In this document: piece after piece, positions 1 through 42,039 of the stretch
Layout of the letters: every line of letters starts with the position of its first letter
How positions within the stretch are numbered: the stretch's first letter is position 1
IMG/VR virus record: IMGVR_UViG_2737471829_000004
Length of the DNA stretch: 42,039 nucleotides
Source: a virus
Taxonomy: Duplodnaviria; Heunggongvirae; Uroviricota; Caudoviricetes
Strand: one strand, 5' to 3'
Position numbers and translations under genes: made by a program
The notes under the pieces: model-generated
Seen by the model: the letters and a program-made list of their open reading frames with translations, nothing else
Database searches by the model: none
What the model was told of the DNA's origin: nothing

Positions 1-923
1 AGCCGTCACGGTGTTTTGTCCGGCTGACCATCCGGCCTGCGGCGTCATAGTCATACTGCGTGTTTCCGGCCTGTTTCAGCCGGTGGCCTCCGGCATACTG
101 GTCAGTCTCTTCACTTATCCGGTGCCTGCCCGCAGACTGCGCCTTCAGGTAGCCACAACTGTCATAGCCATAGGACTCATCGCCTTCGCCATAGCCCAGC
201 CCGGTGCCTGAGGCTGTCACCGCCGTGACCTGGCCGTTCCGGTCCAGCCGGTATTCCCGCCGTGTTTCCCGTCCGTAATCTTCCCGGCTGGTGACGCCTG
301 ACACGTTACCCGCGCTGTCGTAACGGTACTCCCGTACCAGTGAGGGAACCAGCCCGCCCCATGTGGCTTCTTCCGGAAAAAATCCGGCGCGCTGGCTGAC
401 AGGCTGACCGGCTGCATTCCAGCCCTGTTCACAGGCAAAACCCCGGTTACTGTGCCGGAGCACTTCACGTCCCGCCTCATCACGGCTGAACGTCAGCGTC
501 TCATCCCCCGGCAGGATAACCTCTGCCAGTTCTCCGGCGGCGTTGTAACGGTAGGTGGTTTTCAGCAGGGATTCATCGGGATGTCTGTCGCGTTCATCTT
601 CCGGTGGCAGGATACAGCGGATGACGGTGTGTTCATCGGGGTAGTGGTATTCAATGGCCCGTCGGCCCTGAGTGGTGACATTCACCCGGCCGCGTTCGTC
701 GTAGCCGGTGCGCTGTGATGTGCCGTCCGGGCTGAAGATACCCGTCAGCCTGCCGGATTTGTCATAGGCATACTGCGTTTTCCCTTCCGGCGAGATGACT
801 TCTGCCAGGCGGCCTGCGGCATCCCGGCTGTAGAGGATGGTTTCCTCCAGGCCGTTAACCCTGGCGGTACAGAGGCCATCGGCGTCATAGCGGTAACGCC
901 AGACCACGCCGCCCCAGTCATGC
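1..923 (-). pseudogene. rhs gene, 3' portion of the Rhs repeat core, separated from its 5' part by the prophage; continues beyond window start
   Basis: Minus-strand frame read from 923 downward gives an open YD-repeat sequence (..DWGGVVWRYRYDADGL..YAYDKSGRLTGI..YRYNAAGELAEV..YRYDSAGNVSG..) with no ATG-initiated ORF in the track. It continues in frame from the Rhs ORF right of the prophage. Confidence 0.75.
919..923. repeat. Target-site duplication, left copy (CATGC)
   Basis: The 5 bp just outside the left Mu end are identical to the 5 bp just outside the right end (38021-38025). Confidence 0.8.
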
Positions 924-1110
924 TGTATTGATTCACTTGAAGTACGAAAAAAAACCGGGAGGACATTGGATTATTCGGGATCTGATGGGATTAGATTTGG
1001 TGGGGCTTGCAAGCCTGTAGCGCAAATTTTAGTCGTTAATCAATGAAACGCGAAAGATAGTAAAAAATTGCTTTTGTTTCATTGAAAATACGAAAAACAA
1101 AAACACTGCA
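924..1110. promoter_or_regulatory. attL region with transposase-binding end sites (L1-L3-like)
   Basis: Terminal sequence plus repeated CGAAA-containing motifs (tacgaaaaaaaacc; aacgcgaaagatag; aatacgaaaaacaaaaac) spaced as in the Mu left end. Confidence 0.7.
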
Positions 1111-1262
1111 AATCATTTCAATAACAGCTTCAAAAAACGTTCAAAACCGATAACAACCAGGCTGTAACCAAATGACTCATATCACAAATCAGCTCATGCC
1201 GTTTAGGTATGTTACATGTGTGATTATGTGAGGTGAAGTATGTTTTAGCTGGTTCATGGTTG

Positions 1263-1781
1263 TTATACGGCTTTTTTTACATCTTGTGGTTCTTGCGAAG
1301 GAGCTACAAGACCTTCCTGTTCATGAATACCATGCTCTGACAAAATCTCTTTGCGCTCTTCTGCTGGTAAAGTTTCTAGCATTTGGGCGAGTTGTATGCA
1401 CTCACGCGATACGCCGTGCAGAGATTGGATTTGAGTCTGATCAAAGATACTTGGCATTAGTGCACTAAGTCCACCTTTACTAAGTAGCTTTAATGCCCTC
1501 TGGATTTCCTCTGGTTCTAACTCTGCAACCAAAGCCATTAACACAGAAGCTAACTTATAAGCTGACTTATCGTTATCTAATAACTGCGCCCCTCCTAATT
1601 CTGCCTGAGTGGCATCAGGTAATGAGCTGATATGGTATTCATAAGCAACACCCTTTACTCCTTTGATCTGTCTCTTTTTCCATCCCTCATTAGTTGCTTT
1701 GCGGCTAATACTACTTGCTGAAGACGGAAGACCAGCAACCCCTTGTAGCTCTTTAGCTGAAAACCATTCTTGTGTCATCAC
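1263..1781 (-). CDS. c: Prophage repressor (c), D108-type
   Basis: 172-aa ORF divergently placed from ner-A-B. Its N-terminus ([36 protein letters not shown]) is paralogous to the transposase N-terminus, as in Mu-family repressors. Confidence 0.85.
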
Positions 1782-1969
1782 AAACCTCGCTTTAAATACA
1801 CGATGTATTCAAAGAAATGAAAAATATATTCACTTTAAAATCATCGAGATAGATGAATTTCAAACAAAACATTTGAATACACTATTGCATTGACAATGTA
1901 TTCACACTAGCATTACTGCATACCTTATCAGCTACCTTGCGGCGTAGCTGATGGCGTAGCTTGTGAGGA
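1782..1969. promoter_or_regulatory. Early operator/promoter region (divergent repressor and early promoters; transposition enhancer region)
   Basis: AT-rich intergenic region between divergent c and ner with repeated TGTATTCA / TGAATACA motifs and an inverted repeat cagctac..gtagctg. Confidence 0.6.
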
Positions 1970-1978
1970 TTGCATTTT

Positions 1979-2197
1979 ATGGCGATAAAGAAAAGTAAAT
2001 GTGAAGACAAAAGTAGATACGACATTGTTGCTGATCTGCGCAAAAGAGGAAAAAGCCTAGCAGCTCTTGGTCGTGAGAACGGTCTCTCTATCTCTACGGT
2101 AAAAAATGCCTTGGATAAACCTTACCCTCGGGGGGAAAGAATCATTGCCGATGCATTGGGAGTTGAGCCACGAGACATCTGGCCTTCGAGGTATTGA
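1979..2197 (+). CDS. ner: Ner-like DNA-binding early regulator
   Basis: 72 aa from the first ATG; C-terminal ...[18 protein letters not shown] matches the Ner/Nlp family signature. Position between c and A. Confidence 0.85.
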
Positions 2198-2199
2198 AA

Positions 2200-4200
2200 A
2201 TGCAACCACAATGTAATGATTGGTTTTCTGCAAAGAAATTAGAAGGGCTGATAGGTCTTCCAAAATCCTCTAGCGCGATCTCTCGTAAAGCAAGGTTAGA
2301 ACAGTGGGTGTTTCGACAGATACACGGGGTAAGAGGAGTAGCCTATGAGTTTCATATCTCATCTTTACCAAAGGAAACGCAAGCTGCGTTGTTGCTTAGA
2401 CAAGGAGAGATCGAAACAAGCCAGGGCCGTTTTGAAATCGCCCGCCCCACGCTGGAAGCCCATGATTATGATCGTGAGGCACTGTGGAGCAAATGGGATA
2501 ACGCCAGCGATTCCCAGCGCAGACTTGCTGAAAAATGGTTGCCTGCGGTTCAGGCCGCAGACGAAATGCTGAACCAGGGGATTTCAACAAAAACGGCTTT
2601 TGCGACCGTTGCAGGGCATTACCAGGTCAGCGCATCCACTTTGCGGGACAAGTATTACCAGGTACAGAAGTTTGCGAAGCCTGACTGGGCGGCTGCGCTT
2701 GTTGATGGACGTGGTGCATCCCGTCGCAACGTTCACAAAAGTGAATTTGACGAGGATGCCTGGCAGTTTCTGATTGCAGATTATCTGCGACCGGAAAAGC
2801 CCGCCTTCCGCAAATGTTATGAGCGTCTGGAACTGGCAGCCCGCGAGCATGGCTGGAGTATTCCCTCCCGTGCCACGGCCTTTCGCCGGATTCAGCAACT
2901 GGACGAGGCAATGGTTGTTGCCTGTCGTGAAGGTGAACATGCACTGATGCATCTGATACCGGCACAGCAGCGAACTGTGGAACACCTGGACGCCATGCAG
3001 TGGATCAACGGCGACGGTTATCTGCATAACGTCTTTGTACGCTGGTTTAACGGTGATGTGATCCGCCCGAAAACATGGTTCTGGCAGGATGTGAAAACCC
3101 GAAAAATTCTGGGCTGGCGCTGCGATGTGAGCGAGAACATTGATTCAATTCGCCTCTCGTTCATGGATGTTGTGACTCGCTACGGTATCCCGGAGGATTT
3201 TCACATCACCATTGATAACACCCGTGGTGCTGCGAATAAATGGCTGACGGGAGGCGCGCCCAATCGCTACCGCTTTAAGGTAAAAGAGGACGATCCAAAA
3301 GGACTGTTTTTACTGATGGGGGCGAAAATGCACTGGACAAGCGTTGTTGCCGGTAAAGGCTGGGGCCAGGCAAAACCTGTTGAACGTGCTTTCGGTGTTG
3401 GTGGGCTTGAGGAATACGTTGATAAGCATCCGGCACTGGCTGGCGCATATACGGGGCCTAATCCGCAGGCAAAACCTGATAACTATGGCGACCGCGCTGT
3501 TGATGCAGAGCTGTTTCTGAAAACCCTTGCCGAAGGTGTGGCGATGTTCAATGCCAGAACAGGCCGTGAAACAGAAATGTGCGGAGGCAAACTTTCGTTT
3601 GATGACGTTTTTGAGCGTGAATACGCCAGAACGATTGTGCGTAAGCCTACCGAAGAGCAAAAACGGATGCTGTTACTGCCTGCCGAGGCGGTGAACGTTT
3701 CACGTAAAGGCGAGTTCGCGCTTAAAGTTGGCGGCTCCCTTAAAGGTGTGAAAAACGTTTATTACAACATGGCGTTAATGAATGCCGGAGTGAAAAAAGT
3801 TGTGGTCAGATTTGATCCACAGCAGTTACACAGCACGGTTTATTGCTACACCCTGGACGGTCGGTTTATCTGTGAAGCGGAATGTCTGGCACCTGTTGCG
3901 TTTAATGATGCTGCGGCAGGCCGTGAATATCGCCGCCGCCAGAAACAACTGAAATCTGCGACGAAAGCAGCAATTAAGGCACAGAAACAAATGGATGCAC
4001 TGGAAGTGGCAGAGCTGCTGCCGCAGATAGCCGAACCTGAAGCACCAGAATCACGAATTGTCGGCATTTTCCGGCCTTCCGGTAATACGGAACGGGTGAA
4101 GAATCAGGAGCGTGATGATGAATACGAAACTGAGCGTGATGAATATCTGAATCATTCGCTGGATATTCTGGAACAGAACAGACGTAAAAAAGCCATTTAA
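2200..4200 (+). CDS. A: DDE transposase A (MuA family)
   Basis: 666 aa. From [12 protein letters not shown] onward it matches recalled MuA almost residue for residue; the N-terminal DNA-binding region differs from Mu. The track ORF begins 6 nt upstream at a TTG. Confidence 0.95.
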
Positions 4201-4238
4201 TTAACGTTTAAACAAAATTTAATTACGAGGTTATTCAG

Positions 4239-5177
4239 ATGAATATTTCCGATATTCGCGCAGGACTGCGCACGCTTGTAGAAAATGAAGAAACCACCTT
4301 TAAACAAATTGCTCTTGAGAGCGGACTTTCTACCGGAACTATCAGTAGTTTTATCAATGATAAGTACAACGGGGATAACGAGCGTGTTTCACAAATTCTG
4401 CAACGCTGGCTGGAAAAATATCATGCAGTTGCAGAACTACCTGAACCGCCCCGCTTTGTGGAAACGCAGACGGTAAAACAAATCTGGACAAGTATGCGTT
4501 TTGCCAGCCTGACTGAAAGTATTGCTGTTGTATGTGGCAATCCTGGTGTGGGCAAAACCGAAGCGGCCCGTGAATATCGCCGCACCAATAACAATGTCTG
4601 GATGATCACCATTACGCCATCCTGTGCCAGCGTTCTTGAATGTCTTACTGAACTGGCGTTTGAGCTGGGAATGAATGACGCACCACGCCGTAAAGGGCCG
4701 CTCTCCCGCGCCCTGCGACGTCGCCTTGAAGGTACACAGGGGCTGGTTATCATCGACGAAGCTGATCATCTTGGTGCCGAAGTTCTGGAAGAACTCCGCC
4801 TGTTACAGGAATCAACCCGTATTGGCCTTGTGCTGATGGGAAATCACCGGGTTTATTCAAATATGACGGGGGGTAACAGAACGGTTGAATTTGCCCGTCT
4901 GTTTTCCCGTATTGCAAAGCGCACTGCAATTAATAAAACCAAAAAAGCCGATGTAAAAGCTATTGCGGATGCCTGGCAGATTAACGGCGAAAAAGAACTG
5001 GAGTTATTACAGCAGATTGCGCAGAAACCAGGTGCGCTTCGCATTCTGAATCATTCACTTCGCCTTGCCGCCATGACGGCTCACGGTAAAGGTGAGCGTG
5101 TTAACGCAGATTATCTGCGTCAGGCTTTCCGTGAATTAGACCTGGACGTTGATATTTCAACGCTGCTGCGTAATTAA
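4239..5177 (+). CDS. B: Transposition ATPase / target DNA activator B (MuB family)
   Basis: 312 aa with Walker A GNPGVGKT and Walker B VIIDEADHL; immediately downstream of A. Confidence 0.95.
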   Translation: MNISDIRAGLRTLVENEETTFKQIALESGLSTGTISSFINDKYNGDNERVSQILQRWLEKYHAVAELPEPPRFVETQTVKQIWTSMRFASLTESIAVVCGNPGVGKTEAAREYRRTNNNVWMITITPSCASVLECLTELAFELGMNDAPRRKGPLSRALRRRLEGTQGLVIIDEADHLGAEVLEELRLLQESTRIGLVLMGNHRVYSNMTGGNRTVEFARLFSRIAKRTAINKTKKADVKAIADAWQINGEKELELLQQIAQKPGALRILNHSLRLAAMTAHGKGERVNADYLRQAFRELDLDVDISTLLRN

Positions 5178-5192
5178 GAAGGAGAAGAAATT

Positions 5193-5420
5193 ATGATGGC
5201 CCGAAATATAAAAATGGCAACGGATGCGCAGAACTGGTTACAGGCGCGCGGGAGTCATGTAAATGAATCATATCTCGGCGTGGCGCGTCCGATTCTTGAA
5301 ATCACTTACCCACCGGTGGAACTGGTAAAAAACGCGGTCAGAATTATGGAGCATAAGTCCGGGGTGGCCCGTTCTGTATGGACGGCCCGTCTTAATGGTT
5401 GCCAGATTATCTGGAGATAA
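5193..5420 (+). CDS. Small early protein at the kil position (Kil-like by position and size only)
   Basis: 75-aa ORF directly after B with RBS aaggag upstream. Assignment is positional. Confidence 0.4.
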
Positions 5421-5422
5421 CG

Positions 5423-5653
5423 ATGTGTATTAAAGCCGAAAAATATATTGAATGGGTTAAACACTGTCAGTGCCACGGGGTGCCGCTGACGACATATAAA
5501 TGCCCCGGATGTGGTGAACAGATTATGACGCAATGCTCACCCGAAAAGGAAATTCGGGATTCCCTGACATGTTGTCCGTGGTGCAGCGCGGTTTTCTTTA
5601 AGCAGGTAAAAGGCGCGAAGGTAAAAGCCAGCGCAGTTATTCAGAATCAATAA
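5423..5653 (+). CDS. Cys-rich small early protein (putative zinc ribbon)
   Basis: ATG preceded by ggag; CPGCGEQ...CCPWC motif. The track ORF starts at 5399 overlapping the previous gene. Confidence 0.4.
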   Translation: MCIKAEKYIEWVKHCQCHGVPLTTYKCPGCGEQIMTQCSPEKEIRDSLTCCPWCSAVFFKQVKGAKVKASAVIQNQ

Positions 5654-5664
5654 GGAGAAACAAA

Positions 5665-5934
5665 ATGGCAAAGGTTATCTTTGAGTTTACATGGCTGGAA
5701 AGTAGTGACGGTTGCAATGGGCGCAGAGAAGTTCTGGATGCAAAAGCATGTCTTGCAGATATCTCGCCAACGGAAAATACCGGGCCTCATGATTTACTGG
5801 CAAATATCGTCCTGACTATGGCTCCTGAAATTATTAAAAAGGCCAAAGATGAGATGCTGACCACTATGAAGAAAGTGGGTATGGAGGCTGAATGTGATTT
5901 AGTACCACATCCGGTGAATGCGGTTAAACATTAA
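5665..5934 (+). CDS. Hypothetical early protein
   Basis: 89-aa ORF with strong RBS (aaggagaaacaaa ATG) in the co-directional early operon. Confidence 0.55.
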   Translation: MAKVIFEFTWLESSDGCNGRREVLDAKACLADISPTENTGPHDLLANIVLTMAPEIIKKAKDEMLTTMKKVGMEAECDLVPHPVNAVKH

Positions 5935-5954
5935 TTCGCAAAGGAGCGCTGACA

Positions 5955-6374
5955 ATGAACGTCAAAATCCGAAATGAAATTCAGGCATTAATCCGAATTC
6001 AGGAACGCAATAACAACGGTGGTGAATTACGCGAGTTTATTTGCGCCCGGAAAGTTGATGGTTGTGGTGAAAAGACTTACCTGATTGCTTTCGACCATTA
6101 CAGCATCTGTGCGCGTTATTGCGGCGAAAGCATATCCCGCGCCATTGCATTTGGCGGTGCGTTCAACGTGGATTTATGGGAGTACGTCATGGACCGGGAA
6201 TACATCTGCGCATCAGACCCTGAAGCCCGTGAAATGTGGCAGCGTATCTGGCGCGATTACCGGTTAATGGCAAAAGGCTGGGCGCGCTGCTGTTATTCCT
6301 CGCTTGCCCTGAAAGCGGTTCAGTTATCGCTACGGCATATTCCGGCATCACTGCGCGAGCCTCTGCTGTACTGA
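5955..6374 (+). CDS. Hypothetical early protein
   Basis: 139-aa ORF with RBS aaggag upstream, tightly packed in the early operon. Confidence 0.55.
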   Translation: MNVKIRNEIQALIRIQERNNNGGELREFICARKVDGCGEKTYLIAFDHYSICARYCGESISRAIAFGGAFNVDLWEYVMDREYICASDPEAREMWQRIWRDYRLMAKGWARCCYSSLALKAVQLSLRHIPASLREPLLY

Positions 6375-6674
6375 ATGGTGACTGACATGAAGTGTAATCG
6401 TAAGCGCTGGTCACGCGAAGACCGGGAATTTATCGAAGCCAACGTCGGAAAAATGACCGTTGAAGAAATGGCGGAAAAACTGAAAGTCGCCACAACCGCC
6501 CTCCGGGCACATGCCAGAAGGCACGGAATATCATTGTGTGTATACCGAATCAGTGAACACGACAAATATTTATGTCGTGAACTTTATAAAGAAGGACTGG
6601 ATATTCATGTCATTGCCCGAAAGATGGAATTAAGCAATCGAGCTGTATCCAGCATTGTATACAGCGGATATTAA
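6375..6674 (+). CDS. Hypothetical early protein with possible helix-turn-helix
   Basis: 99-aa ORF; segment MTVEEMAEKLKVATTALRAHARRHG resembles a DNA-binding HTH. Start uncertain (alternative ATG at 6387). Confidence 0.45.
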   Translation: MVTDMKCNRKRWSREDREFIEANVGKMTVEEMAEKLKVATTALRAHARRHGISLCVYRISEHDKYLCRELYKEGLDIHVIARKMELSNRAVSSIVYSGY

Positions 6675-6693
6675 TTAACAGGAGCTTTAATTT

Positions 6694-7218
6694 ATGGCTA
6701 AACCAGCAAAACGTATCAAAAGTGCCGCAGCGGCTTATGTGCCACAAAACCGCGATGCGGTGATTACCGATATTAAACGCATCGGGGATTTACAGCGCGA
6801 AGCATCACGTCTGGAAACGGAAATGAATGATGCCATCGCGGAAATTACGGAGAAATTTGCAGCCCGGATTGCACCGATTAAAACCGATATTGAAACCCTT
6901 TCAAAAGGTGTTCAGGGATGGTGTGAAGCGAACCGCGACGAACTGACAAACGGCGGCAAAGTGAAGACGGCGAATCTTGTCACCGGTGATGTATCGTGGC
7001 GGGTCCGTCCACCATCAGTAAGTATTCGTGGTATGGATGCAGTGATGGAAACGCTGGAGCGTCTTGGCCTGCAACGCTTTATTCGCACGAAGCAGGAAAT
7101 CAACAAGGAAGCGATTTTACTAGAACCGAAAGCGGTCGCAGGTGTTGCCGGAATTACAGTTAAATCGGGAATTGAAGATTTTTCCATTATTCCGTTTGAA
7201 CAGGAAGCCGGTATTTAA
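6694..7218 (+). CDS. gam: Gam, DNA-end-binding host-nuclease inhibitor
   Basis: 174 aa with RBS caggag; sequence recognised as Mu Gam-like. Confidence 0.85.
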   Translation: MAKPAKRIKSAAAAYVPQNRDAVITDIKRIGDLQREASRLETEMNDAIAEITEKFAARIAPIKTDIETLSKGVQGWCEANRDELTNGGKVKTANLVTGDVSWRVRPPSVSIRGMDAVMETLERLGLQRFIRTKQEINKEAILLEPKAVAGVAGITVKSGIEDFSIIPFEQEAGI

Positions 7219-7316
7219 TACCACCATTAATATTTAATTAATTCACATTCTTTTAATTATGGCGCGATGCGTCAGGGGATTGCTCGCGCCTGAAACAGAT
7301 TACTGAGGAATAAAAC

Positions 7317-7847
7317 ATGGTTGATGCAAAAATTCTGAATGGTGTCAGCACATTATTACGGGCTTACGGACGCCTGACCTGCGGAGTTCTGGCTGAAAAA
7401 ATGAAGATGCCTCCCTCATCAATGGTGTATTTCCTGCGTGATGCGGTTGATGTCGGCGTTCTCACCGAATGCAACGGATTTTATGACGTTCCGCGCCCGC
7501 GTCCGACGCCGCCTGTAAGACGAAACGCAACTGAGCAGCCTGCTGTTGATGATGCGGTGTGGTGCAACTGGCGTCGCTCATTACCCTGGGTGGAAGGTAA
7601 TACCATCCCCGCACTGGCAAAAGAGTTTGCGACAGGCGTACTGACCTGTGAGTCCGTTCACATCGTTGCAGAAGTGGATGACGAGATGTGCAAACAGGGA
7701 ATGCCACGTTTTGTGATGGCTTATATCGATATCCGGCTGGGGCGGTTTATTTGCAGTTCAAGCGCCTGGAATATCACCGACCATGTACTGCGTTATCTCA
7801 TTCTTGATTGTTCTCCGGCTCCCGTAGCGGTGCAGGAGGTGGCGTGA
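7317..7847 (+). CDS. Hypothetical early protein
   Basis: 176-aa ORF with RBS gaggaataaaac ATG. Confidence 0.5.
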   Translation: MVDAKILNGVSTLLRAYGRLTCGVLAEKMKMPPSSMVYFLRDAVDVGVLTECNGFYDVPRPRPTPPVRRNATEQPAVDDAVWCNWRRSLPWVEGNTIPALAKEFATGVLTCESVHIVAEVDDEMCKQGMPRFVMAYIDIRLGRFICSSSAWNITDHVLRYLILDCSPAPVAVQEVA

Positions 7848-8371
7848 TGTTTTTTAAAACGTCAAATCCCGCAGCACTGCTGGCGTGGGACCAGTTTATG
7901 GCGGACTGTCTGAAACTACGCGAAGAAGCCCGCCATCTTGATAAGGTTCTGGGTTGTGGTTGCCGGTCAGTATTCAGCACAGGTATTGGTGGGCGTTATT
8001 TTCATGGTGTGAACTTTCCGGGGAATGAGCGCCCTTTCTCGCGGGAGCTGTGGACCGTACAACGGCCCGCATCAGGTAACAGTTGCAGGCCTAGAACTTC
8101 GCGGATACCTGTTCATCTCAGGGAGCAGGCAAAAGAGCTGGCGAAAATATGGCAGGAGAATATTCCGGTCACTTATGCCCGCACAGATGCTCTTTTACCC
8201 GCACTGGGACTGGATTTCAGCGCAACAATATTCGGGCCGCTCCGGTGGTTCCGTGTTGGTGATGTGATTTACGTCATGACGGGGATGACACCCGCACAGG
8301 GCTGCATGACGGAAATCCTGTCCGATGAATTCATGAAGGCAAAGATTGCGTTAAAGGGGGCCGCTAAATGA
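7847..8371 (+). CDS. Hypothetical early protein
   Basis: ATG after aggagg; the track ORF starts at 7808 overlapping the previous gene. Confidence 0.45.
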   Translation: MFFKTSNPAALLAWDQFMADCLKLREEARHLDKVLGCGCRSVFSTGIGGRYFHGVNFPGNERPFSRELWTVQRPASGNSCRPRTSRIPVHLREQAKELAKIWQENIPVTYARTDALLPALGLDFSATIFGPLRWFRVGDVIYVMTGMTPAQGCMTEILSDEFMKAKIALKGAAK

Positions 8372-9036
8372 AAGAACGTGGCGTTGCTTTTAATGACGAT
8401 ATGGTCAGGGCAATTCTCGAAGGAAGAAAGACGCAAACACGCCGCCCGGTAAAAAATGTCGGACACGATAACTGTCTGGTTATCCATCGTAACGGTGTTT
8501 ATACCCACGTTATGGATGCACCTGAGCATGGTTTATGCCCGTTCGGTAACGTTGGTGATCGCATCTGGGTCCGTGAAGCGTGGGCAATATTAGGCAATGA
8601 GGATGGTTGCAGTGTGGACTGGAACGGCAACCTTTGTCATGGCGATGAGAAGAAGGCAGCAAGGATTTATCGGGCAAGTTGTGAACAAAAGCCTGGTGAT
8701 TACGGTCTGTGGTCAATACCTGATGATGCTGACTGGAAACCTCGCACTGTGAATGAAAAGTTTGATGGCAGGTGGTGCCCATCTATCCACATGCCGCGCT
8801 GGGCGTCGCGCATTCTGTTGGGAATAACCGACGTGCGTGTGGAACGGCTGCATGATATTAGCGAGGCAGATGCGAAAGCGGAAGGCGCATTTCCGGCGAC
8901 GTACAAAATTACGCCACCGGAAGCTGTTTATCGCGTTGGTTTTGGTGATATCTGGCGCGGTATTTATGGGCAAGATAACTGGCTGTCTAATCCGTGGGTA
9001 TGGGTAATTGAGTTTAAGCGTATTCAGGAAGCATAA
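8368..9036 (+). CDS. Hypothetical early protein, possible ASCH/PUA-like N-terminal motif
   Basis: 222-aa ORF; MVRAILEGRKTQTRR and GDRIWVREAW are reminiscent of ASCH-like domains. Recognition is tentative. Confidence 0.5.
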   Translation: MKERGVAFNDDMVRAILEGRKTQTRRPVKNVGHDNCLVIHRNGVYTHVMDAPEHGLCPFGNVGDRIWVREAWAILGNEDGCSVDWNGNLCHGDEKKAARIYRASCEQKPGDYGLWSIPDDADWKPRTVNEKFDGRWCPSIHMPRWASRILLGITDVRVERLHDISEADAKAEGAFPATYKITPPEAVYRVGFGDIWRGIYGQDNWLSNPWVWVIEFKRIQEA

Positions 9037-9038
9037 CT

Positions 9039-9380
9039 ATGAGCAAATCACTTAATGCACGTTGTATTCGCCGTTGGGAAGTCAGATTTAAGCCTGTTTG
9101 TGATTCAAAAGTTAGCCCTCACATGCGTAAAAGCTTTTTGCGTGGGGTGCGTGAATTAGGGCTTATTACGGCTGAAAACATGGTTGAAAGCATGGCTGAG
9201 AAAAACGCCAGGTTTGATTACGACGGCAAGGACACAGGCTGGTCACCGGAGTTTTCTAACTGGTATGCAACATGCCGAGAAAAGTATTGTAAAGAGGCCC
9301 GCGACTATCTGGATGAAGAAGTCACAAACGATGAGATCGATGAAGAAATCAGAACTGAGCTAGAGTATTGGAATGACTAA
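9039..9380 (+). CDS. Hypothetical early protein with acidic C-terminus
   Basis: 113-aa ORF, start coupled to the previous stop. Confidence 0.45.
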   Translation: MSKSLNARCIRRWEVRFKPVCDSKVSPHMRKSFLRGVRELGLITAENMVESMAEKNARFDYDGKDTGWSPEFSNWYATCREKYCKEARDYLDEEVTNDEIDEEIRTELEYWND

Positions 9381-9447
9381 TCTGGCCGATATGACCGGAA
9401 AGTGTTTCAGCGATACAAGCGGTGTGGTAGCACCGCTTTTTAAAGGT

Positions 9448-10005
9448 ATGATCATGAGTCGCACATCCCTGATTAAATTAATCCATGTCGCCCGTCGTGA
9501 TCTACAACTCGACGACGATACTTACCGCGCTTTTCTGATGCAGAAAACGGGCAAAATCAGTTGCCGCGAGCTGACGGTAACGCAACTGGAACAGGTGCTC
9601 GATGCCATGAAAGAACGCGGCTTTAAGAAGCTGAATAAACATCCACGTCGCCGCTTTAAGGGGCATGTCACGCCCCGCGAGAAGGTATACAAAGTCTGGC
9701 AGCAGATGGCAGAAGACGGTTTTATTACCGATGGCGGTGATGTGGCGCTGGATAAATATGTTCAGCGCCTGACGGCGAAACGTAATGGCGGACAGGGTGT
9801 TTCCACGCTGGCGTGGTGTCATGGCGACACCCTGTTGATTGTTCTCGAAACTCTCAAGCAGTGGCATATCCGCTGTATTCGTGAAGCCTTTTCCCGTCAC
9901 GGGCTTCCGTTGCCGGTCAGTCCGTCCGGGCGTGAACTGCGCGGCTATGATGCCATGACGGCGGCTTATGCCCATGCCAGAAAGACACGGAGGATGGCAC
10001 AATGA
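9448..10005 (+). CDS. gemA: GemA-like early protein
   Basis: Placed directly upstream of mor as in Mu; family recognised by position and size. Start chosen at an internal ATG; the track ORF starts at 9373. Confidence 0.55.
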   Translation: MIMSRTSLIKLIHVARRDLQLDDDTYRAFLMQKTGKISCRELTVTQLEQVLDAMKERGFKKLNKHPRRRFKGHVTPREKVYKVWQQMAEDGFITDGGDVALDKYVQRLTAKRNGGQGVSTLAWCHGDTLLIVLETLKQWHIRCIREAFSRHGLPLPVSPSGRELRGYDAMTAAYAHARKTRRMAQ

Positions 10006-10391
10006 CGGAAGATTTATTTGGTGATTTGCAGGATGACACCATCCTGGCACATCTTGACAATCCCGCAGAGGATACGTCACGCTTTCCGGCACTGCTGGCG
10101 GAGCTGAACGATTTACTGCGCGGGGAATTGTCCCGGCTGGGTGTTGATCCTGCCCATTCACTGGAGATTGTAGTGGCTATCTGTAAGCATCTGGGCGGCG
10201 GTCAGGTCTACATTCCACGCGGTCAGGTTCTGGACTCGCTGATTCGGGATTTGCGTATCTGGAATGATTTTAACGGTCGCAACGTCAGCGAACTGACCAC
10301 CCGTTATGGTGTCACTTTCAATACGGTTTACAAGGCCATTCGCCGGATGCGACGGCTGAAATACCGCCAGTACCAGCCCTCACTTCTGTAA
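10002..10391 (+). CDS. mor: Mor, middle-operon transcription activator
   Basis: 129 aa; C-terminal GGGQVYIP..FNGRN..EL motif is shared with the C-like protein downstream. Followed by a terminator. Confidence 0.85.
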   Translation: MTEDLFGDLQDDTILAHLDNPAEDTSRFPALLAELNDLLRGELSRLGVDPAHSLEIVVAICKHLGGGQVYIPRGQVLDSLIRDLRIWNDFNGRNVSELTTRYGVTFNTVYKAIRRMRRLKYRQYQPSLL

Positions 10392-10398
10392 ACAGTAA

Positions 10399-10421
10399 AG
10401 CCGGTTAATCCGGCTTTTTTT
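10399..10421 (+). terminator. Rho-independent terminator after mor
   Basis: Hairpin agccgg-ttaat-ccggct followed by a T7 run. Confidence 0.7.
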
Positions 10422-10468
10422 ACGTCCTCAATATCCTGTGATGAATAACCGTACCGGGGGAAATCATC

Positions 10469-10699
10469 ATGGGTAAAGGCTGGAATGCATCCTTTCATCT
10501 TGGCAGACGTGAGCGGCTGCGTCAGGAGGTTTTGCACCGTGTCGCCGGTGGGCCTCGGCCTTCGCCCCGCGACTATACCGGTCATGATGGCACCCACGGC
10601 AGTTATTACATGAAAGGCTGGCAGTCAGTTGATATGCCGGAAATTCTTCACCACTGTCAACGTTATAAGGAAAAATATTGTGTACAGAAAATTCAGTGA
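10469..10699 (+). CDS. Possible small ORF between mor and C
   Basis: 76-aa ORF with a weak RBS; lies in the region expected to carry the middle promoter, so it may be non-coding. Confidence 0.25.
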   Translation: MGKGWNASFHLGRRERLRQEVLHRVAGGPRPSPRDYTGHDGTHGSYYMKGWQSVDMPEILHHCQRYKEKYCVQKIQ

Positions 10700-10810
10700 T
10701 GAATGTTTCGGGCCGTCCACGCTGATTAGTGCGATAAAAGTGATTGCCCTTGTGGTTCTGATAACCATCAGTGCCGTGGTGTATCTTTCTGTCTGTTAAC
10801 CGGGGGAAAT

Positions 10811-11233
10811 ATGCAGCATGATTTATTTGAACACGATCCGGCAATTCGCCAGTTAATCGGACATATTGATAACATCCCGGCCCCGGAACTGGAATCACGC
10901 TGGCCCCGTTCGGTGGTTGATCTGATTGATGTTCTGGAAAACGAACTGAAACGCCAGAACGTCAGCAATCCCCGTGAACTTGCCCGTAAACAGGCCGTTG
11001 CCCTGTCCTGTTTTCTGGGGGGGCGGCAGTTTTACATCCCCTGCGGCGATACTATCCTGACCGCGTTACGCGACGATTTGCTTTACTGCCAGTTCAATGG
11101 TCGTAACATGGAAGAACTGCGTCGCCAGTACCGCCTGTCCCAGCCGCAGATCTACCAGATTATTGCCCGCCAGAGAAAGCTGCATACACGACGTCATCAG
11201 CCTGATCTGTTCTCACCTGAAAGCCAGAAATAA
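10811..11233 (+). CDS. C: C, late transcription activator (Mor/C family)
   Basis: 140 aa; paralog of the mor product (GGRQFYIP..FNGRNMEEL..Y..I.R.R.L); position before the lysis and head genes. Confidence 0.85.
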   Translation: MQHDLFEHDPAIRQLIGHIDNIPAPELESRWPRSVVDLIDVLENELKRQNVSNPRELARKQAVALSCFLGGRQFYIPCGDTILTALRDDLLYCQFNGRNMEELRRQYRLSQPQIYQIIARQRKLHTRRHQPDLFSPESQK

Positions 11234-11254
11234 CCGGCATCCTGCCGGTTATTT
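11232..11254 (+). terminator. Hairpin terminator after C
   Basis: aaccggca-tcc-tgccggtt stem-loop followed by a T-rich tract. Confidence 0.5.
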
Positions 11255-11324
11255 CCTGTCACCATAATCCCGCACCTGCCATCTGATTTTTTAGACTGCC
11301 ATCAGAGCATTTTTTCAGGGAAGC

Positions 11325-11843
11325 ATGATGGCGGGGATACCAAAAAAACTGAAAGCCGCACTGCTGGCGGTAACGATTGCCGGTGGCGGTGTGGGTGGTT
11401 ATCAGGAAATGACCCGTCAGTCTCTGATCCACCTGGAAAATATCGCTTATCTGCCTTACCGCGATATTGCCGGTGTGCTTACGGTCTGTGTGGGACATAC
11501 CGGGCCGGATATCGAAATGCGCCGTTACAGCCATGCGGAGTGTATGGCTCTCCTCGACAGTGATTTAAAACCGGTTTATGCGGCAATCGATCGTCTTGTC
11601 AGGGTGCCGCTGACGCCATATCAGAAAACGGCGCTGGCAACGTTTATTTTCAACACCGGTGTTACCGCATTCAGTAAAACAACGTTGCTGAAAAAACTCA
11701 ATGCCGGTGATTACGCCGGAGCGCGTGACCAGATGGCCCGCTGGGTGTTTGCCGCAGGCCATAAATGGAAAGGACTGATGAACCGTCGCGAAGTGGAAAT
11801 GGCAATCTGGAATATCAGGGGGGCGGATGACCTTCGCCAGTAA
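11325..11843 (+). CDS. lys: Endolysin with N-terminal SAR-like hydrophobic segment
   Basis: 172 aa; N-terminal LKAALLAVTIAGGGVGG is a weakly hydrophobic Gly/Ala-rich helix. Position and size match Mu lys. Confidence 0.8.
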   Translation: MMAGIPKKLKAALLAVTIAGGGVGGYQEMTRQSLIHLENIAYLPYRDIAGVLTVCVGHTGPDIEMRRYSHAECMALLDSDLKPVYAAIDRLVRVPLTPYQKTALATFIFNTGVTAFSKTTLLKKLNAGDYAGARDQMARWVFAAGHKWKGLMNRREVEMAIWNIRGADDLRQ

Positions 11844-12213
11844 AAGTTTACTGCTGGCAGCCGTGTTTGCCGCCGTTCTGTCTGGGGTGTTGTGGCACAG
11901 GCTGGACAGCACCCGCCACGATAACCAGACGCTGCGCCGTGAATTACAGACGGAGCAACAGGCCCGCAACACGGCTGAATGGTTGTTACACAGTCAGGAA
12001 CAGACGATGCAGGTATTTTCCGCTATCCGTGCCGCAAATCGTGCCGCGCGGCTGGCAGATGAGACAGAACATCATGATGCAAAACAAAAAATTACAACCG
12101 CCATTACCGGTGACAATTGCAGCACTCGTCCTGTGCCTGCCGTTGCTGCTGACAGGTTGCGGGAACTCGAAAAACGCACCCGTGCCATCGGTGGTGATCC
12201 TGCCCGAAACTGA
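11827..12213 (+). CDS. Putative i-spanin (Rz-like)
   Basis: 128 aa; N-terminal transmembrane helix LLLAAVFAAVLSGVLW and charged coiled-coil-like remainder; directly after the endolysin. Confidence 0.55.
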   Translation: MTFASKSLLLAAVFAAVLSGVLWHRLDSTRHDNQTLRRELQTEQQARNTAEWLLHSQEQTMQVFSAIRAANRAARLADETEHHDAKQKITTAITGDNCSTRPVPAVAADRLRELEKRTRAIGGDPARN

Positions 12214-12415
12214 TGCAGAACTGACGGAAGCAACGCCCGTTCCGCCCATGCCACAGCCCCTGACGTGGGGAGCATCCCTTCTCTGGAATGCTGACCTGCT
12301 GATGGCGCTCGGGCAGTGCAACCGCGACAAGGCATCAGTCCGGGAACAGGAGACCCGGAGGAAAGAAATTTATGAACGAAGACCAGAACCGGGCGGTGGC
12401 GCTGCTGCTCGCTGA
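12074..12415 (+). CDS. Putative o-spanin (Rz1-like lipoprotein) in the +1 frame, overlapping the i-spanin 3' end
   Basis: Internal ATG in the alternate frame gives MMQNKKLQPPLPVTIAALVLCLPLLLTGCG, a lipobox signal peptide, followed by a Pro-rich sequence. Length is unusual for an o-spanin, so the end is uncertain. Confidence 0.4.
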   Translation: MMQNKKLQPPLPVTIAALVLCLPLLLTGCGNSKNAPVPSVVILPETDAELTEATPVPPMPQPLTWGASLLWNADLLMALGQCNRDKASVREQETRRKEIYERRPEPGGGAAAR

Positions 12416-12566
12416 ACTCTGGCAGGGGAATACCCGTGATATTCCCCGTCCGGCGGCGTATGACCCGCCTGTATTGTGTGCCGGTTGCGGTCGTGAGCTG
12501 CGGCCTGATGTGCTGAGACAGCAGCCAATGGCGAACTACTGCCACTGGTGCCGTGGAGCAGAATAA
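12372..12566 (+). CDS. Hypothetical small Cys-containing protein
   Basis: 64-aa ORF with CAGCG...CHWC motif. Confidence 0.3.
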   Translation: MNEDQNRAVALLLAELWQGNTRDIPRPAAYDPPVLCAGCGRELRPDVLRQQPMANYCHWCRGAE

Positions 12567-12865
12567 TGGATTTGATTTCAGTTTTAGCGTTATGGCCTTA
12601 CCTGTTGCCTGTTGTGGCCGGTGGGGCCGTCTGGGCGATGCGTCGTAGTTTTGCCAGCACCGAGCGTGTGGAGCGTCTTGAAAACCGGATGACCGAAATG
12701 GAAACCCGCTACGCCAGCATCCCTGGCACAGAAGATGTACACGAAATGCGCCTGCGTATTGCAGAGCTGTCCGGCGATATCCGGGTGCTGTCCCAGCGGG
12801 TGCAGTCATTTTCCCATCAACTGGAGCTGCTGCTTGAAAACGCAGTAAACCGGAGTAATTCATGA
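12548..12865 (+). CDS. Small membrane protein, possibly lysis-associated
   Basis: N-terminal hydrophobic segment LISVLALWPYLLPVVAGGAVWA followed by a charged region; located in the lysis cluster. Confidence 0.45.
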   Translation: MPWSRIMDLISVLALWPYLLPVVAGGAVWAMRRSFASTERVERLENRMTEMETRYASIPGTEDVHEMRLRIAELSGDIRVLSQRVQSFSHQLELLLENAVNRSNS

Positions 12866-13152
12866 TTAACGATATTCTGACCGAAGACCGTCGTCTGGTC
12901 ATCCTGCGTTCCCTGATGGACTGCAATAACGAAGCCAACGAATCCATCCTTCAGGACTGTCTGGATGCATACGGACACAACGTTTCCCGCGATGTGGTTC
13001 GCGGCCAGATTGACTGGCTGGCAGAGCAGCAACTGGTCACCGTGGAAAACCTGCGCGGCTTTTATGTCGTAACGCTGACCTCCCGAGGTCAGGATGTGGC
13101 GGAAGGCCGCGCCCGCGTTGCCGGTGTCAAGCGTCCGCGTCCCCGTGCATGA
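12862..13152 (+). CDS. Hypothetical protein upstream of terminase
   Basis: 96-aa ORF translationally coupled to its neighbours. Confidence 0.45.
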   Translation: MINDILTEDRRLVILRSLMDCNNEANESILQDCLDAYGHNVSRDVVRGQIDWLAEQQLVTVENLRGFYVVTLTSRGQDVAEGRARVAGVKRPRPRA

Positions 13153-13739
13153 CAGGAGGCGTGATGGACAGGAAAACACGGGGCCGGGCTTCAAAAGTGG
13201 ATTTACTGCCGGAAAACGTACGTAAAACGCTGCATGAAATGCTGCGTGATAAGGCGATCCCACAGGCCCGCATTCTGGAAGAAATTAACGCACTGATTGA
13301 AGACGCTGGCCTGCCGGATGAGATGAAACTCTCCCGTTCCGGTCTGAACCGTTACGCGACGAACGTCGAGCAGGTAGGCCATAACCTGCGACAGATGCGT
13401 GAAATGACGTCAGCACTGACCGCAGAACTTGGCGACAAGCCAATGGGAGAAACCACAAAGCTGATTCTGGAAATGGCCCGCAGCCAGCTTTTTAAGGCCA
13501 TGATGCGGCAAATCGAAAACCCGGAATCTGACGTGGATATTGACCTGCTGAAAAATGCCATGCTGGCGGCACAGCGTCTGGAATCCACGGCAATGTCCAG
13601 CCACCGGCGCGAGAAAGAAATCCGCCAGGCATTCGCAGAAGAAGCGGCAAACGCCGTCAGTGAAGAACTGCGCGGGCAGGATGGCATCAGCGAAGAGCTG
13701 GAGCAGCGTATCCGTGATGTGCTGCTGGGTAAGGCATGA
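13149..13739 (+). CDS. Terminase small subunit-like protein
   Basis: 196 aa, immediately upstream of the large terminase; N-terminal basic region consistent with DNA binding. Confidence 0.65.
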   Translation: MTGGVMDRKTRGRASKVDLLPENVRKTLHEMLRDKAIPQARILEEINALIEDAGLPDEMKLSRSGLNRYATNVEQVGHNLRQMREMTSALTAELGDKPMGETTKLILEMARSQLFKAMMRQIENPESDVDIDLLKNAMLAAQRLESTAMSSHRREKEIRQAFAEEAANAVSEELRGQDGISEELEQRIRDVLLGKA

Positions 13740-13746
13740 GAGGGTT

Positions 13747-15402
13747 ATGAACACCAGAGAAAACAACCTTAAAGCCCTTCATGCCCCCCGAAAAATCAAC
13801 CTGCGTGAGGAAGCCGAACTGCTCGGCGTGAATATCGTGACCGATATCGGGGAAGCACAGCCCCGCAATGAACCGGTTTTTCTGGGCTATCAGCGCCGCT
13901 GGTTTGAGGATGAAAGCCAGATTTGCATCGCTGAAAAATCCCGTCGTACCGGTCTGACATGGGCCGAAGCGGGCCGCAATGTCATGACGGCAGCAAAGCC
14001 GCGCCGCCGTGGCGGTCGCAACGTCTTTTATGTGGGTTCCCGTCAGGAAATGGCGCTGGAATATATCGCCGCCTGTGCCCTGTTTGCCCGCGCCTTTAAC
14101 CAGCTGGCAAAGGCTGATGTCTGGGAGCAGACCTTCTGGGACAGCGACAAAAAAGAAGAAATCCTCACTTATATGATCCGTTTCCCTAACAGCGGATTTA
14201 AGGTGCAGGCGCTGTCAAGCCGTCCGTCTAACCTGCGTGGTTTGCAGGGGGACGTGGTGATTGATGAGGCGGCATTTCATGAAGCCCTGGACGAACTCCT
14301 GAAAGCGGCCTTTGCTCTCACCATGTGGGGTGCCCGCGTGCGGATCATATCGACACATAACGGCGTCGATAACCTGTTTAACCAGTACATTCAGGATGCG
14401 CGCGAGGGGCGCAAGGATTACAGCGTTCACCGCATCACGCTGGATGATGCCATCGCTGACGGGTTGTACCGACGTATCTGTTACGTCACGAATCAGCCGT
14501 GGTCGCCGGAAGCGGAAAAAGCCTGGCGTGATGGCCTGTACCGGAATGCGCCGAATAAAGAGAGTGCCGACGAGGAATACGGCTGCATTCCTAAAAAATC
14601 CGGGGGCGCTTATCTGTCACGCGTGCTGATTGAAGCCGCCATGACGCCAGCGCGGGATATCCCGATTCTGCGTTTTGAAGCCCCGGACGATTTTGAATCG
14701 CTGACACCACAAATGCGCCACGGCATCGTTCAGGACTGGTGTGAACAGGAGCTGCTCCCGTTGCTCGATGCGCTGTCGCCGCTCAATAAACACGTACTGG
14801 GCGAAGACTTTGCACGCCGTGGCGACCTGACGGTGTTTGTTCCGCTTGCCATCACTCCTGACTTACGCAAACGCGAATGTTTCCGCGTGGAGCTGCGTAA
14901 TGTGACCTATGACCAGCAGCGACAAATCCTTTTATTCATTCTGTCCCGTTTGCCCCGTTTTACCGGCGCTGCATTTGATGCCACCGGTAACGGCGGTTAT
15001 CTGGCAGAAGCCACCCGTCTGATTTATGGCCCGGAGATGATCGACTGTGTGAATCTGACCGCATCCTGGTATCAGGAGTGGATGCCAAAACTGAAAGGCG
15101 AGTTTGAAGCGCAGAACATCACGATTGCCCGGCACCAGACCACTCTTGATGACCTGCTCCACATCAAGGTGGACAAAGGTATTCCGCAGATTGATAAGGG
15201 GCGCACAAAAGATGAAGGTGGTAAAGGCCGACGACATGGCGACTTTGCCGTGGCGCTCTGTATGGCTGTCAGAGCGTCTTATATGAATGGTTTTGTTATC
15301 GACGAGGACAGCATACAGGCGCTGCCACCACGCCACCGTGGTGATGATGTTGATAACGATGATTTTGATGATTATCACCAGTTTGAACGAGGGGGCTGGT
15401 AA
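13747..15402 (+). CDS. Terminase large subunit
   Basis: 551 aa from the ATG after the small-subunit stop; Walker-like motifs and terminase nuclease-like C-terminus. The track ORF extends upstream to 13555 in a frame overlapping the small subunit. Confidence 0.85.
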   Translation: MNTRENNLKALHAPRKINLREEAELLGVNIVTDIGEAQPRNEPVFLGYQRRWFEDESQICIAEKSRRTGLTWAEAGRNVMTAAKPRRRGGRNVFYVGSRQEMALEYIAACALFARAFNQLAKADVWEQTFWDSDKKEEILTYMIRFPNSGFKVQALSSRPSNLRGLQGDVVIDEAAFHEALDELLKAAFALTMWGARVRIISTHNGVDNLFNQYIQDAREGRKDYSVHRITLDDAIADGLYRRICYVTNQPWSPEAEKAWRDGLYRNAPNKESADEEYGCIPKKSGGAYLSRVLIEAAMTPARDIPILRFEAPDDFESLTPQMRHGIVQDWCEQELLPLLDALSPLNKHVLGEDFARRGDLTVFVPLAITPDLRKRECFRVELRNVTYDQQRQILLFILSRLPRFTGAAFDATGNGGYLAEATRLIYGPEMIDCVNLTASWYQEWMPKLKGEFEAQNITIARHQTTLDDLLHIKVDKGIPQIDKGRTKDEGGKGRRHGDFAVALCMAVRASYMNGFVIDEDSIQALPPRHRGDDVDNDDFDDYHQFERGGW

Positions 15403-16940
15403 TGGGCCGTATTCTGGATATTTCCGGGCAGCCGTTTGATTTTGACGATGAAATGCAGACCCGCAGCGATGAGCTGGCAATGGTCATGAAGCGTACGCAG
15501 GAGCATCCTTCCAGTGGTGTGACGCCGAACCGGGCCGCGCAGATGCTGCGTGATGCCGAACGCGGTGATCTGACCGCACAGGCTGACCTGGCCTTTGATA
15601 TGGAAGAAAAGGACACCCACCTTTTTTCCGAACTGAGCAAGCGCCGCCTTGCCATTCAGGCGCTGGAATGGCGCATCGCTCCGGCACGTGATGCCAGCGC
15701 ACAGGAGAAAAAAGACGCCGACATGCTGAATGAATATCTGCATGATGCGGCGTGGTTTGAAGATGCCCTGTTTGATGCCGGTGATGCCATTCTCAAGGGT
15801 TATTCCATGCAGGAGATTGAATGGGGCTGGCTGGGCAAAATGCGCGTGCCGGTGGCGCTGCATCATCGCGATCCGGCGCTGTTCTGTGCGAACCCCGACA
15901 ATCTGAACGAATTACGCCTGCGTGATGCGTCTTATCACGGGCTGGAGCTGCAACCGTTCGGCTGGTTTATGCACCGGGCCAAATCCCGCACCGGGTATGT
16001 CGGCACCAATGGCCTTGTGCGCACGCTTATCTGGCCTTTTATTTTTAAAAACTATTCCGTGCGTGATTTTGCAGAGTTTCTGGAAATTTACGGACTCCCC
16101 ATGCGCGTTGGTAAATATCCGACCGGCTCAACGAACCGCGAGAAAGCCACGCTGATGCAGGCCGTGATGGATATCGGGCGACGTGCCGGTGGCATTATTC
16201 CGATGGGGATGACGCTGGATTTTCAGAGCGCCGCAGATGGTCAGTCAGACCCTTTTATGGCGATGATTGGCTGGGCAGAAAAAGCGATTTCAAAAGCCAT
16301 TCTGGGCGGCACCCTGACCACAGAGGCTGGCGATAAAGGTGCGAGGTCGCTGGGTGAAGTGCATGATGAGGTTCGCCGGGAAATCCGTAACGCGGATGTG
16401 GGCCAGCTTGCCCGCAGTATTAACCGTGACCTGATTTATCCCCTGCTGGCACTGAACAGTGACAGCACCATTGATATTAACCGCCTGCCGGGCATTGTAT
16501 TTGATACCAGTGAAGCGGGTGATATTACGGCACTGTCTGACGCCATTCCGAAACTGGCGGCGGGAATGCGTATTCCGGTTTCCTGGATACAGGAAAAACT
16601 TCATATTCCACAACCGGTCGGTGATGAAGCCGTGTTTACTGCTCAACCGGTTGTCCCGGATAACGGTCCGCAGAAAGAGGCCGCATTATCCGCTGAAGAT
16701 ATCCCGCAGGAGGATGATATCGACCGGATGGGCGTCTCACCGGAAGACTGGCAGCGTTCGGTTGATCCCCTGCTGAAACCCGTCATTTTTTCTGTGCTGA
16801 AAGATGGCCCGGAAGCCGCCATGAACAAAGCTGCTTCATTATATCCGCAGATGGATGATGCAGAACTTATCGACATGCTGACCCGTGCCATTTTTGTTGC
16901 CGATATATGGGGGCGTCTGGATGCCGCAGCAGACCATTGA
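15402..16940 (+). CDS. Portal protein
   Basis: 512 aa, between terminase and head morphogenesis genes; size and position match the Mu portal. Confidence 0.8.
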   Translation: MGRILDISGQPFDFDDEMQTRSDELAMVMKRTQEHPSSGVTPNRAAQMLRDAERGDLTAQADLAFDMEEKDTHLFSELSKRRLAIQALEWRIAPARDASAQEKKDADMLNEYLHDAAWFEDALFDAGDAILKGYSMQEIEWGWLGKMRVPVALHHRDPALFCANPDNLNELRLRDASYHGLELQPFGWFMHRAKSRTGYVGTNGLVRTLIWPFIFKNYSVRDFAEFLEIYGLPMRVGKYPTGSTNREKATLMQAVMDIGRRAGGIIPMGMTLDFQSAADGQSDPFMAMIGWAEKAISKAILGGTLTTEAGDKGARSLGEVHDEVRREIRNADVGQLARSINRDLIYPLLALNSDSTIDINRLPGIVFDTSEAGDITALSDAIPKLAAGMRIPVSWIQEKLHIPQPVGDEAVFTAQPVVPDNGPQKEAALSAEDIPQEDDIDRMGVSPEDWQRSVDPLLKPVIFSVLKDGPEAAMNKAASLYPQMDDAELIDMLTRAIFVADIWGRLDAAADH

Positions 16941-18240
16941 TCTGGCGTATGCCGCACGCCTCCCGCCAAAGGAGGCTGTCGCGTATTTCCGCGCCAAAGG
17001 CTACAACATCACCTGGAACTGGTACGAACAACTGGCAGACGCGCACGCCCGCGCCTTTACCGTTGCCAAAGCCACCCGGATGGATGTCCTGACCACAATC
17101 CGTGAGGAAGTGGAGCGGGCTGTCAGTGAAGGCATCACCCGTGAGGAATTTACCCGCACACTGGCCCCCCGGCTGCAAAAACTCGGATGGTGGGGAAAAC
17201 AAATCATCGTGGATGCAGACGGAAACGCGAAGGTAATCGAGCTGGGCAGTCCGCGTCGTCTGGCAACCATTTATAACGTCAATACCCGTACGGCGTATGG
17301 GGCAGGACGTTATGCGCAGATGATGAATACCGCCGATTTGTACCCGTACTGGCAGTACGTTGCCGTTATGGATGGCAGAACACGCCCGGAACATGCGCGG
17401 CTGCACAATATGGTTTTCCGGTATGACGACATTTTCTGGCAGACGCATTACCCGCCCAATGGCTGGAACTGCCGCTGTCGCGTCCGGGCGCTGTCTGCGG
17501 CCCGCATGAAAGAACTGGGGCTACAGGTCAGTTATGGTGCGTCATTCATGAATACCCGCGAAGTGGATGCCGGTACGGATGAAAGCACCGGAGAGATTTT
17601 CCGCACATCGTCAACCACGTTTGACAACGGTCGGGTAAAAATGACGCCAGATGTGGGCTGGTCATATAACCCTGGTTCGGCGGCATTTGGTACGGATCAG
17701 GCACTGATTCGAAAACTGGTGGAAATTCGCGACGCGCAGTTGCGTGAGCAGGTTGTTCAGACGCTGAATAACAGCCGGGAGCGTCAGCTTGCTTTTTCCC
17801 TCTGGCTTAAACGCTTGGCAGGATCACGTCAGACCGGTCATGAAATCTGGGCACTGGGTTTTATGACGGAATCGGTAGCTGAAGCCGTACATCAGCGCAC
17901 CGGGAATATGCCAGCCCGTCTGCTTGTGATGAACGGGAAAAGTCTGGCGACCACTGCTGATGCCGCCCTGAAACCGGAGGATTTACAGCATCTGCCGTCG
18001 CTGATGGCAAAACCACAGGCAGTATTGTGGGACAGGGAGAACCACCAGTTGCTGTATGTTGTGGCAACCCGTGACGGCATGGCCCGGATTGTGGTCAGAA
18101 CATCACAGACAGTCGGCAGGCAGAATGACCGTGCGGATGTGCTGGTCAGTATCAGCCGCGTATCTGCACAGTCGCTTGAAACCGCGATTGCTGACGGGAT
18201 GATTGACGTACTGGAGGGGCATGTGGAGGTGAATAAGTGA
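16921..18240 (+). CDS. Head morphogenesis protein (Mu F-like)
   Basis: Follows the portal gene; size matches Mu F. Start taken at an internal ATG; the track ORF starts at 16885. Confidence 0.7.
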   Translation: MPQQTIDLAYAARLPPKEAVAYFRAKGYNITWNWYEQLADAHARAFTVAKATRMDVLTTIREEVERAVSEGITREEFTRTLAPRLQKLGWWGKQIIVDADGNAKVIELGSPRRLATIYNVNTRTAYGAGRYAQMMNTADLYPYWQYVAVMDGRTRPEHARLHNMVFRYDDIFWQTHYPPNGWNCRCRVRALSAARMKELGLQVSYGASFMNTREVDAGTDESTGEIFRTSSTTFDNGRVKMTPDVGWSYNPGSAAFGTDQALIRKLVEIRDAQLREQVVQTLNNSRERQLAFSLWLKRLAGSRQTGHEIWALGFMTESVAEAVHQRTGNMPARLLVMNGKSLATTADAALKPEDLQHLPSLMAKPQAVLWDRENHQLLYVVATRDGMARIVVRTSQTVGRQNDRADVLVSISRVSAQSLETAIADGMIDVLEGHVEVNK

Positions 18241-18707
18241 GTCTTGATATGAACGTTGCCGTGGATGTGCGACGTATTCAGCTTGCACTGGATGAACTGG
18301 GAACCGTTACACGTGACCGCGCCATTCCCCGTGTGATGGCTGCGGCGCTGCTGTCATCCACGGAACAGGCATTTGAACGGCAGGCAGACCCGGATACAGG
18401 GAAAGGCTGGGAAGCGTGGAGCGATTCGTGGCAGGCATGGCGTCAGGATCATGGTTTTGTTCCGGGCAGTATCCTTACCCTGCATGGCGATCTGGCACGC
18501 AGCATTACCACCGATTATGGACAGGATTATGCCCTGATTGGTTCGCCAAAAATTTATGCTGCCATTCATCAGTGGGGCGGTACACCCGATATGGCACCCC
18601 GCCCGGCAGGCGTTCCTGCGCGTCCTTATATGGGGCTGGATAAGACCGGGGAACAGGAAATTTTTGATGCCATCAGAAAACGCGTCAGCGCCGCTCTGAG
18701 GCAATAA
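18237..18707 (+). CDS. Virion morphogenesis protein (Mu G-like)
   Basis: 156 aa, coupled to the preceding gene. Confidence 0.65.
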   Translation: MSLDMNVAVDVRRIQLALDELGTVTRDRAIPRVMAAALLSSTEQAFERQADPDTGKGWEAWSDSWQAWRQDHGFVPGSILTLHGDLARSITTDYGQDYALIGSPKIYAAIHQWGGTPDMAPRPAGVPARPYMGLDKTGEQEIFDAIRKRVSAALRQ

Positions 18708-18903
18708 ACTGAATCAGACATGAAATCAGCTGCACAGATTTTTTAAAACGCGCCACGGGATTTTTAAACCGGTATTTAACGGTGTATGAATCCCGTTTTA
18801 TCTTCCTTCCACTTTCTTTCTCCATTACTCAAATAGCATAACCCCAGATTTTCCCGCACCTCCCGCAAACTGACTGCTCACAAACCATGATGAGCAGCAG
18901 GAC

Positions 18904-19989
18904 ATGAAAAAACACGCGATTGGCATTGCCGCACTGAGTGCGCTGTCCATTGACGATGACGGCTGGTGCCAGCTATTGCCTGCCGGTCATTTCAGTGCCC
19001 GTGATGGTCGTCCGTTTGATGTGACAGACGGTCAGGGGTGGTTCATCGACGGTGAGATTGCCGGGCGTCTGGTTGAAGGCGTTCGCGCGCTCAACCAGGA
19101 CGTGCTGATTGATTACGAGCATAACCAGCTACGTAAGGACAAAGGATTACCCCCGGAACAACTCGTCGCGGCTGGCTGGTTTAACGCCGATGAAATGCAG
19201 TGGCGTGAAGGTGAAGGGTTATTTATCCACCCACGCTGGACGGCGGCGGCCCAGCAGCGCATCGATGACGGCGAATTTGGTTATCTCTCTGCGGTTTTTC
19301 CGTATGACACCGCCACCGGTGCAGTGCTGCAAATCCGCCTTGCTGCGCTGACCAATGACCCCGGTGCCACCGGCATGAAAAAGCTGACCGCACTGGCGGC
19401 AGACCTTCCCGACATCCTTCAACAGGAGAACAAACCCATGAATGAAACGCTGCGCAAGCTGCTTGCGCGTCTTGGGGTGACGGTCCCCGAAAATGCAGAC
19501 ATCACCGATGAACAGGCCAGCGCGGCCCTGAGTGCGCTTGATGCGCTCGAAACAGATGCCGGAAAAGTGGCGGCGTTGTCTGCCGAACTGGAAAAGGCAC
19601 AGAAAGCCGCCGTTGACCTGACGAAATACGTCCCGGTGGAAAGCTACAACGCCCTGCGTGATGAACTGGCACAGGCGACTGCACAAAGCGCCACAGCCAG
19701 CCTGAGCGCCGTTCTGGACAAGGCGGAACAGGAAGGCCGCATTTTCAAAAGCGAACGTACCTATCTGGAACAGCTTGGCGGTCAGATTGGCGTGGCGGCA
19801 CTGTCGGCACAGCTTGAGAAAAAACAGCCTATCGCTGCGTTATCTGCCATGCAGACCACCACAGCGAAAATCCCGTCGCAGGAAAAAACGGCGGTGGCGG
19901 TGCTGTCTGCTGATGAACAGGCAGCAGTGAAGGCGCTCGGCATTACAGAGGCTGAGTATCTGAAAATGAAACAGGAACAAGAAAAATGA
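18904..19989 (+). CDS. Head maturation protease / scaffold (Mu I-like)
   Basis: 361 aa; N-terminal protease-like domain and Ala/Glu-rich coiled-coil C-terminus; immediately upstream of the major head gene. Confidence 0.8.
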   Translation: MKKHAIGIAALSALSIDDDGWCQLLPAGHFSARDGRPFDVTDGQGWFIDGEIAGRLVEGVRALNQDVLIDYEHNQLRKDKGLPPEQLVAAGWFNADEMQWREGEGLFIHPRWTAAAQQRIDDGEFGYLSAVFPYDTATGAVLQIRLAALTNDPGATGMKKLTALAADLPDILQQENKPMNETLRKLLARLGVTVPENADITDEQASAALSALDALETDAGKVAALSAELEKAQKAAVDLTKYVPVESYNALRDELAQATAQSATASLSAVLDKAEQEGRIFKSERTYLEQLGGQIGVAALSAQLEKKQPIAALSAMQTTTAKIPSQEKTAVAVLSADEQAAVKALGITEAEYLKMKQEQEK

Positions 19990-20903
19990 TTGTCACCCCG
20001 GCATCCATTAAAGCCCTGATGACCTCCTGGCGTAAGGATTTTCAGGGCGGTCTTGAAGACGCCCCGTCGCAGTACAGCAAAATTGCAATGGTGGTGAACT
20101 CCTCCTCCCGCAGTAATACCTATGGCTGGCTGGGTAAATTCCCTGCCATGAAAGAATGGGTGGGTAAGCGAACCATTCAGCAAATGGCAGCGCATGGCTA
20201 CTCCATCGCCAATAAAACGTTTGAAGGCACCGTGGGCGTAAGCCGTGATGACTTCGAGGATGACAATCTGGGCATTTATGCGCCGATGTTTCAGGAGATG
20301 GGCCGTTCTGCGGCAGTTCAGCCGGATGAGCTGATTTTTAAACTTCTGAAAGATGGCTTTACCCAGCCGTGCTATGACGGTCAGAACTTCTTCGACAAGG
20401 AGCATCCGGTATATCCGAATGTGGACGGCACGGGCAGCGCGGTTAATACCTCCAACATCGTTGAGCAGGACAGCTTCAGCGGTCTGCCGTTCTATCTGCT
20501 GGACTGCTCCCGCGCAGTCAAACCGCTGATTTTCCAGGAGCGCCGCAAACCGGAACTGGTCGCACGTACCCGTATCGATGACGACCACGTTTTTATGGAT
20601 AACGAGTTCCTGTTTGGTGCCAGCGCCCGCCGTGCTGCCGGTTACGGCTTCTGGCAGATGGCTGTCGCGGTAAAAGGTGATCTGACGCTGGATAACCTCT
20701 GGAAGGGCTGGCAACTGATGCGTGCGTTTGAAGGTGATGGCGGTAAGAAGCTGGGCCTGAAGCCGACACATATCGTTGTACCGGTCGGGCTGGAAAAAGC
20801 CGCAGAGCAACTGCTTAACCGTGAACTGTTCGCGGATGGCAATACCACCGTCTCCAACGAGATGAAGGGCAAGCTGCAACTGGTTGTCGCTGACTACCTG
20901 TAA
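19986..20903 (+). CDS. Major head subunit (Mu T-like)
   Basis: 305 aa, the size of Mu T; followed by a strong terminator. Confidence 0.85.
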   Translation: MIVTPASIKALMTSWRKDFQGGLEDAPSQYSKIAMVVNSSSRSNTYGWLGKFPAMKEWVGKRTIQQMAAHGYSIANKTFEGTVGVSRDDFEDDNLGIYAPMFQEMGRSAAVQPDELIFKLLKDGFTQPCYDGQNFFDKEHPVYPNVDGTGSAVNTSNIVEQDSFSGLPFYLLDCSRAVKPLIFQERRKPELVARTRIDDDHVFMDNEFLFGASARRAAGYGFWQMAVAVKGDLTLDNLWKGWQLMRAFEGDGGKKLGLKPTHIVVPVGLEKAAEQLLNRELFADGNTTVSNEMKGKLQLVVADYL

Positions 20904-20911
20904 CCGTCATT

Positions 20912-20937
20912 AAAAGGCGGTTCAGACCGCCTTTTAA
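20912..20937 (+). terminator. Rho-independent terminator after the major head gene
   Basis: Perfect 10-bp stem aaaaggcggt-tcag-accgcctttt followed by T residues. Confidence 0.65.
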
Positions 20938-20969
20938 CCTGATTTAAAGGAAAAGGAGGAGCATGTGTT

Positions 20970-21380
20970 ATGTCAGGCACTTCGCTTAATTCACAACGGC
21001 TGGACACTTCTCGCATCACTTGCACGGCGATTATTAAATGCCTTCGTCCGGTCTACCGCCGCGCCGGAATCGCCTTTACACGTGGCGAAAACACCGTGGA
21101 AGTCACCGAAGAACAACTGGCGATCATTCGTGCCGACAGCGTGCTGTCTGTGGTATCTGCATCGTCAGCAGAAACGCTCGCTGAGGCTGGGGGGCTGGAC
21201 GTTCTGGGTATGGGCGATCTGAACGCCCGTATCCGTGCGACCGTTGCCGGTCTGGATAAGGCAAACCCGGAACACTTTACCGCAGGGGGGGAACCCAAAG
21301 TGAAAGCCGTCAGTGCGGCGCTGGGGGAACCGGTGAGCAGTGCGCAAATCAAAGCGGCGCTGGCTGAGGCGGATGCATGA
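20970..21380 (+). CDS. Hypothetical head/tail connector-region protein
   Basis: 136 aa with RBS aaggagga 9 nt upstream of the ATG. Confidence 0.5.
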   Translation: MSGTSLNSQRLDTSRITCTAIIKCLRPVYRRAGIAFTRGENTVEVTEEQLAIIRADSVLSVVSASSAETLAEAGGLDVLGMGDLNARIRATVAGLDKANPEHFTAGGEPKVKAVSAALGEPVSSAQIKAALAEADA

Positions 21381-21802
21381 ATTACGCGACGGTAAATGAC
21401 CTGTGCGCCCGCTATACACGTACGCGGCTGGATATTCTCACCCGCCCTAAAACAGCGGACGGGCAGCCGGATGATGCCGTGGCAGAACAGGCACTGGCAG
21501 ATGCTTCGGCCTTTATTGATGGCTATCTCGCCGCGCGCTTTGTTCTGCCGCTTACCGTCGTCCCCTCACTGCTGAAACGGCAGTGTTGCGTGGTGGCCTG
21601 GTTTTATCTGAATGAATCACAACCCACCGAGCAGATCACCGCTGCCTACAGGGACACAGTGCGCTGGCTGGAACAGGTGCGCGATGGCAAAACAGATCCC
21701 GGCGTGGAAAGCAGGACGGCAGCCTCGCCGGATGGTGAAAACCTTGTGCAGGTGCAGTCTGACGCGCCGGTCTTCTCACGAAAACAGAAGGGGTTTATCT
21801 GA
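21377..21802 (+). CDS. Head-tail joining protein (Mu J-like by position)
   Basis: 141-aa ORF, translationally coupled. Confidence 0.5.
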   Translation: MNYATVNDLCARYTRTRLDILTRPKTADGQPDDAVAEQALADASAFIDGYLAARFVLPLTVVPSLLKRQCCVVAWFYLNESQPTEQITAAYRDTVRWLEQVRDGKTDPGVESRTAASPDGENLVQVQSDAPVFSRKQKGFI

Positions 21803-22350
21803 TGCTGGAAGAAACCGAAGCCGCACTGCTGGCGCGCGTTCGTGAGTTGTTTGGGGCAACCCTGCGGCAGGTGGAACCCCTTACCGGCACATGGACTAAC
21901 GAGGATGTGCACCGTCTCTTTCTGGCCCCGCCATCGGTATTTCTGGCATGGATGGGCTGTGGTGAGGGGCGTACGCGTCGGGAAGTTGAAAGTCGCTGGG
22001 CATTTTTTGTCGTGGCGGAGTTGCTGAACGGGGAACCGGTAAACCGGCCCGGTATTTATCAGATTGTGGAGCGACTGATTGCCGGTGTTAACGGTCAGAC
22101 GTTTGGCCCGACCACCGGGATGAGACTGACGCAGGTCAGAAATCTTTGTGACGACAACCGTATCAATGCCGGTGTGGTGCTTTACGGCGTTCTGTTCAGT
22201 GGCACTACCCCGCTGCCGTCCGTGGTGGACATGGATTCGCTGGATGATTACGAGCGTCACTGGCAGACCTGGAAATTCCCGGACGAAACCCCGGAATTTG
22301 CCGCACATATCAATGTGAATCAGGAAAAGGATCATGATGCTGAAAATTAA
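21802..22350 (+). CDS. Tail completion protein (Mu K-like by position)
   Basis: 182-aa ORF, translationally coupled. Confidence 0.5.
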   Translation: MLEETEAALLARVRELFGATLRQVEPLTGTWTNEDVHRLFLAPPSVFLAWMGCGEGRTRREVESRWAFFVVAELLNGEPVNRPGIYQIVERLIAGVNGQTFGPTTGMRLTQVRNLCDDNRINAGVVLYGVLFSGTTPLPSVVDMDSLDDYERHWQTWKFPDETPEFAAHINVNQEKDHDAEN

Positions 22351-22540
22351 ACCCGCAGCGGGAAAAGCCATCCGTGACCCGCTCACGATGAAATTACTGG
22401 CTCCGGAGGGAGAAGAAAAGCCCCGTAACAGTTTCTGGATACGTCGCCTTGCTGCCGGTGATGTGGTTGAAGTCGGGAGCACCGAAAACACGGCGGATGA
22501 TACCGACGCTGCGCCGAAAAAACGGAGTAAATCGAAATGA
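22334..22540 (+). CDS. Small hypothetical protein preceding the sheath gene
   Basis: 68-aa ORF, coupled. Confidence 0.45.
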
Positions 22541-24024
22541 GCGATATTTCATTTAACGCGATCCCGTCAGATGTTCGCGTTCCTCTGACGTATATCGAAT
22601 TTGATAACAGTAATGCCGTCAGCGGAACACCGGCACCCCGTCAGCGCGTGCTGATGTTCGGGCAAAGCGGAAGTAAAGCCAGTGCGGCACCAAACGTGCC
22701 TGTCCGTATCCGTTCCGGCTCACAGGCCAGTGCGGCGTTTGGTCAGGGTTCCATGCTGGCACTGATGGCAGATGCATTCCTGAACGCTAACCGCGTGGCG
22801 GAGCTGTGGTGTATTCCGCAGGGGAACGGCACCGGTAATGCGGCTGTCGGTGAAATTTCACTGTCAGGAACGGCAGGCGAAAACGGCTCGCTTGTGACTT
22901 ACATTGCCGGTCAGCGACTGGCGGTATCTGTCGCAGCAGGTGCAACGGGAGCGGCGCTGGCTGACCTGCTGGTTGCCCGAATCAAAGGCCAGCCTGATTT
23001 ACCGGTGACGGCAGAAGTTCGCGCAGACAGCGGGGATGATGACACCCATGCAGATGTGGTTCTGAGTGCAAAATTTACGGGTGCATTATCTGCCGTGGAC
23101 GTGCGCTGGAACTATTACGCGGGTGAAACGACCCCTTACGGGATTATCACGGCATTCAAAGCCGCCTCCGGGAAAAATGGCAACCCGGATATCAGCGCAA
23201 GTATCGCGGGAATGGGCGATCTGCAATACAAATATATTGTGATGCCCTATACCGATGAACCGAACCTGAATCTGTTACGCACTGAATTGCAGGAACGCTG
23301 GGGACCGGTCAATCAGGCTGATGGCTTTGCTGTGACAGTGCTGTCCGGCACGTATGGGGACATTTCCACGTTTGGTGTCAGCCGTAATGACCATCTGATT
23401 TCCTGTATGGGGATTGCCGGTGCACCGGAACCGTCATATCTGTACGCCGCCACACTGTGTGCCGTTGCCAGCCAGGCGCTTTCCATCGACCCGGCGCGTC
23501 CACTCCAGACGCTGACGTTGCCCGGAAGAATGCCGCCTGCGGTGGGGGATCGTTTCACCTGGTCAGAACGTAATGCGCTGCTGTTTGACGGCATCTCCAC
23601 GTTTAACGTGAATGATGGTGGTGAAATGCAGATTGAACGCATGATCACGATGTACCGCACAAACAAGTACGGTGACAGCGATCCGTCTTATCTGAACGTG
23701 AATACCATCGCCACGCTGAGTTATCTGCGTTATTCGCTGCGAACCCGCATCACGCAGAAATTCCCGAACTACAAGCTGGCAAGTGATGGCACCCGCTTTG
23801 CCACCGGTCAGGCCGTGGTGACGCCATCCGTGATCAAAACGGAGCTGCTGGCACTGTTTGAAGAATGGGAAAACGCCGGACTGGTCGAGGATTTCGACAC
23901 GTTCAAAGAGGAGCTGTATGTGGCACGTAACAAGGACGACAAAGACCGTCTTGATGTGCTGTGCGGCCCGAATCTGATTAACCAGTTCCGCATTTTCGCG
24001 GCACAAGTTCAGTTCATTCTGTAA
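22537..24024 (+). CDS. Contractile tail sheath protein (Mu L-like)
   Basis: 495 aa, followed directly by a tube-sized gene. Confidence 0.85.
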
Positions 24025-24033
24025 GGAGCATTT

Positions 24034-24390
24034 ATGGCTGGAAATCAGCGTCAGGGGGTGGCGTTCATCCGTGTCAATGGCATGGAGCTTGAAACGATGG
24101 AAGGTGCCTCCTTCACACCTTCCGGCATCACCCGTGAAGAAGTGACCGGCTCGCGGGTTTATGGCTGGAAAGGTAAACCACGTGCCGCAAAGCTGGAATG
24201 CAAAATTCCGGGCGGTGGTGATATCGGTCTGGATGAAATCATCGGCTGGGAAAACATCACGGCAGAGTTTCAGGCAGACACCGGTGAAACCTGGATGATG
24301 GCGAATGCCTGGCAGGCAGATGAACCGAAAAACGACGGCGGCGAAATTTCGCTGGTACTGATGGCAAAACAAAGCAAACGCATTGCATAA
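24034..24390 (+). CDS. Tail tube protein (Mu M-like)
   Basis: 118 aa after the sheath gene with RBS aggag. Confidence 0.8.
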   Translation: MAGNQRQGVAFIRVNGMELETMEGASFTPSGITREEVTGSRVYGWKGKPRAAKLECKIPGGGDIGLDEIIGWENITAEFQADTGETWMMANAWQADEPKNDGGEISLVLMAKQSKRIA

Positions 24391-24399
24391 GGGGAAACA

Positions 24400-24834
24400 A
24401 TGGACGAAATGAATTTAGGTCCTGAAGCACAGGAACTGCATGACAGCATTGTGGCAGAAATTCAGTCCGGAGTGCTGAAACTGAAAGACGGCCTGCCGTT
24501 CGGCACCGGTGACGAGACTGAAATGCAGTATGACGTGACACTGCGTGAACTGACCGCAGGCGATATGATTGATGCACAGGCGGCTGCTGAAAAGCTTGTA
24601 ATGAGCAAGGAAGGTCCGGTGCTGGTCAGTTCCCCGTCCCGGATGGGACTGGAAATGCTGCGCCGACAGATTGCCAGCGTGGGCTGCATCAAAGGCCCGT
24701 TGTCGATGGCGCTGATTCGTAAGCTGTCTGTCGATGACTTCCAGCGTCTGTCGCTGGCCACAGAAATGTACGACATGGCTGTGGCGGCATCGCTGACACA
24801 AGAACGGGGGCGAGTGGCTGCGGTGCCGGAATGA
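24400..24834 (+). CDS. Tail assembly chaperone-like protein
   Basis: 144 aa between tube and tape measure genes. Confidence 0.55.
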   Translation: MDEMNLGPEAQELHDSIVAEIQSGVLKLKDGLPFGTGDETEMQYDVTLRELTAGDMIDAQAAAEKLVMSKEGPVLVSSPSRMGLEMLRRQIASVGCIKGPLSMALIRKLSVDDFQRLSLATEMYDMAVAASLTQERGRVAAVPE

Positions 24835-24978
24835 TATTGAGAAAGCGGCGACAGCGATTGGCGTTATTCTGAAAAGTGGCCCGGAATGGGCCTTATCCCT
24901 TCCGCTGTCCCGCTTTTTCCGGCACTGCCAGCAGGCTAAAACCCTCTCTCAATATCACCGTTAAATCAGGAAATCTCT

Positions 24979-27051
24979 ATGACCGGGAAACGCTTAAAGG
25001 CGTCTGTCATTATTGATCTTAATGGCAATCTTTCCCGGCGTTCCCGCCAGTATTCGAACCAGATAAACGCCCTGTCCCGTAGCGGGCAAAGTTCCCTGCG
25101 TGCCCTACGTATGGAGGTTGTGCGCGTTTCTGGTGCCATTGACAGAATGGGTTCACTGTCAACCCGTACATTCCGAATGCTGTCAGCCGGGGCGCTGGGT
25201 ATTGCTGGCGTGGGTTACACCGCCAATAAACTGTTTATTGGTGCAGCCGCCCAGCGTGAGCAACAGATTATCGCCATGAACTCGCTGTATCACGGCGATA
25301 AGGTCAGAGCGCAGGCCATGATGGCCTGGGCAAAGCAGAACGCGAAGGACACCACGTGGGGGCTGAGTGGTGTTCTGGATGAGATCCGTTCGTCGAAAGG
25401 CTTCGGCATGACGGATGAACAGACGAAACAGTTCATCACCATGTTGCAGGATCAGGGGGCCATGCACGGCTGGGATTTACCCACTGCACAGGGTGCCTCA
25501 CTGCAACTGAAACAGATGTTTGCCCGCCAGCAAATCACGGCGGCGGATGCCAACCTGCTGACCGGTTACGGTATCAACGTTTATCAGGCGCTGGCGGATG
25601 CAACGGGAACGGACGTTAAAAAAATCCGTGATCTGGGTACAAAGGGCAAGCTGGGCATGAAATCCATTCTGACGGTATTCAGAACGCTGTCAGAACAGTC
25701 AAAAGGTGCACAGGCCAGTGCGATGAACTCCTGGGACGGGATGTTCGCCCAGATGGAAGCTAACCTGCTTGAATTTCGCATAAAGGTGGCAAACAGCGGC
25801 CCCTTTGAAGAAATCAAGAACGAGATGCGCCGGGTGCTTAACTGGCACGACATGGCGGATAAATCCGGGGAACTTGACGCACTGGCAGAAAACATTGGTC
25901 AGAAATTTCTGACCACGTTCAGAACGGTAAAAATCGCGGCGCAGGAATTATGGCGCTGGCTGAAACCGGGTAAAGATGCGCTGGCATGGGTTGACCAGAA
26001 TATTGTCAGCCTGAAAAAACTGGCTGCTGTTCTGGTGTCTGTCTGGCTTGCCAATAAAGCCCTGAGAGCAGGCTGGGCTGTGGCAAAACCCTCATGGCAG
26101 GTTGCCAGTTATCCGTTTAAAACCGGGCGTCGTATGTGGCGCTGGATGCGAAACCGCAAACGTGGGCAGGCAGGTCTGCCGGTCCCGGATGCCATGACGT
26201 CTGAGACGCTGTTGCAGGGTATCGGCATTCAGCGTGTGTTTGTCATCAACTGGCCCCGTGGATTTGGTGGCTACGGGAGTGGCGGCGGTCGTCGCGGACG
26301 GAGCGGCGGAAGAATGGCCCCGCTGTTACCCCGCCAGCCGTTATTGCTGTCCGGGCCACAGCCGCTGGCATTACCTGCACCACGCCCTGTACTGGCATTA
26401 CCCCCACCCGGCGTACCGGTAACAGCACGGCCTGCACCATTACCTTTACCCGGTAAATCCGGTCTTCTGAGCAGGCTTGCAGGCAGTGCTGCCGGGCAAC
26501 TGGTTACGGGAACGGTCGGAAAGCTGGCTGATGCCGGGCGTGCTGTTGGCGGATGGTTTTCCGGTATCGGAAACAAACTTGCAGGCAGTGCGATCGGTCG
26601 GGTTGTGACAAAAGGTGCCGGGGCGCTGGGCTGGATGGGGAAAGGTGCCGGTCGTGCGTTGTCACGTCTGGGTGGCCCGGTAATGGGGGCACTCCAGCTT
26701 GCCCCCGTCCTGATGGATGAGCAGGCGTCAACCCATGAAAAAGCAGGCGCAATTGGCAGTACAGCCGGTGCATGGCTCGGCGGTGCCGTTGGCAGCCTTG
26801 CCGGACCGCTGGGTACGGTTGCCGGTGCCACGCTGGGCAGTGTCGCCGGGGAGTATCTGGGCGGTTTTGTAACCGACCTGTATCAGAAATGGACGGCCCC
26901 GGATAAGGAACCGCAGGAACAAAAAGTGAATGCGGAAGCCTCGCTGCGCGTCGAACTTGGCGAGGGGTTACGTCTGACCAGTTCCCGCGTCACCGAGGAC
27001 GGTATGGGGCTGAATATTTACGCGGGCGATAACTACATTACAGGCTGGTAA
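24979..27051 (+). CDS. Tail tape measure protein
   Basis: 690 aa; coiled-coil N-terminal half and Gly/Ala/Pro-rich low-complexity middle; position between chaperone and baseplate genes. Confidence 0.8.
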
Positions 27052-27055
27052 AACC

Positions 27056-28543
27056 ATGTTTGAAGATGCTTTAAATGCCGTTAATGCTGTCCGGGATAAA
27101 ATCAGCGGTGGTAAGAAAACAACCGGCAAAGGCACGTTTCGTAACGTGCCGTTTCTCGTCATCGAGGAGCAAAAACAGGCTGGCGGACGTCGCCTGGTTA
27201 AACGCGAGTACCCGTTACGTGATACCGGCGGCGTCAATGACCTGGGGAAAAAGCTTCGCTCCCGTACATTCAGCGCCTGCATTCTGAACAGCAACGCAGA
27301 AACAGCCAGAGATGAAGCGGGTGCGCTGATGGATGCTCTTGATGCTCCGGGTAGCGGTGAGCTGGTACATCCTGATTTCGGCACTGTGGACGTCATGGTG
27401 GATTCATGGGAATGCCGCACTAAAGCGGATGAACTGAATTATTACGCGTTCACCGTTACCGTTTATCCGTCGTTGCAGGATACTGCCCCGGACGCAGAGA
27501 CAGACACCAGTGCAGCCGTACCGGCACAGGCCGTTGCTGTAACCGGTTCTCTGGGAGATACGCTATCCTCTGTCTGGCAGACCGTAAAAGATGGCACTGC
27601 GGCGGCAACCGCCGTGATGGAAGCTGTAACCGGTGTCATCGATGATATCAGTGATGCGGTGGACAATCTGGGGGTTACGCAGACTGTCAGCGGTCTGATG
27701 GGATCGCTTTCTGCGATGAAAGGCTCTGTGACCAGCCTGATTAACCAGCCTGCCATGCTGGCCTCCTCGCTGATGGGGGCGCTGTCCGGCGTTTCATCGT
27801 TATGCGATACCCGGACAGCATTTTCCACATGGAACCGTCTGGCGCAGCGATTCGAACGTCGCCATGCCGCCACCGCAGGCAGACAGGGGGCAATCACAAC
27901 CTCGTACAACAGTCCGGTTGCAGAAAAAAATATTGCCACACTGAACTACGTCATGCTGGCAGCAGCACAGACATACCGAGCGGAGGCAGCAAGCCAGGCA
28001 CTGACTGCGGCACTGGATTTCAGTCGCCGGATGGATAATGCCGCCCGTGCACCTGTACTGGATGCCCCGTCCACCACAACCGGCACAGCCAGCGGGGCCA
28101 GCAGCACATCCGCTACCGTCACACAGGGACAGTTACAGTTAACTGCCATAACCCCGGACGGCGGCTTTTCACAGGTATCCTTTTCAGACAGTGGTACAGC
28201 CACGCCCCCGGTATTTGAAAGTGTGTCCGATATCGGAAAAACAGCCGCCATGCTGGGGGCTGCACTGGATACCGTCATTCTGACGGCATCTGAGCAGGGC
28301 TTTTCGACAGACAGCGTTCAGCTTACGCAACTGCGTCTGCTGGTTGTTGCCGACCTGGAAAAACGCGGGCTGCAACTGGCGGGCAGTGAAACGCACCGCC
28401 TGCCGGAGACGATGCCTGCAATGGTGGCCCTGTACCGTTACACAGGAAACAGCCGGAACTGGCAACGGCTGGCCCGCAGGAACGGTATCAGCAACCCGTT
28501 GTTTGTTCCCGGTGGTGTCAGTATTGAGGTGATTAATGAGTAA
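27056..28543 (+). CDS. DNA circularisation protein (Mu N-like)
   Basis: 495 aa, position after the tape measure matching the Mu order. Confidence 0.7.
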
Positions 28544-29675
28544 TACCGTCACGCTGCGAACGGATGGCAGGCTTTTTACCGGCTGGACGTCAGTCTCTGT
28601 CACCCGCTCGATTGAATCCGTAGCCGGATATTTTGAGCTGGGGGTGAACGTGCCACCGGATACGGATTTATCCGGGCTGGCACCGGGGAAGGCGTTCACG
28701 CTGGAAATCGACGGGCAGATTGTCTGCACCGGTTATATCGATTCACGGCGACGCCAGATGACTGCTGACAGTATGAAAATCACTGTCGCCGGACGTGACA
28801 AAACGGCTGACCTGATTGACTGTGCTGCCGTTTACAGTGGCGGACAGTGGAAAAACCGCACACTGGAGCAGATTGCGCGTGACCTGTGCGCCCCTTATGG
28901 CGTTACCGTTCGCTGGGAGCTTTCCGATAAGGAAAGTTCGGCAGTTTTTCCCGGCTTCACGCTGGACCATTCAGAAACCGTTTATGAGGCGCTGGTGCGT
29001 GCCTCCCGCGCACGCGGTGTACTGATGACCAGCAATGCCGCCGGAGAGCTGGTATTCAGCCGGGCTGCCAGCACAGCTACTGATGAGCTGGTTCTCGGAG
29101 AAAATCTGCTGACACTGGATTTTGAGGAAGACTTCCGCGACCGGTTCAGCGAATACACCGTCAAGGGGTATGCCCGCGCAAACGGTGCTGAGGGTGATGA
29201 TATTGATGCGAAAAGTATCGTCTCCCGGAAAGGGACCGCCACTGACAGTGATGTAACCCGTTACAGACCGATGATCATCATTGCTGACAGCAAAATTACG
29301 GCGAAGGATGCACAGGCCCGCGCCCTGCGTGAGCAACGCCGCAGACTGGCAAAATCCATCACCTTTGAGGCTGAAATTGACGGATGGACTCGCAAGGACG
29401 GGCAACTCTGGATGCCGAACCTGCTGGTCACTATTGATGCCTCGAAATATGCCATCAAAACCACGGAATTACTGGTCAGCAAAGTCACCCTGATACTGAA
29501 TGACCAGGACGGGCTGAAAACCCGCGTCAGCCTTGCACCACGCGAAGGCTTTCTGGTGCCGGTTGAAAGCGACCGTAAAAACAGGAAAGGCGGCGACAGT
29601 AACGGCGGTATTGATGCGCTGGTTGAAGATTATTATCGCAGACACCCGGAGAAAACGCCGCCGTGGAAAGAGTAA
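28536..29675 (+). CDS. Baseplate hub protein (Mu P-like)
   Basis: 379 aa, tail-late operon order. Confidence 0.7.
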
Positions 29676-30256
29676 ATGATTCCGCCCTGAACCGCCTGCT
29701 GACGCCGCTGATGCGTCGTGTGCGCCTGATGCTTGCGCGCGCTGTTGTTAACGTGATTAACGACGGGCGAAAGGTTCAGAACCTGCAGGTCGGCCTGCTG
29801 GATGATGAGGAATCTGATGAAGTGGAGCGCCTGCAAAATTACGGGCATTTCAGCGTTCCCCTGCCGGGAGCAGAGGCGCTGATTGCCTGTGTAGGCGCAC
29901 AACGTGATCAGGGGATTGCCGTTGTGGTGGAAGACCGCCGCTACCGCCCGACAAATCTTGAACCGGGTGATGCAGGCATTTACCACCACGAGGGGCATCG
30001 TATCAGGCTGACAAAGGACGGACGCTGCATCATTACCTGTAAAACGGTTGAGGTTTACGCTGATGAAAGTATGACCGTTGACACACCCAGAACCACGTTT
30101 ACCGGCGACGTTGAGATCCAGAAAGGTCTGGGCGTTAAAGGTAAAAGCCAGTTCGACAGCAATATTACTGCCCCGGATGCCATCATCAATGGCAAATCGA
30201 CGGATAAGCATATCCACCGTGGCGACAGCGGCGGAACCACGGGGCCAATGCAATGA
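29663..30256 (+). CDS. Baseplate central spike protein (Mu Q-like)
   Basis: 197 aa, position. Confidence 0.65.
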   Translation: MERVNDSALNRLLTPLMRRVRLMLARAVVNVINDGRKVQNLQVGLLDDEESDEVERLQNYGHFSVPLPGAEALIACVGAQRDQGIAVVVEDRRYRPTNLEPGDAGIYHHEGHRIRLTKDGRCIITCKTVEVYADESMTVDTPRTTFTGDVEIQKGLGVKGKSQFDSNITAPDAIINGKSTDKHIHRGDSGGTTGPMQ

Positions 30257-30690
30257 CCGATTTAGCCATTATCTGGACGAACGGACGCGGCGATATTGCA
30301 CAGGATGGCATTGATATGCTGACCGACGACAGCCTGACAACCGATGTGACAATCTCCCTGTTTACAGACCGGCGCGCGCTGGATTCTGACACGCTGCCGG
30401 ATGGTTCAGATGATCGCCGTGGATGGTGGGGTGACAGTTACCGCGACCGCCCCATCGGTTCGCGGTTGTGGCTGTTATCACGTGAAAAAGCCACACCGGA
30501 TACGCTGGAACGCGCCAGAGGGTATGCCGAAGAGGCGCTGGAATGGCTGAAAACAGCGGGCCGGGTAAGTGCGATTAACGTCAGAGCGGAACAGTTACAT
30601 CAGGGCTGGTTATACCTCTACATTGCACTGACATTACCGGATGGTTCCGTTATTCCTTATGAGTTTAAAGCAGCATTTAACGGGGTTTAA
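30253..30690 (+). CDS. Baseplate protein (Mu V-like, gp25-type)
   Basis: 145 aa, position. Confidence 0.65.
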   Translation: MTDLAIIWTNGRGDIAQDGIDMLTDDSLTTDVTISLFTDRRALDSDTLPDGSDDRRGWWGDSYRDRPIGSRLWLLSREKATPDTLERARGYAEEALEWLKTAGRVSAINVRAEQLHQGWLYLYIALTLPDGSVIPYEFKAAFNGV

Positions 30691-31773
30691 ATGGCTTATT
30701 CACCACCGACATTATCATCGCTGATTGCCCGTACAGAACAGAATATTGAACAGCGCCTGCCGGGTAGCTGGCCTCAGGCCCGTGAAAAAACGCTGAGTGC
30801 CATTGCTTATGCTCAGGCGGGCCTTGCTGCCGGTTGTCACGAGCATATTTCATGGGTTGGACGGCAGATTATCCCGTCGACAGCAGATGAAGATGAGTTG
30901 CTGGAGCACTGCCGGTTCTGGGGCGTGCGCCGCAAACAGGCGACAGCCGCCAGCGGCCCGCTGACTGTCACCACATCGGCAGCGACCACCATTCCTGCCG
31001 GTACACGCTGGCAGCGTGCTGATGGTGTGGTTTACAGCCTGGCTGATGCCATTGTGATTGACCGTGCAGGAACGACGGAAATTACCGTTACCGCACTGGC
31101 TGCCGGTGAAGCAGGAAATACCGGTGAGAATACCCTTTTAACGTTGATCACCCCGGTTGCCTGTGTTGTTTCCGATGCCATCACTGTAAAAGGGTTTTCC
31201 GGTGGGGCTGATATTGAGAGTGCAGCGGAGCTGCTGTCACGGCTGGAATATCGTGTCCAGTATCCTCCGTTCGGCGGTAATCAGTTTGATTACGTCCGCT
31301 GGGCACGTGAAGTCAGCGGCGTTACCCGTGCCTGGTGTTTTCCGACATGGAAAGGCGGTGGCACAGTCGGGGTGACGTTTGTTATGGATAACCGGAGCAA
31401 TATTTTTCCACAACCGGCAGACGTGGAACGCGTGGCAGATTATATCGCCGGTCATACTGACCCGATCACCGGTCTGATTGTCGGACAGCCTGACGGTGTA
31501 AATGTCACTGTATTTGCGCCAAAGGCAAAGCCGGTAAATCCACGGATTTATATATCACCGAAGACAGCCGAACTGAAACAGGCTATTACCCACGCCATTA
31601 ATACCATGTTTTTTAATGAGGTGACGCCGGGCGGCGCACTTGCCCCCTCCCGTATTATCCGTGCGGTGGCAGGTGTTACCGGTCTGGATGATTTTGAAGT
31701 GCGTTTCCCGACAGAGATCCAGCGTTCGGAGAATACGGAACTGTTAACACCGGGGACAATTGAATGGCTGTAA
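30691..31773 (+). CDS. Baseplate wedge protein (Mu W-like, J-type)
   Basis: 360 aa, position. Confidence 0.7.
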   Translation: MAYSPPTLSSLIARTEQNIEQRLPGSWPQAREKTLSAIAYAQAGLAAGCHEHISWVGRQIIPSTADEDELLEHCRFWGVRRKQATAASGPLTVTTSAATTIPAGTRWQRADGVVYSLADAIVIDRAGTTEITVTALAAGEAGNTGENTLLTLITPVACVVSDAITVKGFSGGADIESAAELLSRLEYRVQYPPFGGNQFDYVRWAREVSGVTRAWCFPTWKGGGTVGVTFVMDNRSNIFPQPADVERVADYIAGHTDPITGLIVGQPDGVNVTVFAPKAKPVNPRIYISPKTAELKQAITHAINTMFFNEVTPGGALAPSRIIRAVAGVTGLDDFEVRFPTEIQRSENTELLTPGTIEWL

Positions 31774-32306
31774 CACCCTATCAGACGGCCTTTCTGCAAT
31801 TACTGCCGTCAGGGCTTGCCTGGAATAAAAGCCCCGACAGCAAATTATCTGCGCTGGCGCAGGCCATCAGCGACGTGATTGCCACTGCGGCGGATGATGC
31901 GCGGCAAATGCTGCGGGAGCGTTTCCCGTCCACATCCCGCTGGTATCTGGGGGAGTGGGAATCATTTCTGGGGTTGCCGGACTGTACCAGCGAAAACGGC
32001 ACCTTGTCCGAACGCCAGCGGGCTGCCGCGAATAAAATGCGTATGACCGGCAATCTGAGTCGGCGCTTTTATGAATGGCTGGCTGCGCAGTACGGTTTTA
32101 CCGTCAGGCTGACGGATTCCACAGAAGGCCAGTGGGTTACGCAGGTCAATATTTACGGTATTAAAAATTATCGCAACGCAACGGTGCTGGATAATGTCCT
32201 GACGCCGTTACGTGTTTATGAATCGGGTGCGCTGGAATGTTTACTGGAGAAATATAAACCCGCGCATCAGATTTATAAATTTGTTTACCATGACGGAGAT
32301 AACTAA
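31764..32306 (+). CDS. Baseplate / tail-fibre attachment protein (Mu R-like)
   Basis: 180 aa, position directly before the tail fibre gene. Confidence 0.65.
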   Translation: MAVTPYQTAFLQLLPSGLAWNKSPDSKLSALAQAISDVIATAADDARQMLRERFPSTSRWYLGEWESFLGLPDCTSENGTLSERQRAAANKMRMTGNLSRRFYEWLAAQYGFTVRLTDSTEGQWVTQVNIYGIKNYRNATVLDNVLTPLRVYESGALECLLEKYKPAHQIYKFVYHDGDN

Positions 32307-33661
32307 TGTTTTATATTGATAACGACAGCGGCGTAACCGTCATGCCGCCCGTATCCGCCCAGCGTAGTGCTATCGTTCGCTGGTTTTCAGAAGGTGACGG
32401 GAATAATGTTATCACATGGCCCGGCATGGACTGGTTTAATATTGTTCAGGCGGAGTTATTAAACACGCTGGAAGAAGCTGGTATTCAACCGGATAAAACA
32501 AAATTAAACCAGCTTGCACTGTCCATTAAAGCCATTATGAGCAATAACGCGCTGCTGATAAAAAATAACCTCAGCGAAATTAAAACTGCCGGGGCATCAG
32601 CACAGCGTACAGCACGTGAAAATCTGGATATCTATGATGCCAGCCTGAACAAAAAAGGACTCGTTCAGCTAACCAGTGCCACTGACAGCCCCAGTGAAAC
32701 GCTGGCAGCCACCGCAAAAGCGGTGAAAATTGCGATGGATAATGCCAATGCCCGTCTGGCAAAAGACCGGAACGGAGCAGATATTCCCAATAAGCCGCTG
32801 TTTATCCAAAACCTCGGTTTACAGGAAACGGTAAACAAGGCTGGTAACGCTGTTCAGCGTTCTGGCGATACAATGACCGGAAAACTGAATCTACCACAGA
32901 CATCTGCATTCGGCGTTAATACCGATAATGCACTGGGTGGTAATTCCATTACTCTCGGAGATAACGACACCGGTATTAAACAGGGCGGCGATGGTGTCCT
33001 TTTATTCTATTTAAATGGACAACTGATATTTGGGCTTCAACCCACATCCGCTGATTTTTATAAGCGAGTTGCCTACATTCATCAGGGAGTAGCTCCAGAT
33101 GGGAGTGGCGCATTTGCAGACCAGTTAAATAATGCCACCGCGCCTTTTGTTCAGACGCAGTTTGCCTGGAATCCCACTCCTGGCGGTCATTACGTACCGA
33201 TAGCTAAGGGCTTGTCCATTCGCAATGGACAGGGGTATCCAGGTGCGGTCAGCTTTGGTTATTTACTAACTGAACAAATGGGATTTCCCATACCATGCAT
33301 TCATATGCGTGGAGATTACGGAGCTGATGCTTTGTGGCAGTTTAACCCGAACGATAAATCTTTTATTTCACCGGGTGCTCTTGTTGCGGGTGGCATCCGT
33401 TATAACACCGATGGAAATATATTTGGCGGGTGTTGGGGTTCAAATTTAGCTGATTATCTCAATAGCACATATGTAAGAGACATTCGACTTGGTAGCGCAG
33501 AATCAATATCAGCATGGCGAGGCCCTGGTTACTGGGATACTTCTGGATATGTTCTGACCGCAGCCGGAAACAGCAACACCGATGAATTTATTGATACATT
33601 AACCAGAAGGCCTATTCAGAAGTTGATTGGTGGGACATATTATAACGTTGTGAGTATTTGA
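32306..33661 (+). CDS. S: Tail fibre protein S (constant part fused to the variable part in the current G orientation)
   Basis: 451 aa; the reading frame runs through the left gix site at about codon 165; the variable part shares motifs with S' (NALGG.SI.LGDNDTG.KQ.GDG). Confidence 0.85.
32801..32826. repeat. gix recombination site (left), inside S
   Basis: ttatccaaaacctcggtttacaggaa; its inverted partner at about 35635-35660 is identical in 25 of 26 positions. Confidence 0.85.
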
Positions 33662-33662
33662 C

Positions 33663-34190
33663 ATGATGCATTTAAAAAACATTAAAGCAGGGAACCCAAA
33701 AACACCTGAACAATACCAGTTAACCAAAAAAGCTGGAGTGGTCTGGCTTTATACTGAAGATGGTAAAAACTGGTACGAAGAACAAAAAAACTTTCAACCA
33801 GATACTATAAAAATTGCATACGATAAAAATAATGTGATTGTTACCGTAAGCAAAGATGTTTCAACGATTAACCCGGAAGGTTTAAGTGTTGTTGAAGTAT
33901 CCGATATTACGGCAAATCGTCGCGCAGACAATAACGGAAACTGGATGTTTCTGGATGGTAAAGTAGTAAAGCGGGAATATACAAAACAGGAGCTGCAACA
34001 GCAGGCAGAGTTACAAAAATCCGCTTTGCTTTCCGAAGCGGAGTCTGTGATTCAACCGCTGGAACGTGCTGTCAGGCTGAATATGGCAACTAATGAGGAA
34101 CGCGCACGACTGGAGTCATGGGAACGCTACAGTGTTCTGGTCAGCCGTGTGGATACGGCAAATCCTGAATGGCCACAAAAGCCTGAATAA
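33663..34190 (+). CDS. U: Tail fibre assembly protein U
   Basis: 175 aa beginning [23 protein letters not shown], paralogous to U' on the opposite strand. Confidence 0.85.
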
Positions 34191-34218
34191 AAATTAAGGC
34201 CCGATAGCGGGCCTTGTC

Positions 34219-34752
34219 TCATTCTGGTTGTTCCGGGAATGTTACAGGAAGAACAGAGGTATCTGTGGCATCAACCTGCTGCATGTATAACATCCAGTTA
34301 ATGAGTCTTTGCCTGTCTGAATCGCTGATAATTCCCAGCGCAAGCTGTGTTTGCCAGCACTGCGTTTCCTCTCTGGCCTGTCGCAGCAAAATCTGTTTCT
34401 GAATTTCAGCCAGTTGACGTAGTTCTTCATCAGTCCGGGGGCGTTTCATGACCTTGCCATCCTGAAACACCCAGTCACCGAGAATATCGGCCCGGCGATT
34501 CGCTGTCGTGTCGGGTAATTCGACAACGCTCATTCCTTCCGGGTTAATAGACGACACATCTTTTTCAATATAGCGAATGATACCTCTGTCATCGTAAGCG
34601 ATTTTTAGTGTGTCTGCCTGAAAGGCTTTTTGTGCCTCATACCAGTTCTGACCATCTTCAGCGTAAAGCCAGATAACACCATGTCTCTTTGTTAACTCAT
34701 ACTGTTCCAGTGTTTTAGCATTACCCGCTTTTATGTTCTTTAAGTGCATCAT
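34219..34752 (-). CDS. U': Alternative tail fibre assembly protein U'
   Basis: 177 aa beginning [25 protein letters not shown], paralog of U in inverted orientation. Confidence 0.85.
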   Translation of the reverse strand: MMHLKNIKAGNAKTLEQYELTKRHGVIWLYAEDGQNWYEAQKAFQADTLKIAYDDRGIIRYIEKDVSSINPEGMSVVELPDTTANRRADILGDWVFQDGKVMKRPRTDEELRQLAEIQKQILLRQAREETQCWQTQLALGIISDSDRQRLINWMLYMQQVDATDTSVLPVTFPEQPE

Positions 34753-34753
34753 A

Positions 34754-35634
34754 TTAAACGCTCGCTACATTATACCAGGTGCCATTTATATACTTTTGAA
34801 CGGGTCTGTAATAAACGCCCGCTATATTATCGGCAGAGTTGGACCCTGTATCCTGAACATTAATACCAGACAATACATGACCTGACGGGCACTTGAAATT
34901 CCATGTTTGCCAGTTGTTCACACCATGATATTGCTGTGAACCAAGACGAACATCTTTTACGTATCGGGAATCAAAGTTACTCCAGTTACTTGGTTGTATG
35001 TGACCGTTTACAGCAAATATCACCGAATTATCTGTATTTCGCTGACTATAGAAATGCCAGCCTGAATCATCACCAAGCTCTGCAACAGTTGGTCTTGATG
35101 AAGTGCCCCATAAATTAAAACCTACGTTTTTCGTGGAGTTGTTGGAGCTGGATAGCGTGAATTTTTTACCATCCCCGGCCTGAACGTTTTTAAAAGCAAT
35201 AGCAACTCCATTCTGAAAGCGGAATACTCGCTGACTATTAGCGTAAACATCCAGAATACCGTCTCCATTCTGTTTAAATCCGGTATCATTATCACCAAGA
35301 ACAATAGAGCTACCACCTAACGCATTCGTCGTACCAACTCCAAGGCTGCCATTAATGACGGCATTAACAAGAATATTTAGTGCATCCCATTTCAGCGTCA
35401 TCAGGTCTTTTGTTGTGGTGCTTTGTTTGCTTCTCCATTTGAAATATTCATTGCCGTTGTCGCCTGTTTCAAACCACATGTATGAATCAGTGTCACCATC
35501 GGCATCATTTTTAAATCCAATCTTCGCCCAGTCAGTATTTCGAATCCAGGCAAGGATTGAGTCATTTTCAAAAGTAAGCCCACCGGACAAAGTATCGCCA
35601 TTTTTTTGCACGGCATTACCAGCCCTGTTTACCG
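34754..35634 (-). CDS. S': Alternative tail fibre variable part S' (no independent start; expressed only after G inversion)
   Basis: Open frame from the right gix site to 34754; upstream sequence ..[20 protein letters not shown].. parallels the S junction ..[20 protein letters not shown]... Confidence 0.8.
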
Positions 35635-35660
35635 TTTCCTGTAAACCGAGGTTTTAGATA
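35635..35660. repeat. gix recombination site (right)
   Basis: ttcctgtaaaccgaggttttagataa, inverted copy of the left gix. Confidence 0.85.
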
Positions 35661-35715
35661 ATGGCCGTTTCCGGCCTGCATGGCATGATTTGCGATTTTG
35701 GACGGGAGATTCAGC

Positions 35716-36297
35716 GTGCTGATTGGCTATGTAAGGGTATCAACAAATGACCAGAATACAGACCTGCAACGAAACGCTCTTGTTTGTGCAGGATGTGAAC
35801 AAATATTTGAAGATAAATTAAGCGGAACAAGGACAGACAGACCTGGATTAAAGCGCGCTTTAAAGCGTCTTCAAAAAGGTGACACACTGGTTGTCTGGAA
35901 ACTGGATCGCCTCGGGCGAAGCATGAAACATCTGATTTCTCTCGTCGGAGAACTAAGGGAGCGAGGGATTAATTTTCGCAGCCTTACTGACAGTATTGAT
36001 ACGTCATCCCCAATGGGGCGTTTTTTCTTCCACGTTATGGGTGCCCTGGCTGAAATGGAACGAGAACTAATCATCGAGCGAACGATGGCTGGACTTGCTG
36101 CCGCCAGAAATAAAGGCCGTATTGGTGGGCGACCACCTAAACTAACCAAAGCGGAATGGGAGCAGGCCGGGCGTTTATTAGCACAAGGAATCCCCCGCAA
36201 GCAGGTTGCATTGATCTACGATGTGGCCCTGTCAACTCTGTATAAAAAACACCCCGCGAAACGAGCGCATATAGAAAACGACGATCGAATCAATTAA
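35716..36297 (+). CDS. gin: Gin serine DNA invertase
   Basis: 193 aa from a GTG start (MLIGYVRVSTNDQ...); resolvase/invertase catalytic N-terminus with serine and C-terminal HTH. The track ORF starts 18 nt upstream at a TTG. Confidence 0.9.
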   Translation: MLIGYVRVSTNDQNTDLQRNALVCAGCEQIFEDKLSGTRTDRPGLKRALKRLQKGDTLVVWKLDRLGRSMKHLISLVGELRERGINFRSLTDSIDTSSPMGRFFFHVMGALAEMERELIIERTMAGLAAARNKGRIGGRPPKLTKAEWEQAGRLLAQGIPRKQVALIYDVALSTLYKKHPAKRAHIENDDRIN

Positions 36298-36320
36298 ATC
36301 GATCGGTAATACAGATCGAT
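36280..36320. promoter_or_regulatory. GATC cluster upstream of com-mom (methylation-dependent control region)
   Basis: Three GATC sites within about 40 bp (acGATCgaat, aaatcGATCgg, caGATCgatt) just upstream of the com-mom operon. Confidence 0.5.
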
Positions 36321-36391
36321 TATGCCCCAATAACCACACTCAACCCATGATGTTTTTTAAGATAGTGGCGAATTGATGCAAAGGAGGTGAG

Positions 36392-36580
36392 ATGAAATCA
36401 ATTCGCTGTAAAAACTGCAACAAACTGTTATTTAAGGCGGATTCCTTTGATCACATTGAAATCAGGTGTCCGCGTTGCAAACGTCACATCATAATGCTGA
36501 ATGCCTGCGAGCATCCCACGGAGAAACATTGTGGGAAAAGAGAAAAAATCACGCATTCTGACGAAACCGTGCGTTATTGA
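36392..36580 (+). CDS. com: Com, zinc-finger translational activator of mom
   Basis: 62 aa with CxxC...CxxC (CKNCNK...CPRCKRH); overlaps the 5' end of mom. Confidence 0.85.
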
Positions 36581-37247
36581 GTATGAAGGCCAGATTGTTG
36601 GCTATGGTTCAAAGGAGCTGCGCGTTGAAACCATATCCTGCTGGCTGGCCCGCACAATTATTCAGACAAAGCACTATTCCCGCCGTTTTGTGAATAACTC
36701 TTACCTCCACCTGGGAGTGTTCAGCGGACGCGATCTGGTTGGCGTTCTCCAGTGGGGATATGCCCTTAACCCCAACTCAGGTCGTCGTGTCGTGCTTGAA
36801 ACGGATAACCGGGGCTATATGGAGTTGAATCGCATGTGGCTACACGACGACATGCCCCGCAACTCTGAATCACGGGCCATCAGCTACGCGCTGAAAGTTA
36901 TCAGATTACTGTATCCGTCAGTGGAGTGGGTTCAGTCCTTTGCTGACGAACGCTGCGGACGCGCAGGCGTTGTGTATCAGGCGTCGAATTTTGATTTTAT
37001 TGGCAGCCATGAAAGCACGTTCTACGAGCTGGATGGTGAGTGGTATCACGAGATAACGATGAACGCAATTAAGCGCGGTGGACAACGAGGCGTGTATTTA
37101 CGGGCTAATAAAGAGCGTGCCGTGGTGCACAAATTTAATCAGTATCGCTACATCAGGTTCCTGAACAAGCGAGCAAGGAAGCGACTAAATACTAATCTAT
37201 TCAGGATCCAACCATATCCAAAATCAACTCTGACTAGTATCAAATAA
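36501..37247 (+). CDS. mom: Mom, DNA adenine modification enzyme (anti-restriction)
   Basis: Sequence from [33 protein letters not shown] onward recognised as Mu Mom; last gene before the right end. The true start codon is uncertain. Confidence 0.85.
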
Positions 37248-37306
37248 CTTATTTATTCCTGCTGAAAAGCAGCTCCTCATGGCATAAAATTGTTCACGTG
37301 AGTTTA

Positions 37307-37344
37307 AAATGACCAAATGGCAGTACAGTATTTGGTCATTTTAT
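37307..37344 (+). terminator. Hairpin downstream of mom
   Basis: 12-bp inverted repeat aaaatgaccaaa...tttggtcatttt with a large loop, followed by T residues. Confidence 0.45.
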
Positions 37345-37376
37345 GGGGTGAATTTTAAAGTCAAAACGATGGTAAG

Positions 37377-37718
37377 GTGCATATGAAAAAAATACTCATA
37401 GCAGTACTACTTTGCTTTGGTGTTCTTTCTGCTAATCAGGCAATAGCGGCTGTTACCTTAAGCGGTAAGTATCCTGCATGCATATCTGCTAATGAATTCG
37501 AGCGATTAAGCTCAATTTTGCAACACGAAGATCAAGAGGCGTTTGAAGAGATCTTTAAGACATCATGCTTTATGCCTAAAAAGGGGGTTAAAGTTGATAA
37601 AGTTGTTTCTATGGGGTGGACCAGTGGAGTTGCGCATGTCAAAGTTTATGTAAAAGGCAATCTTTACGATCTTTGGACTAACACCGAAAATCTTCAGTCC
37701 GAGAAGGCTGGTAAATAA
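37377..37718 (+). CDS. Small secreted protein of unknown function (cargo/moron candidate)
   Basis: 113 aa; signal peptide MKKILIAVLLCFGVLSANQAIA-AV; RBS aaggtg 5 nt upstream; locally AT-rich; lies inside the prophage between mom and attR. Confidence 0.5.
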   Translation: MHMKKILIAVLLCFGVLSANQAIAAVTLSGKYPACISANEFERLSSILQHEDQEAFEEIFKTSCFMPKKGVKVDKVVSMGWTSGVAHVKVYVKGNLYDLWTNTENLQSEKAGK

Positions 37719-37899
37719 CGCTGTAATCAACGTGTAATCACATCTCCTACCAGCTATCGCCTGATAAAGTTAGGTGATAGCTATTTCAATACTCTCTAGT
37801 TTCACTGAAAGCACGAAACTTAATACCTCCATTCCAGATTGCTTAATAATCGAGCATTTTTATCTTGAATGTTTTTGCGCGCTTTATCAGCCATACCCT

Positions 37900-38020
37900 A
37901 AGTGATCCCCATGTAATGAATAAAAAGCAGTAATTAATACTGCTGTTTCATTTGAAGCGCGAAAGCTAAAGTTTTCGCATTTATCGTGAAACGCTTTCGC
38001 GTTTTTCGTGCGCCGCTTCA
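37900..38020. promoter_or_regulatory. attR region with transposase-binding end sites (R1-R3-like)
   Basis: tgaagcgcgaaagctaaag, cgtgaaacgctttcgcg and the terminal ..tttttcgtgcgccgcttca match the recalled Mu right end. Confidence 0.7.
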
Positions 38021-38025
38021 CATGC
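38021..38025. repeat. Target-site duplication, right copy (CATGC)
   Basis: Identical to 919-923. Confidence 0.8.
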
Positions 38026-40850
38026 TCTTCCGTCACCCGGCCGCAGTTATCCAGAACATAAAGATATGATTCACCCTGCGGGTTAATGACTTCTGTCAGT
38101 TGCAGCGTGTCTTTATCGTAGCGGTACTGCCAGCGGTGGCCTTCACCGTCCGTTCGCGCCACCGGCAAATCGAACGGGCCGTACTCCATTGTCCAGACAA
38201 CACCATTGCCGTCCGTGTACGCCAGCAGGTTGCCGTGGCGGTCATAGCGAAATCCTTCCGCGCCGGTTCCAGCACGTTCAATGCCGCTCAGTTTATGGTG
38301 CTGCTGCCACTGTAACCGCACTGACTGACCGCCGGGGCCGCGCATCTTCACCGGCAGGTCGTGACCGCTGTATTCGGTGTGGTGTTCACGGCCCATCACG
38401 TCGGTGAGTGTTTCCGGCCGGTTGTGGTGGTCGTACTCTATGCCCAGACGCCGTTCATCCTGGCGGAATATTCCCGACAACAGCCCCTGAGCGGTGTACG
38501 CCAGCCGGGTCTCTTCGCCCTGTGGCGACACCAGGCTTACCGGCAGGCCGCGTTCATCGCACAGCTGTGTCCACGTCTGCCCGGCAGGGTCGGTGATGTT
38601 GCTGAACAGGCCGTGCTCATCATAGCGGTACAACCACTCCGCGCCGTCTGCCGCCGTGTAACGGCTTAACTGACCGTGTGCGGCGTTGTATTCAAACTTC
38701 TCCACCCGCCCGGCAGGGGAGTGGCGGGCCAGCAGGTGATGGAATTCATCCCATTCATACGTGGTGGTGCTGCCGTCCGGCGCTTCTTCCCGCAGAATAT
38801 TGCCGTCAGGATCATAGTAATAACGGTGAATGCCCTTGCCGTCCGTCACGGTGGTGCAGCCGTCACCATAGTCCAGCGTGGCGTTGTAATAGCCCTCCGC
38901 CCCGGTGACATTCACGCACCGGCCCTGTGCATCGTAGGTGAAACGGCTCCACGTCTGGTCGTTATCGGACCAGCGGATGATCCGGTCCGCAGCGTCGTAC
39001 TCATAAAACAGGTGGTAGTCCAGCCGCGCATCCGCTTCTGTCAGCCGCCCCCGCGCATCCTGTTCGTAGGTCGCCAGCGTCTGTATGCCGTTATCCGTGC
39101 GGTGAATGGCTTTCAGGTAGCCGCTGGCATGGTACGTCAGTTTAAGCCGGATCCCGTCGGTGTGACTGACACCCGTGATCCGGTACTGGCTGTCGCGCTC
39201 AAACGTGATGCGGTTGCTGGCGGTGTCACTCATCCCGCCCAGCATATACATCCGGTCACCGGGGCTGTGTGCCAGGCGGTCATCGCTGGTATCGTCAGTC
39301 ACCGGGTGGCGCAGACGCATTCCCGGAAAGGCGTCATAAAAGAAGCGGCTGCTCAGGGCATCACGGTCGAACAGCTCCAGGTAATCATCACGGCGGCGCA
39401 GGATGTACTGGGCGTGATACGGGTTAACCGCCGTATCACTTTCACCGTCGAAGGCGAAGTTCAGCGTGGCTCCCAGGCTGATGATATCCACCCGGTTTCC
39501 CTGTTCACGCACCCAGGCGTATTCGCTCCAGGAGTCGCTCCAGCCCACGCCGGTCAGGCCATGCAGCGGCAGTACAGAACTGTGGAAACGGGTGAAGGAG
39601 AGGGGGAGTGTCTGGCCCAGGGTGAAGTCGGTACGTTCGTCGCAGTACGCGCCGGTTACCGGATCGACAGGATCTGTTACCCATCTGATGACTTTATTGG
39701 CAATACTTTTTAACGACTTACCTGTTTTCCCCAGCAACGCGCCGAGCTTTGCCCCCAGCAGCTTCCCGCTTTTCCCCAGCAGGTTCCCCAGTTTGCCGAG
39801 TCTCGCCAGATTCTTCAGTTTTCCCAGCAGTCCCGCTGGCGGCAGAAGATAGCTGGCTATCGTTATTCCCCCCAGGATCATTCTCTGCCACGGCGGGAAC
39901 TCCGGCTGGATATCCAGATAGGTCACCTGCTCACCGCTAATAAAGACGTCCGGCGAACCTCCCACGATTGCTGCGCTGCACTCCAGTTTGTCGCCCTGGC
40001 GTGCGGCAGGCTGATTGTTGATAAAGACGTTGCTGCTGCCCTGGGCTATCCTCGGTGGTTTGTTCTCCTTGTCGCAGAGCGCCGTGTCCTCACCGGCTTC
40101 CGGGAAATCCACATCTTTTTTGATTTCGCCACGCCCGCCCACCATGGTGGCAAACTCCATTAATACCGGACCGGCGGGAAACAGAAGCGATGCGCCGGCG
40201 CTGACGCGATCCATAAAACCGGCATTGCTGTCCGTCAGGGTGATAACAGCGTTCCCCCAGGCCTTCGCCAGTGGTACTGCTTTTTCCGCTGCCGATTCAA
40301 GCAGGTCAGTGGCAATATCACCCCATGAGGGTTCCCCCTGTGGGACTTCAGGTATTGCTCCAGGTGGGGGAGGAGGGGGAAGGGTGACGGCGGCCCTGGC
40401 AGCGGGCTTTCCGTTAATTTTTACGTTTTCAGAACCGGTATTGATGGCGCCGTCCGTGTCACAAAAACTGTTTATCCATGACTCAAGCTGGTTCTGTTTC
40501 TCCTCCACATAATCACTCGCCTTATAGCTGGCATACATCAGCGCAGGCACCAGAACCAGCGCATAAGGGCCGGTGGCACAGGCGGCCATAATCAGGCAAC
40601 CTTCTGCGATGGTCACTATCGCCCCCAGCACGGCCCCTGCCAGCGCCCCCAAAAAACTCTTGTGCTGAATTTCATCGCCCAGCCTGGCGGCGGGGGGGCC
40701 AGACTTTTTTGATGCCAGCATCTGTGCAATGGCTTTGTCGTTGGCTGCCCGTTTCATCTGGCTGGCGACCATCGCCTGCTGTGACAGCATTCGCATTGCC
40801 AGCGTACCGCCTGCGGTCGCTCCCTGTGGCCCGCCTGGTCCTTCACTCAT
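38021..40850 (-). CDS. prePAAR-TM-PAAR-Rhs T6SS effector, 5' portion (943 codons), interrupted by the prophage
   Basis: N-terminal AARLGDEIQH (prePAAR motif AARxxDxxxH), hydrophobic helices (FLGALAGAVLGAIVTIAEGCLIMAACATGPYALVLVPALMY), PAAR-like motifs (VKINGKPAARAAV, VFINNQPAARQGD) and many YD repeats. The track ORF continues to 37887 by reading about 44 codons into the Mu right end. Confidence 0.8.
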
Positions 40851-40869
40851 GTGTTATCCCTCGTTTATG

Positions 40870-41331
40870 TCAGCGCGGCTGGTCCTTTTGGATGTCATTC
40901 TCCGGTGGCAACGGGGTGAAGCTCTTTATCACCTCCAGCAGCATCGTCTTTTGACTGTTCTTCAGGGATAAGGAGGTGCTGAAAGTGAAGGTCAGCAGCG
41001 TATCTCCACGCCGCTGGAATACGGCTATCTGGCTAATCCGCCCCTGATTCCCCTCATCTTCCGGACCGTTCCAGGAATAATCCAGCAGCCAGGCCGGGGC
41101 CTCTGCCAGAGTGATTTCCCGGCAGGCATGTTCGGTGTACCCATCAAGTTTGCCCTGGTACAGCGCCAGCGTTTCCTGGTACAGCTCTGGTGTCAGGGTT
41201 CCCTGTGGAACGGCTTCGCGGGTAATGACCAGGTTGATGCCACTGTTATCTGTGGACACCAGGACCTGCATTGACTGATCCTGCCATTGAGACGGCAGTT
41301 GAATGTGGCCTTCATTAAAAGTGAACTGCAT
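40870..41331 (-). CDS. DUF1795-family (Eag-type) chaperone for the prePAAR effector
   Basis: 153-aa ORF between vgrG and the rhs effector; sequence resembles DUF1795 proteins; the gene order is the canonical vgrG-eag-rhs arrangement. Confidence 0.7.
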   Translation of the reverse strand: MQFTFNEGHIQLPSQWQDQSMQVLVSTDNSGINLVITREAVPQGTLTPELYQETLALYQGKLDGYTEHACREITLAEAPAWLLDYSWNGPEDEGNQGRISQIAVFQRRGDTLLTFTFSTSLSLKNSQKTMLLEVIKSFTPLPPENDIQKDQPR

Positions 41332-41358
41332 AAAATACTCCCTGATAATCTGAGTGAA

Positions 41359-42039
41359 TCAGTTGATGAAAACAGAACCGCCCACGATGGTGATGCCATC
41401 CTTCGACAGCCTGATTACCGTCGATTCCCCGACCTGTAGCTGAATGCCATCCGGCGTCAGCGCAATTTTGCTTTCCTCCACGGCCAGCAAAATTTCCTTA
41501 ATCGCCGTATAAGCCTGTATACCGTCGCCTTCGCCACCATTGTTTACAGCGTCAACATGCACCGAACCGGCAATCGTGCCTCTGTCCTGAAAGACATCCT
41601 CAGATAAAGACCCTTTCAGTACTCCGGTGATCTTGTGGCCTTTTTCCACCGTAAGAAGGCGGTTACCTTCCTGGATCGTGACCGTCTGGTCATTTTTTAC
41701 GGTTTCGCGGTGATCGTGTTTTACGGTGGTGGTACGGTCGTTGAGCACTTCGGTATCCATGTTCTTCTGCGCGTGGATGTAGACCTGTTCTCTCCCTGTC
41801 GCATCATCAAACTTCAGCTCATTAAATCCGCTGCCCATGTACGTTTTGGAGCGGATGGTCATCTGCGTCTTTGTTCCCGGCAGGCTGCCGGGGGTGCGGT
41901 TTTCCTGGTGGTAGGTGCGCCCCATAATGATCGGCTGGTCCGGATCGCCGTTGAGGAAGTCTACAATCACCTCCTGACCCACACGCGGTATCGCCAGGTG
42001 GCCAAAACCGGTGCCTGCCCACGCCTGTGCCACACGGAT
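41359..42039 (-). CDS. vgrG: VgrG (T6SS spike), C-terminal part; 5' end lies beyond the window
   Basis: Contains the conserved gp5-like motif GQEVIVDFLNGDPDQPIIMGRTYH and downstream beta-helix-like repeats; the frame is open to the window edge. Confidence 0.85.
   Translation of the reverse strand: MRVAQAWAGTGFGHLAIPRVGQEVIVDFLNGDPDQPIIMGRTYHQENRTPGSLPGTKTQMTIRSKTYMGSGFNELKFDDATGREQVYIHAQKNMDTEVLNDRTTTVKHDHRETVKNDQTVTIQEGNRLLTVEKGHKITGVLKGSLSEDVFQDRGTIAGSVHVDAVNNGGEGDGIQAYTAIKEILLAVEESKIALTPDGIQLQVGESTVIRLSKDGITIVGGSVFIN

Follow-up and report, generated by a model that had tools for sequence, protein, structure and literature searches.

The window analysed here, a single stretch of 42,039 nucleotides from a tailed-phage record, carries an rhs coding sequence in two pieces that lie on the same strand and some 37 kb apart, which raises the question of what split the gene, at which base, and how long ago. 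The evidence points very strongly to a recent insertion of a complete Muvirus prophage into a vgrG-linked, Eag-dependent class I Rhs effector gene. An earlier note made from the letters of this DNA had placed a Mu-like insertion at 919-38025 and reported CATGC at both of its termini. The pentamer can be read directly on each side and the insertion itself stands, while its limits required refinement, as that interval takes in both copies of the duplication and the element proper occupies 924-38020 (37,097 bp, 51.8% GC, early genes on the plus strand). The outer features are as follows.

924-38020, plus strand: complete Muvirus prophage (identity to Mu relatives, gene content, near-identical copy elsewhere)
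919-923, no strand: left copy of the target-site duplication, CATGC (direct reading and intact-locus alignment)
38021-38025, no strand: right copy of the target-site duplication, CATGC (direct reading and intact-locus alignment)
924-1096, plus strand: left end (attL) with terminal TG (MuA-site matches at 929-950 and 1075-1096; 95% identity to Mu 1-458)
37944-38020, plus strand: right end (attR) with terminal CA (three MuA-site matches; 98.5% identity to Mu 36584-36717)

The prophage begins with TGTATTGATTCAC (from 924) and finishes with GCGCCGCTTCA (to 38020), and the longer terminal reads, 5'-TGTATTGATTCACTTGAAGTACGAAAA at the left and ...TTTTCGTGCGCCGCTTCA-3' at the right, are canonical Mu termini (TG...CA). 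Searching with YGTTTCAYNNRAARYRCGAAAR, which we take to be the MuA-binding consensus, and allowing up to three mismatches, returned six matches against 0.15 expected, two at the left and three at the right falling within the terminal 175 bp. By position the two left matches correspond to Mu L1 and L3; the L2-like sequence between them has more than three mismatches and so lies beyond the limit of the search. The matches in attR at 37994-38015, 37972-37993 and 37944-37965 (inverted) correspond by position to R1, R2 and R3, and the sixth match, at 37798-37819, sits ~200 bp inside the right end. CATGC flanks both prophage ends and is single in the intact locus. By chance alone, five bases would agree between two fixed positions with a probability of 1/1024; the rebuilt reading frame described below was counted as the stronger evidence. 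Mu prefers N-Y-(G/C)-R-N targets, a statistical preference only; taking this to be the right consensus, CATGC falls outside it on both strands, and nine of 11 other insertions of the lineage fit it.

Between these ends the genes stand in the order known from Mu, from c, ner, A and B through to gin, com and mom.

1263-1781, minus strand: repressor c, 172 aa (Pfam HTH_Tnp_Mu_1, E 4.9e-23; 95.9% amino acid identity to the PhiR68_1 repressor)
1979-2197, plus strand: ner (98.6% amino acid identity to PhiR68_1 Ner, full length)
2200-4200, plus strand: transposase A, MuA (99.2% amino acid identity, 666/666 residues, no stops)
4239-5177, plus strand: transposition ATPase B, MuB (99.7% amino acid identity, 312/312 aa)
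5193-10391, plus strand: semi-essential early region with kil, gp6-gp9, gam, gp11, gp12, two ORFs, gemA and mor (comparison with PhiR68_1 and Mu)
10811-11233, plus strand: late activator C (100% amino acid identity)
11328-32306, plus strand: lysis, terminase, portal, head, connector, sheath, tube, tape measure and baseplate genes (PhiR68_1 CDS alignment, as for the next five lines)
13164-15402, plus strand: terminase
15402-16940, plus strand: portal
up to 20903, plus strand: head genes
22537-24024, plus strand: sheath
24979-27051, plus strand: tape measure
32306-35661, no single strand: tail-fibre genes and invertible G segment (gene comparison, profile matches, inverted repeats)
32306-33661, plus strand: tail-fibre S
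33663-34190, plus strand: tail-fibre U
34219-34752, minus strand: tail-fibre U'
34754-35611, minus strand: tail-fibre S', variable part
35716-36297, plus strand: gin invertase (99.0% amino acid identity)
36392-37247, plus strand: com and mom (100% and 99.6% amino acid identity)

The DDE transposase A, the AAA+ target activator B and a Mu-type repressor are all present, as are the invertible G segment (inverted repeats at 32802-32880 and 35583-35661) with gin, two alternative tail-fibre sets, com and mom. Throughout 11328-32306 each PhiR68_1 coding sequence aligns end to end at 96-100% amino acid identity and with no stops. When the tail-fibre variable region and the right-end accessory slot are set aside, 48 of 48 PhiR68_1 coding sequences, from c to mom, are full length and uninterrupted by stops. 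Given these full-length genes and the MuA-site matches at both ends, the prophage looks functional, viability being judged here from gene intactness. Nucleotide identity to Mu, D108 and SfMu is 97-98% in the shared segments, which together with the gene order bears out the description of the element as Mu-like. The match to PhiR68_1, a phage on which a literature search found nothing specific, is 98.2% over 924-32880 (32 kb).

The same phage has moved to other sites. Escherichia coli 2014C-3075 (NZ_CP027447.1, 764311-801407) carries a copy within ddpA that has the same length of 37,097 bp and differs by four SNPs with no gaps, and ten further copies of the lineage lie next to ten different right flanks. 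All 12 copies (this one, that of 2014C-3075 and the ten others) thus differ in their right flanks, meaning that the lineage has no fixed attachment site.

The host sequence on both sides of the prophage comprises the two rhs pieces and two genes preceding them.

38021-40850, minus strand: 5' rhs fragment, residues 1-943 (prePAAR, hydrophobic region, PAAR, DUF6531, first half of the YD repeats)
2-919, minus strand: 3' rhs fragment, codons 944-1249 of the rebuilt protein (Pfam RHS_repeat, E 1.3e-29; all YD/RHS repeats)
40870-41331, minus strand: Eag-type T6SS effector chaperone (DcrB/DUF1795), 153 aa (Pfam DcrB, E 1.4e-27)
41359-42039, minus strand: 3' part of vgrG, last ~225 codons of a 633-aa protein (Gp5_trimer_C, Phage_base_V, Gp5_C)

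The Rhs ORF, with its start at 40850 on the minus strand, reads ...YVLDNCGRVTEEH as far as the junction and then runs 44 codons into Mu attR to a stop at 37887, giving a total of 987 aa. Profile searches of the 5' fragment matched PAAR_motif (E 6.5e-16), DUF6531 and, at residues 54-100, prePAAR_I, the last with 26.7 bits and so barely over the Pfam cut-off of 25. RHS_repeat was matched on both sides of the break (E 9.5e-43 upstream and, as listed, 1.3e-29 downstream), YD_repeat_2x was matched as well, and a hydrophobic stretch seen by eye in the N-terminal translation, FLGALAGAVLGAIVTIAEGCLIMAACATGPYALVLVPALMYASY, is a putative transmembrane region. This domain content, preceded by a DcrB/Eag gene and the 3' part of vgrG, agrees with the earlier designation of the gene as a T6SS rhs effector, and its predicted domains place the interrupted gene among the class I prePAAR-PAAR-Rhs T6SS effectors. 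Effectors of this class need Eag chaperones (PMC7773334), and their Rhs cage encloses the toxin and undergoes aspartyl autoproteolysis (PMC8636562). The insertion had been thought to part the PAAR-Rhs delivery portion from the core and the toxin. The PAAR-Rhs portion is indeed separated from the rest, and the toxin does lie beyond the window, but the break is not at a boundary between delivery part and core: it falls after residue 943 (of 1,620 in the intact relative), in the middle of the YD-repeat shell, and at least 306 further repeat-region codons follow it. The 3' fragment is open to the left end of the window, with the Rhs core, toxin and immunity gene beyond that end, and the start of vgrG is likewise outside. 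In the intact relative, E. coli STN0717-20, vgrG is full and annotated 'T6SS tip protein VgrG', the Eag counterpart is annotated 'DcrB-related protein', and the 1,620-aa Rhs homologue includes Rhs_assc_core at 1410-1470 and Tox-MPTase4 at 1485-1613, with a 69-aa ORF downstream of the gene. Its island lies between cusS and nfrB and is flanked by IS1 and ISEc1; a literature search on a vgrG-rhs island beside nfrB/cusS found nothing specific.

Once the phage and one CATGC are removed, the minus-strand Rhs frame is continuous, reading ...VTEEH and then, across the junction, DWGGVVWRYRYD...; deletion of 924-38025 leaves one frame that stays open for 1,249 codons, as far as the window end, and reads ...VTEEHDWGGVVWRYRYDADGL.... 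The codon string gag cat gac tgg that the earlier note gave for the rebuilt junction is exact, and the frame remains unbroken after exact base counting. The note had also proposed aligning the flanks to an uninterrupted homologous rhs locus, and had named flanks that are not contiguous in a related genome as the finding that would overturn its reading. Aligned to the STN0717-20 locus, the flanks abut base for base: window 1-923 corresponds to 11878-12800 with no mismatches (100% identity), and 38021-42039 to 12796-16814 with three mismatches and no gaps (99.93%), so that the two alignments overlap by exactly five bases, CATGC. The rebuilt empty site is present uninterrupted and in one piece in 2,089 of 5,426 complete E. 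coli genomes.

No evidence contradicting a Mu insertion was found, minor points aside, and the readings that compete with a recent one can be weighed against the same observations. We consider it very unlikely that the prophage is a relic, long fixed and now decaying, that a whole lineage has inherited, rather than the recent insertion of a live phage. The sequence argues against such a relic on several counts: the conserved phage genes are all full length, prophage ends and MuA sites alike are intact, the target-site duplication has no mismatch, the rhs piece downstream of the break shows no differences from an intact allele in 923 bp, the rebuilt protein differs from that allele at two of 1,249 residues, and a copy only four SNPs away occupies another site in another strain. 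In none of the 5,426 complete E. coli genomes did a match span 80% or more of an rhs::Mu left-junction query, exact matches to the junction were absent from GTDB species representatives and from JGI metagenome contigs, and the gene-position index holds no record of the 987-aa fusion ORF. Because the junction occurs in no collection searched, the insertion is, on this comparison, strain-specific and recent, and the earlier impression of recency gains support from each of these lines.

The remaining alternatives are exceedingly improbable. Some genomes hold several copies of rhs genes and of Mu-like phages, and such repeats can mislead short-read assemblers, which might have misplaced a Mu-like contig between halves of a repeated rhs sequence; an assembly artefact of this kind would not set exact Mu termini against a perfect duplication of a pentamer that is single-copy there in intact alleles, and both junctions are unique sequence with unambiguous read-through. 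Replicative transposition of Mu is generally known to cause adjacent deletions and inversions, and up to four places per genome match this rhs core, so two halves from different loci might have been joined by a Mu-mediated rearrangement. We give this next to no weight, since it would leave neither a matching 5-bp duplication nor flanks that abut base for base, and the flanks overlap by exactly CATGC on the STN0717-20 locus. It is equally implausible that the element is a Mu of laboratory origin, such as one derived from an engineered donor, and not a natural prophage. MFDpir and other laboratory strains do carry Mu sequences, and MFDpir is among the weak matches (94.8%), but the element is a mosaic relative to Mu in the immunity region, the G-segment alleles and the right-end accessory gene, with 84-87% covered, and a near-identical prophage is found in a clinical stool isolate.

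For the recent Mu-type insertion, we propose that a temperate transposable Muvirus infected an E. coli-like host, infection being the presumed mode of entry, and that MuA and MuB catalysed transposition into the coding sequence of the vgrG-linked prePAAR-PAAR-Rhs effector gene. CATGC would have been duplicated when strand transfer joined the phage ends at two phosphodiester bonds 5 bp apart and the gaps were then repaired, as in Mu integration, where 5-bp staggered strand transfer precedes gap repair (PMC3325207). The prophage is complete and presumably silenced in its current host by its own c repressor. The upstream part of the gene can now yield only a 987-aa product, in which the N-terminal loading region and half of the shell are followed by 44 residues encoded by the phage end, without the Rhs core, autoproteolysis region or C-terminal toxin; the downstream part has been cut off from its promoter and start codon. 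Toxicity of this one effector is expected to be lost, a consequence that is predicted and not read from the DNA, as no T6SS structural genes, toxin or immunity gene were found in the window; structural genes were likewise absent from the island stretch of the intact relative.

We regard it as rather doubtful that the insertion goes beyond inactivation, through read-through, retained immunity, a toxin-less stump at the VgrG tip or an accessory envelope factor. Transcription of c runs towards the left end, which is also the direction of the downstream rhs fragment, and a simple scan found no terminator-like site on the c strand between c and the junction; on these grounds read-through from the prophage could keep the 3' rhs fragment and the immunity gene expressed. 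If so, the lysogen would be disarmed for this toxin yet still immune to kin carrying it. The 987-aa toxin-less PAAR-Rhs stump could also still occupy the VgrG tip.

One further feature lies at the right end of the prophage.

37223-37886, plus strand: accessory block between mom and attR, AT-rich (37.8% GC) and not present in Mu

An ORF in this block (37383-37718) has a 111-aa product whose N-terminus resembles a signal peptide. The protein had no match in Pfam, PHROGs, NCBIfam or PADLOC and only 12 homologue clusters, all unnamed. Its AlphaFold model (pLDDT 77.7) gave no significant PDB match, and the BFVD matches were only to unnamed viral proteins. It could be a new phage-borne envelope factor, acting for example in superinfection exclusion.

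The locus is known biology with a new allele, a clean example of established Mu-type behaviour rather than biology of a new kind; mutagenesis by insertion is what defines Mu, and no new question is opened. It offers a clean natural case in which a phage of the Mu type has disrupted a bacterial weapon gene, and the event can be reconstructed to the base, since thousands of genomes have the empty site and other insertions of this phage are known. The isolate is predicted to be without the activity of this Rhs effector, even though gene finders may still call 'PAAR/Rhs' fragments. For annotation, the two rhs pieces are best treated as parts of a single disrupted gene, and the 37.1-kb element is best labelled an intact Muvirus prophage.

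Compared with known systems, the prophage has in common with Mu (AF083977 / NC_000929), D108, SfMu and PhiR68_1 the TG...CA termini, MuA sites, 5-bp duplication and near-random site choice, along with the gene order of the Mu group (c, ner, A, B, semi-essential, mor, C, lysis, head, tail, G/gin, com, mom). It differs from Mu, which covers only 84-87% of it, in several segments. The immunity region (1383-2361) has no DNA match to Mu, and c is of the PhiR68_1 immunity type. In place of gp13-15 there are two other ORFs (8368-9036, 222 aa, and 9039-9380, 113 aa, within 8335-9412), which matched only PHROG 874 and 6675, both of unknown function, and gave no PADLOC match. The G-segment variable parts (32881-35347) match Mu at ~70% or not at all, the closest match (90.9%) being the Yersinia pestis phage vB_YpM_Tongde, and the 664-bp AT-rich block takes the place of the 'D108-specific' gene beside attR. 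The usual phage species rule is a 95% criterion, and since coverage times identity against Mu is well below this value, the prophage is probably a separate species within Muvirus. The ddpA prophage of 2014C-3075 is effectively the same phage in the same G orientation, differing in its host gene and in its duplication (TTCAG there, CATGC here). The interrupted locus has the same vgrG, eag, rhs order as Salmonella Rhs1/SciW, P. protegens RhsA/EagR1 and Photorhabdus Rhs1/EagR (PMC7773334, PMC8636562), and like those class I effectors its product has a prePAAR, one N-terminal hydrophobic region, a PAAR and a YD-repeat shell, to which the intact allele adds an Rhs-associated core and a C-terminal toxin. 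The toxin of this gene itself lies outside the window, Tox-MPTase4 being that of the closest intact allele, and unlike the effectors named, the rhs gene here is broken after residue 943 by a prophage.

The pentamer CATGC stands at 919-923 and again at 38021-38025 on direct reading of the window, bracketing an element of 37,097 bp (924-38020; first bases TGTATTGATTCACTTGAAGTACGAAAA, last bases TTTTCGTGCGCCGCTTCA) with a GC content of 51.8%, lower than that of the two flanks (61.8% and 57.7%). Translation of the minus strand indicates that the rhs ORF starting at 40850 reads ...YVLDNCGRVTEEH at the right junction and then runs on into the element, reaching a total length of 987 aa:

37887-38020, minus strand: rhs read-through into the Mu right end, 44 extra codons (VKRRTKNAKAFHDKCENFSFRASNETAVLITAFYSLHGDHLGYG, then a stop at 37887)

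A terminator-like hairpin is located on the minus strand at 37944-37926, within this read-through and upstream of the stop. Removal of 924-38025 leaves a single open frame of 1,249 codons extending to the left window end (...VTEEHDWGGVVWRYRYDADGL...), and the base counting at the junction reported in the earlier note is exact.

When the empty site was rebuilt as a 1,600-bp sequence with 800 bp per side and one CATGC, 2,089 of the 5,426 complete E. coli genomes searched contained it as a single stretch, the top match being 99.9%. In alignments to L001, the uninterrupted rhs locus of E. coli STN0717-20, window positions 1-923 matched 11878-12800 without mismatches and positions 38021-42039 matched 12796-16814 ungapped, with three mismatches. 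Exactly five bases, CATGC, are common to both alignments. Over its 1,249 positions the rebuilt protein has two differences from the intact Rhs protein, which is 1,620 aa long and reads CGRVTEEHDWGGVVWRYRYD across the insertion site. The contiguity of the flanks in an uninterrupted rhs gene, on which the earlier note had made its reading depend, thus holds both across these genomes and to the base in L001.

The 943-aa 5′ fragment of the interrupted gene encodes prePAAR_I (motif at 54-100; 26.7 bits, cut-off 25), a hydrophobic region, PAAR (E 6.5e-16), DUF6531 and RHS repeats; the 3′ fragment, as far as it lies inside the window, encodes nothing but RHS repeats. The immediate upstream neighbours are an Eag-type gene (DcrB/DUF1795) and vgrG, of which the window has the 3′ end; together with the domains they support the previous identification of the target as a T6SS rhs effector gene. 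Class I prePAAR effectors depend on an Eag chaperone to be exported by the T6SS (PMC7773334), and the predicted architecture of the disrupted gene is that of this class. In the intact relative (L001) the Rhs-associated core at 1410-1470 is followed by a Tox-MPTase4 metallopeptidase toxin at 1485-1613 and then by a small ORF; the vgrG-eag-rhs island (L001 8849-19276) is situated between cusS and nfrB, with an IS1 and an ISEc1 (ISAs1-family) transposase flanking it. A short rhs-like remnant at L001 10130-10311 has 94.5% identity to part of the rhs gene. Since the Rhs repeats of such effectors form a cage around the toxin, which is released via aspartyl autoproteolysis (PMC8636562), the break after residue 943 falls inside the cage and not at a domain border, leaving the loading region and roughly half a cage upstream. 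From this domain layout we infer that effector function would be lost.

The element shares segments of 97-98% identity with Mu, D108, SfMu and a set of Yersinia Mu-like phages, and aligns to the Mu relative PhiR68_1 at 98.2% over 924-32880 in a single alignment. The 53 annotated PhiR68_1 genes were translated and searched against the window; all 48 that lie neither in the variable tail-fibre region nor in the right-end accessory slot were full length in the element without a stop codon, at 77-100% amino acid identity (≥95% for 45 of them). This set includes the repressor, ner, A, B, gam, mor, C, lysis, terminase, portal, head, sheath, tube, tape measure, baseplate, gin, com and mom genes; the 'D108-specific' gene is absent from the element. 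A scan of the window with a MuA-binding-site consensus returned six matches against 0.15 expected, two at the left end, three at the right end, the innermost of which is inverted as in Mu, and one extra. Together with gin and the G segment, these features uphold the assignment to a Mu-like prophage. Relative to Mu the element is mosaic.

Features of the element (plus strand where marked +, otherwise coordinates only)
1383-2361: immunity region, differs from Mu
5685-5939: variant gp7, differs from Mu
8335-9412 (ORFs 8368-9380, +): two ORFs of 222 aa and 113 aa replacing Mu gp13-15
32802-32880 and 35583-35661: inverted repeats bracketing the G segment, beside gin
32881-35347: G-segment alleles, tail-fibre variable parts S/U and S′/U′, differ from Mu
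37223-37886: right-end block between mom and attR, 664 bp, absent from Mu
37383-37718 (+): accessory ORF, 111 aa, AAGGTG before the start
37798-37819 (+): extra MuA-site-like 22-mer, AGTTTCACTGAAAGCACGAAAC, two mismatches to the consensus

The 222-aa and 113-aa early ORFs, in the semi-essential region, are common to the element and PhiR68_1, whereas Mu has gp13-gp15 there; their matches are the uncharacterized PHROG 874 and PHROG 6675, and neither Pfam nor PADLOC gave a hit. The S/U and S′/U′ variable parts have 52-79% amino acid identity or no match to those of Mu, D108 and PhiR68_1, their closest relative being the Yersinia pestis phage vB_YpM_Tongde (90.9% nucleotide identity), and this suggests a host range other than that of Mu.

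The right-end block is AT-rich (37.8% GC) and contains one ORF, the product of which has an N-terminus, MKKILIAVLLCFGVLSANQAIA, that is signal-peptide-like as judged by eye. The 111-aa protein had no match in Pfam, PHROG, NCBIfam or PADLOC and has just 12 homologue clusters, all in Enterobacteriaceae, with two cysteines invariant across 11 homologues; Yersinia phage vB_YenM_42.18 carries a 57% identical homologue at its right end. An AlphaFold model, confident for the mature part, comprises two helices and, after them, a small beta sheet, with no significant match in PDB and matches in BFVD to unnamed viral proteins only. The extra 22-mer, just 3′ of the ORF and ~200 bp inside the right end, may be a right-end relic left by the Mu-like phage from which the block came.

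MuA, aided by MuB, joins the phage 3′ ends to target phosphodiester bonds 5 bp apart, and on infection the target duplication arises once the flaps have been trimmed and repair has closed the 5-bp gaps (PMC3325207). The structure observed here is the exact product of these steps. CATGC departs on both strands from the Mu target preference N-Y-(G/C)-R-N, but because this preference is statistical the misfit leaves the case unweakened. Nine of 11 other insertions of the same phage lineage fit it (CCGGT, TCGGG twice, GTGGA, GCGGC, ATGGT, TCCGA, ATGGC and TTCAG). The c repressor gene and the downstream rhs fragment are both read leftwards, on the minus strand. As a simple scan of this strand found no terminator-like site from c to the left junction (924-1263), transcription from c might conceivably continue into the orphaned 3′ part of rhs.

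Among complete E. coli genomes the right-end block occurs in only one, 2014C-3075 (human stool, USA), which has the whole prophage, ungapped over 37,097 bp and with four substitutions, inserted in ddpA with its own 5-bp duplication, TTCAG. The assembly collection has the exact 111-aa product in 927 blocks, and in 10 of 10 places listed a Mu-like prophage carries its gene at the right end, directly 3′ of mom, with a different chromosomal right flank each time. The rhs::Mu junction was found nowhere else in complete E. coli genomes, GTDB species representatives or JGI metagenome contigs, and the 987-aa fusion ORF is without record in the gene-position index. The CATGC duplication is undamaged and both rhs halves are undecayed. 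Taken together, the mobile near-identical copy, the unique junction and the undamaged duplication and rhs halves indicate a strain-specific insertion by a live phage lineage, and agree with the earlier view that the insertion is recent.

That the join is an artefact of assembly, that a Mu-mediated rearrangement has joined two rhs loci, that the prophage is an old decayed remnant or that it is laboratory Mu is, even with all four combined, very improbable: the flanks overlap by exactly 5 bp on the intact gene, the phage gene set is intact, a near-identical prophage copy exists at another location, and the element has mosaic differences from Mu. The observation and the interpretation in the earlier note are both correct, and this is a textbook Mu-type insertion. 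The phage lineage responsible is already known from public genomes; what is new is the allele, a disrupted form of a T6SS Rhs effector gene that is common in E. coli.

Follow-up and report, generated by a model that had tools for sequence, protein, structure and literature searches.

In textbooks, the immunity of transposable coliphages is described with two types, those of Mu and of D108. The window, which is the whole stretch of 42,039 nucleotides analysed here, contains a Mu-like prophage, and the question was to which type of immunity its early control region belongs. The first-pass annotation had described a D108-like repressor, ner and transposase N-terminus on a Mu-like backbone, and had expected heteroimmunity to Mu. 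The analysis leads to a different assignment: with a probability of roughly 70%, positions 1383-2390 represent a third allelic immunity and early-control cassette of the Mu family, shared with Escherichia phage PhiR68_1, which is located on a Mu/D108-like genome and has a specificity of its own.

The prophage and its left end

The host was identified as E. coli 2014C-3075, and the window is identical to positions 763388-805426 of NZ_CP027447.1. The prophage is inserted into an RHS-repeat gene, with the two copies of a 5-bp target duplication, CATGC, at its borders (919-923 and 38021-38025). The following features define the element and its left end:

924-38020, plus strand: complete Mu-like prophage of 37,097 bp, with Mu left-end sequence from 924 and the Mu right end ...CGCCGCTTCA to 38020
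924-1262, no strand: left end (attL) with A-binding sites, from a 50-bp identity profile and a megablast match to Mu 1-458

The proposal of a Mu-like backbone was borne out, with 89% of the prophage aligning to Mu at about 97% identity; to D108, it aligns equally well. For attL, the 50-bp identity profile gave 98-100% identity to Mu versus 62-90% to D108. The left end of D108 itself diverges from about position 50 on, whereas attL of the prophage is Mu-like instead. All open reading frames are intact, with ribosome-binding sites and a Mu-like gene spacing.

Extent and gene layout of the cassette

In Mu (AF083977), the immunity region consists of c, the O1-O3 operators with the enhancer, ner and the I-alpha domain of MuA. 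The prophage has both the logic of this module and the domain families in common with Mu. With D108 (GQ357916), it shares the arrangement of c, operators and ner, followed by A with the shared N-terminal domain; the D108 immunity region was reportedly described by Mizuuchi, Weisberg and Mizuuchi in 1986 (NAR 14:3813, as cited in PMC3820752). In the prophage, c is divergent from the ner-A-B operon, with the control region between them, and the module is located near the left end with attL at 924. The following elements were identified:

1263-1778, minus strand: c, repressor of 171 amino acids (PF02316; PDB 1TNS and 1G4D; PHROG 7148, transcriptional repressor)
1263-1382, minus strand: 3' part of c with its final ~40 codons, still recognizable as Mu DNA (84-88% identity)
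1383-2390, no strand: type-specific immunity cassette of about 1 kb, delimited by blastn, identity profile and junction alignments
1779-1978, no strand: divergent control region with putative operators and transposition enhancer, from pairwise alignment
1979-2197, plus strand: ner, 72 amino acids (Pfam HTH_35, PF13693, E=2e-25; PHROG 769)
2200-4200, plus strand: transposase A, 666 amino acids (PF02316, PF09039, PF02914 and PF09299; PDB 1TNS)
2200-2385, plus strand: type-specific I-alpha domain of A, residues 1-62, delimited by its divergence from MuA and predicted to bind the enhancer
4239-5177, plus strand: B, the next gene in the ner-A-B operon

In addition to the N-terminal two-thirds of c and the control region, the cassette includes ner and the initial ~63 codons of A. 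By blastn, no match to Mu was obtained from about 1383 to 2361. A sensitive blastn search gave no match of D108 to 1263-2400, although D108 was present in the phage collection searched, and in the comparison of the prophage with D108 a blastn match was absent over 924-2399. The flanks of the cassette are 98-100% identical in the 50-bp identity profile, and the left recombination junction was placed at about 1382. Each of the elements named in the first-pass annotation was found at its position, and the two peptides quoted there are exact substrings of the translations.

The repressor, the transposase N-terminus and Ner

A Mu-type winged-helix DNA-binding domain was defined by Pfam PF02316 and the structures 1G4D/1QPM. 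The N-terminus of c matches PF02316 with E=4.9e-23 and 82 bits (cut-off 23.3), and it matches both 1G4D, the DNA-binding domain of the Mu repressor (E=1.1e-6), and 1TNS, the I-alpha domain of MuA (E=6.7e-7). Residues ~4-60 of c form this winged-helix domain; an alternative GTG start is present at 1781. For the N-terminus of A, matches to PF02316 (E=3e-44), to 1TNS (E=4e-15) and also to 1G4D were obtained. The predicted fold of both domains is settled by their sequence matches to 1TNS and 1G4D. A search of NCBIfam returned a model neither for c nor for A; Ner remained below the cut-off of the SfsB model.

The known sharing of a DNA-binding domain by repressor and transposase, as named in the first-pass annotation, is present here, with both proteins belonging to PF02316 and matching the same two structures. 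The ~70% identity that had been given for the two N-termini agrees with the value of 39/57 (68%) for the cores, compared to 54% in D108 and 43% in Mu; in the stretches quoted earlier, 17 of 24 and 11 of 12 positions match when counted from the translations. Because both domains match PF02316, this likeness is not due to chance. While 68% of the residues are identical, only 30% of the third codon positions are, no identical run exceeds 8 nt, and the same codon is used for 14 of the 39 identical residues. These values rule out a recent gene conversion as the origin of the similarity. The divergence of third codon positions together with the likeness of the proteins shows that the similarity of c and A is old and has been kept by selection.

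The near-exact match of the transposase to MuA after a divergent start was also confirmed: the first 62 residues differ, and from residue 63 on 599 of 604 residues are identical to MuA and 598 of 604 to A of D108. For c, the identity is 96% to the repressor of PhiR68_1, 48% to that of Mu, 40% to that of D108 and 40.5% to that of SfMu. These values are distributed unevenly over the protein. In the DNA-binding core, the identity was 33% to the Mu protein and 56% to that of D108; the C-terminal half is 59% identical to Mu and 34% to D108, and is in this respect Mu-like. Mu c has 196 amino acids with an N-terminal extension, while c of the prophage has 171 amino acids and lacks the extension. For Ner, the identity amounts to 64% with the D108 protein, 46% with that of Mu and 99% with that of PhiR68_1.

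In D108 and the prophage alike, the wing is one residue shorter than in Mu and the recognition segment contains the motif I-[ST]-RKA. The recognition segments of D108 are KLATNITRKA in c and KQATNITRKA in A, and those of Mu are GSVAGVHYRA in c and KTSAGVIYVA in A. The residues directly before I-[ST]-RKA differ consistently from those of D108 in both c and A of the prophage. The predicted specificity elements, which are the recognition segments of c and A, co-vary within each phage.

That the region is of the Mu type or the D108 type in the literal sense is next to impossible. Mu-like sequence is present in the left end and in the final ~40 codons of c, and A beyond its N-terminal part has 99% identity to Mu as well as to D108. 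Within 1383-2361, there is no nucleotide match, the proteins are only 40-64% identical, and the operator-like words differ as well. Literal identity of the cassette to that of D108 or Mu is excluded by the blastn results and by these protein identities.

The control region

The control region comprises 200 bp and is collinear with that of D108, with 122 identical positions over 185 of the 200 bp (66%). For Mu, the alignment to 1779-1978 was gapped and uninformative. A repeat search revealed the following motifs:

1793-1811, no strand: inverted pair of an operator-like word, TAAATACA (1793-1800; TGTATTTA on the minus strand) and TGTATTCA (1804-1811)
1825-1832, plus strand: operator-like word TATATTCA
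1874-1904, no strand: the word once more as an inverted pair, TGAATACA (1874-1881) with TGTATTCA (1897-1904)
1927-1952, no strand: perfect 9-bp inverted repeat ATCAGCTAC-N8-GTAGCTGAT, the putative Ner operator, unique in the window with 0.04 expected by chance

With at most one mismatch, TGTATTCA is present in 5 copies within 112 bp, whereas the expectation for an interval of this size is about 0.14. Exact copies number 4 in the 42 kb, three of them inside the 112-bp interval. The control regions of Mu and D108 contain no copy of the word. D108 contains five words similar to TGATTTCA at positions collinear with the five TGTATTCA words of the prophage. The two words differ at 2 of 8 positions by a central swap of TA and AT, and TA in place of AT is present in all five copies. 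In 1779-1978, no exact copy of the D108 word was identified, and one match with 1 mismatch was found.

The repeat of the Ner type in D108, CCGTGAGCTAC-N8-GTAGCTCACGG, has the same N8 geometry as that of the prophage but different outer bases; the inner bases AGCTAC-N8-GTAGCT are identical in both. In Mu, the repeat at the Ner site has a spacer of 6 bp, compared to 8 bp in the prophage.

A scan of 1200-2300 with the sigma-70 consensus did not find a promoter. A putative early promoter was assigned with the -35 hexamer TTGCAT at 1885-1890, a spacer of 17 nt and the -10 hexamer TAGCAT at 1908-1913, and the second pair of words brackets this -35 hexamer. The position is a tentative one, since the consensus scan was empty and the placement rests on collinearity with D108. 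Between the two clusters of words, no convincing match to an IHF site was seen by eye. Among four alleles, the columns of the words and the Ner repeat are variable in 4 of 58 cases versus 24 of 142 for the other columns, which is a trend only (Fisher p=0.07).

It was considered whether the region might be a diverged cassette of the D108 type that still shares D108 immunity, so that repressors and operators cross-react and only two functional groups exist. This we consider unlikely. The collinear control regions, the difference of the operator words at just two positions, the shorter wing with I-[ST]-RKA, the 56% identity of the c core and the Ner inverted repeat with its identical core are in its favor. 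Against these stand the TA-for-AT exchange in every one of the five words, the absence of the D108-type word except for the single imperfect match, and the residues ahead of I-[ST]-RKA, which differ in the same way in c and in A. The distribution of the types among other phages and strains, as described below, also argues against shared immunity.

Relation to PhiR68_1, D108 and SfMu

The same cassette was identified in Escherichia phage PhiR68_1 (PV340575.1, 2025), the DNA of which is 97.6% identical over 924-2450. The region is matched at 97.3-97.6% over 100% of the query, with 96-100% in the identity profile of the cassette, and A of PhiR68_1 is 99% identical to A of the prophage. The PhiR68_1 control region has all five words in intact form despite 13 differences elsewhere, and the Ner inverted repeat is conserved as well. 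The two phages differ in the tail-fibre region of the G segment and in the DNA past mom. The PhiR68_1 record gives E. coli C as the host and labels the genes just 'repressor', 'Ner' and 'DNA transposition protein' without naming an immunity type. In a literature search, the sole paper naming the PhiR68 series was found to treat PhiR68.2 and not PhiR68_1, and no paper was found on the cassette or on a third immunity type of Mu.

For the Shigella phage SfMu (KP010268; PMC4406740), an exchange of the immunity region on a conserved Mu-family backbone has likewise been described. SfMu is of the D108 type, with 89% identity to D108 for c and 98% for Ner, and these values were used as the benchmark for this immunity type (PMC4406740). 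At the level of type, the region in the window is unlike both Mu and D108. Of the assignment in the first-pass annotation, the part that the region is not of the Mu type stands, based on the 33% identity of the c core and the missing blastn match from about 1383 to 2361. Immunity of the D108 type did not hold, with 40% identity for c, 64% for Ner, no blastn match, and different operator words and a different Ner repeat. Judged by the collinear control region with 66% identity, the short wing and the I-[ST]-RKA segment, the cassette is still distantly related to that of D108.

Distribution in E. coli

For the proposed PhiR68_1 type, at least 95% identity in one contiguous block was required from c through the control region and ner to the 5' part of A, and the prophage has all of these in that form. 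Among 5426 complete E. coli genomes, 15 contain the cassette in full length (95-100% identity, at least 94% coverage). A Mu-like A gene is present at 93 places in complete E. coli genomes, and the immunity regions were 32 of the Mu type, 45 of the D108 type and 17 of the PhiR68_1 type. Roughly, the 93 places are covered by these three types, with the PhiR68_1 type making up about one sixth of the Mu-family prophages in complete genomes. In addition, a type with an HTH_3 repressor was noticed.

Strain cS51a contains two copies of the cassette at different loci with identical c, Ner, A and B proteins, which points to a recent transposition. Along with the presence in PhiR68_1 and in the 15 genomes, this speaks for a cassette that is functional and passed on as a unit. 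Strain 22KM0354 contains a full-length prophage of the PhiR68_1 type, a prophage of the Mu type and an immunity region of the D108 type along with a third A gene; one prophage of this strain has an internal stop in gene N. Strain MIN10 contains the PhiR68_1 type and the Mu type. Co-residence of types was seen in these two strains only, and is indirect support for a separate superinfection-immunity specificity.

The presence of both types in 22KM0354 argues against a cassette sharing D108 immunity. In addition, the genuine D108-type phages are tightly clustered, as seen from the c protein of SfMu and from the E. coli copies, of which 40 of 45 have at least 95% identity, and no intermediates toward the PhiR68_1 type were found.

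It is very improbable that the region is the decayed control region of a defective prophage and that the differences arose by drift. Nothing specific speaks for decay beyond the general point that many prophages are defective. The intact reading frames with their ribosome-binding sites and Mu-like spacing, the conservation of the cassette at 95-100% in the 15 genomes and in the deposited phage PhiR68_1, the two identical copies at separate loci in cS51a and the intact 5-bp target duplication at the prophage flanks all argue against it. So does the divergence of third codon positions combined with conservation of the protein, which indicates purifying selection.

A model for regulation and immunity

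For the third cassette, a scheme along the lines of Mu and D108 can be proposed. The winged-helix domain of c would bind to sites of the form RTGTATTCA(A/C)A in two groups, 1793-1832 and 1874-1904, between c and ner, and binding would shut off the early promoter of ner-A-B. The I-alpha domain of A may read the same sites as a transposition enhancer, so that the repressor, as we propose, would also compete directly with the transposase. Ner is predicted to act on ATCAGCTAC-N8-GTAGCTGAT, located just 3' of the early promoter, and would tune both early and repressor transcription. In this scheme, the sites actually bound, the position of the promoter, the function as enhancer and the heteroimmunity are those that we infer from the DNA. 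Observed directly were the genes and their domains, the sequence relationships, the layout of the repeats, the distribution in E. coli and the co-residence of types.

Because the recognition segments, the operator word, and Ner with its site differ as a linked set, an immunity specificity of its own would be expected for the cassette. A region that is not of the Mu type, combined with the known layout of a domain shared by repressor and transposase, makes heteroimmunity to Mu very likely, as the first-pass annotation had expected. Heteroimmunity to D108 is probable; since the words differ only by the central TA/AT swap and the I-[ST]-RKA segment is shared, a partial cross-recognition with D108 is possible. 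We lean towards the view that the cassette represents a third orthogonal specificity for recognition by the repressor and by the transposase at its enhancer, heteroimmune to both Mu and D108, and that the repressor is a natural chimera. In this chimera, a D108-related DNA-binding domain would be joined to a Mu-related C-terminal regulatory domain.

Implications for the Mu family

Repressor, operator/enhancer, Ner and the N-terminus of the transposase form a linked set, of which the window provides a third allele. Since temperate phages are expected to have mosaic immunity cassettes, the gain is an incremental one; the known mechanism is unchanged by a third type. If the specificity is a separate one, it would explain why two or three near-identical Mu-like prophages are present in one strain. 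It would also provide a third natural data point for the way in which the Mu winged-helix domain reads DNA, and a further orthogonal pair of repressor and enhancer for genetic tools based on Mu. Together with Mu and D108, the PhiR68_1 type would then make up a natural set of three, with joint variation of the recognition helix, the wing and the operator word, and this set may be used to derive a recognition code for this winged-helix family and to construct mutually orthogonal tools for Mu transposition and repression.

The prophage and its ends

The window is identical (100%) to positions 763388-805426 of the E. coli 2014C-3075 chromosome (NZ_CP027447.1) and contains a complete Mu-family prophage at 924-38020, with both Mu ends and a target duplication. 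The canonical left end of Mu, TGTATTGATTCACTTGAAGTACG, begins at 924, and the right end, ...TTTTTCGTGCGCCGCTTCA, finishes at 38020. The 5-bp sequence CATGC at 919-923 and again at 38021-38025 abuts both prophage ends and is the target duplication expected for a simple Mu insertion. Since 89% of the prophage was aligned at about 97% identity, to Mu and to D108 alike, the first-pass annotation rightly described a Mu-like backbone, though one equally close to Mu and D108.

The prophage is inserted into a gene for an RHS-repeat protein, the flanks of which lie at 1-923 and 38021-38319. In the left flank, a frame open on the minus strand encodes four RHS repeats (Pfam PF05593, E=9e-29). In RefSeq, both flank fragments are named 'ABC transporter substrate-binding protein' pseudogenes, which appears to be a misannotation.

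Genes and boundaries of the immunity cassette

Genes of the immunity region
1263-1778, minus strand: c, repressor, 171 aa
between 1778 and 1979: c-ner intergenic region, 200 bp
1979-2197: ner
2200-4200: A, transposase, starting inside the interval 1263-2400 originally assigned to the region

The peptides quoted in the first-pass annotation match the translations exactly. As had been noticed there, A is almost identical to MuA from residue 63 to the end (599/604; 598/604 for D108 A), with the first 62 residues divergent, and the N-terminal cores of c and A resemble each other (39 of 57 residues, or 68%, compared to the approximately 70% estimated). Both N-termini belong to PF02316, the Mu DNA-binding domain family, and match the solved domains 1TNS (MuA I-alpha) and 1G4D (Mu repressor).

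Sharp cassette boundaries emerged when identity to Mu, D108 and PhiR68_1 was profiled at 50-bp resolution and the junctions were aligned.

DNA identity along the left part of the prophage
924-1264: Mu 96-100%; D108 62-98% only
1265-1364 (last ~40 codons of c): Mu 84-88%
~1383 to ~2390: practically no relationship to Mu, a weak one to D108
2442 onward: ~100% identical to both Mu and D108

Protein identity to Mu and D108
c, whole: Mu 48%; D108 40%
c, DNA-binding core: Mu 33%; D108 56%
c, C-terminal half: Mu 59%; D108 34%
Ner: Mu 46%; D108 64%

The unrelated DNA and the low identities of the c core and Ner agree with the earlier statement that the region is not of the Mu type. Its assignment to the D108 type was not upheld: by megablast or sensitive blastn, D108 gave no match to 1263-2400, though it was present in the phage collection searched. 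For comparison, SfMu, which is regarded as D108-like, has a c protein 89% and a Ner protein 98% identical to those of D108 (PMC4406740). With SfMu as the yardstick, the c and Ner identities show that the cassette is neither Mu-type nor D108-type. What survives of the proposed relation is a distant kinship: the DNA-binding domains, Ner and the control region are remote relatives of those of D108, and they are combined with a repressor C-terminal domain related to that of Mu and with a left end of the Mu type. In the phage collection, PhiR68_1 (PV340575.1) is the only record with the same cassette (DNA 97.6%, c 96%, Ner 99% and A 99% identical).

The control region

In the c-ner interval, an 8-bp word, TGTATTCA, or a variant with one mismatch is present in five copies within 112 bp, at 1793 (-), 1804 (+), 1825 (+), 1874 (-) and 1897 (+), forming two inverted pairs and one single copy. 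The control region holds 3/4 of the exact copies in the 42-kb window, and with its flanks the word reads roughly RTGTATTCA(A/C)A. With one mismatch allowed, it is absent from the Mu and D108 control regions. The D108 control region is collinear in the alignment (122 identical positions), and five TGATTTCA-like words lie at the equivalent sites in it, so that each copy distinguishes the two types by an exchange of TA and AT at its centre.

Downstream of the words, a perfect inverted repeat, ATCAGCTAC-N8-GTAGCTGAT, was identified at 1927-1952; it occurs once in the window, where chance alone would give 0.04 occurrences. At the aligned position D108 has CCGTGAGCTAC-N8-GTAGCTCACGG, reportedly the D108 Ner operator in the work of Tolias and DuBow. 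The equivalent repeat of Mu differs in sequence and has a spacer of 6 bp. Within 1944-1961 (GTAGCTGATGGCGTAGCT), a third GTAGCT half-site, 12 bp past the right arm of the Ner-type repeat and with no D108 counterpart, could be an extra Ner contact or due to chance.

By alignment to D108, a putative early promoter (-35 TTGCAT at 1885-1890, 17-nt spacer, -10 TAGCAT at 1908-1913) is located between the second pair of words. We can only infer this placement, because a consensus promoter scan found no site at the control region.

Co-variation of the repressor and transposase with their presumed sites

The presumed recognition helix and the segment preceding it are nearly the same in c and A within a phage and differ between the window type, D108 and Mu. 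In D108 the segment reads KLATNITRKA in c and KQATNITRKA in A; in Mu, GSVAGVHYRA and KTSAGVIYVA. The wing is one residue shorter in both D108 and the window type than in Mu. The c/A core identity is the highest of the three in the window (68%), compared to 54% in D108 and 43% in Mu. Recent gene conversion was ruled out as its source: the coding segments share just 30% of third codon positions and no identical run longer than 8 nt, which shows the resemblance to be old and kept by selection on the protein. Such a pattern is expected if repressor and transposase have to recognise common DNA sites.

We infer the mechanism from the Mu and D108 paradigm, which goes back to Harshey et al. 1985 and Mizuuchi et al. 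1986, both cited through the reference list of PMC3820752, and otherwise to Mizuuchi and Mizuuchi 1989 and Leung et al. 1989. The repressor would bind the word clusters, blocking the early promoter and occluding the enhancer; upon induction, the I-alpha domain of A would take the same clusters as the transposition enhancer; Ner on the inverted repeat would modulate early and repressor transcription. The overlap of operator and enhancer ('O/E') is drawn in PMC3820752.

The strongest alternative is a remaining cross-reaction between the cassette and D108, giving cross-immunity. Only two positions separate the operator words from those of D108, and I-[ST]-RKA within the recognition segment is common to both types; however, all five words carry the systematic change, and both c and A have changed consistently from D108. 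We consider cross-immunity unlikely. A third specificity in the full sense is given a probability of about 0.7, and heteroimmunity to Mu alone is held with high confidence.

Distribution in E. coli

Among 5426 complete E. coli genomes, the conserved part of A was found in 83 (93 places), the Mu-type immunity region in 27 (32 places), the D108-type in 45 (45 places) and the window type in 16 (17 places); taken together, the three types come close to the total for A. All these counts are approximate, because some matches are partial or derive from laboratory constructs. The cassette is present in 15 of the 16 window-type records and complete in 14; in strain N61 it is broken off inside A, and in the one remaining record, N1286, the match is confined to the Mu-like 3' end of c. 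The whole block from c to the 5' part of A is covered in nearly all matches, which argues for inheritance as a unit, without recombinants between c and the A N-terminus. The repressor cluster comprises 109 member sequences on 844 contigs, Salmonella among them.

Strain 22KM0354 (NZ_CP151071.1; loci L005 and L015, search match H156) contains a full-length window-type prophage, a Mu-type prophage and a D108-type immunity region, with three A genes. Co-residence with a D108-type region further speaks against cross-immunity with D108 and for a separate specificity. MIN10 combines the window and Mu types. 22KM0354 is a dog bloodstream isolate, and gene N of its Mu-type copy has an internal stop.

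In cS51a (NZ_CM176585.1), window-type prophages are present at 206509 and 3277549 (L006, L007), the insertion sites being a bcs glycosyltransferase gene and torS. The c, Ner, A and B proteins of the two copies are identical (same WP accessions), which at different loci indicates that the prophage has recently transposed within this strain and therefore that its A/enhancer pair works. A decayed region was ruled out by intact genes, conservation, the occurrence of the cassette in a deposited phage genome and this duplicated active copy.

Other mosaic patches and a fourth arrangement

A fourth Mu-family immunity arrangement was observed in E. coli at L014:2613-5609 and at loci L012 and L013. Its repressor, P0016 (202 aa, 342 member sequences), has a Cro/C1-type HTH_3 N-terminus instead of the Mu winged helix and a Mu-c-like C-terminal tail, of which the final 19 residues are identical to those of the window c. 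The gene adjoins a divergent ner and an A gene with the N-terminus MLTHWVTAQECVGMSCFPKHEV..., yet another I-alpha variant; past about codon 50, this A shares 91-92% identity with Mu. The arrangement departs from the shared-domain rule, its repressor and transposase DNA-binding domains being non-homologous.

Between mom and the right end, about 660 bp (37223-37886) are absent from Mu, D108 and PhiR68_1. An ORF at 37383-37718 codes for a protein of 111 aa whose N-terminus resembles a signal peptide (MKKILIAVLLCFGVLSANQAIA) and which has no match in Pfam, PHROG or NCBIfam. D108 and PhiR68_1 have a different 'D108-specific protein' at this position, and the interval is a variable cargo slot. At 8335-9412, two early-region ORFs (8368-9036 and 9039-9380) replace Mu genes 13-15; they are also present in PhiR68_1, have no Mu or D108 match and belong to PHROGs 874 and 6675, function-unassigned families. 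The gene-7 position (5685-5939, ORF 5665-5934) is another small mosaic patch of the early region, unlike Mu and matching D108 and PhiR68_1. In the invertible G segment (32881-35347), the variable parts (tail-fibre C-termini and assembly proteins) are unlike those of Mu, D108 and PhiR68_1, which suggests a different host range from these phages. The annotation gives an incomplete S' fragment, which is expected in the inverted G orientation.

Implications for Mu-family immunity

The cassette sequence is already contained in GenBank and RefSeq, in PhiR68_1 and in generic 'DNA-binding protein' entries; a literature search found no paper recognising it as a distinct Mu immunity type. For the Mu specialist the finding is useful rather than surprising: the kind of module is well understood and the mechanism is unchanged by the cassette, which should define its own immunity, because its proteins and sites differ as a set from those of Mu and D108.

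Follow-up and report, generated by a model that had tools for sequence, protein, structure and literature searches.

Gene content of the region between B and gemA

The window, as the whole 42,039-nucleotide stretch of DNA is called here, contains a Mu-family prophage that spans positions 924 to 38020. The Mu ends lie at these two positions, the target duplication is 5 bp (CATGC), and the insertion site is an rhs gene; the flanks of the prophage in the window are rhs, not ddpA. With the end of B at 5177 and the start of gemA at 9454, the region described here, 5193-9380, lies between B and gemA/mor. Over its whole length, this region was found to be 100% identical to a prophage of E. coli 2014C-3075; its identity to phage PhiR68_1, for which the recorded host is E. 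coli C, is 96.6%. The only paper found that names PhiR68 deals with a different phage, PhiR68.2, and with another topic.

The region holds 10 same-strand ORFs, nine small ones and gam, at a coding density of 96.4%, as seen in Table 1. The intergenic gaps across the ORFs are 2, 11, 20, 0, 19, 98, -1, -4, and 2 nt. Nine of the starts have an AG-rich Shine-Dalgarno-like sequence ahead of them, the exception being the gp9 ATG at 6375 (the RefSeq start of gp9 is at 6387, giving 95 aa), and each of the 10 proteins matched a PHROGs family (E 6e-36 to 9e-106). These data bear out the preliminary description, made from the sequence alone, which reported nine small, tightly packed ORFs besides gam, several of them with good ribosome-binding sites. 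It had also correctly placed them in a non-essential early region of a transposable phage; the genes of this region are mostly uncharacterized (PMC3820752). Chance ORFs were ruled out by the orthologues, the ribosome-binding sites, and the dN/dS values given below. The PGAP annotation of 2014C-3075 omits gp6.

Table 1. Features of the early region and its surroundings
Feature	Position	Strand	Remark
kil (Mu gp5), 75 aa	5193-5420	+	100% aa identity to Mu Kil
gp6 (Mu E5), 76 aa, Cys-rich putative zinc ribbon	5423-5653	+	100% identity to Mu gp6
gp7-slot gene, 89 aa	5665-5934	+	family other than Mu gp7
gp8 (Mu E7), 139 aa	5955-6374	+	96% identity to Mu gp8
gp9 (Mu E8), 99 aa, putative HTH DNA-binding protein	6375-6674	+	100% identity to Mu gp9
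gam, 174 aa	6694-7218	+	100% identity to Mu Gam
gp11, 176 aa	7317-7847	+	95% identity to Mu gp11
gp12, 174 aa	7847-8371	+	95% identity to Mu gp12 over residues 1-166
Non-Mu cassette, 1078 bp, two genes	8335-9412		fills the gp12-gemA slot instead of Mu gp13, gp14, and gp15
222-aa PmgT-family ASCH-fold protein, predicted YqfB-type amidohydrolase	8368-9036	+	
113-aa helical protein with basic N-terminal half and acidic C-terminal helix	9039-9380	+	
gemA	9454-10005	+	RefSeq annotation of identical prophage
mor	10002-10391	+	RefSeq annotation of identical prophage
Terminator-like hairpin	10397-10417	+	directly after mor; top terminator-like site in scan

Together with the early genes on either side of them (B, gemA, and mor), the 10 ORFs seem to be transcribed as one unit. 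A promoter and terminator scan gave no more sites than shuffled sequence, barring the terminator after mor, and the D108 annotation places a terminator at the position equivalent to this hairpin. An Rfam scan of 4800-10600 gave no match, and repeat searches returned only short pairs at chance level. When all 10 proteins were scanned with Pfam, NCBIfam, and PADLOC, the only matches apart from Gam and Gp11_C were weak ones to HTH and zinc-ribbon models. The PADLOC scan for defense proteins gave two chance-level matches, both to gp9. Since PADLOC covers defense proteins and not anti-defense proteins, its silence is uninformative on an anti-defense role.

Gam is a dsDNA-end-binding inhibitor of host nucleases that shields DNA ends from them, and its gene product here matched Pfam Phage_Mu_Gam (E 4e-42). 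The first ORF belongs to PHROG 2743, "Kil protein for bacterial septation inhibition" (E 2.8e-43). gp6 (PHROG 3786, E 1e-40) contains nine cysteines, arranged as C27xxC30 and C53xxC56 with the knuckles CPGC and CPWC. Its zinc-ribbon HMM matches fell below cut-off (TIGR02605, E 0.0023, 18 bits vs. 31.3; NF047912, E 0.0047, 16.8 vs. 37), a result in keeping with the Cys-rich, zinc-ribbon-like protein proposed earlier for this ORF. Likewise, the proposal of a possible HTH protein gained from the match of gp9 to PHROG 323, "transcriptional regulator, D5-like" (E 5e-29), together with several HTH matches in Pfam and NCBIfam that were all under their cut-offs. gp8 matched PHROG 3690 (E 6e-97) and nothing in Pfam or NCBIfam, with only chance-level matches among PDB sequences. 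gp11 matched Pfam Gp11_C (PF25754, E 2.5e-40) and gp12 matched PHROG 2314 (E 3e-77); against PDB sequences, both gave chance-level matches only. We found no functional study in the literature on Mu gp6-gp12.

Comparison with the early regions of Mu and D108

In position and strand, in the order of its genes, and in its operon context, the region in the window matches the semi-essential early region that Mu and D108 have upstream of gemA/mor (kil-gp6...gam...gp12-gp15). Orthologues of Mu kil, gp6, gp8, gp9, gam, gp11, and gp12 are all present in Mu order, and Mu DNA is 97-98% identical over 5193-5684 and 5940-8334. Six of the nine ORFs besides gam are orthologous to Mu genes; therefore, by sequence comparison, most of the region is the classical semi-essential early region of Mu, which is already known, and not a new accessory island. 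The preliminary description had held that none of the ORFs could be assigned. This still applies to the function of most of them, but not to the first ORF, which is kil and has a described function, and six of the ORFs are 95-100% identical to Mu proteins. The ORFs do not all pair one-to-one with characterized housekeeping genes of Mu, since the Mu orthologues are themselves not characterized housekeeping genes.

Mu and the window differ in the gp7 slot, in the replacement of gp13-gp15 by two unrelated genes, and in about 12 codons at the end of gp12. A tblastn search with Mu gp7, gp13, gp14, and gp15 found no homologues anywhere in the window. At the gp7 slot, where the DNA diverges from Mu over 5685-5939, the encoded protein has 40% identity to D108 gp7 and no similarity to Mu gp7. 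The alleles of the window and D108 make up PHROG 2230, whereas Mu gp7 belongs to PHROG 10252. The comparison of gene content with Mu and D108 that had been suggested yielded six Mu orthologues, a D108-type gp7 allele, and two non-Mu genes.

The two non-Mu genes form a cassette. Homology to Mu is lost at 8334/8335 and regained at 9412/9413, corresponding to Mu positions 7441 and 8188, and the last ~12 codons of gp12 are not of Mu origin. The same two genes, with 89% nucleotide identity, are found on the 49.5-kb phage-plasmid pE500002_49, and PhiR68_1 has the same cassette. Compared with the plasmid copy, both genes are under purifying selection (dN/dS 0.06 and 0.20). The cassette, which phage-plasmids also carry, was presumably gained by recombination. 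The length of the gp12-gemA slot varies between close Mu-type prophages, and this slot and the gp7 slot are exchangeable positions. The region had been singled out as the likeliest seat of a novel function. As it is mostly a textbook Mu region, attention shifts to its sole parts unlike Mu, namely the gene in the gp7 slot and the 1.1-kb cassette with its two ORFs.

The 222-aa PmgT-family protein

The first cassette gene encodes a member of PHROG 874 (E 3.9e-86) with 64.6% identity to P1 PmgT over 95% of its length. Like the P1 PmgT family, it has GRKTQTRR near the N-terminus, PSIHMPRWASR, and a C-terminal NPWVWVIEFKR. PHROG 874 members are standalone proteins of ~200-240 aa, and between E172 and the final strands the family is variable in both length and sequence. 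They range over P1/P7-like and ~48-kb phage-plasmids and phages of Pseudomonas, Vibrio, Salinibacter, and Roseburia. PmgT-like relatives number ~31,000 clusters (50% identity) at E <= 1e-10. In P1, pmgT lies in a hypervariable region beside a polynucleotide kinase/phosphatase-like gene, whereas the window gene lies in an early transposition operon.

The possible ASCH-like motif noted earlier in this protein was upheld by a fold test, in which the structure model was assigned an ASCH fold, a PUA-like beta-barrel. The barrel is broken by a family-specific insertion of ~80 residues with a W-x-PSIHMP[RK] motif. The model, built on a shallow alignment of 35 close sequences, is of mediocre quality; its pLDDT is 64 and drops below 50 at residues 69-147. 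The insertion probably has no zinc site, as its cysteines are not kept in distant homologues. Sequence profiles gave less: neither Pfam ASCH (PF04266) nor DUF3850 (PF12961) matched the protein at E <= 0.1, and the NCBIfam models likewise gave no match. PF04266 matches three of 10 aligned sequences, and YqfB itself is among the 10. Searched alone against PDB sequences, the protein gave a weak match to ASC-1 (E 0.012), and the family profile gave nothing. With hhalign, the family aligned to YqfB with a probability of only 13% over 27 columns.

The octapeptide G-x-K-x-x-[E/T/S]-x-R is present near the N-terminus as G19-R-K21-T-Q-T24-R-R26 and is near-invariant in the family. At the sequence level, K21, T24, R26, and E172 align with K21, T24, R26, and E74 of the E. 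coli N4-acetylcytidine amidohydrolase YqfB (ASCH domain, PDB 9kyf/1te7), and they are kept in 142-146 of 146 representatives. The two supporting residues of YqfB, His70 and Tyr89, fare less well. Asp168 aligns with His70, and Tyr89 is only partly kept, as position 200 holds Tyr in 59 of the 146 representatives and Asn in 68. YqfB is a compact single domain of ~100 aa (103 residues, compared to 222 here) that lacks the ~80-residue insertion and its conserved motif. Because the 222-aa protein is twice the size of YqfB, its substrate could be quite different. The GKER-type ASCH proteins, namely T. thermophilus ASCH, human TRIP4-ASCH, and EOLA1, are reported tRNA ac4C erasers and share the fold superfamily and the Lys and Arg positions of the octapeptide. 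They have Glu where the window family has Thr24, however, and a preprint suggests that their catalytic arrangement is different.

Instead of being an enzyme, the 222-aa protein could be a non-catalytic reader of modified bases in DNA or RNA that shields or senses methylated or otherwise modified nucleic acid, resembling EVE, YTH, and SRA of the PUA-like superfamily. This would fit with its family homologues in LESphi3, Roseburia phage Jekyll, and pE500002_49, which lie near genes for DNA methyltransferases, a dCMP deaminase, and Lar-like proteins. However, methyltransferase neighbors are usual in phage early accessory regions generally, and a pure binder is not expected to retain all four YqfB catalytic residues, which are near-invariant in the family. 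In addition, 19 of 19 ASCH proteins tested were active deacetylases (2026 preprint). We therefore regard a reader as unlikely. No functional study or experiment on a member of the PmgT family came to light when we searched the literature on PmgT and phage ASCH proteins.

Proposed role of the cassette and alternatives

The explanation that we favor, and consider probable, is a transposable prophage of the Mu family whose semi-essential early region carries a swapped cassette that encodes a predicted YqfB-type PmgT-family hydrolase. In this region, Kil is the killer of cell division/septation, and Gam protects DNA ends from host nucleases. Since the Lys-Thr-Glu triad and the Arg oxyanion residue are retained, N-acyl hydrolysis is proposed. 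The cassette enzyme may hydrolyze the N-acyl group of a nucleobase, for example that of N4-acetylcytosine, whether in a free nucleoside or within tRNA, and would do so early in the lytic cycle. The 113-aa protein, for which the structure model was confident and helical, gave no fold or family match in our searches. With its acidic tail, it may work alongside the 222-aa enzyme. A PmgT-like gene lies beside the 113-aa gene in about one-third of the loci examined, and in the other two-thirds there is no PmgT neighbor. Gene identities, the limits of the cassette, the fold, and the conserved residues are established by these data; enzymatic activity, its substrate, a partnership of the two proteins, and a gain for the phage are inferred.

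A bolder version, which we put forward as doubtful, is that the 222-aa protein, possibly with the 113-aa protein, serves the phage as an "eraser" that removes N-acyl marks from host tRNA or nucleic acid. The benefit to the phage would then come from stripping of ac4C to reprogram translation, or from reversal of the acetylation carried out by GNAT-type toxin or defense modules. If true, this would give a biochemical function and a role in infection to a family that ranks among the largest of uncharacterized phage accessory proteins. The lead is general and not bound to this locus, as the very common PmgT-like phage proteins labeled "morphogenetic" or "hypothetical" retain the residues on which catalysis by the ac4C amidohydrolase YqfB depends. 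PhiR68_1 offers a tractable system for asking whether phages erase nucleobase acylation in infection.

Another possible explanation is that the region, or its two variable slots, is an anti-defense island, in which gp7, the PmgT-like enzyme, and the 113-aa protein neutralize host immunity, e.g., by reversing the acetylation of bases or aminoacyl-tRNA by GNAT-type toxins. The genes are early-expressed and dispensable, two slots in the region are polymorphic, and Gam from the same region already counters host nucleases. The hypervariable region of P1-like phage-plasmids in which pmgT sits (PMC9603915) points the same way. ASCH genes also go with nearly all (PIN)-GNAT-EVE operons (PMC7641849), which fits if ASCH enzymes reverse GNAT acetylation. 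The argument is nevertheless one of position and variability only; the Pfam, NCBIfam, and PADLOC scans revealed no homology to a known anti-defense protein, and the literature searches gave no functional data or phenotype. An anti-defense role read from gene position alone is conjecture, and we judge the island improbable.

Compared to these alternatives, a virion "morphogenetic protein", as UniRef and NCBI label several homologues after the "putative morphogenetic function" of P1 pmgT, is very improbable for the 222-aa protein: its gene lies in an early operon upstream of mor and is absent from the complete phage genomes of Mu, D108, SfMu, and Tongde, its fold is that of a small enzyme and not of a structural protein, and replacement of pmgT in a P1-like element left lysogeny unaffected (PMC9603915).

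Gene content of the early region

The 5193-9380 interval contains 10 plus-strand ORFs at a coding density of 96.4%, as seen in the table below. Successive ORFs are separated by 2, 11, 20, 0, 19, 98, -1, -4, and 2 nt, a Shine-Dalgarno-like sequence precedes nine of the 10 starts, and every ORF matched a phage protein family (E 6e-36 to 9e-106). These findings bear out the nine small, tightly packed ORFs plus gam of the preliminary description. Its placement of the region, as an early accessory region of a transposable phage lying between B and gemA, was also correct. This is the semi-essential region of Mu, part of the early Pe transcript, with functions that are "largely unknown" (PMC3820752). 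A literature search found no functional study of Mu gp6-gp12, PmgT, or phage ASCH proteins.

The ORFs were named by comparison with annotated Mu, D108, SfMu, and Yersinia phage Tongde, plus tblastn, which identified six Mu orthologues and Gam. The protein previously described as zinc-ribbon-like is gp6, which has nine Cys, including CPGC and CPWC knuckles, and matched zinc-ribbon HMMs only below threshold. The possible HTH protein is gp9, which matched the PHROG "transcriptional regulator, D5-like" (E 5e-29) and, weakly, HTH Pfam models; its RefSeq start at 6387 is no less plausible than 6375. None of the ORFs resembled a known defence protein in a search of a defence-protein library.

Features of the early and immunity regions
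Feature	Coordinates	Strand	Remarks
repressor	1263-1781	-	Mu DNA-binding domain (PF02316) kept
ner-like	1970-2197		HTH_35 match
kil	5193-5420	+	100% protein identity to Mu
gp6/E5	5423-5653	+	Cys-rich; 100% protein identity to Mu
gp7-slot gene	5665-5934	+	89 aa; DNA divergent from Mu at 5685-5939
gp8/E7	5955-6374	+	96% protein identity to Mu
gp9/E8	6375-6674	+	100% protein identity to Mu
gam	6694-7218	+	100% protein identity to Mu; Pfam Phage_Mu_Gam, E 4e-42
gp11	7317-7847	+	95% protein identity to Mu; Pfam Gp11_C
gp12	7847-8371	+	95% protein identity to Mu, residues 1-166
cassette gene 1	8368-9036	+	222 aa; PmgT-family
cassette gene 2	9039-9380	+	113 aa; small family

The region differs from Mu at two positions, the gp7 slot and the gp12-gemA slot. 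Mu gp7 (PHROG 10252) has no similarity to the window's gp7-slot protein, whereas D108 gp7 is 40% identical to it and both of these alleles belong to PHROG 2230. Comparing gene content with Mu and D108 left the gp7-slot protein and the cassette pair as non-Mu and the other ORFs as Mu orthologues. The earlier proposal that a novel function would most plausibly sit in this region is only weakly supported, since standard Mu genes account for six of the nine ORFs; the region is of a known kind with a variant cassette. Between gam and gp11 is a third variable position, occupied in Shigella phage SfMu (L008:4605-5159) and certain E. coli prophages by an additional DUF5420 gene.

A scan of the early region gave no convincing internal promoter or terminator. 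The clearest terminator-like hairpin (10397-10417) lies directly downstream of mor, the site of an annotated terminator in D108. At the cassette's right edge, just upstream of gemA, a GC-rich hairpin is followed by TTTTT (9420-9441). The stem is conserved in Mu, but CCCCTTT follows it in place of the T-run, and the hairpin may attenuate transcription into gemA in the window variant.

The gp12-gemA cassette

In the gp12-gemA slot, Mu homology ends at 8334 (Mu 7441, 43 nt short of the end of gp12) and restarts at 9413 (Mu 8188), so that 1078 bp stand in place of Mu gp13, gp14, and gp15, which have no homologues anywhere in the window. Searching complete E. coli genomes with the joined slot flanks found closely related prophages in 39 genomes. 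Because their flank-to-flank distances cluster near 274, 750 (Mu type), 839, 1054, and 1078 bp, the position is an exchangeable slot. Eight complete E. coli genomes and phage PhiR68_1 have the 1078-bp form.

The 49.5-kb phage-plasmid pE500002_49 carries the same gene pair in its accessory region (89% nucleotide identity), with Ref nuclease, DUF1064, DUF3560, and ead/Ea22-like genes as neighbours. The homology runs from 14 nt upstream of the first ATG, which overlaps the gp12 stop codon (ATGA), to the stop codon of the second gene. Comparing the two copies gave dN/dS ratios of 0.06 (gene 1) and 0.20 (gene 2), which mark both as functional coding genes.

The gene 2 family comprises about 205 clusters, nearly all from Enterobacterales, and its members sit between recT/dam and int in the accessory region of lambdoid prophages. 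The protein is basic in its N-terminal half and carries an acidic C-terminal helix that is highly conserved; AlphaFold2 modelled it with confidence (pLDDT 91.5) as all-helical. A PmgT-like gene directly adjoins a family member in six of 21 species-level loci, and further adjacent pairs occur in a Klebsiella prophage type, the window, and pE500002_49. This suggests that the two genes are functionally linked. Adjacent pairs mostly overlap or lie <15 nt apart, in both gene orders. The ASCH copy of pE500002_49 is 92% identical to the window protein, the others only 32-43%. About two thirds of the loci lack an ASCH gene, and no case was seen of one elsewhere within +/-4 kb.

A predicted YqfB-type amidohydrolase

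The gene 1 protein is 64.6% identical to PmgT of phage P1; in P1-like phage-plasmids, pmgT occupies a hypervariable region (PMC9603915). More than 8000 90%-identity clusters had words in common with the query, and an exhaustive scan matched 30,923 50%-identity clusters at E <= 1e-10; among the matches listed, nearly all were standalone proteins of 170-250 aa. Homologues occur in phages of Pseudomonas, Vibrio, Salinibacter, Roseburia, Flavobacterium, and many others. Pfam and NCBIfam models did not detect the window protein, some relatives are matched by Pfam ASCH, and the sequence-only links to YqfB are all weak.

The possible ASCH-like motif proposed earlier was a correct guess, as were, at the tentative level given, the zinc-ribbon-like and HTH motifs. 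The N-terminal alignment to YqfB is in register (residues 5-31 vs 5-31) and, therefore, the octapeptide G19-R-K21-T-Q-T24-R-R26 corresponds to G-R-K21-T-I-T24-I-R26 of YqfB, while E172 lies opposite YqfB Glu74 in a multiple alignment that includes distant phage homologues. Within the PmgT family, all 146 cluster representatives have K21, and T24 is conserved in 143, R26 in 144, and E172 in 142. Also highly conserved is a family-specific W-x-P-S-I-H-M-P-R motif immediately ahead of the central strand (H141 retained in 126 of 146). In YqfB, alanine mutants of Lys21, Thr24, and Arg26 are inactive and Glu74Ala is impaired 100- to 1000-fold; catalysis is proposed to rely on a Thr-Lys-Glu triad, with Arg supplying the oxyanion hole (PMC6972931). 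A 2026 preprint gives the YqfB-type octapeptide as G-K-[T/S]-R and reports ac4C removal from tRNA by all 19 ASCH proteins tested. We favor the reading that the gene 1 protein would be an active hydrolase with YqfB-like chemistry on an N-acylated nucleobase; ac4C, free or in tRNA, is a candidate substrate. As caveats, YqfB His70 and Tyr89 are not conserved, and the pocket could be reshaped by the insertion, which spans about 80 residues. The AlphaFold2 model, built from 35 close homologues, is moderate (pLDDT 64), with residues 20-68 and 148-218 at about 78-91 and the insertion (69-147) at <50.

An anti-defence role is possible, and published genomics suggests one route: ASCH genes are present with nearly all (PIN)-GNAT-EVE operons (PMC7641849) and, therefore, a phage ASCH deacylase could undo GNAT-type acetylation. 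A non-catalytic reader is another possible explanation, but it fits poorly because the catalytic tetrad is conserved. The label "morphogenetic protein" is almost certainly an artefact of naming; PmgT means only "putative morphogenetic function". The prediction of YqfB-type amidohydrolases extends to PmgT-family phage proteins generally, and PhiR68_1, which carries the cassette and has E. coli C as its recorded host, offers a system where it is testable.

Two other copies were observed. In a Silvania confinis prophage (L033:4829-5461), a PmgT-like gene lies 475 bp from a member of the 113-aa family and has lost K21, T24, and E172, all predicted to be catalytic, along with the PSIHMPR His; it could be a paralogue that was inactivated or took on another role. 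In the P1-like phage-plasmid MH445380 (L004:4288-5714), a PmgT-like gene directly follows an annotated 3'-phosphatase/5'-polynucleotide kinase gene of RNA-repair type. This adjacency, seen in none of the other contexts examined, is a lead to a tRNA-related role.

The prophage outside the early region

The window contains a complete Mu-family prophage, with homology to Mu (NC_000929) from 924 (Mu position 1) to 38020 (Mu 36717). The 5-bp CATGC is present once at each junction, as expected of Mu transposition, and the flanks (1-923 and 38021-42039) are parts of one interrupted RHS-repeat toxin gene. The left junction was absent from every complete E. coli genome in the collection searched. E. 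coli 2014C-3075 has the same phage, with 100% identity over 5193-9380, in ddpA, so the window represents a different locus; the two insertion sites point to recent transposition or independent lysogenisation.

The immunity region (1383-2361), which also takes in the start of A, has no DNA-level homology to Mu, implying a heteroimmune relative of Mu. Near 10683, Mu E19 (Mu 9463-9831) is deleted; the 76-aa ORF at 10469-10699 is 92% identical to Mu E18, and a gp20 homologue comes next. The invertible G-segment tail-fibre region (32881-35623) is in places only about 70-73% identical to Mu, or unaligned, and this divergence suggests a different receptor specificity. One tail-fibre fragment of the 2014C-3075 twin is marked partial in RefSeq.

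Lastly, a 664-bp, low-GC (38%) insert absent from Mu lies between mom and the Mu right end (37223-37886). Its plus-strand ORF (37377-37718) encodes a 113-aa protein with a signal-peptide-like N-terminus, only 13 homologue clusters, and no Pfam or PHROG match. Among 5426 complete E. coli genomes, the DNA was found only in 2014C-3075, and phage records gave no match. The insert resembles a rare moron, perhaps a more unusual feature than the early-region finding.

Follow-up and report, generated by a model that had tools for sequence, protein, structure and literature searches.

The window, that is, the whole stretch of 42,039 nucleotides analysed here, encloses a Mu-type prophage carrying two tail-fibre cassettes followed by the invertase gene gin and the genes com and mom (Table 1). 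The genes are arranged as in phage Mu, running S-U / U'-S' / gin / com / mom (Sc / Sv U U' Sv' / gin com mom). The left end of the prophage starts with TGTATTGATTCACTTGAAG and the right end terminates with GCGCCGCTTCA, both matching the Mu attL and attR ends, and the 5-bp target duplication CATGC flanks the prophage on each side. The insertion lies in an E. coli RHS gene, and deletion of positions 924-38025 in silico restores an intact RHS gene (99.6% identity and 0 gaps compared with E. coli GB089). A near-identical prophage of E. coli 2014C-3075, with 2 mismatches over ~11.3 kb of shared prophage sequence, is inserted in ddpA as opposed to RHS in the window, and the junction of the window occurs in none of the complete E. 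coli genomes searched. Across 16 related loci, 14 different right-flank sequences were found, two of which are common to G+/G- pairs, and the prophage is on record from both E. coli and Salmonella. The Mu-type ends, the 5-bp duplication of the target and the variety of insertion sites identify the element as a Muvirus prophage. Outside the fibre cassettes the remaining prophage sequence is ~98% identical to Mu and shares its transposon ends and a 5-bp duplication; the left 24 kb are 98% identical to both Mu and PhiR68_1. Relative to Mu, an extra 113-aa ORF is present between mom and the right end, and it has no family in Pfam or PHROGs.

Table 1. Features of the prophage and its tail-fibre locus (positions in the window)
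Feature	Position	Strand	Description
Mu-type prophage enclosing the switch	924..38020	+	assigned by its ends, target duplication and Mu identity
Sc	32306..32813	+	constant N-terminal part of S, ending at the crossover and not inverted
gixL	32802..32827	+	26-bp Gin site, TTATCCAAAACCTCGGTTTACAGGAA; central TC at 32814-32815
Sv	32814..33661	+	variable C-terminal part of S, now fused to Sc
U	33663..34190	+	tail-fibre assembly protein, partner of Sv, 175 aa; Caudo_TAP E = 6.7e-37; phrog_136
Hairpin	34196..34215		G+C-rich, terminator-like, AAGGCCCGCTATCGGGCCTT; between convergent U and U'
U'	34219..34752	-	tail-fibre assembly protein, partner of Sv', 177 aa; Caudo_TAP E = 3e-28
Sv'	34754..35649	-	alternative variable C-terminal fibre part; assigned by fusion frame and P2 gpH similarity
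gixR	35636..35661	-	26-bp Gin site, TTATCTAAAACCTCGGTTTACAGGAA; centre GA on the plus strand at 35648-35649
gin	35716..36297	+	serine DNA invertase, GTG start, 193 aa; phrog_125 DNA invertase
5' part of gin	35716..35838		presumed Fis-dependent sis enhancer; DNA 100% identical to Mu

The cassettes are bounded by two 26-bp gix sites. On the plus strand the central dinucleotide is TC in gixL and GA in gixR, so the sites are inverted; each carries the same asymmetric dinucleotide, TC, on its own strand, as in a G segment. The interval from gix to gix comprises 2,860 bp, with Sv-U on the plus strand and U'-Sv' on the minus strand. An earlier note on this DNA had described these sites as inverted 26-bp copies differing at one position, which is correct (C in gixL, T in gixR, at site position 6), but its coordinates were 1-2 nt off: the 26-mers at 32801-32826 and 35635-35660, taken literally, are out of register, with 17 mismatches that a shift of 1-2 nt mends. 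The site gixL is identical to Mu gixL and corresponds to codons 166-174 of S; the same note placed the left site near codon 165. The T6 variant of gixR, which also occurs in D108, SfMu, Tongde and vB_YpM_3, creates a TAA in the outer half of the site, whereas Mu gixR has C6. At up to 3 mismatches, gixL and gixR are the only gix matches in the 42-kb window (0 expected from 100 shuffles), and at up to 7 mismatches the window, the segment itself included, contains none beyond these two; one gix-like match with 8 mismatches lies at 1775-1800. With only two gix-like sites at the 7-mismatch threshold, a shufflon-like multi-site system of the p15B Min type is ruled out. Inverted similarity reaches beyond the sites to 79 nt at 82% identity (32802-32880 and 35583-35661), and around the gix core 30 identical bases are common to both repeats.

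The S and S' products are tail-fibre proteins. In the present orientation S is an ORF of 451 aa (32306-33661), composed of Sc and Sv and followed by U, which bears out the proposal that S-U is the expressed unit, and U' is silent. Residues 1-168 of S, the constant part, are 100% identical to Mu S, and Sc contains the Pfam Phage_fiber_2 domain at aa 113-153. The S' reading frame of the minus strand runs uninterrupted from the codon next to the TAA made by T6, at 35653, to a stop at 34754. Sv' lacks both a start codon and a promoter of its own; its RefSeq designation as a "pseudogene, missing N-terminus" is an artefact of the switch. Inversion in silico at the central dinucleotide produces an in-frame Sc-Sv' ORF of 467 aa followed by the 177-aa U', as anticipated in the earlier note. 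The locus accordingly has the exon structure of a G segment, with a constant 5' exon outside and two in-frame 3' exons inside, each accompanied by its own assembly gene. The two variable parts share 46% identity over aligned columns and differ in their distal tips. Sv matches the silent cassette of the Yersinia phage Tongde at 99-99.6% identity, vB_YpM_3/23 at 76.5% and either Mu cassette at only 29-30%. For Sv', identity is 82.8% to the C-terminal part of P2 gpH (aa 379-669), ~50% to a P1 fibre and 49% to Mu Sv; the last ~45 residues of Sv', likely the receptor-binding tip, diverge from P2 gpH. U and U', which had been taken for diverged paralogs, share 55% identity and both belong to Caudo_TAP. 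U is 80% identical to Mu U and 78% to P2 gpG; U' is 66% identical to Mu U', and its C-terminal half has just 31-38% identity to P2 gpG. At the position equivalent to the hairpin between them, terminators are annotated on both strands in D108.

Adjacent to gixR lies the serine invertase expected of a G segment, with a resolvase domain, Ser9 and a C-terminal HTH (Pfam Resolvase and HTH_7). All 193 residues are identical to Mu Gin, and 569 of the 582 nucleotides of the gene match Mu gin. The N-terminus, VLIGYVRVSTNDQ, includes the catalytic Ser9, whose role in invertase catalysis has been described (PMC3575834). The enhancer is presumed, by analogy with Mu, to sit in the 5' part of gin; location of the enhancer within the invertase gene is attributed to Kahmann et al. 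1985, as cited in PMC10434027 and PMC3798978. Nucleotides 1-123 of gin are identical to Mu, the first difference being at nt 124, and the 4 synonymous differences at nt 124-153 could fall inside the enhancer. A simple scan with the Fis consensus, uninformative as to the enhancer, yielded no strict site pair at a spacing of 48 bp. Compared with Mu, ~11 substitutions are present in the 54-nt gap that separates gixR from the first codon of gin.

Evidence on orientation comes from exact-protein look-up of S (451 aa) and of the predicted fusion (467 aa); searches with the right junction, as present and as inverted in silico, in E. coli genomes returned mostly matches to other prophage types and were unsuited to orientation counts. 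The present S protein is found in 49 contigs, and the exact predicted fusion protein is on record in 14-15 contigs. In six loci bearing the fusion, the G segment has 0-1 mismatches to the reverse complement of that in the window, and the outer half-sites have not moved, with C6 beside Sc and T6 beside gin. Two pairs of assemblies, L012/L022 and L013/L021, share an insertion site within each pair and show 0 mismatches over 10,520 nt outside G, their G segments being exact reverse complements. These pairs, which answer the call of the earlier note for a check on both orientations, show, by comparison of public assemblies, that the segment flips in lysogens of this prophage. Both orientations hence occur in nature, and the exchange falls within gix. 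The same pair of cassettes is found in the opposite orientation in Yersinia phage Tongde.

The structural elements named in the earlier note are all present, each matching phage Mu, and nothing in the sequence argues against a switch. The locus is almost certainly the invertible G segment of a Mu-type prophage, operating as a site-specific DNA inversion switch. As extrapolated from Mu biochemistry, Gin dimers would bind the two inverted 26-bp gix sites and, assisted by host Fis bound to the enhancer inside the 5' end of gin, would cleave both sites at the central TC dinucleotide, after which one half of the tetramer would rotate by 180 degrees before religation, so that ~2.84 kb would be turned over. 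The Gin/gix/Fis mechanism and the G segment of Mu-like Yersinia phages have been described (PMC3575834, PMC3798978, PMC10434027). The promoter, the start codon and the first ~170 codons of the fibre gene (Sc) are not part of the invertible DNA, so the locus reads Sc-Sv and U in its present orientation and Sc-Sv' and U' in the other. Each variable fibre end moves together with its own assembly chaperone, and the hairpin between the convergent U and U' keeps the two units apart. The two fibres may bind different cell-surface receptors, probably LPS-core variants, in which case a lysogen population would release phage with two host ranges; by analogy with Mu, we infer that inversion switches host range.

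Three other explanations of these observations can be weighed against a functional Gin-dependent switch. It is highly unlikely that the switch is frozen in the strain of the window, for instance through lack of gin expression or a weakened enhancer, with S-U as the permanent locus and the other cassette as a silent relic. The substitutions in the gap between gixR and gin and the synonymous changes at gin nt 124-153 would fit such a loss, but the gixR-gin sequence is identical in loci of both orientations, with 0 mismatches over the whole right arm, the Gin protein does not differ from that of Mu, and both silent genes are intact ORFs.

The flips seen in assemblies might also have arisen without Gin, through RecA-dependent homologous recombination between the inverted repeats of 36-79 nt. 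Such an origin would fit the 30 identical bases at the gix core and the 82% identity that the repeats retain across 79 nt, as well as the resolution of the sequence data, which confine the crossover no more closely than to the interval from site position 6 to position 37. This route is extremely unlikely: 30 bp of perfect identity only just reach the minimum for recombination by RecA, an intact invertase with the protein sequence of Mu Gin adjoins canonical sites identical to its known targets, and in related ST131 loci the exchange lies within the 26-bp gix sequence, which there has non-homologous flanks. There is, finally, a negligible chance that the opposite orientations were produced by misassembly across a short inverted repeat. 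Most loci do come from draft short-read assemblies, but the identical repeat is only ~30-36 bp, below read length, and the alternative orientation is seen with precise gix junctions in six independent assemblies and in the isolated phage Tongde; moreover, a mixed population in a lysogen would itself indicate inversion.

The closest known system is the Mu G segment, with which the window shares Gin (100%), gixL and residues 1-168 of Sc. The differences reside in the variable cassettes and in the length of the segment, which is 3,084 bp in Mu versus 2,860 bp in the window. The same pair of cassette types as in the window is found in vB_YpM_Tongde, vB_YpM_3 and vB_YpM_23 (genus Muvirus; PMC10434027), the Mu-like Yersinia phages for which a G segment, Gin and an LPS-core receptor have been described (PMC10434027). 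The expressed cassette of Tongde is 84-85% identical to Sv' of the window and its silent cassette matches Sv, so the Tongde segment is in the flipped state. Unlike the prophage of the window, these phages were isolated as virions, with Y. pestis as the plating host; the segment as a whole is 89-91% identical in DNA, and the S protein of vB_YpM_3 is longer (511 aa), with 63% identity to Sv of the window over the whole variable part. Other Fis-dependent DNA invertase switches include the P1 Cin/cix C segment, e14 Pin, p15B Min and Salmonella Hin/hix (PMC3798978). The invertase of the window is the Gin orthologue identical to that of Mu, and not Cin, Pin, Min or Hin, and the two crossover sites set the window apart from the multi-site p15B shufflon. 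In P1, e14, p15B and Hin systems a serine invertase lies beside a segment bounded by 26-bp inverted sites; in P1, e14 and p15B the C-terminal parts of tail fibres are swapped, while Hin controls a promoter instead of swapping coding exons.

The switch is ordinary and well understood. Inversion of the Mu G segment is among the founding examples of site-specific recombination and of host-range switching by phages; close relatives of the very segment in the window have already been sequenced and described, so that the locus carries little weight as a discovery. It is of use for annotation, as typing of prophage fibres should weigh both orientations. It is possible, but rather improbable, that Sv (~283 aa) is an uncharacterised receptor-binding module and that the flip toggles between receptors of different genera, beyond E. 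coli LPS-core variants. This idea is suggested by the identity of Sv to Mu or P2 fibres, which is at most 44%, by the finding that Sv-like sequences at >45% identity are confined, within the set of isolated phages searched, to three Mu-like phages with Yersinia pestis as plating host, and by the record of the prophage from both E. coli and Salmonella. Were it true, such cross-genus toggling would extend the reach of a Mu relative beyond that documented for Mu.

The cassettes are also a modest data point on the exchange of fibre modules between Mu-like and P2-like phages, one being P2 gpH-like and the other of a rarer type common to phages plating on Yersinia. P2 resembles the window in its H and G genes, through Sv' and U, respectively, but has a single fixed fibre and no invertase, and the likeness is lost over the tip of Sv' and the C-terminal half of U'. 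Just upstream of the part of P2 H that is homologous to Sv' there is a gix-like remnant, TTATCGAATATCTCGGTTTACAGGAA, with 3 mismatches, and a P2-like prophage in E. coli 08_3323 carries the invertible cassette of the window at 95.6% identity.

The invertible region of the window is a textbook Mu G segment (2,860 bp) carrying another pair of fibre cassettes, in which S consists of a constant N-terminal part (Sc) joined to one of two variable parts (Sv or Sv'). By a repeat scan, with 32200-36600 also read directly and scanned for ORFs, 32802-32880 pairs with 35583-35661 in an inverted repeat of 79 nt (82% complementary) that contains the Gin recombination sites gixL and gixR. The two sites differ by one base, at position 6, and are the sole matches in 42 kb at ≤3 mismatches in a pattern search, with none in 100 shuffles; their asymmetric centre reads TC on the own strand of each, so they are mutually inverted. 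Given this alignment, uniqueness and orientation, the pair of sites is real and not due to chance. The earlier note had described paired, inverted 26-bp copies with one difference, which holds, but its literal coordinates are out of register (17 mismatches) and align after a shift of 1-2 nt; apart from this slip, its observation and its interpretation as a G segment with alternative fibre cassettes are correct. A multi-site shufflon was rejected, as no gix-like site beyond gixL and gixR was found in the window at up to 7 mismatches.

Features of the fibre switch and the adjoining part of the window
Feature	Coordinates	Strand	Remarks
S	32306-33661	+	451 aa
gixL	32802-32827	+	TTATCCAAAACCTCGGTTTACAGGAA; within S, occupying its codons 166-174
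U	33663-34190	+	175 aa
G+C-rich hairpin	34196-34215		between U and U', which converge on it
U'	34219-34752	-	177 aa
S' frame	34754-35653	-	open down to its stop, beginning one codon past the in-site TAA
gixR	35636-35661	-	TTATCTAAAACCTCGGTTTACAGGAA; T6 variant
gin	35716-36297	+	GTG start, 193 aa
113-aa ORF	37377-37718	+	between mom and the prophage right end; apparent signal peptide MHMKKILIAVLLCFGVLSANQAIA
Truncated RHS ORF	37887-40850	-	continues into the Mu right end

The Pfam assignments, with which those of PHROGs concur, are Phage_fiber_2 for Sc, Gp34_trimer for the Sv' part, Caudo_TAP for both U and U', and Resolvase and HTH_7 for Gin; com, mom and the 113-aa ORF are found downstream of gin. 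U and U' are 55% identical overall (64-76% over the first 100 residues, 31-40% in the C-terminal half). In-silico inversion at the central dinucleotide yields an uninterrupted Sc-Sv' ORF of 467 aa, with the start of U' 2 nt past its stop. Thus, the proposals that the left site lies inside S at about codon 165, that the minus-strand frame is open from the right site into S', that inversion fuses the constant part in frame to the S' variable part, and that U and U' are diverged paralogs are all borne out. The T6 base of gixR (C6 in gixL) converts CAA to an in-frame TAA, in the outer half of the site, just upstream of the silent Sv'; Mu has CAA at this position, and the T6 form is common to the window, D108, SfMu, Tongde and vB_YpM_3. 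In comparison locus L001 (8055-8951), the RefSeq annotation of Sv' is that of a pseudogene ("missing N-terminus"), an artefact to which the switch gives rise.

The segment does flip, and both of its orientations exist in nature. In the protein collection, the 451-aa S of the present orientation is encoded on 49 contigs, and the predicted 467-aa protein has exact matches on 14-15 contigs of E. coli and Salmonella. In six fusion-encoding loci, the 2,860-bp segment matches the reverse-complemented segment of the window, perfectly in four loci and with a single mismatch in the other two, and the junctions are exactly as predicted. Two present-orientation loci are inserted at the same site as a flipped one (L022 as L012, L021 as L013). 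Within each pair, the 10,520 nt outside G agree without a mismatch, and one G segment is the exact reverse complement of the other. As these pairs differ only by the reversed G, the same lysogen lineage has been sampled in both states, in strains other than that of the window, so that the check for both orientations proposed earlier has a positive answer in public assemblies. The Yersinia phage Tongde also has the cassette pair of the window, but inverted, while its outer half-sites remain beside Sc and gin. That the opposite orientations reflect misassembly is unlikely, since six assemblies, all independent, and the genome of one phage show the flipped state, and a switch frozen in the strain of the window is improbable as well, given that the flipped loci have an identical gixR-gin sequence. 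In natural G loci, the crossover is confined to site positions 6-37; RecA-mediated inversion would be an unparsimonious explanation, requiring recombination over only about 30 bp of identity next to an intact dedicated invertase.

Directly observed are the gix sites, the invertase, the alternative exons, each in frame and accompanied by its chaperone, and the two natural states. According to established work on Gin and Hin (PMC3575834, PMC3798978; Kahmann 1985 and Plasterk 1984 via PMC10434027), gix is bound by dimers of Gin, which are activated by an enhancer that lies within the invertase gene and is occupied by Fis; Ser9 cuts at the central dinucleotide, with subunit rotation and religation completing the inversion. 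In the window, Gin dimers at gixL and gixR, activated through the enhancer, would likewise invert G by Ser9 cleavage, rotation and religation; the putative Fis enhancer is presumably intact, its region being identical or nearly so to that of Mu. By analogy with Mu, the two fibres would confer different host ranges; the receptor to which the Yersinia relatives attach is the LPS core (PMC10434027).

Gin of the window is identical to that of Mu in 193/193 aa and 569/582 nt (the first difference being gin nt 124); gixL and aa 1-168 of S are fully identical to their Mu counterparts. Judged by sequence, the variable cassettes are not those of Mu: either Mu cassette is only 29-30% identical to Sv, and Mu Sv is 49% identical to Sv'. 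These cassettes are already known from sequenced, described phages: the silent cassette of Tongde is 99-99.6% identical to Sv, the expressed fibre of vB_YpM_3/23 is 76.5% identical over the C-terminal 247 aa of Sv, and the Tongde and vB_YpM_3 counterparts of Sv' are 84-85% identical to it. In D108, terminators are annotated at the position equivalent to the U/U' hairpin.

Similarity extends to phage P2, in which gpH aa 379-669 are 82.8% identical to Sv', with divergence in the last ~45 residues of Sv'. The similarities of fibre and chaperone to P2 are uncoupled between the cassettes: gpG is 78% identical to U, which is paired with the non-P2-like Sv, whereas it is only 51% identical (31-38% in the C-terminal half) to U', which is paired with the gpH-like Sv'. 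P2 lacks an invertase, yet its gene H contains, directly upstream of the Sv'-homologous part, a gix-like sequence with 3 mismatches (TTATCGAATATCTCGGTTTACAGGAA; L010 1533-1558), apparently left over from a former crossover site. The P2-like prophage of E. coli 08_3323 (L007 4703-7742) carries the invertible cassette of the window (95.6% identity over 32920 to 36104) joined to another constant part, of the P2 H type, with a different left site (TTATCGAATACC…), and represents an exchange of modules by Mu-like and P2-like phages. Together with the identities to Yersinia Mu-like phages and gpH, this identifies the cassettes as modules common to both groups, a known pattern.

A related invertible fibre segment occurs in opposite orientations in two ST131 strains, E. 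coli EC958 (L008 3008-6114) and JJ1887 (L009 2836-5942), in a prophage remnant near trpA, with the inner half-sites cleanly swapped. All that there is of the adjoining recombinase gene is a 180-nt pseudogene, pointing either to the action of a different invertase in trans or to a flip that preceded the decay of the gene. In a relative (L024, GCA_029943985.1; 1-6000), the Mu portal protein is followed in the gene calls by a short ORF with a FluMu_N domain and then by a baseplate J gene that is truncated, which suggests that a large internal deletion has removed head and tail genes; the G segment and gin are intact.

The switch of the window is located in a Mu-type prophage, which begins with the Mu left-end sequence at 924, finishes with the right end (…GCGCCGCTTCA) at 38020 and is flanked on both sides by a 5-bp duplication, CATGC. 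It interrupts an RHS-repeat toxin gene, 1-923 and 38021-42039 being outside the prophage; deletion of 924-38025 restores collinearity with the intact RHS gene of E. coli GB089 (99.6% identity, no gaps). The prophage-host junction of the window is absent from the complete E. coli genomes in the collection. The left 24 kb of the prophage are ~98% identical to Mu, D108 and phage PhiR68_1, and a prophage of E. coli 2014C-3075, inserted elsewhere (at ddpA), has 2 mismatches in ~11.3 kb of common prophage sequence. The 113-aa ORF, which has no family in Pfam or PHROGs, may be a cargo (moron) gene; at its position, no gene is annotated in Mu, and the "D108-specific" gene of D108 is unrelated to it. 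Its cluster occurs on several hundred contigs, which come from E. coli, Salmonella, Shigella and Cronobacter.

Follow-up and report, generated by a model that had tools for sequence, protein, structure and literature searches.

The com-mom operon of phage Mu (AF083977 / NC_000929, 35693–36602) is among the most thoroughly dissected phage regulatory units. The 78-bp tin7 fragment of its promoter, Pmom, runs from −58 to +20 (PMC3378877; sequence printed in PMC4461284), and the binding site of the late transcription activator C lies upstream of the −35 element and overlaps it (PMC4461284). According to PMC3378877 and PMC7549136 (citing Sun and Hattman 1996), Dam methylation of the mom GATC region prevents the binding of OxyR there. 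Additional control of mom comes from Fis and from a competing, divergent promoter (PMC3378877). Translation is controlled by Com, for which SELEX gave the motif CC(N)2-3GAG, presented in a hexaloop hairpin beside a translation inhibition structure whose stem includes the Mom GUG start codon (PMC6483171). Mom moves glycine from Gly-tRNA(Gly) onto adenine N6, and the adduct rearranges to 6-NcmdA (PMC13219725).

Two other systems share the Dam/OxyR component. In E. coli agn43 (Ag43) and in the P22 gtr operon, OxyR is likewise blocked when clustered GATC sites within its binding site are Dam-methylated (PMC2909390). Both agn43 and gtr phase-vary heritably, and phase variation of mom is treated as an open question in the same paper (PMC2909390). 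Unlike agn43 and gtr, the mom switch gates a late lytic gene that needs C and Com as well. Among phages, D108 and PhiR68_1 (Muvirus) carry the same operon as Mu with a non-Mu mom tail and an accessory gene, gene 56 ('D108-specific protein'), before the right end.

We analysed a stretch of 42,039 nucleotides from IMGVR_UViG_2737471829_000004 (here called the window), which holds the com-mom operon of a Mu-type transposable prophage. From its sequence the operon should work as it does in Mu, a reading to which we give a probability of about 0.95 and which none of our results contradicts. The operon is a textbook Mu operon and is ordinary: C, the control region, Mom and Com are all Mu-like and lie inside an essentially complete Mu genome, and nothing in the module is therefore new. 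The newer item is an accessory cassette downstream of mom, which is only mildly new and stands outside the com-mom finding. The value of the analysis lies mostly in correct annotation. An E. coli strain with an apparently complete Mu-type prophage, presumably able to hypermodify its DNA, does bear on restriction-based typing or cloning when induced cultures are the source. The features are listed in Table 1.

Table 1. Features of the com-mom locus and of the surrounding prophage (positions counted from the first nucleotide of the window)
Feature	Position	Strand	Basis and remarks
Complete Mu-type prophage	924–38020		37,097 bp; collinear by BLAST with Mu positions 1 to 36717
C, late transcription activator needed for Pmom	10811–11233	+	98.6% amino acid identity to Mu C
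gin, G-segment invertase	35716–36297	+	193/193 residues as in Mu Gin; Pfam Resolvase and HTH_7
Dam/OxyR control region with three GATC sites	36280–36317	.	Identical to Mu
C-binding site (presumed dyad TTAT-N6-ATAA)	36320–36333	+	Identical to Mu; abuts and overlaps the −35 element
Pmom	36333–36370	+	Published 78-bp tin7 fragment mapped onto identical sequence
com, zinc-ribbon translational activator of mom	36392–36580	+	62/62 residues identical to Mu Com
Com mRNA target hairpin UGC-CUGCGA-GCA	36502–36513	+	Predicted; 3-bp stem, hexaloop
Translation inhibition hairpin UCCCACGG / UUGUGGGA	36514–36536	+	Predicted; 8-bp
mom, adenine-N6 hypermodification enzyme	36531–37247	+	Pfam Mom; aligns to Mu Mom
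Accessory cassette, ~640 bp	37248–37886	+	Absent from Mu and D108
Cassette ORF, 111 aa	37383–37718	+	N-terminus signal-peptide-like
Mu right end (attR)	37887–38020	+	98.5% identical to Mu 36584–36717

The earlier note on this DNA was silent on the setting of the module, which is an essentially complete Mu genome. The prophage is flanked by a perfect 5-bp target duplication (CATGC, 919–923 and 38021–38025), and its terminal 18 bases (TTTTCGTGCGCCGCTTCA, 38003–38020) match the Mu right end exactly. With Mu-type ends, MuA and MuB, the 5-bp duplication and Mu gene order, the element belongs to Muvirus. By tblastn, 48 of the 53 Mu proteins found a match, in the same order as in Mu, and 46 of these matches are full-length and ungapped; gp12 aligned to residue 166 of 176, and the five Mu proteins that found no tblastn match are small and have no function assigned. 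All essential Mu genes are intact and no gene is truncated. On the right, the flanking sequence shows 100% identity to E. coli chromosomes, in which it is annotated as an RHS-repeat protein beside VgrG; the insertion has therefore disrupted a type VI secretion Rhs gene, split on the minus strand between 1–923 and 38021 onward. A 987-residue minus-strand ORF (37887–40850) was rejected as a real gene, being the interrupted Rhs frame accidentally open into the Mu right end.

Two segments of the prophage are not Mu's. The immunity region (1266–2194) encodes a repressor and a Ner protein with 46% and 50% identity to their Mu counterparts, compared with 94–100% over the rest of the genome, and from this divergence the phage should be heteroimmune to Mu. 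The invertible G segment (32850–35624) is also unlike that of Mu: S was matched over residues 1–209 of 504 with two gaps, U is 80% identical, and part of the segment is inverted relative to Mu (35360–35661 against Mu 32255–31954). These differences suggest that the tail-fibre host-range modules are not the same as in Mu.

The window and Mu share the gene order gin-com-mom-right end, and between com-mom and the right end a differing mom 3′ end and the cassette are the sole departures from Mu. A megablast search of 36200–37400 against 50,697 phage records returned Mu, D108, SfMu, PhiR68_1 and Yersinia Mu-like phages at 96–99% identity, with PhiR68_1 the top phage match (98.7% over 1058 bp). In an alignment with three phages, 361 bp (36260–36620) are 100% identical to Mu and PhiR68_1, and D108 differs by four base changes. 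This stretch takes in the end of gin, the three GATC sites, the C-binding site, Pmom, com, the Com RNA target and the first 90 nucleotides of mom. The claim of the earlier note that the full control architecture is kept was thus borne out: every element it named is present, in a control region indistinguishable from that of Mu. Its account of control by Dam, C and Com, taken from Mu, also stands, and is refined here by OxyR as the repressor that Dam methylation keeps off the GATC region, by Fis and the divergent promoter, and by the chemistry of Mom.

Since the sequence is identical to that of Mu, the published promoter coordinates transfer directly. Pmom has a −35 element ACCACA (36333–38) and a −10 element TAAGAT (36358–63) separated by a 19-bp spacer, a T6 run (36353–58) and a start near 36370; the Mu record annotates a late promoter at the equivalent of 36317–36383. 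A generic sigma-70 scan found no promoter at Pmom, which is expected of an activator-dependent promoter and carries no information. The dyad TTAT-N6-ATAA is taken to be the C site. C itself (138 of 140 residues identical to Mu C) acts in trans from a gene about 25 kb upstream, and Mor, which turns on C, is encoded at 10002–10391 (128 of 129 residues, 99.2% identity to Mu). The activator-dependent promoter, the C site and the C gene are thus found in one genome.

The com gene has a Shine-Dalgarno sequence AAGGAGG at 36381–87. Its translation, 62 residues, contains cysteines C6, C9, C26 and C29 in a CxxC...CxxC arrangement and matches Pfam PF10122 Zn_ribbon_Com (E 2.7e-9) and PHROG 13819 'gpCom control of modification' (E 4.6e-45); a PDB search with Com found no solved chain. 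A Com zinc-finger ORF overlapping the start of mom had been proposed from the DNA alone, and the overlap is indeed there, at 50 nt for the GTG start of mom or 80 nt for the ATG start.

RNA folding of 36480–36560 predicted two hairpins. The upstream one carries the Com target motif CC-UGC-GAG (36504–36511). The downstream one, present in the minimum-energy and centroid folds alike, encloses the mom Shine-Dalgarno sequence GGAG (36520–23) and the GUG start (36531–33). In the published model these two hairpins are the one bound by Com and the translation inhibition structure. Their folding energies do not beat those of shuffled sequence (z −0.6 and −0.02), so the RNA model draws its support from identity to Mu and from conservation. 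Compensatory changes in the stems were not found across the relatives described below, in which the stems are simply invariant, and covariation is neither for nor against the hairpin structure. An Rfam scan of 36200–38050 gave two sub-threshold chance hits only (IS102 and CcsR1, E about 0.5–0.7) and no curated family covering the Com target. A Com target and a start-hiding hairpin are accordingly assigned here from prediction, Mu identity and conservation, and binding of Com to this target is predicted.

The mom frame starts at GTG 36531 (238 residues) or ATG 36501 (248 residues) and contains no frameshift and no internal stop, which answers the check on the frame that had been proposed for it. 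All 231 residues of Mu Mom align and 228 are identical (98.7%). The three substitutions (K232N, K235R and V236I, ATG numbering) are conservative and fall in the last ten Mu codons, and a 7-residue C-terminal tail (STLTSIK) extends beyond Mu Mom. The protein matches Pfam PF25680 (E 2.4e-75; 253 bits, cutoff 27), a PHROG annotated 'Mom-like DNA modification protein', and PDB 8bv8, the solved Mu Mom structure (E 2e-157). NCBIfam had no model above cutoff for Mom, Com or C of this prophage; RefSeq does name these proteins. In the numbering of a 2026 structural paper (PMC13219725, counted from the ATG), Mom keeps all ten of the residues listed there: Y28, W48, H58, Y59, R111, S124, D149, R151, Y159 and W181. 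By its sequence it is a Mom-family protein of GNAT fold, in which the residues that are needed for activity (R111, S124, D149, R151 and others) are in place.

Conservation of the control elements was examined upstream of mom in 47 related loci gathered from E. coli genomes, GTDB genomes and IMG/VR; the search with Mom yielded three loci from genome contigs versus 44 from the viral collection. Among complete E. coli genomes, 98 of 5,426 have a com-mom match; roughly half of these are at least 95% identical, upstream region included, and roughly half are 80–90% identical and match only from com onward. An overlapping CxxC...CxxC ORF is present in 47/47 relatives. The motif CC-N3-GAG with a hairpin stem occurs in 48 of 51 loci (the relatives, the window and the Mu reference), with invariant CC and GAG and eight forms of N3 among the 48 matching loci. 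The segment GAAUGCC-N3-GAGCAUCCCAC...GUGGG is nearly invariant, while the hairpin loop takes several forms; one relative (L019) has a C-to-U change in the stem that retains a G-U pair. In the GATC region the spacing is 18 + 13 bp in 25/47 relatives, 21/47 have the 18-bp pair only, and one has 31 + 13 bp. An alignment of eleven diverse representatives shows the GATC block and the half-site ATA(A/C)C, which is kept in the relatives, as conserved islands amid divergent upstream sequence.

This pattern is evidence of selection on the GATC pair, the Com motif and the start-codon hairpin. The conserved core comprises the 18-bp GATC pair, CC-N3-GAG and the start-codon hairpin; the third GATC and the Mu-type promoter fall outside it. 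The distinction corresponds to a second class of com-mom modules, found in prophages of E. coli and other enterobacteria (e.g. RM13745, KFu019 and IMG/VR loci). Modules of this class share with the window the overlapping com/mom (about 88% DNA identity), CC-N3-GAG, the inhibition hairpin and an upstream CGATCG-N12-CGATCG. They differ in the loss of the third GATC (21/47 loci), in a promoter region that is unrelated and has no T6 run, and in the absence of gin upstream. Examples are L006, L007 and 19 IMG/VR loci (e.g. L034 and L042).

In the window, the three GATC sites (36283–36286, 36301–36304 and 36314–36317; sequence search) span 35 bp, in agreement with the earlier note, which had placed them within about 40 bp. 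The note also put them immediately upstream of the module. They are upstream, but not in the immediate neighbourhood of com: they lie 75–109 bp ahead of the com ATG and precede the promoter, occupying about −87 to −53 relative to the transcription start inferred here (individual sites at about −87, −69 and −56). The first lies inside the final gin codons (GAC GAT CGA ATC AAT TAA). The first two are CGATCG (PvuI sites) spaced by 18 bp, equal to the 18-bp PvuI fragment in a Mu Pmom clone (PMC3378877).

The three sites form by far the tightest GATC triple in the window, the second tightest spanning 87 bp. Strong significance had been expected of the cluster statistics. With 88 GATC sites scattered randomly over 42 kb, 15% of trials produced a triple no wider than 35 bp, and at the GATC density given by dinucleotide content 44% did. 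Taken alone, the cluster is only mildly unusual and within chance (about 15%), and the case is made from identity and conservation instead. The same 15% is the point in favour of reading the three sites as a coincidental cluster that plays no part in the regulation of this element. That reading is nevertheless extremely improbable. GATC is the most depleted 4-bp palindrome in the prophage (924–38020; 74 observed where trinucleotide frequencies predict 170, a ratio of 0.43), and the triple upstream of mom therefore stands out locally. The 18-bp GATC pair is kept in 46/47 relatives even though the neighbouring sequence is divergent, and such conservation is better support for function than the cluster statistic. 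The region 36280–36316 also scores 13/20 against the OxyR consensus used here, tied for best in the window, a match that is weakly consistent with an OxyR site. We hold the cluster to be real because it is identical to the characterised Mu element and is conserved in relatives. Both dam and oxyR are core E. coli genes located outside the window. A second 13/20 match to this OxyR consensus, at 37770–37806 in the cassette and downstream of its ORF, is probably due to chance.

It might also be supposed that com-mom is a silent relic that yields no modification, either because the prophage is defective or because the altered C-terminus of Mom, with its three substitutions and seven extra residues due to the downstream cassette, inactivates the enzyme. 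The last ten mom codons are unlike those of Mu, the frame is seven codons longer, and inducibility is not inferable from Mu, given an immunity region so unlike its counterpart there. We regard this as very unlikely on several grounds. The catalytic and structural residues tested in PMC13219725 are all kept, and the annotated Mom proteins of D108 and PhiR68_1 likewise end in non-Mu C-terminal tails. The nucleotide changes that set mom apart from its Mu counterpart are overwhelmingly synonymous (20 of 23). The intact target duplication and the lack of any truncated gene speak against a defective prophage, and the presence of mom plus cassette at six or more chromosomal sites implies a phage that is still transposing.

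For a functional Mu-type operon, the sequence of events can be drawn from the Mu literature (PMC3378877, PMC4461284, PMC6483171, PMC7549136 and PMC13219725), with the window supplying the elements and the genes. The operon would be silent in the lysogen and in early lytic growth, since Pmom, with poor −35 and −10 elements 19 bp apart, would be unable to recruit RNA polymerase alone. Host OxyR would repress Pmom whenever the three GATC sites were unmethylated or hemimethylated, and Fis would add to the repression. Late in lytic growth Mor would switch on C, and C bound to TTAT-N6-ATAA would untwist the promoter, recruit polymerase and assist promoter escape, on condition that Dam-methylated GATC sites kept OxyR off. 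Com would be the first product of the transcript, on which the mom ribosome-binding site and GUG would be locked in the hairpin; binding of Com to the adjacent CC-UGC-GAG loop would open this hairpin and allow translation of mom. Mom would then transfer glycine from Gly-tRNA(Gly) to the N6 of adenines in double-stranded DNA, giving 6-NcmdA, and packaged phage DNA would be shielded from many restriction enzymes.

Downstream of mom the window departs from Mu: the match to Mu ends at 37216 and resumes at 37887. The 3′ end of mom is like that of D108 and PhiR68_1, yet divergent enough for the seven extra codons. The accessory gene of D108 and PhiR68_1 is unrelated to the cassette, and the alignment with these phages breaks down past the mom stop. 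The cassette had no DNA match among the 50,697 phage records, and its ORF had no match in Pfam, PHROG or NCBIfam. It occurs in one of the 5,426 complete E. coli genomes (2014C-3075), in a prophage that lies in another gene, beside ddpX. Public assemblies contain Mu-like prophages at six different chromosomal sites in which the identical 111-residue protein is encoded immediately behind mom, and we conclude that this variant of the phage is widespread and evidently moves. Homologues of the cassette protein with 50–70% identity are found in Enterobacter, Kosakonia, Citrobacter and Klebsiella.

A perfect inverted repeat of 14 nt (TAAAATGACCAAAT / ATTTGGTCATTTTA; loop of 11 nt; 37305–37343) lies between the stop codon of mom and the cassette ORF, where it could either terminate the mom transcript or serve the cassette gene as an operator. 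A sigma-70-like match (37262–37290) is located just upstream of it. We propose, as a doubtful suggestion, that the 111-residue protein is expressed in one of two ways. It may be made by read-through from Pmom, under Dam, OxyR and C, as a late-expressed accessory function coupled to DNA modification. Or it may be a lysogen-expressed 'moron', with the sigma-70-like match as its own promoter and the inverted repeat as its operator. Either version, if true, would make the junction between mom and the right end a swappable cargo slot, as D108 gene 56 likewise suggests, and this slot holds differing cargo genes in different Mu-like phages. Mu has no cassette, and in the window the cassette is followed by a remnant copy of the 3′ end of a Mu-type mom (CAGCCATACCCTAAGTGA, 37888–37905), which suggests that recombination inside the end of mom brought the cassette in.

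Follow-up and report, generated by a model that had tools for sequence, protein, structure and literature searches.

The prophage and its right end

A complete Mu-type prophage of 37,097 bp occupies positions 924–38020 of the window, the term used here for the whole 42,039-nt stretch of DNA analyzed, and the 5-bp target duplication CATGC flanks it on both sides. The left end reads TGTATTGATTCACTTGAAGTACGAAAA… from 924, and the right end at 38020 is quoted in the forms …GCGCCGCTTCA, …CGCCGCTTCA, and …CGTTTTTCGTGCGCCGCTTCA. Sites matching the MuA-binding consensus lie in the expected places, L1–L3 at 934–1096 and R3–R1 at 37949–38010. In silico removal of the prophage together with one CATGC copy restores an unbroken rhs frame of more than 1249 codons, and the prophage was therefore placed there by simple transposition into an rhs gene. 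The ends are made up of the following features.

919–923, unstranded: target-site duplication CATGC, left copy; the Mu left end begins at 924
37949–38020, unstranded: Mu attR, with three MuA-binding sites and the terminus
37949–37965 (plus strand), 37972–37988 (minus strand), and 37994–38010 (minus strand): MuA-binding sites in attR, each a consensus match
38021–38025, unstranded: target-site duplication CATGC, right copy, with the interrupted rhs gene beyond

The interrupted rhs gene adjoins genes resembling a T6SS vgrG cluster in the host flanks (1–923 and 38026–40850). On the minus strand, a truncated Rhs ORF (37887–40850) runs with about 45 of its codons into the Mu right end.

The prophage differs from Mu between mom and the right terminus, where an additional segment is located.

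36501–37247, plus strand: mom, stop codon at 37245–37247
37208–37226, plus strand: left copy of an imperfect 19-nt direct repeat of the mom 3′ end, CCAACCATATCCAAAATCA
37220–37898, plus strand: extra (cargo) segment of 679 bp, delimited by alignment and absent from Mu and SfMu
37887–37905, plus strand: right copy of the imperfect 19-nt direct repeat, TCAGCCATACCCTAAGTGA; homology to Mu resumes here

From the mom stop codon to the right end at 38020 the distance is 773 bp here and 115 bp in Mu, which agrees with the gap of about 770 bp given in the first-pass annotation. The same annotation took mom to be normally the last gene before the right end; this is correct for Mu and SfMu but not for D108, which carries gp56 in the same slot. 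Both Mu and SfMu match the window at 98–99% identity as far as the end of mom; the alignment picks up again at 37887 and runs to the terminus, and the intervening DNA is absent from both. The C-terminus of mom is extended here (37220–37247), whereas that of Mu ends in …PYPK*, and the first part of the extension, with about 40 bp after it, is common to D108. The G+C content is 0.34–0.41 over 37200–37900, compared with 0.47–0.56 in mom and about 0.60 in the host flank, so that the lower G+C reported earlier for this stretch was confirmed. Extra DNA between elements that adjoin each other in close relatives and an atypical base composition are both marks of a moron.

The two copies of the 19-nt repeat are identical at 13 of 19 positions, and the right copy is the 3′ end of Mu mom, TGA stop included. 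Two histories would fit this arrangement: acquisition of the cargo segment through illegitimate recombination at the mom end, or its loss from Mu through a deletion between the repeats. Since recombination between the repeats would give exactly the canonical Mu arrangement, textbook Mu may itself be a deletion derivative at this locus. A search for the DNA donor of the cassette by blastn gave no match in phage or plasmid collections outside the present Mu lineage, and an Rfam scan of 37100–38100 gave no non-coding RNA match at E ≤ 1. A candidate fourth MuA-binding site inside the insert (37803–37819, CACTGAAAGCACGAAAC) has 2 mismatches to the consensus and is probably a chance match, because matches with at most two mismatches occur about five times per shuffled window.

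The cargo gene and its flanking signals

The 679-bp segment holds one substantial ORF, referred to below as the cargo gene, and several putative expression signals.

37262–37290, plus strand: sigma-70-like site CTGAAA-17-TAAAAT, weak (9/12), the only one upstream of the cargo gene
37305–37343, plus strand: upstream hairpin with perfect 14-nt arms (37305–37318 and 37330–37343)
37371–37379, plus strand: RBS of the cargo gene, GGTAAGGTG
37383–37718, plus strand: cargo gene, 111 aa from the likely start, ATG at 37383
37752–37782, plus strand: downstream hairpin, with 11-nt arms in the repeat scan and 14 pairs in the RNA fold
37926–37944, unstranded: terminator-like hairpin just inside attR, scored on both strands

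A 113-aa ORF with its own RBS had been described at this place, and it is indeed present when read from an upstream GTG (37377–37718). The ATG at 37383 is also the start used by RefSeq in E. coli 2014C-3075, where the 111-aa product is listed as 'hypothetical protein' WP_050486066.1. The RBS motif ATGGTA(A/G)GG is common to homologs located in P2-like phages (see below), and the DNA homology between the Mu and P2 contexts stops about 15–25 nt upstream of the cargo start codon.

The ORF is a real gene under purifying selection, because homologs in other phages are conserved at 50–70% identity and pairwise dN/dS against these homologs is 0.06–0.25, with synonymous sites at or near saturation. 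Among 12 close relatives sharing 50–72% identity, 23 columns are invariant.

Both of the hairpins that the first-pass annotation noted on either side of the gene were recovered. The upstream hairpin (RNA dG −16.2, z −3.2) is flanked by an A-tract and a U-tract and may be a weak terminator, of bidirectional type, of com-mom or a 5′ stem-loop of the cargo mRNA. This AU-rich structure may also leak, and transcripts started at the late mom promoter could then extend into the cargo gene. The downstream hairpin (dG −19.8, z −4.8), which is followed by no canonical U-run, is the probable terminator of the cargo gene. The hairpin next to attR has a perfect 7-bp stem with a T-run on both strands (AATACTGCTG), and the corresponding stem in Mu contains mismatches (AATACATCTG). 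As for initiation, no promoter above chance was detected upstream of the cargo gene in the window (1 site found against 2.4 expected). The gene may be transcribed from a promoter of its own in the Mu context.

A polymorphic slot between mom and the right end

In Mu-like prophages of E. coli, the interval between mom and the right end was found in at least four states.

Empty: Mu, SfMu, KFu019, and RIVM_C019217
With D108 gp56, 148 aa: D108, N61, PhiR68_1, and Yersinia phage vB_YpM_3 (the vB_YpM phage inspected)
With a 167-aa hypothetical protein: RM13745 (L036, 3055–3558)
With the present 111-aa cargo gene: the window and E. coli 2014C-3075

The D108 gp56 gene, annotated as 'D108-specific protein' (phrog_15648; L001, 1698–2144), occupies the same slot in the same orientation as the cargo gene, and its product, which has no assigned function, likewise carries a Sec-type signal peptide at the N-terminus. 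At the left junction, D108 and the window have in common the extended mom 3′ end with roughly the next 40 bp, and diverge thereafter; the right junction of D108 differs from that of the window, and the two proteins are unrelated in sequence. Membership of the cargo protein in the gp56 family was considered and rejected, as gp56 matches phrog_15648 at 7.6e-88 and the cargo protein matches no PHROG. The presence of the same gene, with a known function, at this position in Mu or D108 had been named as a finding that would contradict a moron; neither phage carries it there.

The three cargo proteins found in the slot each have a Sec-type signal peptide and are unrelated to one another in sequence, which suggests that the end of mom may be a site where genes for exported proteins collect. 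The deposited 'complete genome' of Yersinia phage vB_YpM_3 (L021, 37046–39175) continues past the gp56-type gene into dtd and IS-like genes; this tail is most likely host DNA from headful packaging, rather than phage genome.

Occurrence in Mu-type prophages and other phages

An identical cargo protein is encoded on 612 contigs from E. coli, Salmonella, Shigella, and Cronobacter. Ten places were inspected; all had the gene order gin, com, mom, cargo gene, Mu end, and no two shared a chromosomal site, which is what a lineage of transposing phages would show. The gene is nevertheless present in only 1 of 5426 complete E. coli genomes, with a mom-like gene in 102, and a close relative occurs in 1 of 185,579 species-representative genomes, at a single locus in Kosakonia. 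Many genomes of Shigella flexneri and S. boydii, that of M90T among them, have annotated versions truncated to 67–78 aa; presumably the gene has decayed or been interrupted there in remnants of Mu-like prophages.

Relatives with 57–70% identity are carried by P2-like prophages of Kosakonia, Citrobacter, and Enterobacter and by Yersinia phage vB_YenM_42.18, where the gene follows gpD and ogr and is the last one before attP or the host junction. Upstream of these homologs lies the ogr terminator (up to 10 pairs, 6 of them G-C, then a T-run), and a strong intrinsic terminator of its own closes each homolog on the other side. On two P2-like contigs (L018 and L023), int, C, and cox come immediately after the homolog, so that on the circular map of the phage the gene falls between ogr and attP. 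To our knowledge, this interval is not among the described accessory-gene hotspots of P2, namely Z/fun and tin/old.

In a second Mu-like group, the interval between gemA and mor holds a homolog of 52–54% identity on the opposite strand. The homolog and gemA converge, with a bidirectional terminator between them, and the homolog must therefore have a promoter of its own in this context. Further phage contigs encode remote relatives with 22–35% identity. Those of temperate Vibrio myophages and of one metagenomic contig belong to an early operon, beside a gene for an Rv2179c-like exoribonuclease, and rdgC is the upstream neighbor in the Vibrio phage. On another contig, a remote relative sits inside a tail-gene module, a placement that fits no single function neatly.

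The same gene is thus found in otherwise unrelated phage backbones (Mu, P2-like, Mu-like at gemA-mor, Vibrio myophage, and metagenomic) and is horizontally mobile among phages. Sporadic and strain-variable occurrence, carriage by phages, and a position always at operon boundaries or genome ends are the behavior of a moron. The moron reading of the first-pass annotation has gained support from the lack of the segment in Mu and SfMu, the unrelated genes filling the slot elsewhere, and the homologs at boundaries of unrelated temperate phages. The cargo gene is very probably an accessory gene of the moron type, and the evidence supports regarding the cassette at 37220–37898 as a moron in the sense of Hendrix, inserted in a variable slot between mom and attR.

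In temperate phages, the classical morons include lambda bor and lom, the morons of HK97 and HK022, and Z/fun, tin, and old of P2. The cargo cassette resembles them in being an extra gene between elements that are adjacent in relatives, in its atypical composition and flanking hairpins or terminators, and in its occurrence in unrelated backbones. It differs in that its own promoter in the Mu context is a candidate site only, not above chance, and the ogr-attP slot of the P2-context homologs is a different site from the P2 accessory sites Z/fun and tin/old. No functional information on the cargo protein, the mom-end slot, or the Yersinia phage homolog was found in the literature.

The encoded protein

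Read directly from the sequence, the N-terminus of the cargo protein has the properties of a Sec signal peptide cleaved by signal peptidase I. The 22-residue peptide, MKKILIAVLLCFGVLSANQAIA|AV, is encoded at 37383–37448 and divides into MKK / ILIAVLLCFGVLS / ANQAIA|A. In agreement with the clear Sec signal peptide of the first-pass annotation, a basic n-region, a hydrophobic h-region, and an A-x-A cleavage motif are all recognizable; there is no lipobox, and a span of 10 residues has a mean Kyte-Doolittle hydropathy of 3.1. Cleavage after AIA (Ala22) would leave a predicted mature protein of 89 aa, 9.9 kDa, and a pI of about 7. Export of the cargo protein is highly likely.

An exhaustive search of 1.84 billion representative proteins returned 61 family members at E ≤ 1e-3, nearly all of about 100 aa. 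The family pattern is LKGGYPAC-S/T-E … GC … KVR-Y … LWT-x-EN-I/L, represented at the C-terminus of the cargo protein by DLWTNTENL. Two cysteines are nearly invariant across the family and correspond to C33 and C62 in the cargo protein, a pair that would fit a disulfide formed in the periplasm. A strongly hydrophobic N-terminal signal or anchor precedes the conserved domain in 58 of the 61 representatives, and the domain is therefore predicted to be consistently extracytoplasmic. In a few members, a membrane anchor replaces the signal peptide, and one of these anchors is preceded by cytoplasmic zinc ribbons.

The AlphaFold2 (AF2) model has a mean pLDDT of 77.7, with means of 83–95 for blocks of 10 residues over residues 31–100. 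It consists of an N-terminal strand, two helices, and a four-strand meander that closes a weakly SH3-like barrel. Foldseek of this model against the PDB returned nothing significant, and no solved structure of a relative was found by sequence. In BFVD, a structure search yielded three phage proteins of comparable length, all unnamed, at E < 1e-3. The best structural neighbors of the model, all weak matches, are bacterial SH3b cell-wall-binding domains of autolysins, NlpC/P60 proteins, and GW modules, which are, like the cargo protein as predicted, small extracytoplasmic beta-barrels.

Scans of the cargo protein and its relatives against Pfam, NCBIfam, PHROGs, and PADLOC assigned no meaningful family, and PADLOC gave no defense-profile match for the cargo protein or four relatives. 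Two remote relatives weakly match phrog_29411, a PHROG of unknown function. A match to the Stx2f B subunit at E = 0.026 was dismissed as chance similarity between signal peptides. The protein family is unannotated and, as far as we could find, undescribed. No catalytic signature was detected in the cargo protein, and it is therefore taken as a binding module.

Proposed function and alternative explanations

As an overall explanation, we propose tentatively, and at somewhat less than an even chance, that the moron encodes a periplasmic SH3-like binding module that serves superinfection exclusion or gatekeeping. The 111-aa precursor would be exported by the Sec pathway and cut by signal peptidase I after Ala22 to release the 89-aa periplasmic protein. 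The mature form, in which an N-terminal strand and a hairpin of two helices are predicted to accompany a small SH3-like beta-barrel, would probably be stabilized by a C33–C62 disulfide and would act as a binding module in the periplasm of the lysogen or infected cell. By binding peptidoglycan or a periplasmic component of the envelope, it could hinder cell-wall penetration or DNA entry by competing phages.

The assignment of the cargo protein as a periplasmic exclusion or gatekeeping factor is, taken by itself, a guess that we hold with considerable doubt. It is made because only phages, including several unrelated ones, carry the gene, because it lies in an early operon in some of them and encodes a domain predicted to be extracytoplasmic, and because Glo offers a precedent. 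An early operon is the usual place for exclusion genes. Envelope or periplasmic proteins that exclude superinfecting phages include T4 Spackle (Sp), T4 Imm, P22 SieA, T5 Llp, and phi80 Cor; the T4 genes sp and imm share with the remote relatives of the cargo protein an early-operon position, and the cargo protein is, like the exclusion proteins, a small phage-encoded protein that may act at the envelope. No relationship of the cargo protein to Spackle-type exclusion proteins, in sequence or fold, was found in the PADLOC, BFVD, and PDB searches.

Glo of the P2-like Vibrio phage K139 is annotated as a small periplasmic protein involved in phage exclusion, a role that Nesper and colleagues reportedly described in 1999. 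Like the P2-context homologs, it is encoded beside the attachment site of a P2-like temperate phage; its gene, however, lies across attP from theirs, in the int-cI lysogenic operon. Glo was also rejected as a homolog (hhalign probability 0.3%), and among the known exclusion or defense proteins tested (PADLOC profiles and, by hhalign, Glo), none is related to the cargo protein in sequence.

Other readings were weighed against exclusion. The exported protein may instead be a lysogenic-conversion factor that alters the envelope to the benefit of the bacterium, through lysozyme inhibition, buffering of envelope stress, or colonization. Lysozyme inhibitors of this kind are exemplified by Ivy, MliC/PliC, and PliG, but neither Pfam nor NCBIfam gave a match to a lysozyme-inhibitor or virulence family. 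The wider family resides in phage contigs, including early and tail operons, which suggests a role in the phage life cycle, and the rarity of the gene (1 of 5426 complete E. coli genomes; 1 of 185,579 species-representative genomes) also argues against a benefit to the host, so that this reading appears unlikely. It is quite improbable that the cargo gene is a late lytic-cycle gene, co-transcribed with com-mom from the C-dependent late promoter through a leaky hairpin and acting in the periplasm late in infection, for example on lysis timing, by modulating a SAR endolysin, or by blocking adsorption or injection of progeny into lysing cells. The position directly downstream of mom in the same orientation, the lack of a convincing promoter of its own together with the AU-rich upstream hairpin, and the remote relative inside a tail-gene module are all consistent with late expression. 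However, the gemA-mor homolog on the opposite strand must have its own promoter, a strong terminator separates the homolog from ogr in P2-like contexts, and Mu, SfMu, and many other Mu-like prophages do without the gene.

A non-functional passenger, or a spurious ORF left behind by illegitimate recombination, is effectively refuted. The imperfect direct repeat of the mom 3′ end that flanks the insert is a signature of such recombination, and the truncated copies of 67–78 aa in Shigella would also suit a dispensable sequence. These observations are outweighed by the dN/dS of 0.06–0.25 at saturated synonymous sites, the 23 invariant columns in 12 close homologs, the domain shared by 61 remote family representatives, and the identical protein on 612 contigs. 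The remaining probability falls to functions outside these readings.

Significance for Mu-like phages

Lysogen phenotypes, among them phage resistance, altered envelopes, and virulence, stem in large part from accessory genes at the ends of prophage genomes. Although the textbook Mu genome has no gene in the slot between mom and the right end, Mu-like phages carry variable cargo there, and in E. coli at least three unrelated signal-peptide proteins are encoded at this site. The phenomenon is familiar as that of a classical moron, and the protein family itself is new as far as we could find. The analysis defines a phage-borne family of small proteins, predicted to be exported, that match nothing in Pfam, NCBIfam, or PADLOC.

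A broader and rather unlikely extension of the exclusion reading would make the prophage-end slots, mom-attR in Mu-like and ogr-attP in P2-like phages, a dedicated hotspot for exported anti-phage proteins. The family would then be a new and widespread class of periplasmic, disulfide-bonded, SH3-like gatekeepers, and D108 gp56 and the 167-aa protein of RM13745 would serve as analogs of unrelated origin. Should exclusion prove not to be the function, the cargo cassette would be a well-documented but ordinary moron. If the slot proteins are envelope-level exclusion factors, they would add a class of defense that current defense-finders miss, and would form an easily testable set involving one small gene, known phages, and a K-12 host.

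Follow-up and report, generated by a model that had tools for sequence, protein, structure and literature searches.

A Mu-like prophage in the rhs gene of an Escherichia coli vgrGO1-eagR-rhs module, with probable loss of the effector

Class I prePAAR effectors are large YD-repeat proteins with a single transmembrane (TMD) region N-terminal to the PAAR domain (Ahmad et al. 2020, PMC7773334). One of them, Rhs1 of Photorhabdus laumondii, belongs to the main T6SS cluster of that organism and carries an ADP-ribosyltransferase toxin. Its prePAAR-PAAR region is enough to recruit VgrG, EagR binds its TMD1 and post-PAAR regions, and an N-terminal cleavage site has been described (PMC8636562). In E. coli, the accounts in PMC6730261 and bioRxiv 10.1101/2024.03.05.583533 give both vgrGO1 and eagR as required for delivery of Rhs-CT. 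In Enterobacter cloacae, another genus with a different Rhs, T6SS assembly is efficient only with an intact beta-cage (Donato et al. 2020, as relayed in PMC10763514).

Here we investigate a vgrG-eagR-rhs module at the end of a 42,039-nt stretch of DNA (the window) from a virus record, IMGVR_UViG_2737471829_000004. According to the ORF list all three genes are on the minus strand and follow one another in that order, 5' to 3' on that strand. The module and the parts of its Rhs protein are as follows.

41359-42039, minus strand: 3' part of vgrG, VgrGO1-type spike protein; last 226 codons, the rest lying past the window end
40870-41331, minus strand: eagR, Eag-family (DUF1795/DcrB) chaperone gene, 153 aa (PF08786)
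38021-40850, minus strand: 5' part of rhs, codons 1-943 and the first base of codon 944 (ORF list, Pfam, NCBIfam)
40662-40691, minus strand: prePAAR motif AARLGDEIQH, residues 54-63 (translation and PF25799)
40527-40664, minus strand: transmembrane/hydrophobic region, residues 63-108, with room for two helices (Kyte-Doolittle)
40386-40436, minus strand: first PAAR repeat GSENVKINGKPAARAAV, residues 139-155 (alignment to Photorhabdus Rhs1, residues up to 139)
40092-40385, minus strand: 98-aa insertion within the PAAR domain, residues 156-253 (alignment to Photorhabdus Rhs1)
39933-40091, minus strand: remainder of the PAAR domain, residues 254-306 (PF05488, 4JIW)
39822-39893, minus strand: post-PAAR hydrophobic helix, residues 320-343 (Kyte-Doolittle 1.62)
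39651-39674, minus strand: motif DPVDPVTG, residues 393-400 (alignment to Photorhabdus Rhs1)
38022-39650, minus strand: DUF6531 and YD repeats, about the first half of the Rhs beta-cage, to residue 943 (Pfam)

By their domain matches the 226 VgrG residues in the window are the OB-fold end and the gp5 needle (TIGR03361 VI_Rhs_Vgr, E 9.6e-54; Gp5_trimer_C and Phage_base_V in Pfam). The gp27-like part is off the window and is present in identical loci, and in intact loci the vgrG gene is 1,902 nt long. On the same strand, eagR is separated from the vgrG stop by 27 nt and from the rhs start, an ATG at 40850 with a GAGGG Shine-Dalgarno sequence, by 19 nt. The Eag protein scored 96.8 bits against PF08786 DcrB, the former DUF1795 (cut-off 27.2), and matched the solved structures EagT6 6XRF and 1TU1 at E 1e-5; among NCBIfam models it had no match, and no SciW entry was found among solved chaperones at E 0.01 or better. 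Both the DUF1795 domain and the position of the gene between vgrG and a TMD-bearing PAAR effector are those of an Eag chaperone, whose product would bind and stabilise this Rhs. The module encodes a VgrG spike, an Eag chaperone that would shield the TM helices of the effector and a PAAR-Rhs polymorphic toxin capping the spike.

The best solved relative of the 5' part of rhs is Photorhabdus Rhs1/Tre23 (7PQ5_L, E 2.5e-148). The prePAAR motif of the E. coli protein fits the AARxxDxxxH motif of PMC7773334 and passes PF25799 prePAAR_I narrowly (26.5 bits, cut-off 25). PAAR was found by PF05488 (58.5 bits, residues 255-296), by the 4JIW PAAR (E 1.5e-7) and by NF033420, and the beta-cage part by RHS_repeat (E 8.6e-44), YD_repeat_2x (E 2.5e-45) and DUF6531. 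An earlier note, made from the letters of this DNA, had named the vgrG, the DUF1795 (Eag-type) chaperone gene, the prePAAR motif and the PAAR-Rhs gene, and the searches for each of these, among them those for PAAR, DUF1795 and RHS, bear it out. The post-PAAR helix aligns to the EagR-bound post-PAAR region of Photorhabdus Rhs1. From the same alignment we infer that DPVDPVTG is the equivalent of the Photorhabdus N-terminal autocleavage site, D288-P289, and that the E. coli Rhs would be cleaved there. An AlphaFold2 model of the N-terminal 400 aa, built from a 7-sequence alignment, was unusable (mean pLDDT 30.9).

Is this Rhs a class I effector? It has the prePAAR motif, a PAAR domain (split by the insertion), YD/Rhs repeats and large size (1,620 aa in the intact allele). 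These features are those of a class I prePAAR effector. By Kyte-Doolittle only, there is a strong hydrophobic region at 63-108 before PAAR (peak 2.13 in a 19-residue window) and there are weaker segments at 216-239 and 324-343, the last of which matches the post-PAAR helix of Photorhabdus Rhs1, itself a class I protein. The class I assignment proposed in the earlier note agrees with the published definition, and the single hydrophobic region proposed with it is a simplification, there being further hydrophobic segments in the PAAR insertion and the post-PAAR helix.

The 98-aa insertion has a proline-rich start and its hydrophobic segment at 216-239 is weak. It is confined to Escherichia and Shigella, being absent from Photorhabdus Rhs1 in the alignment and from the class I effectors of Serratia, Yersinia, an Erwiniaceae bacterium and Burkholderia. 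A search of 1.84 billion representatives gave no real homologue beyond copies of the same Rhs protein. One match (P0067) was rejected as an artefact, a translation of this same Rhs from DNA with C-to-T conversion, and two others (P0072 and P0073) were spurious repeat matches to LRR and PPC proteins.

The rhs gene is interrupted by a prophage, with these features.

924-38020, plus strand: Mu-like transposable prophage, 37,097 bp (exact Mu ends; relative PhiR68_1)
919-923 (left) and 38021-38025 (right), no strand: 5-bp target-site duplication CATGC flanking the prophage
1-918, minus strand: displaced 3' continuation of rhs, YD repeats, 306 codons (open frame without stops)

The prophage is 98.2% identical to phage PhiR68_1, and its ORFs include transposase A/B, the repressor and Mom. 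At the left end, window position 924 aligns to Mu base 1, and at the right end 38020 corresponds to the final base of both the Mu and the SfMu record. Where the gene is uninterrupted in other genomes, the overlap of the two flanks is CATGC, exactly 5 bp. Taking out the phage and one CATGC here leaves one open frame, 1,249 codons long and still open at the window start. Window 1-918 is in frame with codon 943, has an RHS_repeat match (E 8.8e-29) and is 100% identical to intact rhs genes. Neither the domain scores nor the exact transposon ends can reasonably be put down to chance, and the position of the Mu-like prophage in rhs, after codon 943 and in the middle of the beta-cage, is confirmed. 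A natural and apparently intact Mu-like prophage transposed between codons 943 and 944, parting the promoter-proximal 5' part from the remaining cage and from the DPxGL autoprotease motifs, toxin and immunity gene that would follow it. In Photorhabdus Rhs1 the shell is 290-1342, and its residue 821 pairs with residue 942 here, which puts the truncation point at about 50% of the shell.

The locus itself is the already published E. coli vgrGO1-eagR-rhs-CT island. The module is present at a coverage of at least 80% in 2,042 of 5,426 complete E. coli genomes, and its genomic site is between cusS and nfrB. Window 38021-42039 differs from strain 154 and hundreds of other genomes by 2 mismatches in 4,019 nt, and the reconstructed empty site is 2 nt apart from the uninterrupted loci of many E. 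coli genomes. Two private amino-acid changes, G305S and R746H, are found in the 5' part of rhs, in a comparison that rests on locus L002. In strain 268.2, from which the joined flanks differ by 2 nt, the intact Rhs of 1,620 aa has DPLGL at 1444 and 1466 with a zincin-like toxin after them, and a small 69-aa ORF lies downstream. Genomes identical over 1-923 differ in the toxin carried; the displaced rhs runs off the window start, presumably towards toxin and immunity genes. Truncated or fused alleles of this Rhs N-terminus are frequent elsewhere.

What remains of rhs beside the prophage reads into the Mu end.

37887-38020, minus strand: Mu-derived tail of the chimeric ORF, VKRRTKNAKAFHDKCENFSFRASNETAVLITAFYSLHGDHLGYG, with a TGA stop at 37887-37889
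37926-37944, minus strand: hairpin then TTTTATTCAT, within the Mu-derived tail and upstream of the stop codon (terminator-like scan)

The chimeric ORF is 987 aa, made up of 943 Rhs codons and 44 Mu-derived codons, the first of which straddles the junction. The figure of about 44 Mu codons given in the earlier note is thus exact, and its chimeric product without a toxin is upheld by the split of rhs after codon 943 and the displacement of the rest to 918-1. The hairpin has an RNA fold of -14.1 kcal/mol (z -3.8), with a stem of just 7 bp that includes 3 G-C pairs, 35-55 nt upstream of the stop; there were 12 terminator-like matches against 5.1 +/- 2.6 in shuffles, a modest excess. It is possibly a weak terminator, and the hairpin and T-run could end transcripts short of the stop codon, leading to tmRNA tagging. 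Scans for sigma-70 promoters found none in 37300-42039 or 1-2300, so expression of the stump would rely on an off-window promoter ahead of vgrG. A start within Mu for the displaced 3' fragment was rejected: the frame holds a TAA at 971-973 and no ATG, and the only GTG, at 907, lacks a Shine-Dalgarno sequence.

The operon is presumably still transcribed into the phage end, giving a predicted stump of 108 kDa. This stump would retain the N-terminal cleavage motif and, judged by Photorhabdus Rhs1 as its closest solved relative, all of the known EagR- and VgrG-binding determinants (prePAAR, TMD, PAAR and post-PAAR helix). About half of the beta-cage, the C-terminal autoprotease motifs and the toxin are missing from it. 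It could deliver no toxin. Left with half of the cage, it would probably be unstable or end up with VgrGO1 in complexes that are not competent for secretion, and the net effect would be loss of this Rhs effector. Because Mu excision is not precise, the loss would be effectively permanent, and a route to repair would be recombination with another rhs copy. Very probably, then, this is a vgrGO1-eagR-rhs module in which rhs has been knocked out by a Mu-like prophage, leaving a toxin-less stump and no effector.

Could the phage-rhs junctions be mis-joined contigs instead? The junction is missing from the 5,426 complete E. coli genomes, the left junction from the species-representative genomes and the chimeric protein from the protein catalogue. 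However, both junctions fall exactly on terminal Mu bases, which is the mark of Mu transposition and not of a mis-join, and they carry a perfect 5-bp direct duplication of host sequence that is in single copy in empty sites; an assembly artefact is scarcely credible. As to the product of the interrupted gene, there may be no stump at all, with transcripts stopping at the Mu-end hairpin or a misfolded half-cage being cleared, and VgrGO1 left empty. The hairpin and T-run are on the rhs strand shortly before the stop codon, the shell is cut at about its midpoint, and Photorhabdus Rhs1 is unstable even without its chaperone (PMC8636562). Yet the hairpin is weak and the excess of terminator-like matches modest, and in vitro the N-terminal domain is stable when EagR is bound to it (PMC8636562). 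We regard this outcome as possible, though less likely than not.

If a stump is made, a spike-blocking role for it is plausible by analogy. Loading onto VgrG, which the earlier note had raised, could take place in the manner of Photorhabdus Rhs1, in which C-terminal truncations with prePAAR-PAAR still recruit VgrG and EagR (PMC8636562). The 987-aa product, or a 40.8-kDa N-terminal fragment cut at D393-P394, would with EagR cap VgrGO1 trimers and block the loading checkpoint, and T6SS1 firing would fall beyond the loss of one toxin. Every binding determinant is kept in the stump. Truncated RhsA is reportedly able to make stable VgrG complexes, with secretion not restored. As relayed in PMC10763514, PAAR stabilises VgrG in E. 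cloacae, yet the cage is needed for efficient assembly. Against such a dominant-negative effect, the published truncations stop at domain borders, unlike this one within the cage, and half a cocoon may fail to fold and be broken down; the private G305S hits a conserved PAAR glycine; stump expression is a prediction from the ORF; and other rhs copies in island-bearing E. coli (4-5 matching places per record) could allow other spikes to fire. We consider it unlikely. The wider proposal, in which the jammed checkpoint means that lysogeny partly silences T6SS1 and, separately, the 98-aa Escherichia-specific insertion is a new spike-loading or membrane-entry element, is improbable. Finally, the stump might be a functional, toxin-less cap that sharpens and stabilises the VgrGO1 spike in support of firing and of the delivery of other effectors, its 5' part being under selection. 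Some species do need PAAR proteins for T6SS activity (PMC8651079), and this N-terminus alone, truncated or joined to other sequences, is present in many natural E. coli alleles. However, many of the short alleles are frameshifted or end within PAAR, which resembles decay and not selection; both private substitutions of the stump are nonsynonymous; and E. cloacae needs an intact cage (in the account of PMC10763514), a requirement that suggests a stump-VgrG complex here is probably non-productive. A selected cap is very doubtful.

With loss of the effector as the preferred reading, the case is an ordinary gene knockout of a common, already described module, and since IS elements and deletions commonly give rise to stumps of this kind it is not special. 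For annotation, the 987-aa ORF is best labelled a fragment of an rhs pseudogene with Mu end sequence fused to it; the rest of that gene, displaced, is window 1-918. The stump is also a natural counterpart of laboratory Rhs truncations, and might help to show whether a half-cage with PAAR hinders or aids T6SS firing in E. coli. The 98-aa insertion, the sole feature here for which we found no description in the literature consulted, may merit a small follow-up; it is still in the stump, which could serve for testing its function.

Among known systems, the nearest is the E. coli vgrGO1-eagR-rhs-CT island (Ma et al. 2017, as described in PMC6730261), with the same locus, gene order and cusS-nfrB site; it is also 'pathogenic island 1' of the STEC O22:H8 strain 154 (bioRxiv 10.1101/2024.03.05.583533). 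The present copy differs in the split of rhs by a Mu-like prophage after codon 943 and in G305S and R746H. The closest solved structure is the VgrG-EagR-Rhs1(Tre23) complex of Photorhabdus laumondii (PDB 7PQ5, PMC8636562), which shares the prePAAR-TMD-PAAR-postPAAR-shell layout and an eagR gene adjoining vgrG and rhs. Its cleavage motif is DP|I where that of the E. coli Rhs is DP|V, and the E. coli protein has in addition the 98-aa PAAR insertion and a longer N-terminal leader.

Salmonella Rhs1-SciW and Pseudomonas protegens RhsA-EagR1 (PMC7773334, PMC8765631) resemble the E. coli protein in AARxxDxxxH, a PAAR domain with a TMD region ahead of it (a single one in these effectors), YD repeats, large size and a DUF1795 gene upstream. 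Unlike in these effectors, the E. coli motif is at residue 54 and not near the N-terminus, and PAAR is interrupted; the Eag protein matches EagT6 weakly among solved chaperones. The laboratory counterparts of the stump are the RhsA truncation mutants of Enterobacter cloacae (Donato et al. 2020, as relayed in PMC10763514 and PMC8636562), in which PAAR is kept and the cage is not intact. The species, the Rhs and the truncation points are other than here, and the stabilised VgrG and lack of secretion in those accounts are an analogy only. With the insertional mutagenesis of Mu, D108 and SfMu this case shares exact Mu termini, a 5-bp duplication and insertion in a coding sequence. Unlike Mu, the prophage, a natural relative (98% to PhiR68_1), has a non-Mu immunity region and about 700 bp of extra DNA with a 113-aa ORF before its right end.

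The genes at the end of the window are a known and very common module, vgrG-eag-rhs, with an ordinary insertional mutation: the rhs gene is split by a Mu-like prophage. The earlier note had described a vgrG, a DUF1795 (Eag-type) chaperone gene and a prePAAR/PAAR-Rhs gene in this layout, and domain searches recover all three. The vgrG product matches TIGR03361 (E 9.6e-54) and also contains Gp5_trimer_C and OB domains. The chaperone has a DcrB/DUF1795 domain (PF08786, 96.8 bits) and a weak sequence match to the EagT6 structures 6XRF and 1TU1. In the long rhs-derived ORF, prePAAR_I scores 26.5 bits, narrowly above the cut-off of 25, and is accompanied by PAAR_motif (58.5 bits), DUF6531 and RHS repeats (E 8.6e-44). 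The PAAR, DUF1795 and RHS domains, for which the note had proposed searching, are therefore all detected. The features of the module and of the adjoining phage end, from the ORF list and translation, are as follows.

41359-42039, minus strand: last 226 codons of vgrG, which runs past the window end
40870-41331, minus strand: Eag chaperone gene, 153 codons
37887-40850, minus strand: rhs-derived long ORF, 987 codons, ATG at 40850, stop at 37887-37889
Rhs residues 54-63: prePAAR motif AARLGDEIQH
Rhs residues 63-108: main hydrophobic region
40092-40385, minus strand: 98-aa insertion in the PAAR domain, Rhs residues 156-253, absent from Photorhabdus Rhs1
37926-37944, minus strand: weak-stemmed hairpin followed by a T-run, TTTTATTCAT, in the Mu-derived tail upstream of the stop codon
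37377-37718, plus strand: 113-aa ORF in extra phage DNA, with a hydrophobic signal-like N-terminus and low GC

The three module genes are co-oriented, with gaps of 27 nt (vgrG/eag) and 19 nt (eag/rhs), and there are Shine-Dalgarno sequences upstream of the chaperone and rhs genes. A scan for σ70-like promoters between the three genes found none. This looks like a single operon with its promoter upstream of vgrG, beyond the window. The 4-kb segment is present at 80% coverage or more in about 2,040 of 5,426 complete E. coli genomes, and its genomic site lies between cusS and nfrB. Among the best-matching genomes is that of STEC O22:H8 strain 154, in which 'pathogenic island 1' contains vgrG1 (VgrGO1 type), eagR (DUF1795/DcrB), rhs and immunity genes (preprint 10.1101/2024.03.05.583533). 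The work of Ma et al., as summarised in a review on T6SS of E. coli (PMC6730261), has the island as vgrGO1-eagR-rhs-CT, with vgrGO1 and eagR reported to be necessary for Rhs-CT delivery.

In the intact system, following the scheme in PMC8636562 and PMC7773334, EagR would shield the hydrophobic N-terminus of the effector, while prePAAR and PAAR would jointly build a cone seated on the VgrG needle. The C-terminal toxin would be enclosed in a shell of YD repeats and freed by aspartyl autoproteolysis at DPxGL motifs. The intact Rhs of E. coli strain 268.2, which has an uninterrupted locus, is 1,620 aa long; it carries DPLGL motifs at 1444 and 1466, and its toxin is zincin-like.

Is the junction between phage and rhs genuine, or could it be an assembly artefact? 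Two positions, 38020 and 924, show a drop in GC content from about 0.60 to 0.40. Window 924 is the start of the Mu left end and aligns with base 1 of phage Mu; window 38020 aligns with the final base in the records of Mu and SfMu. The pentamer CATGC is found on both flanks (919-923 and 38021-38025). When the phage and one CATGC copy are excised in silico, 38021-40850 joins 1-918 to give a single reading frame, open for 1,249 codons and on past the window start. This reconstructed empty site differs from the 268.2 locus by 2 nt in 4,937, and in many genomes the uninterrupted flanks abut with an exact 5-bp overlap. The near-identical empty site and the 5-bp overlap rule out an artefact and establish the junction as a genuine Mu-type transposition.

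In the 987-codon ORF, which is a chimera, Rhs residues 1-943 are followed by 44 more that are read from the Mu right end in antisense, and then by TGA; the translation shows the earlier figure of about 44 codons to be exact. Residue 943 has residue 821 as its aligned counterpart in Photorhabdus Rhs1, where the shell spans 290-1342, and this puts the break roughly mid-cage. Retained in the stump are the prePAAR, the TMD, the PAAR, a post-PAAR helix and, at 393-400, DPVDPVTG, the motif for N-terminal cleavage. Its predicted mass is 108 kDa; cleavage at D393-P394 would give a product of about 41 kDa. Missing are half the cage, the toxin and the protease motifs of the C-terminus; the note had likewise described a PAAR-Rhs stump without its toxin. 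With their loss, toxin delivery from the locus is lost, and this is very probably a loss-of-function allele of a known module. The note's observation and its interpretation both stand.

What might the stump still do? Loading onto VgrG is conceivable by analogy with Photorhabdus, in which C-terminal truncations that keep prePAAR-PAAR still recruit VgrG and EagR (PMC8636562). According to Donato 2020, as summarised in PMC10763514, VgrG of E. cloacae is stabilised by PAAR, yet efficient assembly depends on the cage; by that analogy any stump-VgrG complex would be expected to be non-productive. An Rhs truncated mid-cage may also simply misfold. In addition, the hairpin at 37926-37944 could end some transcripts ahead of the stop codon; such termination, if real, would leave the stump mRNA without a stop codon and its product tmRNA-tagged. 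We consider a measurable dominant-negative effect of the stump unlikely, and its use as a toxin-less cap most improbable.

Beyond the left end of the phage lies the displaced 3' part of rhs, window 1-918. It holds further YD repeats (RHS_repeat E 8.8e-29) and shows 100% identity to rhs genes that are intact. Because genomes identical over these 918 bases differ in their C-terminal toxins, the stretch does not reveal which toxin this strain has. The phage repressor gene (1263-1781, minus strand) is oriented towards the fragment, and a scan of its strand up to the fragment, through 924-1262, found no terminator-like site, which makes read-through transcription possible. Lysogenic transcription could thereby run on into the orphaned rhs and the region of the toxin and immunity genes. 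The fragment itself is unlikely to be translated, as the Mu left end offers it no usable start codon.

Many other truncated or fused forms of the same Rhs N-terminus (relatives of window 39651-40850) are present in the database. It is fused to an ISAs1 transposase in entry P0039 (29 contigs), to NfrA in P0004 and to NrfB in P0031. In P0003 (31 contigs) the cage is deleted and the N-terminus runs straight into the toxin, and P0027 (269 aa) and P0019 (344 aa) are short forms. Stump alleles are therefore commonplace at this island, which often decays. The Mu-split allele is one more stump, made by a different mobile element, and this lowers its interest.

Only two differences separate the rhs sequence from intact alleles, G305S and R746H (window 39938 and 38614; codons 305 and 746). 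Both are nonsynonymous and lie in the stump, and G305S hits a conserved PAAR glycine in the 'FIGG' motif. They appear private to the strain, since the best database matches all tie in score. Both may stem from sequencing errors or from constraint that relaxed once the gene had been interrupted; two changes prove nothing.

The prophage is 37,097 bp long and encodes apparently intact transposases A and B, a repressor and mom; a comparison of its first 19 kb gave 98.2% identity to PhiR68_1. The repressor is not of the Mu c type, and in the immunity region the DNA match to Mu and D108 becomes patchy or begins late. About 700 bp between mom and the right end (37248-37900) have no counterpart in Mu or SfMu; this DNA, with the 113-aa ORF, may be phage-carried cargo (a 'moron'). 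The ORF product had no PHROG match. The phage right end is also found, 100% identical over 300 nt, at another chromosomal site in E. coli 2014C-3075 (NZ_CP027447.1, 801108-801407), annotated as an ABC transporter substrate-binding protein. This second site shows activity of the phage type in natural strains.

The closest solved structure to the Rhs is Photorhabdus laumondii Rhs1/Tre23 (7PQ5, E 2.5e-148). In the alignment to it, the 98-aa insertion separates the first PAAR repeat from what remains of the domain; its start is rich in proline, and one segment is weakly hydrophobic. Structure prediction gave no usable model for it (pLDDT 31). A search with the insertion alone, against 1.84 billion protein representatives, returned just copies of the Escherichia/Shigella/E. 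marmotae Rhs N-terminus and artefacts. One candidate homologue, P0067 (811 aa), was rejected as the same Rhs translated from DNA in which T appears to have replaced C (P to L/F, A to V, H to Y, R to C/W); it is a catalogue artefact, probably from an assembly of bisulfite-type reads. The PAAR is contiguous, without the insertion, in class I effectors of Serratia, Yersinia, an Erwiniaceae bacterium and Burkholderia. Class I effectors are defined as large YD-repeat proteins with their sole TMD region N-terminal to the PAAR (PMC7773334). The predicted protein appears to fit this definition, in agreement with the class I assignment of the earlier note, with the qualification of an extra hydrophobic post-PAAR helix (324-343). 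That helix is also present in Photorhabdus Rhs1, where it is bound by EagR (PMC8636562).
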